Of a stretch of 19,161 nt of DNA, positions 1-19,161 are shown piece after piece (within the stretch, counting starts at the first letter, position 1; each line of letters begins with the position of its first letter). A program made the translations under genes and the position numbers. This DNA comes from an uncultured Gammaproteobacteria bacterium (GTDB lineage: Bacteria; Patescibacteriota; Patescibacteriia; Patescibacteriales; JAGXOH01). The notes beneath the pieces were generated by a model. The model was not told the origin of the DNA. It worked only from the letters and a program-made list of their open reading frames with translations, and did no database searches. The stretch covers positions 4,423 through 23,583 of the forward strand of contig CAZPEL010000015.1 of assembly GCA_964585585.1 (NCBI GenBank), given 5' to 3'.

Positions 1-28
1 CGCCCCGCTGTTCGCGAACGGCGGGGTG
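1..28. other. GC-rich hairpin at window edge (cgccccgcTGTTCGCGAACggcggggtg); about 10-bp stem closing a TTCGCGAA palindrome
   Basis: Read directly: ccccgctg..cggcgggg pair around a 4-nt loop. The GC-richness stands out in an AT-rich locus. No flanking U-run, so a terminator role is unproven. Confidence 0.3.
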
Positions 29-112
29 GTCAATATGAGCTATAATACTAAAATTTCTAATATTGATTGCCACAAAAGTAAATTTAAATCCAAGATCCTA
101 AATTAGATACGA

Positions 113-186
113 ATCAAAGATATGGGTTTTGTTATTCCGGCCTACCTTACCATGGCCCTCAGGATAACAAAACCCATATCTTTGAT
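113..186. repeat. Perfect 23-bp inverted repeat ATCAAAGATATGGGTTTTGTTAT / ATAACAAAACCCATATCTTTGAT around a 28-bp spacer; lies about 80 nt 3' of the murJ stop
   Basis: Left arm 113-135 and right arm 164-186 are exact reverse complements. A 23/23 match is far beyond chance in 19 kb. Confidence 0.7.
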
Positions 187-267
187 CCTTCTACCTCCCT
201 TAAAATCCCTTTCTGTTGACAAACAGAAATTTGTCATTAGAGTTTTGACATTTAAATTTGATTGTTC

Positions 268-1911
268 TTATAGTCCTCTCGCCTCTCCCTGGTCTCCTGT
301 CTCCACTTTTTTCCAGGGGAGCCGTTTGGAAAAAGAGTTCCAAATATCAAAAAATTCCTCGGAACCGGCAACAAAACACACTATAATATAAATAATTATT
401 CCGGACAAGCCCGCCACGGCTCCTTGAGTAAAAACACCCCAAAATTTAGTCATGTCAATAAGGGGCCAGACCGCCACTTTCATCATTTGCACCATTAAAC
501 CGCAGGCAATAGCGGCCAAGGTGAACTTGGAAGTGGATATGAGTATTTTGCTTTCCTGCATATCCCCGAAATTGATATGTAAAGCTAACCACAAAAGAAT
601 AAAATTAACTATTTGGGCCATAGAAAAACCCAAGGCCAAACCGGGAACGCCAAAAATGCGGGAAAAATACCAACTCAAGATCAAATTGCAACCGGCCGCT
701 ACCACTCCTATAAAAAAGGGGGTTCGGGAATTCTGCTTGGCATAAAAAACCCTTATCAAAAGGGGGATGGTAGCTTGGGCGAACAAGCCAATAGCAAAAA
801 ATCCCAAGGTGTTCATGGTTAAAACAGTGTCAGTCCAACCAAATTTGCCACTTCCCAAAATCACTCGGATCAGCTGAGCCCTTAAAGTAATAAGCAAAAC
901 CGTGGCCGGAAGCACAAAAAACAAGATCTTTCTAAAAGTGGCGGAAAAACTCCGGATCAACTTTTTATTATCAGAGGCCACCTTGGATAAGGTGGGAAAA
1001 GCGGCTATAGCAAAGGAAATACCGAAAATACCTACCGGAAAGGCCTGGAGATTGTTGGCGAAATTAAAAACAGCCAAGGATCCGCCGGCCAAACTGGAGG
1101 CCAAGATGGTTATTACCAATAAATTCAACTGGGACACCCCCAGGGTCATGGTCCGGGGTACCATCATTCTCCCTATCTTTCTCATATTCTGGTCCCGCAA
1201 ATTTATGATCGGCCTGTACTTAAAGCCCAAACTGACCACCAAGGGGAGCTGGACCAACATATGCATAAAAGCTCCCAGGGCCACTCCCCAGGCCAGGCCA
1301 TGGATCCCCCAATAGGGGACAAAAAATAAGGCCCCAATAATAATGCCGATGTTATACATTATGGGAGCCAAAGAGTAAACAAAAAATCTCTTAAAGGACT
1401 GTAAAATCCCGCCTAAAATACTGGAGAGACCCAGAAAAATGGGAGACAAAAACATAATCCGGGTCATCTCGGCCGTTAAACTTTGTTTTTCCGGGCTGAA
1501 ACCGGGGGCCACCAATTTGACCAAGAAAGGCGAAAATAGAATGCCCAAGGCGGAAATAAAGACCAAAAATATCATTAGAGTATTCAAAATATTGTTGGCC
1601 AAATACCAGGCCTGTTTATTCGGGGAAGTATCAAAACCGGTGGTATGTTGACACTGAGAATCCTTGATCAAACAGGTAAAGATCGGGATAAAACCGGCGG
1701 AAAGAGCCCCTAACACCAACAAATTGAATATCAGATCCGGCACTCGAAAAGCGGCGTAATAAACATCCAGGATGTTGCCGGCCCCGAATTCACCGGCCAA
1801 AATCCTGTCCCGGAAAATACCCAAAAGTCGGCTAAGCAAAGAAGAAAAGGCCACTAAAGTGGCCGCTATGGTGATGCTATCTATTTTTCGAGAAAAAATC
1901 TTTTTGATCAT
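268..1911 (-). CDS. murJ: Lipid II flippase MurJ/MviN (peptidoglycan precursor flippase), multi-TM
   Basis: The ORF translation has the conserved MurJ N-terminus (SRLLGIFRDRILAGEFGAGNILDVYYAAFRVPDLIFNL) and is about 545 aa and polytopic. The ORF-track start is a GTG inside the repeat element, so I trimmed the start to the ATG at 1909-1911 (MIKKIFS...). Confidence 0.85.
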   Translation of the reverse strand: MIKKIFSRKIDSITIAATLVAFSSLLSRLLGIFRDRILAGEFGAGNILDVYYAAFRVPDLIFNLLVLGALSAGFIPIFTCLIKDSQCQHTTGFDTSPNKQAWYLANNILNTLMIFLVFISALGILFSPFLVKLVAPGFSPEKQSLTAEMTRIMFLSPIFLGLSSILGGILQSFKRFFVYSLAPIMYNIGIIIGALFFVPYWGIHGLAWGVALGAFMHMLVQLPLVVSLGFKYRPIINLRDQNMRKIGRMMVPRTMTLGVSQLNLLVITILASSLAGGSLAVFNFANNLQAFPVGIFGISFAIAAFPTLSKVASDNKKLIRSFSATFRKILFFVLPATVLLITLRAQLIRVILGSGKFGWTDTVLTMNTLGFFAIGLFAQATIPLLIRVFYAKQNSRTPFFIGVVAAGCNLILSWYFSRIFGVPGLALGFSMAQIVNFILLWLALHINFGDMQESKILISTSKFTLAAIACGLMVQMMKVAVWPLIDMTKFWGVFTQGAVAGLSGIIIYIIVCFVAGSEEFFDIWNSFSKRLPWKKVETGDQGEARGL

Positions 1912-1922
1912 GATAATTTTCA

Positions 1923-2020
1923 GATATTGGATACTTGTTATTAGATATTGGACACAGTGGGATGATCTACCAATCACTTTTGGCTATTGACTAATTACCA
2001 ATATCAAATATCCAATATCA
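1923..2020. repeat. Heptamer-repeat palindromic intergenic element, copy 1: (GATATTG-like)x4-5, 47-bp unique core, (CAATATC-like)x3; its right end overlaps the last codons and stop of the ACD gene
   Basis: Read directly: gatattggatacttgttattagatattgg ... accaatatcaaatatccaatatc. Arms are reverse-complementary. The element starts 11 bp from the murJ ATG. Confidence 0.7.
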
Positions 2021-4078
2021 ACTTCTTCCAATAATCCTCACATCCACCGCGAGGCAACTGTTTTTTTGAACAAATAAGGGATTGATGTCCAATTCCTGAA
2101 TATCTTGATTCTGTCTGGCTAACTTGCCCAAATTGACCATAGCCCGGGCCAGGCCGTCTATATCATAACCGGATCCTCCCCTAACTCCCCGCAAAACCGG
2201 ATAAGCTTGCAGATTTTTTATAGCTTGTTTGGCTCGAGTCTTACAGACATCATCCGCTTCGGTTTCTATATCCCTTAGAACCTCGGTATAAATTCCTCCC
2301 CAACCCACCATAATAATAGCCCCGAAGGACTGGTCCCGTTTAAATCCCAGGATCATTTCCATGCCTTCCTGTACCAAGGGCTGGGCCAGGCAATAACCCT
2401 TATCACCGAATCGTTTTTGCATATCTTTAAAAGCGGTCTTGGCCTCTTTTTCCGATTTTAAACCCACCGCCAAGGCCTTCTCTTCGGTTTTATGCACTAT
2501 TTCCCGTCCGGCCATTTTCAAGGCCAAAGGATACTTTAACTTGGCCAGATCCCTGGATGTTTCCACAATCCCGGTCTCCACCGTCGGTATGCCATATTCT
2601 TTTAACAGGTTCAAACTCTCCAAAAAATCCCAGTGCCGACTCTCTCCTTTGATATTTTTCTCGGCTGAATATTTATAGGGTCGCAGATTCTTTCTTTTAT
2701 CCTGGTAATCGGAAAATCTGGCCAAACAAGAAACGGCCTGCCCCGGATAAGAAAAATCCGCCACCCGATTTTGTTTGAATTTCTTTCTGGCCGGAGCCAG
2801 GGAATCGCCACCGATAAAACTAGTGAGAATGAACTTATCAGGATTAGTAGAGGCGACTCGATCGATGATGGTAGCTGTTTTTTCTATTTCTGTGGCGGTT
2901 TGCGGAGTTAAAAGGACCAGAATATTAGAAGCTTGGCCCTTTTTTACGGCCGTCTCCAGGGCCTTTTTGTATCTTTGGCTGTCCGCATCGCCCAAAATAT
3001 CCAAGGGGTTATGATAAGCCGTTAATTCCGGCAGGTCTTTTTTTAAATAATTACTCAAGCGGGAAGGGAAGGCGGGCAGATCAAGATCGAACCGATCCAA
3101 TTCATCCACGGTTGTGACCAAGGGACCGCCGGCATTGGAAATAATGTAGATATCCCTGGGCCGGGCCTGCTCGCTGACCTTTCGGCCGGCTCTTACCTGT
3201 AAAAACTTGATCATATTGAAAAGCTCCTCCAGATTGTCCACTACTATAGCTCCGCTTCTTTTCAGGCCGGTGGCCACGGCTTGCTGAGAACCGGCCAAAC
3301 TCCCGGTATGCGAGATTGTGGCCTTGCTACCGGCCTCGGTTCGTCCGGCCTTCAATATCACCACCGGTTTGCTTCGAGCCAATCGGGACACCTTTTCCAT
3401 AAACCTCTTGCCCCTGGCTATTTCCTCCAGATAAGCCACTACCACTCCCACTTTTTCATCCTCGGCAAAATGTTCAAAAAAATCAACCTCATCCAGAACG
3501 GTCTTATTGCCCAAACTAACAAAATACTCGAGATCCACGTTCTCTTGGCGACTCCAATCAAAAAAAGCGCTACCAATGGCCCCGGATTGGGAAATAAAAG
3601 CTATGCCGGCGCGACTCGGCCCCGAAGAGGTCTCAAAATCGGCAAAAGTGGCGTTGATCCTTTTATTGGTATTGATCAAACCTAAACAATTGGGGCCCAA
3701 AATATTAAGATCATTTTCCCGGGCTATCTGCCGCAGCTTTTCCTCTCTTTTTTTTCCTTCCGGGCCGGCCTCGGAAAAACCGGCGCTTATAATGATTATA
3801 TTTTTCACTCCTCGGGAAGCGCAGCTCTCCACTACCGAATTCACGAATCGGGCCGGAATAATAATAATAGCCAGGTCCACTTGGCCTGTTATTTCGGACA
3901 CATCCTTATAAGCGGTCAACTTCCCTATTTTTTTATGCTTGGGGTTGACCGGGTACAATTTGCCCCGAAAACCGGACTTTTGAATATTGTCCAAAACCTG
4001 CCACCCCAATTTATTCTTATTCGAGGACGCCCCCACCACCGCAATGGAGTTGGGATTTAATAAATTCTTTAGATCCAT
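2018..4078 (-). CDS. ADP-forming acyl-/acetyl-CoA synthetase (NDP-forming, fused alpha+beta: CoA-binding, succinyl-CoA-synthetase-like and ATP-grasp domains)
   Basis: N-terminal CoA-binding motif SIAVVGAS...LYPVNPK. Central ligase-CoA region ISQSGAIGSAF. C-terminal ATP-grasp segment LKEYGIPTVETGIV. No GNAT domain, so not Pat. The track start is TTG at 4084; the likely ATG is at 4076-4078 (MDLKNLL). Confidence 0.8.
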   Translation of the reverse strand: MDLKNLLNPNSIAVVGASSNKNKLGWQVLDNIQKSGFRGKLYPVNPKHKKIGKLTAYKDVSEITGQVDLAIIIIPARFVNSVVESCASRGVKNIIIISAGFSEAGPEGKKREEKLRQIARENDLNILGPNCLGLINTNKRINATFADFETSSGPSRAGIAFISQSGAIGSAFFDWSRQENVDLEYFVSLGNKTVLDEVDFFEHFAEDEKVGVVVAYLEEIARGKRFMEKVSRLARSKPVVILKAGRTEAGSKATISHTGSLAGSQQAVATGLKRSGAIVVDNLEELFNMIKFLQVRAGRKVSEQARPRDIYIISNAGGPLVTTVDELDRFDLDLPAFPSRLSNYLKKDLPELTAYHNPLDILGDADSQRYKKALETAVKKGQASNILVLLTPQTATEIEKTATIIDRVASTNPDKFILTSFIGGDSLAPARKKFKQNRVADFSYPGQAVSCLARFSDYQDKRKNLRPYKYSAEKNIKGESRHWDFLESLNLLKEYGIPTVETGIVETSRDLAKLKYPLALKMAGREIVHKTEEKALAVGLKSEKEAKTAFKDMQKRFGDKGYCLAQPLVQEGMEMILGFKRDQSFGAIIMVGWGGIYTEVLRDIETEADDVCKTRAKQAIKNLQAYPVLRGVRGGSGYDIDGLARAMVNLGKLARQNQDIQELDINPLFVQKNSCLAVDVRIIGRS

Positions 4079-4120
4079 AAACAAGTAAATGAATTATTGA
4101 TGAAAAACTCGAAAAAACGA

Positions 4121-5209
4121 TCAACCACCGATATTTTTGAACATAGGCATACCGTTGTCCGGATTGGTCGGGACATAGATGGTTCCCTCCCGGTTTTCCA
4201 AATTCTTGATGTACAGATACTGTAAATAATTCGGGGTTAAGCTTTCGTTGATTATTCTTTGGGATTCCTTTTGCCCTTCGGCCTCAATGATCTTTCTCTG
4301 TTTCTCTTTTTCTTCTTTTTGCAGGACAAAATCCATTTTCTTGGCCTCCTGCTCCGCCTGCAATTTCTCTTCAATGGAATTGGCTAATTTGGGAGGTAAT
4401 TTTACATTTCGCAGTAAAGTTTCCTCCATTACTACCCCGCGGGGCTCCAATTTTTCTTTTAATTCTTCCATTATTCGGTCACTGGCCTCTTTTCTTTTGT
4501 CGGAATAAATAACCTTGGCCTCATATTGAGCTATGATCTTTCTAATAGTGCTCCTTATAGCCGGACGAATTATTTTTTCCTCGTAATTCAATCCCACATC
4601 TTCATAAACATCAGAGGCCCTGTCTTCCTGCAAATGATATAGAATGGTTATGTCCAAACTTATATCCAGACCTTCTTTACTTAAAGCGGTAATAGCATCC
4701 GGTCCGCGCTTTTCCCCCTCGCCCTCGGTACTGCTCATAGTATAATCATTGGTCCGAATACTCATCTTGGTCACCCGGGCCAAGGGAATGACCAAATGAA
4801 AACCGGACTGCATCTCCTTGTCCTTAACCCGTCCGAATAAGGAATAAACACCGGTCTCCCCGGCCTCTACTATAACTATGGAAGCGGCGAAAAGCCAGGC
4901 CAAAAGTATAACCACCACTACTGTGGCAATAAGCTTTTTAAGATGCTTGCCTTGTTTTAATTTGTCCATATCAATGGTTTGAGACATATTTTTGGAAGAT
5001 CCGGCCTCAAAGGAATTTTGAGTGAAGAGATCTTTTATATTAAAATTTTTAAATATTCGGTCCATCTGGGCCTCACTTAGCTTTCTATAACCCCAAACGG
5101 CCAAACCGGCCAAAATAAAAAAAGGAATGATCCTGCCGCCGGTCATGGCTATAAGGAGAATCGCTAAAATGATAATAAAGGGCAGATTTTGAGCCAATCT
5201 ATTATTCAT
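4121..5209 (-). CDS. SPFH/band-7 (stomatin/prohibitin/HflKC-like) membrane protein with N-terminal TM segments and a C-terminal coiled coil
   Basis: SPFH core VIVEAGETGVYSLFGRVKDKEMQSGFHLVIPLARV...; KE-rich coiled-coil tail; hydrophobic N-terminus. Confidence 0.8.
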   Translation of the reverse strand: MNNRLAQNLPFIIILAILLIAMTGGRIIPFFILAGLAVWGYRKLSEAQMDRIFKNFNIKDLFTQNSFEAGSSKNMSQTIDMDKLKQGKHLKKLIATVVVVILLAWLFAASIVIVEAGETGVYSLFGRVKDKEMQSGFHLVIPLARVTKMSIRTNDYTMSSTEGEGEKRGPDAITALSKEGLDISLDITILYHLQEDRASDVYEDVGLNYEEKIIRPAIRSTIRKIIAQYEAKVIYSDKRKEASDRIMEELKEKLEPRGVVMEETLLRNVKLPPKLANSIEEKLQAEQEAKKMDFVLQKEEKEKQRKIIEAEGQKESQRIINESLTPNYLQYLYIKNLENREGTIYVPTNPDNGMPMFKNIGG

Positions 5210-5224
5210 ATTTTACTTTAAAAC

Positions 5225-5416
5225 TTATTTCCGTGGATCAGGGGATTTATCAACCACTAATATAACTATACCAATAAAAACCCAGCCAATCAATATCCAA
5301 TTAATATTAATATAGGCCAAAACCAACCGAGGCCAAACAAGCTCCAGGCCGGTAAAAATAACTAAAGCGCCGGTCAGGACATAGAATGTTTCTTTTAAAA
5401 AAGAAATATAAAACAT
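5225..5416 (-). CDS. Small two-TM membrane protein, about 63 aa (possible NfeD-like/partner of the SPFH protein)
   Basis: Hydrophobic ORF 16 bp upstream of the SPFH gene. The track ORF starts at a TTG inside repeat copy 2. ATG alternatives are at 5458 and 5416; 5416 was chosen because it lies outside the repeat. Confidence 0.4.
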   Translation of the reverse strand: MFYISFLKETFYVLTGALVIFTGLELVWPRLVLAYININWILIGWVFIGIVILVVDKSPDPRK

Positions 5417-5426
5417 ATAACAATTC

Positions 5427-5496
5427 GATATTGGATACCGGATATTGGAAATGGTCATAGTGGCGCCAATATCCAATATCTAATATCCAATATCCC
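5427..5496. repeat. Heptamer-repeat palindromic intergenic element, copy 2: GATATTG GATACCG GATATTG GAAATGG, 18-bp core, CCAATATC CAATATC TAATATC CAATATC
   Basis: Read directly. It starts 1 nt after the stop (5498-5500) of the 475-aa gene and ends 10 bp before the 5416 ATG. Confidence 0.7.
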
Positions 5497-5497
5497 A

Positions 5498-6925
5498 CTA
5501 ATTTATAAATTTTTCCCACAAAGTTTTTCCTTTTAATTTTATCTCTATTCTCTCTATCGCAACAGAATCCTCCGTCCCGTCCTCCGCTTTCAATCCGGGT
5601 ACAGAGATCATGAAATTATACTTATTATCTTCCTTATATCCGGCGGATAGATCAAATCCGGCAGTGGCTTTATATCGGCCTTTGTCCTTTTGGGGCGAGG
5701 TATACCGGGCCAAAACATATTTTATGTCCTGTTTATCCGGGTCAAAACCGGTATCCACCCGGGGAATAGAGGGATCCAACAAAGAATCCCGGCTAAAACT
5801 AAAAACTCCGTTGCTAAAAAGATCTATTCCGCCTTTCTCTAAATTTAACCGACATGGAGAACAATCCACTAAAGACAAGGCAAACCTTTTATAAGTTTGA
5901 TCGATATCCAATTTCTTTTCTTGGTCCTTATTTTTTACCTCCAAGGTCTGTAGATAAAGCGGGTCCAAAACTTTAGCGCTTAATTCATCGCCGGTTGTAT
6001 AAATCTTTTGTTCAAACTTCCCGGTGGTAGAGGCTAAACTGAGCTGGTTTATAAAAGCTAACTTTTTTTGGCCGGTCTTGATCTTTTCGGTTATTATGTC
6101 ATTTCCCGCTCTCACCTCGATCTTGTATACCCCCTCCGGCAACCCCGAGGCCTGTAAATTAACAGACCTGCTTGGCCGAGATCCGGCGACCCCCTTGCTC
6201 AGGCCGTCATCGGATAAATGGCGGGAATCGATTATTTTATCCCGAAAATACAAGCTTATATCCACCGGATCCTCGCCCTGCTCTTGGTTGATGTCCCGAA
6301 AAGAAAAATCAAAATCAAGTTTTTCCTGCTTGATATAAGTATAAAATTGATAATCCCCTCTCAAGTCCGTGTCCCAAACTTGCTCGGAGCTGGTAGCGGA
6401 ATAATTCGGGAGTACAAATTTATTGTCCAGATCATAATTATAGACCGCTATCTCTTGCACAGAAGGCGGATCACTTAAAAATTCATCTATGGAGGAGAAT
6501 TCTTTCTTTTTTTGCAAAAGCATCAGGTCGTCCCGGACCAAGGTGGACCAAGCTTGACTTAAGTCATCCAGGATCTTGTTCTGCAAGGGCTTGGTCTTAT
6601 ACCTCCACAACTGGCCGTCCACCAACAGACCGGCCTCTATTATGGGGAAATCCCGATTCTTATAAAAAAGGATTATCTCCGCAGTTTGAAAATTTCTGGG
6701 AGTCCGTAAAGAAAAATACACCGGATTGCCGATTATCCTTTTGCCCTTCTCCTTGACCCGGGTTTCCGGACTGATCCTGCCTATAAAATCATTCCTTTTC
6801 TCCAAATTTGTGCTGTAAGTGATCTCTCCGGAGGGAATCACCCCCCGCCACAAAAGAAAAAGCACTACCAGGCCCAATAAAGACCATAAAATAATCCTTA
6901 ACTTTTTTATGGGAAAATTTAACAT
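5498..6925 (-). CDS. Hypothetical secreted or membrane-anchored protein (N-terminal signal-anchor, 475 aa), no recognisable domain
   Basis: Long clean ORF starting with an ATG. The N-terminus LRIILWSLLGLVVLFLLW is TM/signal-like; the rest is hydrophilic. Confidence 0.6.
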   Translation of the reverse strand: MLNFPIKKLRIILWSLLGLVVLFLLWRGVIPSGEITYSTNLEKRNDFIGRISPETRVKEKGKRIIGNPVYFSLRTPRNFQTAEIILFYKNRDFPIIEAGLLVDGQLWRYKTKPLQNKILDDLSQAWSTLVRDDLMLLQKKKEFSSIDEFLSDPPSVQEIAVYNYDLDNKFVLPNYSATSSEQVWDTDLRGDYQFYTYIKQEKLDFDFSFRDINQEQGEDPVDISLYFRDKIIDSRHLSDDGLSKGVAGSRPSRSVNLQASGLPEGVYKIEVRAGNDIITEKIKTGQKKLAFINQLSLASTTGKFEQKIYTTGDELSAKVLDPLYLQTLEVKNKDQEKKLDIDQTYKRFALSLVDCSPCRLNLEKGGIDLFSNGVFSFSRDSLLDPSIPRVDTGFDPDKQDIKYVLARYTSPQKDKGRYKATAGFDLSAGYKEDNKYNFMISVPGLKAEDGTEDSVAIERIEIKLKGKTLWEKFIN

Positions 6926-6972
6926 TTTGCTCTTATAGTGATAAAATTAAAAAAGAATTATAAATTTTTTCA

Positions 6973-6991
6973 TTCGCGGAAAAATCGCGAA
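6973..6991. promoter_or_regulatory. Palindrome TTCGCG-gaaaaat-CGCGAA, 48 bp upstream of the 5498..6925 gene start, in a divergent promoter region
   Basis: Read directly. The same TTCGCGAA core lies in the hairpin at 1-28. Confidence 0.25.
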
Positions 6992-7087
6992 ATATACCCC
7001 GTAAAATTACCACGGGACACGACACGGACTAATGCGGAATTATTAAAGTAGAAAACATATACACTACAATAAAATATACTGACAAAT

Positions 7088-7127
7088 ATTCGGAGCATTC
7101 GGATACTCATTCGGAGCATTCGGATTA
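7088..7127. promoter_or_regulatory. Tandem direct repeats upstream of maf: two 17-bp copies of ATTCGGAGCATTCGGAT (four ATTCGGA units)
   Basis: attcggagcattcggatactcattcggagcattcggat read directly. The repeats end 8 bp before a TATAAT at 7135-7140, and the maf ATG is at 7174. Confidence 0.4.
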
Positions 7128-7134
7128 TTTATAT

Positions 7135-7140
7135 TATAAT
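7135..7140 (+). promoter_or_regulatory. Candidate -10 hexamer TATAAT for maf (no clear -35; the direct repeats sit where a -35 would be)
   Basis: TATAAT lies 34 nt upstream of the maf ATG. Confidence 0.3.
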
Positions 7141-7173
7141 TATAAAAGATATTTTAATTTCTTCCAATAAAAT

Positions 7174-7749
7174 ATGAAAAATATAATTTTAGCTTCCCAA
7201 TCGCCCCGGAGACAACAACTTTTAAAACAGATAGGGTTAGAGTTTGAGGTGGTTTCCGGTGATTATCAAGAGAATTTCAGTTTGAAACTACCGCCCCGGG
7301 AGATGGCCCAATTATTCTCCCAGGAAAAGGCCCGGGCGGTGGCGGAAAAATGCCCGGAAAACATCATCATCGCCGCCGATACTCTGGTGATATCCAGAGG
7401 ACAGGTGTTGGGCAAGCCCCAAACCCCGGCCAAAGCCAAGCAAATGCTTAATCAAATAAACGGCCAAAAGATCTCCTCTGTAAGCGGCGTCACCATACTG
7501 GAAACCCCGGAACGCCGCGAACATACCCAAATAGTGGAAACCGACATCCATATGGCCCGATTCTCGGAAACGGAAATAGATAACTATATAGCTACCGGCG
7601 AAACCCTGGACAAGGCGGGAGCTTTTGCCCTCCAAGGAGTGGGAGCCCTGCTTATAGAAGGCATAAACGGCAGTTATTCCAATGTGGTGGGTCTTCCCCT
7701 TTGGGAAACCTATCAAATGCTAAAAAAATTCAATATAAAAATAATATGA
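7174..7749 (+). CDS. maf: Maf-like nucleoside triphosphate pyrophosphatase / septum formation protein
   Basis: MKNIILASQSPRRQQLLKQIGLEFEVVSGDYQE...IIIAADT...GKP are signature Maf motifs; length 191 aa. Confidence 0.9.
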   Translation: MKNIILASQSPRRQQLLKQIGLEFEVVSGDYQENFSLKLPPREMAQLFSQEKARAVAEKCPENIIIAADTLVISRGQVLGKPQTPAKAKQMLNQINGQKISSVSGVTILETPERREHTQIVETDIHMARFSETEIDNYIATGETLDKAGAFALQGVGALLIEGINGSYSNVVGLPLWETYQMLKKFNIKII

Positions 7750-8009
7750 AGAAAGCTATAATAAATCCCAAAAATCTCGGTCTCTCCGGAGGGCTTATCT
7801 GGGGAGGGTCTTTATTTCTGCTAACCCTGATAGCAACAGCCACCGGCTACGGAGAAGAATTCTTGCAACTCATCTCCGCTCTTTATCCGGGCTACAGCAT
7901 TAGCCCGGCCGGTAGTTTATGGGGTTTGGTCCTGGGCTTTATAGACGGCTTTGTGGCCTTGTATCTATTGGCGATACTCTATAATTGGCTTAATCGTAGG
8001 AAGAAATAG
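7746..8009 (+). CDS. Small hypothetical two-TM membrane protein (87 aa), start overlapping the maf stop (ATGA)
   Basis: ATG at 7746 overlaps the maf TGA at 7747-7749. Hydrophobic segments LIWGGSLFLLTLIATA and LWGLVLGFIDGFVALYLLAIL. The track ORF begins at an upstream TTG. Confidence 0.5.
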   Translation: MKKAIINPKNLGLSGGLIWGGSLFLLTLIATATGYGEEFLQLISALYPGYSISPAGSLWGLVLGFIDGFVALYLLAILYNWLNRRKK

Positions 8010-8055
8010 ATATTAACTTTGAGCTTGTAAGTGAGTTGCGCGGTTTTTAAACAAT

Positions 8056-8090
8056 AAAAAATATTCCGGTTGGAGCCGGAATATTTTTTA
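8056..8090. terminator. Bidirectional intrinsic terminator between converging genes: AAAAAATATTCCGG-ttggag-CCGGAATATTTTTT
   Basis: 10-bp stem (AATATTCCGG/CCGGAATATT) with a 6-nt loop, A-run before and T-run after, so it works on both strands. It sits between the small + strand gene and the rpoC 3' end. Confidence 0.6.
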
Positions 8091-8125
8091 TATCCTAAAA
8101 GCTAACAATTATAAACTAAAAGCTA

Positions 8126-11100
8126 CTAATAATTCGCCCTCTTTTTCTTTCCCTTATAACCTGTTCCGGCCGGGATCAAACAACCGATGATAACATTTTC
8201 CTTCAGGCCTTCCAGATAATCTATCTTGCCGCTCAAACCGGCATCAACCAAAACCCTGGCTGTTTCTTGAAAGGAAGCGGAAGATAAGAAGCTGTCCGTG
8301 GTCAAGGAGGCCTTGGTTATACCGGACAACAATTGGGTGGCCTTAGCCGAATTCTTGCTCTTTTTGTTGGCCCGGTCCAAAACCGCTTGTTCCACCACTT
8401 CTCCGGACAATAACTCGGTATCGCCGGGATCGGCAACCAGGTACCTGGAGAACATTTGCCTGGCGATTATTTCCACATGCTTATCATTCAAGGGTTGTCC
8501 CTGGGAGGAATAAACATATTGGATCTCTTTGAGAATATATTTTTGAACCTCTAATCTGTTTCGGAGTCTATATAATTGATGCAGGTCAAAACTTCCTTCA
8601 GTTAATTTTTGACCTACTTCCACCTTATCCCCGTCATTGACCAGGATATCGGTTCCCTTGGTAACGGTTATCTCCTCCACTTTTTCAGACTCGCTGTTGA
8701 CCTTGATAAACTTGTCCTTAACCTCTATCGTTCCGCTCTTTTTGGCTTTGATCTTATCTCCTCCTACGGAAAACAATTCTGTACCCTTGGAAACCTTGTC
8801 CTCGTCCTTGACCGAAACTTCCACTTTAGGGTCGGCTTGGGAATTATCTTTGGCCTTTAATTTGGCCTTCTCGATCGCATCGGAAAAATAAAACTTTTCC
8901 GATTCCGTACCCTTGTAAAACAGCTTCAAAAGTTTGGTCTGCGGGTTATCCACGGTTACCTCTTTACCGGACTCATCCTTGATCACCTTTTTGCCCATCT
9001 CTACCTTGACCTTGGCGTCAACATCGGCCATGATGGCCTTCTTTTTGGGCGGCTTGGCCTCAAAGATCTCTTCCACCCTGGGTAAACCTTGGGTAATATC
9101 CTCCCCGCCGGCCACACCACCGGCGTGAAAGGTTCTCATAGTAAGCTGGGTACCGGGTTCTCCAATGGATTGGGCGGCCACAATACCAACCGGGGTGCCC
9201 ACTTCCACCGGTCTGTTGTTACCCAGGTCATAACCATAACATTTACGACAGACCCCTCGGCCCACCTGACAGCTCAACAGGGACCTGATAGTGGCTTCCT
9301 CTATTTCTTCCTCATTCTTTTGCCACTCCTCTATCATACTGGTGGTAATGATCTCTCCTTTTTTAAGCAAGGTCTTTCCTTGGGAATTCTTAAGATCCTT
9401 AGCCAAATATCTTCCCATAATTCTTTTGTAAAAATCCTCTCCGGTCTCCTCGCTTTCTTTTTTGGTTATGGCCACACCCTCGGTGTCTCCGCAGTCCTCT
9501 TCAGTTACTATCACATCCTGAGATACATCGACCAGACGACGGGTTAAATAACCGGCGTTAGCGGTACGAAGAGCGGTGTCAGAAAGACCCTTACGCACAC
9601 CGTGGGTGGAGATAAAGTATTCCAAAACTCCAAACCCTTTCTTGAAGTTCCCTTTGACCGGCAATTCGATAATATCACCGGCCGGGGATATCACCAAACC
9701 TTTCATCCCCAAGATCTGGGTCAACTGTCCCCAGCTACCCCTGGCGCCGGATTCCACCATGGAATAAACCGGACTATCAGAGGTCAGGCCTTCTTGAATA
9801 ATATCGGTAACCCTTTCCTTGGCATTGCTCCAGAGTTCGATGATCTTGCTGGATCTTTCACTTTCGGTCAACAAGCCTTCGGCGAACTGCTCCTCCACTT
9901 CTTCCACACTATCATTGGTCTCTTGGATCAATTTATCCTTTTCCTCAAAATCCACCAAGTCTCCCAGGCCAAAGGACCAACCACTCTTGGTTATTATCTC
10001 AAAAGTTTTATTCTTTAACTTATCAATGAATTCCACTGTCTCCTCTTCTTCATAAAATCGTAAACAATCGCGGACCAAGCCCTTGAGCTCTCCTTTCTTG
10101 ATCACCCTGTTAACAAATCTCAATTTCTCCGGCAAGATCTCATTAAAAATAACTCTTCCCACGGTGGTCCTGACCAATCCGCTATCCTCGGATAATCTTA
10201 CTCTTATGGGCTCTTGCATGCCAATATAGTAATTCTCATAGGCCAGTTTGGCCTCATAGGTATCGGTAAAGGCCTTCAGGTCCTTATCCTCTTTTTGTTC
10301 ATCCTCATCTTTGATATTGGTAACATAATAAGCTCCCCAGACAATGTCCTGATTAGGGGCCACGATCGGTTCTCCGGTGGCCGGCTTCAAGAGATTCCGG
10401 GTAGAAAGGATCAAGTTCTCCGCCTCCCCCCGGGCCTCCTTGGTCAAGGGCACATGAACGGCCATTTGGTCCCCGTCAAAGTCGGCGTTAAAGGCCGGAC
10501 AAACCAAAGGATGGATCTGAATGGCCTTACCCTCGATCAAAATAGGTTTAAAGGCCTGGATGCCCAGCCGATGCAAGGTCGGGGCCCGGTTCAGCATGAC
10601 ATAGGAATCGCTGACCACTTGTTCCAAAAGGTCCCAAACCTCATCCGCGCCGCTTTCAATAAAACGGGAAGCGCTCTTAACATTATGGACTATTTCGTTT
10701 TGGATCAATTTACTGATCACAAAGGGTTTAAAAAGCTCCAAAGCCATGGTCTTGGGCAGACCGCATTGGTCCAAATTCAATTTGGGATTGACCACGATCA
10801 CGCTTCGACCGGAATAATCGGTTCTTTTACCCAAAAGGTTCTGCCTGAATCTTCCTTGTTTCCCCTTTAGGGAATCAGCTAAGGATTTCAATTGCCTTTT
10901 TTGTCCGGTTGAAGCCACTACGGTCTTGCTTTGGCGGGCGGAGTTGTCTATTAAAGCATCCACGGCCTCCTGAAGCATTCTTTTTTCGTTCCGACAAATG
11001 ACCTCCGGAGCATTAAGCTCTATTAATTGTTTCAAACGATTATTTCTATTAATAACCCTTCGATAGAGGTCGTTCAGGTCGCTGGCCGCGAACCTGCCCC

Positions 11101-12091
11101 CGTCCAGGGCCACCATGGGACGCAGATCCGGCGGGATCACCGGAACATGGGTCATTATCATCCATTCCGGCCGAATATCATTGGAATACAAACTCTTAAA
11201 GACCCTTAATCTCTTCATTATCTTTTCCCTCTTGGAATCAATAGCGTCCTTGAGTTGTTTTTCCAGGTCCTCAATGGTCTGGCCCAGATCTATTTTTTCC
11301 AAAACGGTCCGAATGGCCTCGGCTCCGATGCCGGCGTCAAAAATATGGCCGTATTTTAAACTCAAATTCTGGTAGGACTCCTCGGAGATGACCAACAAGG
11401 GTTTTAGTTCCTTTAATTCCTTCAGGGATTCGTTAAAGGTTTTTTGCAGTTCCTCTAATTTCTGCTCCTTGGATTCGGTTAATTTGTCTACCTCTTTTTG
11501 AACCTCTTCCTCGGCCTGTTTGTTGGTCTTACCCTCGTCCAATAATTGGTTTTTCTTGGCCTTGGCATCCTTGATCTGTTTGTTAAAATCCTTGTTTATC
11601 CCCCTTCTCTTTTCCTTATATTCACTCTTGATCTGTTCAATAGTGGACTCCTTTAACTCCTCATCCACCTCGGTCACGATAAAACTGGCAAAATAGATCA
11701 CCCTTTCCAGGGAATGCATGCCCAAGTCCAAAAGCAGACCCAATTTGGAGGAAAGTCCCCGCAAAAACCAAATATGGGAACAAGGGGTTTCCAGGGCGAT
11801 GTGCCCCATTCTCTCTCTTCGGACAATACTTCGGGTAACCTCCACGCCGCATTTGTCACAAACGATCCCCTTGTAGCGGATCTTTTTGTACTTACCGCAA
11901 TAACATTGCCAATCCTTGGTGGGGCCGAAGATCTTTTCGCAAAACAAGCCGTCCTTTTCCGGTTTTTGAGTCCTATAATTAATGGTTTCCGGCTTCGCCA
12001 CTTCCCCGTGGGACCAGGCCAGAACATCATCCGGCGAGGCCAACCTTAATCTAATGGCGTCAAAGTCGGTTGTTTTTATTGGATTGATCAT
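8126..12091 (-). CDS. rpoC: DNA-directed RNA polymerase subunit beta' (RpoC), 1321 aa with lineage-specific insertions
   Basis: Zn-binding N-terminus CYCGKYKKIRYKGIVCDKCGVEV; NADFDGDQM catalytic motif; trigger-loop/bridge regions. Two long K/E-rich insertions (after the Zn finger; in the trigger-loop region). Confidence 0.97.
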   Translation of the reverse strand: MINPIKTTDFDAIRLRLASPDDVLAWSHGEVAKPETINYRTQKPEKDGLFCEKIFGPTKDWQCYCGKYKKIRYKGIVCDKCGVEVTRSIVRRERMGHIALETPCSHIWFLRGLSSKLGLLLDLGMHSLERVIYFASFIVTEVDEELKESTIEQIKSEYKEKRRGINKDFNKQIKDAKAKKNQLLDEGKTNKQAEEEVQKEVDKLTESKEQKLEELQKTFNESLKELKELKPLLVISEESYQNLSLKYGHIFDAGIGAEAIRTVLEKIDLGQTIEDLEKQLKDAIDSKREKIMKRLRVFKSLYSNDIRPEWMIMTHVPVIPPDLRPMVALDGGRFAASDLNDLYRRVINRNNRLKQLIELNAPEVICRNEKRMLQEAVDALIDNSARQSKTVVASTGQKRQLKSLADSLKGKQGRFRQNLLGKRTDYSGRSVIVVNPKLNLDQCGLPKTMALELFKPFVISKLIQNEIVHNVKSASRFIESGADEVWDLLEQVVSDSYVMLNRAPTLHRLGIQAFKPILIEGKAIQIHPLVCPAFNADFDGDQMAVHVPLTKEARGEAENLILSTRNLLKPATGEPIVAPNQDIVWGAYYVTNIKDEDEQKEDKDLKAFTDTYEAKLAYENYYIGMQEPIRVRLSEDSGLVRTTVGRVIFNEILPEKLRFVNRVIKKGELKGLVRDCLRFYEEEETVEFIDKLKNKTFEIITKSGWSFGLGDLVDFEEKDKLIQETNDSVEEVEEQFAEGLLTESERSSKIIELWSNAKERVTDIIQEGLTSDSPVYSMVESGARGSWGQLTQILGMKGLVISPAGDIIELPVKGNFKKGFGVLEYFISTHGVRKGLSDTALRTANAGYLTRRLVDVSQDVIVTEEDCGDTEGVAITKKESEETGEDFYKRIMGRYLAKDLKNSQGKTLLKKGEIITTSMIEEWQKNEEEIEEATIRSLLSCQVGRGVCRKCYGYDLGNNRPVEVGTPVGIVAAQSIGEPGTQLTMRTFHAGGVAGGEDITQGLPRVEEIFEAKPPKKKAIMADVDAKVKVEMGKKVIKDESGKEVTVDNPQTKLLKLFYKGTESEKFYFSDAIEKAKLKAKDNSQADPKVEVSVKDEDKVSKGTELFSVGGDKIKAKKSGTIEVKDKFIKVNSESEKVEEITVTKGTDILVNDGDKVEVGQKLTEGSFDLHQLYRLRNRLEVQKYILKEIQYVYSSQGQPLNDKHVEIIARQMFSRYLVADPGDTELLSGEVVEQAVLDRANKKSKNSAKATQLLSGITKASLTTDSFLSSASFQETARVLVDAGLSGKIDYLEGLKENVIIGCLIPAGTGYKGKKKRANY

Positions 12092-12113
12092 AAAATTTAT
12101 TTAAATTAAGAAT

Positions 12114-15100
12114 TTATGAATTTGATTCGGATCCCTCTTCCTTTTCCTCTTGTTTCTCTTCCGACTTTTCCTCTGCTCGGACTTCTTTCGAGCTTGTTTC
12201 TTGTTCCTGCGGCTCTCCTCCCAATAATTCCACATTCATACCCAAACCTTTTAATTCCCGGGTCAACACATTAAAGGATTCCGGAACATTGAGTTTGGTT
12301 ATCTCCTCGCCCTTGATAATGGATTCGTAAGCGCTGCTTCGGCCGGGCACATCGTCCGACTTAATAGTCAATATCTCCTGCAGGGTGTGGGCGGCTCCGT
12401 AACCCTCCAGGGCCCAAACCTCCATCTCTCCGAACCTCTGGCCTCCGAACTGGGCCTTACCTCCCAGGGGCTGCTGGGTGATCAAGGAATAAGGACCGAT
12501 GGATCTTTGGTGCATCTTGTCCTCGACCATGTGGTTTAATTTCAACATATATTTATAACCGACCACTACTCGATTGTCATAGGGACGGCCGGATTTACCG
12601 TCATACAAAGTAACCTTGCCATCCTCGGGTAGTCCGGCTCGGGACAGTTCTTCCTTGATCTTTTTCTCCGGAATTCCGTTCAGGGGCGGTGTAGCCACTT
12701 TATAACCCAATTTCTCCGCGGCAAAGCCCAAATGGGTCTCCAGGATCTGACCCAAATTCATACGGGAAATAACACCTAAAGGAGATAAAATTATATCCAC
12801 CGGAGTGCCGTCCTCTAAGTAGGGCATATCCTCTTCCGGCACCACTTTGGAGATAACACCCTTGTTTCCGTGTCTGCCGGCCACCTTGTCACCCACCTGT
12901 ATCTTCCTGAGGTTGGCCACTGATATCTGAATGGATTTCAAAACTCCGGCCGGCAATTTATCTCCGTTTTCCCGGGAAAATATCTTGATATCCACTACCT
13001 TGCCGTGCTCTCCGTGTTCCAAATACAGAGAAGAATCCCGGACATCCTTGGCTTTTTCGCCGAATATGGCCCGGAGCAACTTCTCTTCCGCGGACAATTC
13101 GGTCTCTCCCTTGGGGGTGATCTTACCTACCAGGATATCACCGGAAGAAACCTCGGCTCCGATCCTGATTATTCCGTCCTCATCCAAATTCTTTAATTTT
13201 TCCTCGCTAATATTGGGTATATCATTGGTTATCTCTTCCGGGCCCAACTTAGTATCCCGAACATCCACGGTGTAATTTTCTATATGAATTGAGGAATAAA
13301 CCTCGTTCTTAACCAATCTATCGGAAATTATAATAGCATCCTCGTAATTGTATCCTTCCCAGGTCATAAAAGCGACCAGAGCGTTCTTACCCAAAGCCAA
13401 TTCCCCGTTTTCGATACAAGGGCCGTCGGTCAAGGCATCGCCCTTCTTGATCTTATCTCCCACATTGACCACCGGTCTTTGGTTCATACAAGTGGAGGAA
13501 TTGGAACGGGCGAATTTACAAAGATAATAATCCTTTACCTCCCCCTTCTTATTCTTGACCGCGATATTGGAAGCATCTGATTTGATCACTTCCCCATCCT
13601 CTTCGGCCAATATCATATGGCCGGAATCCTGGGCCGCTCGGCCCTCGACTCCGGTTCCCACAATCGGGGAATCACTGGTTACCAAAGGCACGGCCTGCCG
13701 TTGCATGTTGGTCCCCATCAAGGTTCTTTGCCCGTCATCGTGTTCCATAAAAGGGATCAGAGAGGTGGCGATGGAAATGATCTGGTTAGCGGCCACTCCG
13801 ACGTAATCAATATAACAGACATCCATAGTGGTGGGTTGACCGAACTTTCTGACCTCGTGATTGTCCACCATGAAATAACCGTTATTGTCCACCGGCACAT
13901 TGGAAGAAGCTGTAATTTGCTTTTCCTCTTCAAAAGCGTCCAAAAGGACTATTTCCTGGGTTACCCTGGGTGTGATCGGTATCAAAACCCTGTTATCCAC
14001 TTTATCCTTAAGTTCTTTGATGGTCTTTTTATCCAATTTTTTTCCGGCCTTGGCGATTATCTTGCCGGTCTTTTTGTCCGGCACATCCTCATACAAAACA
14101 CCGTCGCCGGCCTCGTCCAGTTTTCTGACCTCCTTAACATCCTCTCTTAGTACCTCGCCCTCCAGGGCCGGATCGCTTACTTTAAGGTCATGCAAAACCT
14201 TTCTATAAGAAGTTTGTAAAAATCCATAACTATTGATCCGGGCATAACTGGCCAGATGTCCGACCAAACCGATATTAGGACCTTCCGGGGTGGCAATGGG
14301 ACAAATTCGGCCGTAATGGGTGGTATGTACGTCACGCACTTCAAAACCGGCCCTTTCCCGGGTCAATCCTCCGGGGCCCATGGCGGATAACCTTCTTTTG
14401 TGTTCCAGTTCCGCCAAAGGATTGGTCTGGTCCATGAACTGGGATAATTGCGAAGACATGAAAAACTCCCGGACCACGCTTATAACCGGCCGGGCATTGA
14501 TCAATTTATTCGGAGTTAAGGTGGTGAAATCGGCTGTACTCATTCGATCCCGGATGATCCTCTGCATTCGGGCCAACCCCACTCGAAATCGATTCTGGAT
14601 CAATTCTCCGATGGCTCTGACTCTTCGATTTCCCAAATGATCAATGTCATCCTCCGGGTCTCCGGTAATATTCAATCGGATCACCTCCTTGATAATGGAG
14701 ATCAGGTCTTGTTTTCGCAAAACCCGGTTCTCCTTGGAGTTGTCTATATCAAAACCGAATCTTCGGTTTAGTTTATACCTACCTACTCGACCGAAGTCAT
14801 AACGATCGAATCGGAAAAACATGGAGTGGATCAATTGCCTGGCGTTGTCGGTAGCGGCGAAATCTCCGGGCCGGATCTTTCGATAAACCTCTTTCAATCC
14901 TTCTTCCTCGTTAGTGGCGGCGTCCTTTTTGATAGTGGATTCAATGTAGCTTAATTCTCCTTTTTTACCGGCCTCTTCGTTGACTATGTCCACATCTTTG
15001 AACAAATTTATGATCTCTTCGTCCGTGGAATAACCGAAAGCCCTGAGCAAAGAGGTAATGGCCACCTTTCTTTTTCTGTCTATTCTAACCCAGACCACTT

Positions 15101-15629
15101 TATTGACATCGGTCTCTATTTCCAACCAAGCACCCCGGTTGGGGATAACCTTGGCTCCGTAATATTTCTTGCCCTTGATGTAGTTGGCGTTGAAGATCAC
15201 ACCCGCGCTTCTGATAAGCTGGGATACGATAGCTCTTTCAATGCCGTTGATAATAAAAGTTCCGTTCTGGGTCATTAAAGGAAAATCTCCTAAAAAAACC
15301 TCTTGTTCCGTGTTCTCTTTTTGTCTCTTGTTGATAAGCTCCACTTTAGCCCGCAAAGGAGCTTCATAAGTAATGTTTTTTTCCCGACTTTCCCTTTCAT
15401 TGAATTTGGGCTCGTCCAAATAATAATCCTTGAAATAGAGTTCCAGATCGCGCCCGATAAAATCGGTTATAGGGGAAATCTCTTCAAACAACTCTTTTAA
15501 TCCTTCCCGAATAAACCAATCATAAGAATCCTTTTGAACCTCGATCAGGTCCGGCATGGGTATGGTCTCCTTGAATTCCGTAAAGAACTGACGCGAGGTA
15601 GTGGGTGAGGTGGCTTTTTTATTGGTCAT
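12114..15629 (-). CDS. rpoB: DNA-directed RNA polymerase subunit beta (RpoB), 1171 aa with an acidic C-terminal tail
   Basis: Conserved RpoB blocks throughout (PDLIEVQKDSYDWF, GRHGNKGVISKV, and others). ATG at 15627-15629. Confidence 0.97.
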   Translation of the reverse strand: MTNKKATSPTTSRQFFTEFKETIPMPDLIEVQKDSYDWFIREGLKELFEEISPITDFIGRDLELYFKDYYLDEPKFNERESREKNITYEAPLRAKVELINKRQKENTEQEVFLGDFPLMTQNGTFIINGIERAIVSQLIRSAGVIFNANYIKGKKYYGAKVIPNRGAWLEIETDVNKVVWVRIDRKRKVAITSLLRAFGYSTDEEIINLFKDVDIVNEEAGKKGELSYIESTIKKDAATNEEEGLKEVYRKIRPGDFAATDNARQLIHSMFFRFDRYDFGRVGRYKLNRRFGFDIDNSKENRVLRKQDLISIIKEVIRLNITGDPEDDIDHLGNRRVRAIGELIQNRFRVGLARMQRIIRDRMSTADFTTLTPNKLINARPVISVVREFFMSSQLSQFMDQTNPLAELEHKRRLSAMGPGGLTRERAGFEVRDVHTTHYGRICPIATPEGPNIGLVGHLASYARINSYGFLQTSYRKVLHDLKVSDPALEGEVLREDVKEVRKLDEAGDGVLYEDVPDKKTGKIIAKAGKKLDKKTIKELKDKVDNRVLIPITPRVTQEIVLLDAFEEEKQITASSNVPVDNNGYFMVDNHEVRKFGQPTTMDVCYIDYVGVAANQIISIATSLIPFMEHDDGQRTLMGTNMQRQAVPLVTSDSPIVGTGVEGRAAQDSGHMILAEEDGEVIKSDASNIAVKNKKGEVKDYYLCKFARSNSSTCMNQRPVVNVGDKIKKGDALTDGPCIENGELALGKNALVAFMTWEGYNYEDAIIISDRLVKNEVYSSIHIENYTVDVRDTKLGPEEITNDIPNISEEKLKNLDEDGIIRIGAEVSSGDILVGKITPKGETELSAEEKLLRAIFGEKAKDVRDSSLYLEHGEHGKVVDIKIFSRENGDKLPAGVLKSIQISVANLRKIQVGDKVAGRHGNKGVISKVVPEEDMPYLEDGTPVDIILSPLGVISRMNLGQILETHLGFAAEKLGYKVATPPLNGIPEKKIKEELSRAGLPEDGKVTLYDGKSGRPYDNRVVVGYKYMLKLNHMVEDKMHQRSIGPYSLITQQPLGGKAQFGGQRFGEMEVWALEGYGAAHTLQEILTIKSDDVPGRSSAYESIIKGEEITKLNVPESFNVLTRELKGLGMNVELLGGEPQEQETSSKEVRAEEKSEEKQEEKEEGSESNS

Positions 15630-16062
15630 ATTTTTAAATCAATTTAAAAACAAACGATTAATTAAATATTTGAAATAAAGATAAAGGTTTCGGAGAACTT
15701 GGGAAAGGCGGAAAAACAAAAAACAACAAAAAAATCTCAATACCTGATTCAATGGCTTGAGTTTTTTAGTGGAAGATATTTATCTATTTCTTTTTACTCA
15801 CTTGAAAAAAATTTAGTTTTTAAATCGGGCTAAAATTTTTGTTCAACTGTTATCCACTTGTTGTTAAAATGATTCTTTATATTAACAATAATTATTGGAT
15901 ATGTCAAGAATAAAGAATAAAGATCTTTTTTTAAAAATTTTTAGCTTATTTTAGATAAACTAAACCTGATCTTAATTTTTTAACCACAACTTATCCACAA
16001 CAAAAAAATCGAGATCCGATCTCTAATCTCTTTAACTCATACTTTTAACGAGTCTTGCTCCA
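15630..16062 (-). promoter_or_regulatory. 430-bp AT-rich non-coding region upstream of rpoB (promoter and long leader for rpoBC)
   Basis: No ORF of 60 aa or more; very AT-rich; lies between the Mur ligase stop and the rpoB start. Confidence 0.5.
15980..15999 (+). promoter_or_regulatory. Tandem DnaA-box-like 9-mers: TTAACCACA (8/9) then TTATCCACA (9/9, consensus DnaA box); a third, TTATCCACT (8/9), is at 15850-15858
   Basis: Read directly. TTATCCACA is the canonical DnaA box. All three are in the same orientation within about 150 bp. Confidence 0.35.
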
Positions 16063-17463
16063 TTAATGATCGATTTGTTGTAACTCTTCCTTTACTACTT
16101 GTCTGTCGTCCCAGGGGACTTTTCCCCCTTTGGCCGTGCAAATAGATTGCTCACTTCCTTTACCGGTAATAATAATTATATCATCTTTTTCCGCCAGCTG
16201 CAAAGCTTTTCTTATGGCCTCCCGCCTATCCATTATCTTGAACAGATCATGCTCCTTGTGTTTGCCGGCATTCTCGGCTCCGGTGGCCACTTGATCTATG
16301 ATAAGTTTGGGGTCTTCATCATAAGGGTCCTCATTGGTAACAATGACCACATCCGCTTTTTCTCCGGCTATTCGACCCAATTGGGGCCGACGGGATACAT
16401 CTCGGCCACCTCCGGCCGAACCCAGGACATGGACTATTCTCTCGTGGGGGATCAGGTCCAAAGTGGAGTACAGCTTTTCCATAGCATGGGGCTCAAAGGC
16501 ATAATCGACTATTATCCCGAAGTCCTGACCTTGTTCTATTTTTTCCAATCTTCCGGCTATCCCCTTGATCTTTCGCAGTCCTTTTTTAATGGCCTCTATC
16601 TCTATTCCCTGGGACAAACAAACACAAACGGCGTTCATAGCATTTTGGACATTAAATTCCCCCAAAATGGGCAACCTGACCTCCTGGCCCTCGACCAAGA
16701 AATTATAGCCCCGGTCCTGATACCGGATCTTTTTATAATCAATGATCCGAACATGAGGAGACGGCTCTTCCGCCCCGCCTTTATCATATTGATAAGTAAG
16801 CTTTTCCTCGGCCCAAAACTCGGAAAAATAATCGGAATGTTCATCATCCCCGTTAACAATAATGGTCTTTTTCACCCGGTTCAGGTCTATCTTTTTTATC
16901 TCCGAGGATGTCTTTCTAAGCTTCCGATCTTCATCCACATATTTAGTTTTGCCTCTTTTTAAGTGCCGAAACAACTCACCCTTGGCCCGCTTATAATTCT
17001 CAAAACCGCCATGGGACTCGATATGTTCCGGATACAGACCGGTAAAAACCAAAATGTCATAATTTATAAACCTGTGCCGGAACTGCCGCATTCCCTCGCT
17101 GGTACTTTCCACTATGGCATACTGACAACCGTTGTTCACCATATCCTTTAGGATCTTTTGGGTAAAAAACCTGCCCACCATGGTCATCTTCTTGTCATTC
17201 AACCACTCTTTTTCCCCATTCCCAAACAAAGTAGTGGAGGTATAACCCACTTTAAAACCGGCCTCTTCCAGGGTTTTGGCTATCAGATACACGCTGGAGG
17301 TCTTGCCGGTGGTTCCCGTGACGCCGATCACGATCAACTTTTCACTTGGACGCCCGGAAACCAAAGCGGCCAACCAGCTCAAGAAAAAATGATAAGCCGG
17401 CTGTAAATACCGGAATATCTTAGTGGGGATCAATCTCTTTATTTTAGCCAGTAGTTTGTCCAT
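16063..17463 (-). CDS. Mur ligase family protein, MurE-like (UDP-N-acetylmuramoyl-tripeptide synthetase-like); lacks the usual about 100-aa N-terminal domain and has a short hydrophobic N-terminus
   Basis: P-loop GVTGTTGKTS; central-domain motifs ESTSEG, DILVFTGLYPEHIESHGGFENYKRAKGELF, VDYAFEPHAMEKL (DYAHNP-like) and a C-terminal DPYDEDP...DRREAI...ITGKGSE. This is a Mur ligase fold. The specific substrate cannot be assigned from sequence alone (MurE, MurT and CapB-like remain possible). Confidence 0.75.
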   Translation of the reverse strand: MDKLLAKIKRLIPTKIFRYLQPAYHFFLSWLAALVSGRPSEKLIVIGVTGTTGKTSSVYLIAKTLEEAGFKVGYTSTTLFGNGEKEWLNDKKMTMVGRFFTQKILKDMVNNGCQYAIVESTSEGMRQFRHRFINYDILVFTGLYPEHIESHGGFENYKRAKGELFRHLKRGKTKYVDEDRKLRKTSSEIKKIDLNRVKKTIIVNGDDEHSDYFSEFWAEEKLTYQYDKGGAEEPSPHVRIIDYKKIRYQDRGYNFLVEGQEVRLPILGEFNVQNAMNAVCVCLSQGIEIEAIKKGLRKIKGIAGRLEKIEQGQDFGIIVDYAFEPHAMEKLYSTLDLIPHERIVHVLGSAGGGRDVSRRPQLGRIAGEKADVVIVTNEDPYDEDPKLIIDQVATGAENAGKHKEHDLFKIMDRREAIRKALQLAEKDDIIIITGKGSEQSICTAKGGKVPWDDRQVVKEELQQIDH

Positions 17464-17477
17464 AATACATAAAATTC

Positions 17478-17602
17478 AAAAATCAAAATGCAAAACTCAA
17501 AATGACAGAGAAAAGATCAAAATTAATCAATTTTTTGTTTTGATCTGTAATTTTGAGTTTCCTGCCTTGCCGGCAGGCAGATGAGATTTGATTTTTGCAT
17601 TT
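17478..17602. other. Highly structured spacer between femAB-like stop and Mur ligase start: 9-bp stem AGATCAAAA/TTTTGATCT, GC hairpin CCTGCC-ttgcc-GGCAGG, 10-bp long-range inverted repeat AAATGCAAAA/TTTTGCATTT, followed on the sense strand by a U-rich tract
   Basis: Read directly. On the minus (sense) strand the AGAUCAAAA hairpin is followed by UUUCUCUGUCAUUUUGAGUUUUGCAUUUUGAUUUUUG. This could be a terminator, an attenuator or a leader. Confidence 0.35.
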
Positions 17603-18583
17603 CTAGATTTTTCTCCTAACATACCTAAGCATCTTATAAACATTGTACCATTTTTTAGCAAAAACCAAATCCCGAGTTCCGGGGTAATTCATCTCCATTC
17701 CGCCAAAACCTTTTTTGAATCTGGTTACTCCGGGCCATTTATCAGGATCGATCCCATAAAAATCATAATATCGGGACCCTCTGTTTCGGGCCTCTTGAAT
17801 GGCGCTCCATTGCAAGGCATAAGGAGCCATTACCTTTCTATGCTCATACGAAGAGGCCCCGTGCATATACCAAGCCACCTTACCGAAAAAAGCGAATAAA
17901 CCGGCGGCTACAACTTCTCCTCTGTATTCCGCCAGTTTTAATTTTATCATATCACCGCCCTGTTCCAATATTCCTTGATAATAGGACCTGGGGTGGGTGC
18001 GGAAATTATCCCTCTGTCCGGTCTGCTCCATTAACCGCCAAAATTGCTCAAAATCATCCTTGGTGCCATCTCTCGTTGTTACCCCTTTTTTAAAAGCTAA
18101 GCGAATATTATATCTGGTTTTCTGATGCATCTGTTTCATCAGATCCTCTTCCGGTCTCCCCAGGTCCAAAACCAAAGTTTTGCCGGGCTGGATCTCTATA
18201 GTGGGCTCTACTTTCCATTCCAGGTCCGGAGGAAGGTCAAAATTGGACTCCAAGCGAAGAAATATTGCTTTTTCTTTTTGGGCCAGATCTTCGATCTTTT
18301 TTAACAATCCGATCAAAATCTCTTCTTTGTTGCTAACATTCCTATCCAAAACCGGCCCGCGGGGGCAATAAAAATAACCCCTTTTCAGGGGCGTGGGTTT
18401 TAGGACTAAACCGGCACCGGCCACCAATTCCCCTGTTTCGCTCTCTACTCCTAAACGAAAAACTTTCCCGGACTGCTCGGCCTGAAAATCCAACCACCTA
18501 CTCGATTGCAAAAATTCGGGAAAACGGCGATTCTTTAAAAAATCATCCCACCTATTACTATCTTGTATCTCTACTATTTTCAT
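17603..18583 (-). CDS. FemAB/FemX-family aminoacyltransferase (peptidoglycan interpeptide-bridge formation-like, tRNA-dependent GNAT-fold)
   Basis: N-terminus W..FL....FLQSSRW..F....G...R.G is typical of FemX/FmhB proteins; about 326 aa. Adjacent to a Mur ligase. Confidence 0.65.
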   Translation of the reverse strand: MKIVEIQDSNRWDDFLKNRRFPEFLQSSRWLDFQAEQSGKVFRLGVESETGELVAGAGLVLKPTPLKRGYFYCPRGPVLDRNVSNKEEILIGLLKKIEDLAQKEKAIFLRLESNFDLPPDLEWKVEPTIEIQPGKTLVLDLGRPEEDLMKQMHQKTRYNIRLAFKKGVTTRDGTKDDFEQFWRLMEQTGQRDNFRTHPRSYYQGILEQGGDMIKLKLAEYRGEVVAAGLFAFFGKVAWYMHGASSYEHRKVMAPYALQWSAIQEARNRGSRYYDFYGIDPDKWPGVTRFKKGFGGMEMNYPGTRDLVFAKKWYNVYKMLRYVRRKI

Positions 18584-18603
18584 ATGATATAACTTTTAAA
18601 AAA

Positions 18604-18672
18604 ATATTGGATATTGGATATTTGATATTGGTCACAATATGATTAATATCCAGTATCCAATATCTAATATCA
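18604..18672. repeat. Heptamer-repeat palindromic intergenic element, copy 3: ATATTGG ATATTGG ATATTTG ATATTGG, 15-bp core, CCAGTATC CAATATC TAATATC
   Basis: Read directly. It ends 1 nt before the ruvA stop (18674-18676) and starts 21 bp after the femAB-like ATG (18581-18583). Confidence 0.7.
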
Positions 18673-18673
18673 A

Positions 18674-19161
18674 CTATTCAATATTCCTCAACGCCTCTCT
18701 TATTCTCTGCCCACTATCCTTGATCTCCGGATCTACTTTCTTTAAGGCCTCCCGGGCCTGGGGCATGGAATAACCCAGGGCCATCAAGGCGTCGATCTCG
18801 TCGCTACTGATCATAGCTCCGTTCGCACCTCCCGAAGATTGCTCGGAACCGGCTGTCGGAGTTAAAACTCCTATCTTATCCCTTAGCTCCACCACTATCC
18901 GGTCGGCTGTTCTCTTTCCTATGCCGGACACCTGAGTTAAAAGCGAGGCATCACCGCGGGAAATGTATTCTCGGAATTCGGCCGCTTCAGCCACAGAAGT
19001 GGCGCTCAAGGCGGACTTGGGTCCGATCCCGGATATGGACAACAAAAGCTCGAATAAATTCAGTTGCTCCCAAGATTCAAAACCATAAAGATCCAGAGCG
19101 TCCTCGCGGACATATTGGTGGGTATAAAGCTCAACCTCTTGACCTTTCTCCGCCCGAGGAA
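18674..19161 (-). CDS. ruvA: Holliday junction branch-migration protein RuvA (5' end beyond the window; at least 162 aa seen)
   Basis: The track ORF starts at a TTG, but the frame stays open to the window edge. Upstream codons read ...GQEVELYTHQYVREDALDLYGFESWEQLNLFELLLSISGIGPK, matching RuvA domain I/II with two HhH motifs (GIGPK, GIGKRTADRIV) and a C-terminal domain III. Confidence 0.8.
   Translation of the reverse strand, partial: PRAEKGQEVELYTHQYVREDALDLYGFESWEQLNLFELLLSISGIGPKSALSATSVAEAAEFREYISRGDASLLTQVSGIGKRTADRIVVELRDKIGVLTPTAGSEQSSGGANGAMISSDEIDALMALGYSMPQAREALKKVDPEIKDSGQRIREALRNIE

Follow-up and report, generated by a model that had tools for sequence, protein, structure and literature searches.

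Heptamer-repeat palindromes at gene junctions of a Patescibacteria operon and their likeness to IVS elements

Imperfect palindromes of 70–150 bp in transcribed intergenic regions are known as the Correia/NEMIS elements of Neisseria and the enterobacterial ERIC sequences; as RNA they form hairpins that RNase III or RNase E processes, with an effect on mRNA stability. Their sequence is fixed, their terminal repeats are well defined, the target is duplicated (TA for Correia), and each is confined to one lineage. A second type is represented by the ORF-less IVSs of ~100 nt in Salmonella. The 23S IVS of Coxiella burnetii possesses an S23p ORF, a stem formed by 28-bp terminal inverted repeats and GACAGAT heptamers that vary in number between strains, and RNase III cleaves it where the first repeat starts; IVSs are seen as selfish elements that are tolerated because RNase III excises them from the transcript (PMC4990558). 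Heptamer arrays have also been described for Xanthomonas (GGGAATC) and Nostoc (GGGGA(C/T)T) (Rehm et al. 2015, PMC4692102). About 90% of these arrays are intergenic; they lie close to where the upstream ORF ends, in most cases with co-directional genes on both sides, and each Xanthomonas genome has 70–75 convergent inverted pairs in which the G-rich sequence comes first whichever strand is read; a link to S23p genes is not reported in that paper (PMC4692102). Direct TAACTGA repeats are known from Beggiatoaceae, Cyanobacteria and Bacteroidetes (MacGregor 2015, PMC4679880).

Here we analysed a window of 19,161 nt, meaning the whole stretch of DNA under study, from a Patescibacteria operon with hairpin-forming elements of 70–100 bp in its stop-to-start gaps. 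A sequence-only reading had not recognised them as a described family. For the sequence this holds, as the GATATTG family was not found in the searchable literature, but the class itself (STRR arrays, the convergent heptamers of Xanthomonas and IVSs) is known already (PMC4692102, PMC4990558).

Repeat architecture and gene context

Three imperfect palindromes are present at 1923–2020, 5427–5496 and 18604–18672 (the first unit of the third is counted from 18603, Table 1), each with GATATTG units in phase along its left side and CAATATC units along its right. The sequence-only reading had noticed them, and tandem-repeat and inverted-repeat detection confirmed them independently: Tandem Repeats Finder listed arrays of period 7 for five arms, missing only the left one of copy 1, and an inverted-repeat search of the window gave arms of 26–32 nt with 78–85% complementarity. 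Allowing up to two mismatches, GATATTGGATA occurs 36 times in the window vs 8.6 ± 2.9 times in shuffled sequences, a number that none of 200 shuffles reached, and 22 of the 36 matches fall inside the three elements. A genuine intergenic family of imperfect palindromes with 7-bp periodicity, as had been proposed, is borne out.

Table 1: Features of the window with their positions, arms, units and flanking genes.
Feature	Position	Strand	Description	Junction
Element 1	1923-2020	.	left arm 1923-1950 (GATATTG GATACTT GTTATTA GATATTG), core 1951-1991, right arm 1992-2019 (TAATTAC CAATATC AAATATC CAATATC)	ADP-forming acetyl-CoA synthetase gene (stop TGA 2018-2020, inside last unit) to murJ (ATG 1911)
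Core motif GGACACAGTGG	1950-1960	+	copy 1, directly after fourth left unit	
Element 2	5427-5496	.	left arm 5427-5454 (GATATTG GATACCG GATATTG GAAATGG), core 5455-5466, right arm 5467-5494 (CAATATC CAATATC TAATATC CAATATC)	475-aa ORF (stop 5498-5500) to 63-aa membrane ORF (ATG 5416)
Core motif GGTCATAGTGG	5453-5463	+	copy 2	
Palindrome, unit AAAA(N)TC / GA(N)TTTT	17464-17602	.	same class, other heptamer	femAB (stop 17603-17605) to Mur-ligase (ATG 17463)
GC-rich mini-hairpin TCCTGCCTTGCCGGCAGGCAGA	17560-17581	.	22 nt, within one arm of the palindrome at 17464-17602	
Element 3	18603-18672	.	left arm 18603-18630 (AATATTG GATATTG GATATTT GATATTG), core 18631-18643, right arm 18644-18671 (TAATATC CAGTATC CAATATC TAATATC)	ruvA (stop 18674-18676) to femAB (ATG 18583)
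Core motif variant GGTCACAATAT	18630-18640	+	copy 3	

The core between the arms had been described as non-conserved. However, four left-arm units and the motif GG(A/T)CA(C/T)A(G/A)T align across all three copies, the motif sitting directly after the fourth left unit in every one of them. The 11-mer GGTCATAGTGG is also found in the core of the ruvA–femAB element of the relative L177, whose arms use AATAGTA units, and is absent elsewhere in the 1.04 Mb of fetched loci. This common non-repeat core shows that the copies are related by descent, and the three elements of the window are homologous. An extended right end that copies 1 and 3 seemed to share is in fact C-terminal coding sequence of acetyl-CoA synthetase (..DVRIIGRS-stop) and of RuvA (..ALRNIE-stop), and the RuvA stretch is not part of the element because it is conserved in a relative with a different element.

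After correction of the gene starts all three elements start 0–2 nt past a stop codon and end 10–20 nt short of the next ATG (gaps of 11, 10 and 20 nt for elements 1, 2 and 3). Their cores of 12–41 nt have no ORF, and all three sit between protein-coding genes; the 19-kb window gave no rRNA matches. The femAB–Mur-ligase gap is filled by a second type of heptamer palindrome, to which L177 has a homologous, otherwise collinear element that lacks the mini-hairpin TCCTGCCTTGCCGGCAGGCAGA; L180 has a different element at this junction and L178 a gap of 2 nt.

Folding recovered the predicted long hairpins whichever strand was used, with energies of −24 to −34 kcal/mol and z-scores of −3.5 to −7.4. 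Their stems are AT-rich, not GC-rich as an intrinsic terminator requires, and interrupted by mismatches, the longest unbroken sense-strand helices being 12–15 bp inside composite stems of 20–23 bp. Rfam gave sub-threshold matches only, to miRNA hairpin models (28 bits vs a gathering score of 95).

Relatives, wider distribution and a four-helix-bundle gene

Three relatives share the gene order of the window, namely L177, L178 and L180 with RpoB identities of 88%, 85% and 83%. L178 has no element at any of the four junctions, and L177 and L180 have other heptamer arrays at two junctions, those covered by their contigs. The junction of element 1 is empty in L178 and in L130, where the acetyl-CoA synthetase stop and the murJ start merge into TGAAATG, element 2 is missing from L128 and L178, and at the ruvA–femAB junction L177 has another heptamer palindrome, L180 a different array and L178 nothing. 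Presence or absence at orthologous junctions, suggested beforehand as a test of mobility, is thus observed for L130, L128 and L178. As relatives with the same gene order either lack the elements or carry other heptamers, the three elements are not conserved promoters or terminators; the different heptamers at one junction could equally result from local array turnover as from re-insertion. Compared to the empty sites in L130 and L178 a possible target-site duplication (TGA) is visible at copy 1 only and none at copies 2 and 3, and no transposase was found in the window or in ~60 kb of fetched relatives. Between strains the elements change little: element 2 is identical in four other assemblies, save 2 SNPs in L123, and the contigs of the window strain have the same unit number and almost no polymorphism, with one strain SNP converting a U.G pair to C-G. 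Unit number does vary at another locus (L139–L142) and between relatives.

Further copies exist far beyond this operon. The pattern GATATTGGATA-N18-48-TATCCAATATC has at least 115 exact matches in GTDB species genomes from about ten phyla, compared to a chance expectation that we estimate ourselves at 1–5. The matches include the isolates Pseudidiomarina and Shivajiella, and some genomes have several copies. Outer arms are complementary at 48% of positions in register but at 38% after a shift of 7 nt (p = 8e-8), which indicates palindromy beyond composition. The flanking genes are co-directional in 38, convergent in 6 and divergent in 5 cases without an evident excess of the latter two, and the palindromes lie at medians of 17 nt past the stop codon and 36 nt before the ATG (49 co-directional cases). 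In palindromes built from other heptamers the G-rich arm is located 5' in 18 of 21, the C-rich arm in 2, and 1 is neutral. With a stricter array criterion we counted 106 G-then-C vs 1 C-then-G arrangements, which are mostly the seeds of the scan itself, and by the same criterion the three window copies give 1 G-then-C and 2 with the right arm only. In one subfamily that spans several phyla, TTGGACATTCCTTGTTGGATATTGGATATTC..., the motifs are GCTACG/CGTAGC on the inside and CTACG/CGTAG on the outside.

In many phyla heptamer arrays also bracket genes for the pentameric four-helix-bundle protein (S23p / 23S_rRNA_IVP / Avd-like), an architecture that the Coxiella 23S IVS has as well, and this association may link two old puzzles. 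From 31 independent four-helix-bundle loci, chosen by protein similarity only, 26 have 7 as the best period of their flanks. Complementarity between the upstream and the downstream flank was seen at 15 of the 31 loci, compared to 4 of the 581 ORFs taken as controls (Fisher p = 2.6e-18). A G-rich flank upstream together with a C-rich one downstream was counted at 19 of these loci and the opposite arrangement at 2. This gene is the only recurrent cargo in the fetched loci and is not a known transposase; no autonomous partner with a transposase and matching ends turned up in these loci. In the searchable literature we found neither a statement that S23p genes outside rRNA are generally flanked by inverted heptamer arrays nor a link between the four-helix-bundle gene and such arrays. 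An hmmsearch of the window and of ~60 kb of the close relatives L176–L180 found no such gene, and therefore the connection between ORF-less and ORF-bearing forms rests on their common architecture and polarity and on a heptamer type that both forms share in Pseudidiomarina, not on demonstrated descent.

Origin and possible function of the elements

We favour, with a probability of roughly 0.55, the interpretation that the three elements are ORF-less, IVS-like insertion elements with heptamer-repeat stems, which would be selfish or near-neutral and probably co-transcribed and cut by RNase III. Such an element would consist of two arms of in-phase 7-nt arrays around a short core, the G-richer arm being 5' and its complement 3' on either strand, and would occupy the stop-to-start gap of co-directional and probably co-transcribed genes. 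Transcribed as part of the operon RNA, its arms could pair to an interrupted duplex of ~20–30 bp that, by analogy with the Coxiella 23S IVS, RNase III would cut, or that would at least hold up 3' exonucleases. Segmentation of the polycistronic RNA at the junction would then leave both cistrons unharmed, and the element, selfish or near-neutral, might turn over rapidly by insertion, loss and 7-nt slippage steps. The way in which the elements spread is inferred here, and so are their transcription and their cutting by RNase III.

Slippage might also be the whole story, with the elements being an in-place by-product of replication: a 7-nt slippage step in AT-rich intergenic hairpins would generate the arrays and template switching the palindromes, without mobility or function. 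Slippage has been put forward before (Mrazek 2007, cited in both PMC4692102 and PMC4679880), and it would account for unit numbers that differ between arms, between copies and, at another locus, among strains (L139–L142), for the different heptamers at one junction in relatives and for the many unrelated heptamers present in the same genomes. Nevertheless we regard it as rather unlikely, as it does not predict a non-repetitive core motif common to elements at different junctions and in different genomes, nor the all-or-none presence with empty sites in which the genes abut (TGAAATG in L130, 2 nt in L178). Moreover, the polarity of the arms is strong (18 vs 2 in palindromes of other heptamers, 19 vs 2 at the four-helix-bundle loci), the link to a single gene family is specific, and the extended arms of some genomes are not simple repeats.

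The elements could instead be host regulatory RNA hairpins selected in place, acting as operon-internal attenuators, terminators or mRNA stabilisers that tune the expression of their neighbours. Their precise placement after stop codons, the strong folding z-scores, the strain SNP that turns a U.G into a C-G pair and a U7 run on the sense strand after copy 3 would fit such a role, but copies 1 and 2 have no U-run and a terminator scan of the window picked none of the three elements, and the suggested terminator function is not supported. In the 38 co-directional cases the sense strand has no folding advantage over the antisense strand (14 vs 24, p = 0.44), and a signature of selection at the RNA level is hence missing. 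L178, a close relative in which the operon is the same, does without all of them, convergent or divergent pairs of flanking genes are not evidently in excess, and the heptamer periodicity is left unexplained. We thus consider this explanation improbable.

The ribbon-helix-helix protein omega of pSM19035 reads contiguous 7-bp heptads, and the arrays might likewise be binding sites, on DNA or on single strands, for a sequence-specific protein of this type or for a cold-shock protein (~7 nt each, Y-box core ATTGG). All junctions between GATATTG units contain ATTGG, positions 4–6 (ATT) are best conserved in the outer units, and the binding of one heptamer per Csp protein has been reviewed (PMC4679880). 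Yet the unit varies across the class (TAGGGTG, TAGTCTG, GAGAACT, AACGTTC, AAAACTC, AATAGTA) and differs even at one junction between close relatives, and therefore one sequence-specific reader cannot explain the arrays. Neither a candidate gene nor a rep or RHH gene lies nearby. The binding-site reading, including the proposed iteron-like array for a DNA-binding protein, is very improbable.

An origin as REPIN/REP elements that a RAYT transposase mobilises, or as a classical MITE derived from an IS family, is hardly credible despite the inverted conserved arms with a less conserved spacer, the multi-copy intergenic occurrence and, in the multi-phylum subfamily, the GCTACG/CGTAGC and CTACG/CGTAG motifs that recall GTAG-tagged REPs (PMC3733652), since the window copies have no GTAG/CGTC tag at their arm ends, the arms are direct arrays of varying length and not small palindromes, a consistent target-site duplication is not seen, and a transposase was detected neither in the window nor in the relatives.

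Going beyond the elements of the window, cyanobacterial STRR arrays, the GGGAATC pairs of Xanthomonas and the elements described here might all belong to one widespread, undescribed system of mobile cassettes, a proposal that we put forward tentatively and with considerable reserve. Its full form would carry the gene of a pentameric Avd-like four-helix-bundle protein (S23p), the 23S IVS would be one landing site, ORF-less copies would be non-autonomous, and the arms would be renewed by symmetric addition of 7-nt units at both ends, which would explain that each element has its own heptamer, that the step is constantly 7 and that the G-rich arm is 5' on both strands.

Comparison with known systems

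With REP/BIME/REPIN sequences the elements have in common that they are short extragenic palindromes at gene junctions, present in many copies and forming hairpins in mRNA. Membership in this group, which had been considered, is not supported: the arms end in GATATTG/CAATATC, the sole GTAG lies inside the core of copy 1, each arm is a direct array whereas a REP unit is itself an imperfect palindrome of 20–40 bp, no RAYT gene was found in the 19-kb window or in ~60 kb of relatives, and one heptamer palindrome type spans about ten phyla. A clean MITE is no better match, the terminal inverted repeats being present and the target-site duplication missing apart from the possible TGA at copy 1. A conserved unit with a cognate protein gene or origin adjacent, characteristic of iteron and omega systems, is not observed either. 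Correia and ERIC sequences are also imperfect intergenic palindromes, but unlike the window elements they have no internal 7-nt periodicity.

In-phase 7-nt units and intergenic placement near ORF ends, both typical of heptanucleotide arrays (STRR / long SSR), are found here as well. TAACTGA repeats, to which ACTGATT/ACTGATC arrays in the fetched loci are related, similarly form arrays a few nt from start codons with a patchy phyletic pattern suggesting horizontal spread, but they are nearly all direct with 1 of 170 inverted, whereas the window arrays are palindromic (PMC4679880). The arrays of Xanthomonas and Nostoc, in which unit number varies, are likewise built of tandem 7-nt units, and their pairing, in which each strand begins with its G-rich array, is seen in the window copies when the left units are read directly. 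In contrast, the window units are AT-rich and thus cannot form G-quadruplexes, so that the G4 reading does not apply; the host belongs to the Patescibacteria, and the window copies carry a common non-repeat core.

From the IVSs the elements differ in being located between protein-coding genes and not in helices 9, 25 or 45 of the 23S rRNA, and in having no S23p ORF, which is present in the 31 other heptamer-flanked loci. In both, however, a long stem made by terminal inverted repeats encloses a loop in which an S23p ORF is optional, tandem heptamers lie in the stem region of the Coxiella IVS too, and like the IVSs the window elements are sporadic among close relatives, as the empty junctions of L178, L130 and L128 show.

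Architecture and gene setting of the elements

Rereading the sequence proved the coordinates of all three elements in the earlier sequence-only reading to be exact. On the left each element has four in-phase units close to GATATTG, followed by a core and, on the right, three to four units resembling CAATATC. Of the six arms, Tandem Repeats Finder listed all but the left one of copy 1 as period-7 arrays, and a repeat search of the window gave inverted arms of 26–32 nt with a complementarity of 78–85%. GATATTGGATA occurs 36 times with at most two mismatches, compared to 8.6 ± 2.9 times in dinucleotide shuffles. The cores had been described as non-conserved, but when the three copies are aligned, the four left units, the following motif GG(A/T)CA(C/T)A(G/A)T and the right units line up throughout, with copy 1 carrying an additional 28 nt in its core relative to copies 2 and 3. 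The "extended right end" ascribed to copies 1 and 3 does not belong to the element: it is coding sequence that relatives conserve, namely the ends of the ADP-forming acetyl-CoA synthetase (ACS, ..DVRIIGRS*) and of RuvA (..ALRNIE*), and the RuvA C-terminal stretch stays the same in a relative with different element arms.

The genes are arranged in the order murJ, ACS, SPFH protein, 63-aa membrane ORF, 475-aa ORF, maf, rpoC, rpoB, Mur ligase, femAB and ruvA (3' part), all on the minus strand except maf (plus strand), and the relatives of RpoB name Patescibacteria as the host group. With the three downstream starts corrected before the gaps were measured, the elements lie 0–2 nt past the upstream stop and 10–20 nt ahead of the next ATG, in agreement with the close stop and start placement already noticed from the sequence. 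The stop of ACS is a TGA formed within the outermost heptamer of element 1, and its C-terminus reads ..VRIIGRS* in the window versus ..VRVIT* in locus L130 and ..VRIISRE* in locus L178, which suggests that element 1 may have displaced the original C-terminus along with its stop codon. The ACS gene suggests that elements supplying stop codons can alter the C-termini of host proteins. Scans for promoter and terminator consensus sequences at the elements returned nothing convincing, and Rfam at a permissive threshold gave only chance matches to miRNA-like hairpins.

Features of the window (coordinates refer to its full length)
Feature	Position	Setting	Detail
Element 1	1923–2020	ACS/murJ	murJ ATG corrected to 1911
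ACS stop	2018–2035	stop (2018–2020) in the outermost heptamer of element 1	GTTGATATTGG
Element 2	5427–5496	475-aa ORF/63-aa membrane ORF	small ORF start corrected to 5416
Element 3	18603–18672	ruvA/femAB	femAB start corrected to 18583
Second heptamer palindrome	17464–17602	fills femAB/Mur-ligase gap	unit AAAA(N)TC / GA(N)TTTT (AAAACTC type)
Mini-hairpin	17560–17581	nested in second palindrome	22 nt, GC-rich, TCCTGCCTTGCCGGCAGGCAGA
Inverted repeat	113–186	directly downstream of murJ	perfect, 23 bp, ATCAAAGATATGGGTTTTGTTAT ... ATAACAAAACCCATATCTTTGAT, 28-nt spacer; weak Rfam matches, to hairpin miRNA models only
Inverted repeat	8045–8100	directly downstream of rpoC stop (8126)	25 nt, AT-rich, 84% complementary; no heptamer periodicity, probable terminator hairpin
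430-bp gap	15630–16062	upstream of rpoB	~35% GC; short tandem repeats AAAAACA, AAGAATA, TTAACCACAAC; promoter-like TTGACA-17-TAATAT, minus strand

Presence and absence in relatives

Elements 1 and 2 are nearly unchanged in other assemblies of the same population. Among population variants the arms of element 2 differ by a single SNP (locus L123, ~1185), which reads GATACTG for GATATTG on the sense strand and turns a U·G pair of the predicted hairpin into C-G.

Comparison of orthologous junctions, as proposed with the first description, revealed empty sites in L130, L128 and L178. Among more distant relatives that keep the gene order, L130 has ACS and murJ abutting (TGAAATG) without any element, and L128 lacks element 2, the 475-aa ORF homologue there continuing directly into the small membrane ORF. 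Three close relatives fetched via RpoB (L177, L178 and L180, with 88%, 85% and 83% RpoB identity) share the order ruvA-femAB-murLigase-rpoB-rpoC, and only the L178 contig reaches ACS and murJ; it has no element at this junction and none after its 468-aa ORF. The ruvA/femAB junction, occupied by the GATATTG palindrome in the window, carries an (AATAGTA)n / (TACTNNT)n palindrome in L177, an (NNTTCAA)n array in L180 and a 38-nt gap without element in L178. Between femAB and the Mur ligase gene the AAAACTC-type palindrome of the window is also found in L177, with a different heptamer palindrome in L180 and a gap of 2 nt in L178. Since the sites are empty or differently occupied in relatives of equal gene order, the elements are no ordinary conserved promoter or terminator sequence. 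The core of the L177 ruvA/femAB element contains GGTCATAGTGG, an 11-mer identical to one in window copy 2 at a different junction and otherwise confined to duplicates of the window in 1.04 Mb of fetched DNA. Together with the empty or changed junctions this indicates rapid gain, loss or replacement of the elements, which are related by descent via the non-repeat core and differ in their heptamer arms. Flanks compared with empty sites gave no consistent target-site duplication.

The mini-hairpin TCCTGCCTTGCCGGCAGGCAGA is absent from the otherwise same element of L177 and thus looks to be a tiny insertion in its own right. A third heptamer palindrome with the unit ACGTAAC / GTTACGT lies past an M48 peptidase gene in L177 (2628–2702), so this genome has at least three heptamer types in 15.7 kb. 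Querying metagenomes with the SPFH protein gave only five loci, and exact-protein look-ups with FemAB and the 475-aa ORF gave no match.

A structural class and its link to four-helix-bundle genes

A search for further copies in GTDB contigs (one genome per species) found at least 115 matches to the exact pattern GATATTGGATA-N18-48-TATCCAATATC, for which we estimate a chance expectation of 1–5; the scan is pattern-biased, as the 18–48-nt core excludes cargo-bearing forms by design. The matches listed come from Chloroflexota (Anaerolineae, Caldilineae, Chloroflexia), from Saprospiraceae, Cyclobacteriaceae and other Bacteroidota, from isolates of Pseudidiomarina and Idiomarina, from Patescibacteria (Falkowbacteria, Doudnabacteria) and from Thermoanaerobaculia, Pirellulales, Gemmatimonadales, Desulfobacterales, Calditrichota and Krumholzibacteriota, with up to nine per genome among those listed. 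A scan of viral contigs gave only two copies in phage. The arrays run on in register past the seeds with variants such as GGTATTG, GAGATTG, GGGATTG, GATACTG and GATATTA, and outer-arm mirroring in the matched loci is 0.48 in register versus 0.38 when shifted by one unit (p = 8e-8). By crude gene calls (stop-to-stop frames, greedy choice) 38 elements lie between co-directional genes, 6 between convergent and 5 between divergent ones, convergent and divergent pairs not being evidently in excess, and the co-directional elements start at a median of 17 nt past the stop and end 36 nt ahead of the next ATG. Many elements seemingly inside ORFs in high-GC genomes were treated as artefacts of these calls.

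Several matched loci (L027, L031, L035, L043, L055, L063, L068, L075, L084, L092, L095, L100, L112; L040:6990–8000) contain a longer, well-conserved palindrome, TTGGACATTGGACATTCCTTGTTGGATATTGGATATTC..GAATATCCAATATCCAACAAGGAATGTCCAATGTCCAA, often with GCTACG/CGTAGC as the inner and CTACG/CGTAG as the outer motif. It is common to MAGs of Bacteroidota, Thermoanaerobaculia, Pirellulales and Desulfobacterales, and in Caldithrix it forms ~107-bp tandem units around a four-helix-bundle gene.

The same genomes contain palindromes of other heptamers (ACTGATC, GCGTGAA, ATCGGGT, TGCGTAC, TAATAAG and more), and heptamer palindromes are thus a structural class and not a single sequence. In an unbiased scan over the flanks of the fetched loci the G-richer arm is the 5' one in 18 of 21 palindromes of other heptamers, one is neutral and the two C-rich exceptions are both of the Patescibacteria AAAACTC type. 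Strong RNA folding is predicted for either strand of the elements, and the sense strand has no advantage in folding energy (14 versus 24 over 38 co-directional cases, p = 0.44), so that the symmetry is DNA-level or at least not shaped by G·U tolerance. This energy comparison, taken as a measure of G·U versus A·C asymmetry, is unbiased and gives no support for RNA-level selection.

A 117-aa ORF directly upstream of murJ, in the flank of a Pseudidiomarina locus, lies between a GATATTA/GATACTG array and its complement. It encodes a four-helix-bundle protein (TIGR02436, 116 bits; PF05635 23S_rRNA_IVP) matching Xanthomonas XCC0516 (PDB 2GSC, E = 2e-22), and the only two further ORFs of this kind in 0.82 Mb of loci both lie within heptamer arrays. 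The family was then sampled by protein similarity alone from genomic contigs, 25 IMG/VR loci and eight isolate plasmids, including those of Nostoc PCC 7120, N. edaphicum (nrdB–gene–nrdA), Anabaena 90, Picosynechococcus (cas10–gene–cmr3), Riemerella and Gemmatirosa. Of 31 distinct loci, 26 show 7 as the best period in their 80-nt flanks, and in 15 of the 31 the two flanks are complementary to each other, versus 4 of 581 control ORFs drawn from heptamer-rich loci (Fisher p = 2.6e-18). In 19 loci a G-rich upstream flank is paired with a C-rich downstream flank, in two the arrangement is reversed, and the heptamer itself differs locus by locus (for example TAGGGTG/ACCCTAC, TAGTCTG/CAGACTA, GTAGGGA/TCCCTAC, TTGTTAG/CAACTAA, GGTTTAA/AACCTTA). 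Inverted heptamer arrays are thus the usual flanks of S23p (four-helix-bundle) genes, within rRNA and outside, and the link between ORF-less and ORF-bearing forms is an architectural one.

Two Pseudidiomarina species have a four-helix-bundle gene immediately upstream of murJ (L017:25–451; L133:900–1390, there between rpsT and murJ); their proteins are 51% identical and their inverted arrays wholly different (GATATTA/GATACTG versus GTTATTC/GTACGCT type). In L170, L172 and L173 such genes adjoin or interrupt CRISPR-cas operons, next to cas4 in Pseudanabaena and Anabaena 90 and between cas10 and cmr3 in Picosynechococcus; in L170 the flanking arrays are long and in direct instead of inverted orientation, (AAAGCTA)16 and (AAAGCCA)10. 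Four metagenome strains with the gene between miaA and DAGK (L139–L142, ~1367–1440) vary in the unit number of the right array (CAACTAA/GAACTAA, then CCCCTAA), which directly attests slippage in steps of 7 nt.

Interpretation and comparison with known repeats

The reading with the best support takes the three window elements to be insertion elements of palindromic, IVS-like build that have heptamer-repeat stems and no ORF. Architecture, copy homology, insertion polymorphism, wide distribution, arm polarity and gene association are established by the sequence data. They occupy the only places in a compact operon able to take ~80 bp undamaged. Transcription and cleavage of the elements, and any mechanism of mobility, we infer: by analogy to IVSs (rRNA intervening sequences) the transcript would fold at the element into an interrupted duplex of ~20–30 bp, which would be cut by RNase III or stall exonucleases and leave both cistrons unaffected. 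The main rival, growth in place by 7-nt slippage, accounts for the variation in unit number and the variety of heptamers, but leaves the shared core, the all-or-none sites, the arm polarity and the association with four-helix-bundle genes unexplained. A unifying AYTG or Y-box ATTGG motif read by Csp, an appealing idea in the cases of GATATTG, STRR2, Nostoc GGGGATT and TAACTGA, was dropped as a general explanation after unrelated heptamers had been seen, and three-frame stop codons as the cause of period 7 were rejected because pure (GATATTG)n contains no stop codon. Specific protein-binding arrays, REPINs and terminators each fail defining tests as the identity of the elements.

ORF-less copies of the build that flanks S23p genes are found inside operons of Patescibacteria, Chloroflexota, Bacteroidota and Gammaproteobacteria, where they risk being mistaken for regulatory RNA, and they may contribute to the short public contigs of this organism. 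The earlier remark that no described family was recognised in the elements holds for the sequence itself, for which a literature search returned one irrelevant yeast paper, but not for the class, as heptamer tandem repeats without a found function are already recognised (PMC4692102). These include the cyanobacterial STRRs, GGGGA(C/T)T in Nostoc and the GGGAATC heptamers of Xanthomonas with 70–75 convergent pairs per genome, such arrays being ~90% intergenic and near the upstream ORF (PMC4692102), and in Beggiatoaceae TAACTGA arrays stand ahead of start codons (PMC4679880). In the searchable literature we found no statement that S23p genes outside rRNA are generally bracketed by inverted heptamer arrays, and no link between STRR-type repeats and S23p genes. 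The 23S rRNA IVS of Coxiella comprises an S23p ORF and a 28-bp terminal-inverted-repeat stem with GACAGAT heptamers in strain-variable number, and is excised by RNase III with a cut at the first repeat (PMC4990558); rRNA insertions of CPR bacteria contain S23p ORFs as well (PMC11270868). IVSs are sporadic and considered selfish, S23p is without known function, and the purpose of both has been a puzzle for about thirty years (PMC4990558), one of two long-standing puzzles that the present data join.

What the first reader, a model, noticed from the sequence alone, without database searches (positions are those of the whole stretch)
16063..18583. N-terminally truncated MurE-like Mur ligase paired with a FemAB-family aminoacyltransferase, next to rpoBC and away from murJ or any dcw context
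Two peptide-adding enzyme families sit side by side. One is an ATP-dependent Mur ligase with P-loop GVTGTTGKTS. It lacks the canonical MurE N-terminal UDP-binding domain and has a hydrophobic N-terminus. The other is a tRNA-dependent FemX-like transferase. Together they could specify a non-canonical peptide stem or cross-bridge in peptidoglycan. Alternatively they could build a peptide-decorated polymer unrelated to peptidoglycan, since CapB/PgsB and MurT are Mur-ligase paralogues with short N-termini. A highly structured 139-nt leader separates the two genes. They lie directly upstream of the rpoB leader rather than in a cell-wall cluster.
Basis: partly seen in the sequence, partly recalled or inferred. 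Interest (0 to 1): 0.55.

Follow-up and report, generated by a model that had tools for sequence, protein, structure and literature searches.

The report
Short MurE plus FemX in Patescibacteria
This is most likely the normal cell-wall precursor gene pair of a large group of ultra-small (CPR/Patescibacteria) bacteria, notable because their MurE ligase has lost the domain that normally grips the UDP handle of its substrate.

Summary
Window 16063-17463(-) encodes a 466-aa Mur ligase with only the middle and C-terminal domains. Window 17603-18583(-) encodes a 326-aa FemAB-family protein. A 139-nt intergenic region that folds strongly separates them, and rpoB-rpoC follow.

The ligase is MurE-like, not MurT, CapB, FolC or CphA. 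It passes the NCBIfam murE cutoff, and its best sequence and fold matches are solved MurE structures. It lacks uridine-binding domain 1, and an invariant EDPY replaces the mDAP-binding DNPR motif.

This is not a local oddity. The short form makes up a very large Patescibacteria family, found in at least 596 GTDB species genomes. It sits before rpoB in 46 of 60 testable loci. FemAB lies upstream in 27 of 60.

In relatives the short gene sits next to murD. Other Patescibacteria (Nomurabacteria, Paceibacteria) carry a full-length DNPR MurE instead, and no locus holds both. A second, independent domain-1-less MurE occupies the slot where its full-length relatives lie.

Most likely this is the lineage's housekeeping MurE plus a FemX-type branching enzyme. 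Together they would make a non-mDAP, branched peptidoglycan stem.

I could not check directly that this is the only murE in the genome. I found no paper describing the domain loss.

The parts
16063..17463 (-). Domain-1-less MurE-type ligase, 466 aa. P-loop GVTGTTGKTS at residues 47-56, candidate carbamylated Lys K161, EDPY at residues 378-381 in place of DNPR.
   Evidence: Pfam M and C domains only. TIGR01085 murE scores 326.7 against a cutoff of 257.3, matching model positions 67-471. PDB sequence matches and Foldseek matches are best to MurE. Invariant residues come from the 20-sequence alignment.
17603..18583 (-). FemAB/FemX-family aminoacyl-tRNA-dependent transferase homolog, 326 aa, with no coiled-coil insert.
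   Evidence: Pfam FemAB 8e-53. PDB best matches are S. aureus FemX (3.5e-24) and Weissella FemX (2.6e-18). The alignment skips the S. aureus coiled-coil region. Patescibacteria homologs are 46-68% identical.
17464..17602 (-). 139-nt femX-murE spacer. It forms a long AT-rich hairpin (arms about 17472-17501 and 17587-17602, inner arms 17493-17560) with an inserted GC hairpin, followed by a U-rich tail just before the murE ATG.
   Evidence: MFE -37.6 kcal/mol, z = -5.3. Inverted repeats I2, I5 and I6. Nearly identical in L090 except for the 21-nt GC hairpin. No Rfam family matches.
18584..18673 (-). ruvA-femX spacer. A 31-nt-arm AT-rich palindrome (18604-18670) is followed by a T run. It looks like a terminator.
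   Evidence: Inverted repeats I1 and I4. Sequence read. The only Rfam hit is a chance sub-threshold miRNA hairpin.
18674..19161 (-). 3' part of ruvA. The gene runs off the window end.
   Evidence: TIGR00084 ruvA 1.9e-28, model positions 77-202. Relatives have a full 188-213 aa RuvA in the same position.
15630..16062 (-). AT-rich murE-rpoB spacer. It holds a short palindrome plus T7 run just after the murE stop (about 16002-16024) and a promoter-like TTGACA-17-TAATAT site (15907-15879).
   Evidence: Sequence read. Promoter-like site. The palindrome was not called by the terminator scan. GC is 0.35.
12114..15629 (-). rpoB, the conserved downstream neighbour of the short murE.
   Evidence: Translation. 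rpoB lies within 3 kb downstream of the short murE in 46 of 60 GTDB loci.
8126..12091 (-). rpoC.
   Evidence: ORF. tblastn synteny.
268..1977 (-). murJ (lipid II flippase), the other peptidoglycan gene in the window.
   Evidence: Pfam MurJ 1.6e-94.

Best explanation
These are the housekeeping peptidoglycan-precursor genes of one Patescibacteria clade (the named relatives are Falkowbacteria and 'Parcubacteria group').

The 466-aa ligase is the lineage's MurE. [quoted passage not shown] It does this without uridine-binding domain 1. In its place are about 20 residues of basic amphipathic helix, followed by the retained linker helix. Substrate binding would rest on domain 2, which holds most of the substrate in solved MurE structures.

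The mDAP-binding Asn and Arg of the DNPR motif are replaced (EDPY), while the two acidic residues that hold the side-chain amine are kept (E378, E438). The added residue is therefore most likely a diamino acid without a distal carboxylate, such as L-Lys or L-Orn.

The FemX-like enzyme then transfers an amino acid from an aminoacyl-tRNA onto that free side-chain amine, giving a branched stem or cross-bridge.

Shown here: family assignment, domain loss, motif change, conservation and synteny. Inferred: the substrate, the identity of residue 3, the branch amino acid, and that this is the only MurE in the genome.
For: 1. Classification. TIGR01085 murE scores above its cutoff, and all other Mur-type families score far lower. 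The best PDB sequence matches are MurE. The AF2 model (pLDDT 83.6) best matches the MurE structures of M. tuberculosis, S. aureus, E. coli and T. maritima at E about 1e-30.
2. Catalytic residues are invariant across 20 family members: G50 T51 G53 K54 T55, E123, H151, K161, N271, R305, D320, E438.
3. Scale. Thousands of homologs of about 460-480 aa are 60-77% identical. All 150 best representatives of 50%-identity clusters are short, with the M domain starting at residue 41-54 in the six checked. At least 596 GTDB species genomes carry the family motifs.
4. Synteny. rpoB lies downstream in 46 of 60 loci. FemAB lies upstream in 27 of 60. The order ruvA-femAB-murE-rpoB-rpoC is seen in L004, L006, L007, L089 and L090.
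5. Pathway link. murD lies immediately upstream of the short murE in L079, and near it in L071 and L086. murD is followed by the short murE, directly or a few genes later, in L091, L092, L133, L134, L161 and L167, with murG 5 kb upstream of murD in L091.
6. Complementary distribution. The full-length DNPR MurE occurs in Nomurabacteria and Paceibacteria in murE-murD-murC clusters. No locus contains both forms.
7. Domain 1 is dispensable. A second short MurE of the DNPR type (389-419 aa, 51-59% identical to full-length MurE of L111 and L113) sits upstream of murD, directly before it in L132. That is the slot where the full-length gene lies in L107 and L111. No domain-1 coding sequence is found in any of the loci holding a short MurE.
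8. From the literature. Domain 1 is the uridine site, while domain 2 binds most of the substrate. The DNPR Asn and Arg bind the mDAP distal carboxylate. S. aureus has DNPA (PMC3829189).
Against: - I could not scan the whole genome of any organism that carries the short MurE, so a second, full-length MurE elsewhere is not excluded.
- The complementary taxon names rest on few named records.
- No enzyme of this family has been assayed, and no domain-1-less MurE is known to work on a UDP substrate.
- EDPY matches neither the mDAP (DNPR) nor the S. aureus Lys (DNPA) motif, so residue 3 is a guess.
- FemAB is adjacent in only about half of the relatives. In others the upstream gene is FtsK, as identified in L025.
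Confidence: 0.77

Rival explanations
1. The short ligase is a MurE-derived paralog with a different acceptor, for example a lipid-linked or non-nucleotide muropeptide, or a recycled or scavenged peptide. In this reading it works beside a canonical full-length MurE encoded elsewhere in the same genome. With FemX it would decorate peptidoglycan rather than build the core stem.
For: - Loss of the uridine-binding domain is what is seen in Mur-ligase relatives that do not use UDP substrates, such as MurT and the cyanophycin synthetase M domain (known biology; weak hits).
- The gene lies outside any mur cluster in the window.
- Full-length DNPR MurE does exist within Patescibacteria.
- The motif is atypical (EDPY), and there is a basic insertion of about 30 aa at residues 169-200.
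Against: - No locus holds both forms, and the named taxa are complementary.
- The short gene lies directly beside murD in several lineages.
- An independent short MurE replaces the full-length one in the same slot.
- Conservation of 60-77% identity across many species fits an essential single-copy enzyme.
- The score is above the murE cutoff, and in L079 above the cutoff of an equivalog-level MurE model (378 against 373).
Confidence: 0.13
2. The pair makes a peptide-decorated polymer unrelated to peptidoglycan, in the manner of CapB/PgsB or cyanophycin synthetase.
For: Only the general point that Mur-ligase paralogs with short N-termini exist. Cyanophycin synthetase hits are present but weak.
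Against: - The best matches in every test are MurE.
- There is no ATP-grasp domain, no CapB-type hit and no DUF1727.
- The gene has murD and murG neighbours in relatives.
- The characterised FemAB relatives it matches best (S. aureus and Weissella FemX) act on peptidoglycan precursors.
Confidence: 0.03
3. The truncation is an artefact: a wrong start codon, a frameshift, a split gene or a decaying pseudogene.
For: None beyond the unusual length.
Against: - A stop codon bounds the ORF upstream.
- The identical protein occurs on three independent contigs.
- Hundreds of orthologs have the same architecture, and the first 25 residues are conserved (F17 Q21 P22 Y24 H25).
- No domain-1 coding sequence is found next to any short gene.
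Confidence: 0.01

Closest known systems
[quoted passage not shown]
   Same: Domains 2 and 3 share the fold and sequence: 25-30% identity and Foldseek E about 1e-30. The P-loop TGTxGKT, the carbamylated-Lys position, the GGxRD motif and the GKGxE glutamate are all present. The score is above the subfamily cutoff. Relatives have murD as a neighbour.
   Different: Domain 1, the uridine site (residues 1-98 in S. aureus MurE), is absent apart from its last helix. About 20 basic amphipathic residues are added at the N-terminus. There is an insertion of about 30 residues at positions 169-200. The DNPR or DNPA specificity motif is replaced by an invariant EDPY. The gene lies beside rpoB rather than in a mur or dcw cluster.
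FemX of Weissella viridescens (UDP-MurNAc-pentapeptide:L-Ala transferase; 1NE9, 3GKR, 4II9) and FemX of S. aureus (6SNR)
   Same: It is a FemAB-family member (Pfam 8e-53). Its size of about 330 aa, with no coiled-coil insert, is like Weissella FemX. The C-terminal lobe motifs are conserved in the alignment.
   Different: Similarity to characterised enzymes is low: 90 bits against the 500-bit equivalog cutoff. The donor aminoacyl-tRNA is unknown. The acceptor, whether the UDP precursor or lipid II, is also unknown.
MurT (the lipid II isoglutaminyl synthase subunit, which partners GatD)
   Same: It is a Mur-ligase-fold protein that also lacks a UDP-binding N-terminal domain.
   Different: In MurT, DUF1727 replaces the Mur_ligase_C domain, and MurT pairs with GatD. 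Here the C domain is canonical, no GatD is present, and the PDB sequence match to MurT is only about 26 bits (E 3.6e-05).
Full-length DNPR-type MurE of Paceibacteria and Nomurabacteria (P0391-P0510), and its own short derivative (L117, L132)
   Same: They come from the same phylum and, by inference, do the same pathway step. The short derivative shows the same kind of domain-1 loss, with a basic amphipathic N-terminus (MKKILKKIWWAIKLFF...).
   Different: They are only 26-33% identical to the window protein. They keep the DNPR motif. They lie in murE-murD(-murC) clusters. No FemAB is seen nearby.

Membership tests
MurE (TIGR01085 subfamily) | Profile score above the curated whole-protein cutoff | tested here: met
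   326.7 bits against a cutoff of 257.3. The equivalog-level models are not reached for the window protein (307.5 against 373) but are reached by the ortholog in L079 (378 against 373).
MurE (TIGR01085 subfamily) | Three-domain architecture with the N-terminal uridine-binding domain 1 | tested here: not met
   The match starts at model position 67. There is no PF01225 hit. The P-loop is at residue 47, against 109-116 in full-length forms. The AF2 model shows only two N-terminal helices. No domain-1 sequence lies nearby.
MurE (TIGR01085 subfamily) | ATP-site residues: the TGTxGKT P-loop and the carbamylated Lys | tested here: met
   GVTGTTGKTS is at residues 47-56. K161 aligns with the ...AK..LF Lys of M. 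tuberculosis MurE. All are invariant in 20 orthologs.
MurE (TIGR01085 subfamily) | Residue-3 specificity motif: DNPR for mDAP, DNPA or DDPR for Lys types | tested here: not met
   The aligned motif is EDPY. It is present in 77 of 83 loci and 117 of 120 close homologs. The full-length Patescibacteria family has DNPR in 120 of 120.
MurE (TIGR01085 subfamily) | Genomic association with other mur genes | tested here: inconclusive
   There is none next to it in the window; murJ is 14 kb away. murD is adjacent or near in 9 related loci.
MurE (TIGR01085 subfamily) | Single MurE per genome; UDP-MurNAc-tripeptide synthetase activity | not testable with these tools
   Whole genomes could not be scanned and no assay is possible. 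Only the indirect complementarity evidence is available.
FemAB / FemX (PF02388) | Profile score above the gathering cutoff over both lobes | tested here: met
   180.1 bits against a cutoff of 24, in three stretches spanning the protein. The Acetyltransf_6 GNAT domain also hits.
FemAB / FemX (PF02388) | Equivalence to a characterised enzyme (the Weissella FemX equivalog NF047883) | tested here: not met
   90.4 bits against a cutoff of 500.
FemAB / FemX (PF02388) | Aminoacyl-tRNA-dependent transfer to a stem-peptide amine | not testable with these tools
   Inferred from family membership only.
MurT | A DUF1727 C-terminal domain and a GatD partner | tested here: not met
   The C domain is Mur_ligase_C (1e-24). 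MurT is not among the 25 best of the 30 NCBIfam families that match at E<=0.01, and the best PDB match to MurT is about 26 bits (E 3.6e-05). There is no GatD in the window.
Cyanophycin synthetase, FolC, CapB/PgsB | Family profile above cutoff; an ATP-grasp domain for CphA | tested here: not met
   CphA scores 106.9 against 850 and FolC 47.8 against 162.65. There is no CapB/PgsB hit and no ATP-grasp domain.

The most novel reading that the evidence does not exclude
Domain 1 was lost in two independent MurE lineages, and also in a MurF (L148). This could mean that many CPR bacteria no longer recognise the uridine of their precursors. The short enzymes might then work on a different form of the acceptor, such as lipid-linked, phospho-MurNAc-peptide or host-derived muropeptide. 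Alternatively they might work only inside a channeling Mur-ligase complex. In either case they would add a third residue that is neither mDAP nor classical Lys. That would amount to a re-wired peptidoglycan precursor pathway across a major bacterial radiation.
Probability: 0.1. Interest if true: 0.75.

Novelty: new variant of a known kind. Interest (0 to 1): 0.4.

Why it matters
MurE fixes the residue that peptidoglycan cross-links depend on, and it is a drug target. All solved MurE enzymes have three domains. Here a very large uncultivated radiation appears to run this essential step without the uridine-binding domain and with an unknown specificity motif (EDPY), often next to a FemX-type branching enzyme. 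If so, Patescibacteria cell walls are probably of a branched, non-mDAP chemotype. That bears on how these epibionts are recognised, lysed or protected. It also offers a natural test of how much domain 1 contributes to Mur-ligase catalysis. For genome annotation, the automatic name '2,6-diaminopimelate ligase' given to these proteins in JGI records is probably wrong about the substrate.

Tried and rejected
- Looked for a known RNA in the structured spacers. Rfam found nothing at gathering thresholds. In E-value mode the only hit was a chance miRNA-hairpin match at 28 bits against a 95-bit threshold.
- Tested the membrane-anchor reading of the N-terminus and rejected it. The hydrophobic stretch aligns to the canonical pre-P-loop helix. 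The new part is amphipathic, with a hydrophobic moment of 0.46-0.72 and mean hydrophobicity near 0.
- Looked for a split-off domain-1 gene beside the short ligases. None was found in the window or in any locus that carries a short MurE. The 82-aa ORF upstream of the L117 gene shows no similarity to MurE domain 1.
- Tried to settle whether this is the only murE in the genome. The tools return at most 10 kb either side of a match, so whole genomes could not be read. No rpoB or FemAB turned up in the murD-centred loci. Comparing contig lengths found no contig shared between the short and full-length lists.
- Literature searches on MurE, FemX, Patescibacteria, CPR, dcw and N-terminal domain found no paper describing the domain loss.
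- Checked the murD upstream contexts for an emptied murE slot. The contexts were too variable to interpret.
Full report
**What is in the window.**
All genes of interest are on the minus strand. The order is: the 3' part of ruvA (18674-19161, running off the window end); a 90-nt spacer; a FemAB-family gene (17603-18583, 326 aa); a 139-nt spacer; a Mur ligase gene (16063-17463, 466 aa); a 433-nt AT-rich spacer; rpoB (12114-15629); and rpoC (8126-12091). Further on are a Maf gene, an SPFH gene, an ADP-forming acyl-CoA synthetase gene and murJ (268-1977). No tRNA gene and no Rfam family is present. The ligase is 100% identical to an NCBI protein from a 'Patescibacteria group bacterium' MAG. The identical protein occurs on three independent contigs, including one in assembly GCA_035312065.1.

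**Checking the observation.**
- *The ligase lacks domain 1.* Pfam finds only Mur_ligase_M and Mur_ligase_C. The ORF is bounded upstream by a stop codon, so no N-terminal domain can be added in frame.
- *How much is missing.* The NCBIfam murE model aligns from its position 67. Solved MurE structures align from their residues 70-123 onward. Roughly 60-80 residues of domain 1 are therefore missing. [quoted passage not shown]
- *The predicted structure.* The AlphaFold model (pLDDT 83.6) has two N-terminal helices (residues 2-11 and 14-36) and then goes straight into the P-loop strand.
- *The 'hydrophobic N-terminus'.* This stretch is the helix that precedes the P-loop in all MurE enzymes (alignment). 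Only the first 20 or so residues are new, and they are basic and amphipathic.
- *The FemAB gene is real.* Pfam scores it at 8e-53. Its best solved relatives are S. aureus FemX and Weissella FemX. It has no coiled-coil insert.
- *The spacer folds.* The 139-nt spacer folds far better than shuffled sequence, with z = -5.3.

**Which Mur ligase is it?**
It is MurE-like by every test.
- TIGR01085 scores 326.7 bits against a cutoff of 257.3. Cyanophycin synthetase scores 107 (cutoff 850), MurC and MurF about 73, MurD 52 and FolC 48. MurT does not appear among the 25 best of the 30 matching families.
- The top PDB sequence matches are all MurE or plant MurE-like proteins.
- The top 34 Foldseek matches are MurE or plant MurE-like (PAP11) chains, at E about 1e-30 for the best, ahead of MurF, pseudomurein ligases, CphA, MurC and MurT.
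- The catalytic residues are invariant in a 20-sequence alignment: the P-loop, the Lys aligned with the carbamylated Lys, GGGRD and GKGSE.
- Two features depart from canonical MurE besides the domain loss. One is a family-specific, basic insertion of about 30 residues (positions 169-200). The other is replacement of the DNPR motif by EDPY.
- In mDAP-adding enzymes, the Asn and Arg of DNPR bind the distal carboxylate of mDAP. The first Asp, together with a Glu of the GKGHE loop, holds the side-chain amine. S. aureus has DNPA (PMC3829189).
- Here the acidic first position (E378) and the loop Glu (E438) are kept, while the Asn and Arg are gone. This argues, by inference, for a diamino acid without a second carboxylate.

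**How common is it?**
Very common.
- The protein search returned the maximum 8000 candidates. The best 120 are 458-505 aa, 61-77% identical, and carry only the M and C domains. Every organism name attached to them is Patescibacteria or an unspecific 'bacterium'.
- An exhaustive HMMER search of 1.84 billion cluster representatives listed 150 best hits at 37-55% identity. Nearly all are 405-480 aa and align from their first residues. The few longer ones have C-terminal fusions or internal insertions, not a domain 1.
- Two family-specific peptide motifs hit at least 600 places in the GTDB species-representative genomes, and 596 of these were confirmed. The named taxa are Falkowbacteria, Parcubacteria, Moraniibacteriota, Buchananbacteria, Uhrbacteria and Doudnabacteria.
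- EDPY is present in 77 of 83 loci, and the P-loop starts at residue 40-65 in nearly all.
- The FemAB homolog is also a large Patescibacteria family, with 3727 hits and the best 120 at 46-68% identity.

**Synteny.**
- Among 60 GTDB loci with enough flanking sequence, rpoB lies within 3 kb downstream of the short murE in 46.
- FemAB lies within 3.5 kb upstream on the same strand in 27, and directly adjacent in 16.
- The full order ruvA-femAB-murE-rpoB-rpoC is seen in relatives whose MurE is 62-77% identical.
- In a second group of relatives a protein of about 750-890 aa, not FemAB, precedes murE-rpoB. In L025 this protein is FtsK.
- The gene pair is therefore a conserved feature of one subclade. 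The murE-rpoB link is broader.

**Is it the real MurE?**
I could not read whole genomes, so I used three indirect tests.
1. *Link to the pathway.* murD, full-length and above its equivalog cutoff, lies immediately upstream of the short murE in L079 and nearby in L071 and L086. In a scan of metagenome contigs centred on Patescibacteria murD, six more loci have murD followed by an EDPY-type short murE. In L091, murG lies 5 kb upstream of murD.
2. *Complementary distribution.* Other murD loci carry a full-length murE with DNPR in murE-murD-murC or murF-murE-murD-murC clusters. That family belongs to Nomurabacteria and Paceibacteria. All 120 best hits have the N-terminal domain, a P-loop at residue 109-116, and DNPR. 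Its contexts contain no short murE and no FemAB. No locus of either set has both forms, and the taxon names of the two sets do not overlap.
3. *Domain 1 is dispensable in this phylum.* L117 and L132 carry a second kind of short MurE (389-419 aa). It is 51-59% identical to the full-length MurE of L111 and L113, keeps the DNPR motif, and scores above the equivalog cutoff (475 against 373). It lies upstream of murD, directly before it in L132, which is the slot where the full-length gene lies in L107 and L111. Its N-terminus is again a basic amphipathic helix.
- No domain-1 coding sequence is detectable in any locus that carries a short form.
- A MurF lacking its N-terminal domain also turned up in L148.

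Together these results make the housekeeping-MurE reading much the most likely. I put it at about 0.77, with 0.13 for a paralog acting on a different acceptor.

**The spacers.**
- The 139-nt femX-murE spacer is a long AT-rich hairpin with an extra GC hairpin inside it, followed by a U-rich tail just before the ATG.
- The closest relative with a comparable spacer (L090) has the same hairpin without the 21-nt GC insert. L089 has a different sequence that also folds. L004 and L006 have unrelated AT-rich palindromes (z = -2.3 and -6.0). In several relatives the two genes nearly abut.
- A similar palindrome plus T run follows ruvA (18604-18670). A short palindrome plus T7 run follows murE.
- These look like AT-rich terminator or processing hairpins between transcription units, not a specific regulatory leader. 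No Rfam family matches. This reading is an inference.

**Mechanism proposed.**
[quoted passage not shown] The short MurE activates the gamma-carboxyl with ATP and adds a non-mDAP diamino acid, most plausibly L-Lys or L-Orn. It would bind the substrate mainly through domain 2. MurF adds D-Ala-D-Ala. The FemX-like enzyme uses an aminoacyl-tRNA to acylate the free side-chain amine. It could act on the nucleotide precursor (the Weissella-type architecture) or on lipid II. MurJ then flips the product. Only the gene content, the motifs and the conservation are shown here. The chemistry is inferred.

**Novelty and score.**
- Both genes already carry routine database names.
- What is not ordinary is the lineage-wide loss of the uridine-binding domain in an essential Mur ligase, the recurrence of that loss, and the EDPY motif. 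I found no paper describing these.
- I rate it a new variant of a known kind, with interest 0.4.

Noticed in passing
L117:2561-3820 and L132:6910-8079: A second, independent domain-1-less MurE. It is 389-419 aa, keeps the DNPR motif, and is 51-59% identical to the full-length MurE of L111 and L113 (the family named Nomurabacteria/Paceibacteria). It lies upstream of murD, directly before it in L132, the slot where the full-length gene lies in L107 and L111.
   Followed up: partly
L148:1990-3297: A MurF-like ligase of 435 aa that also lacks its N-terminal domain (TIGR01143 match starts at model position 63; 253.8 bits, below the 288.6 cutoff). It has a Cys-rich C-terminal tail and sits between murA and murD.
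   Followed up: no
window 12114-15629 (RpoB residues about 486-554): The window's RpoB has a stretch of about 70 aa rich in Lys and Glu. This stretch is missing in the relatives where a protein of about 750-890 aa (FtsK in L025), not FemAB, precedes murE. There, tblastn splits into q1-485 and q555-1160 on contiguous DNA. It looks like a clade-marking insertion.
   Followed up: no
window 18604-18670 and 17472-17602; L006:10979-11063: Long AT-rich, near-perfect palindromes fill the intergenic spacers in this and related genomes. Their sequences are unrelated between species. They may be the terminator or processing signal typical of these genomes.
   Followed up: partly
window 5498-6925 and 5225-5476: Two minus-strand ORFs of 475 aa and 83 aa have no Pfam match.
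   Followed up: no
L010, L018, L021, L025 and other GTDB loci: Many MAG records titled 'uncultured Gammaproteobacteria bacterium (binchicken...)', and two titled Bdellovibrionales or Micavibrio, carry the Patescibacteria-type short murE, most of them with the rpoB-rpoC gene order downstream. The record titles look like placeholder or wrong taxonomy.
   Followed up: no
window 2018-4084: A 688-aa ADP-forming acyl-CoA synthetase (CoA-binding, succinyl-CoA-ligase-like and ATP-grasp domains) lies next to murJ. It fits a fermentative, substrate-level-phosphorylation lifestyle.
   Followed up: no
P0291 and P0303 (representatives of the short MurE family): Some short MurE proteins carry C-terminal fusions: a DUF192 domain in the 613-aa P0291 and an Archease domain in the 589-aa P0303.
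   Followed up: no
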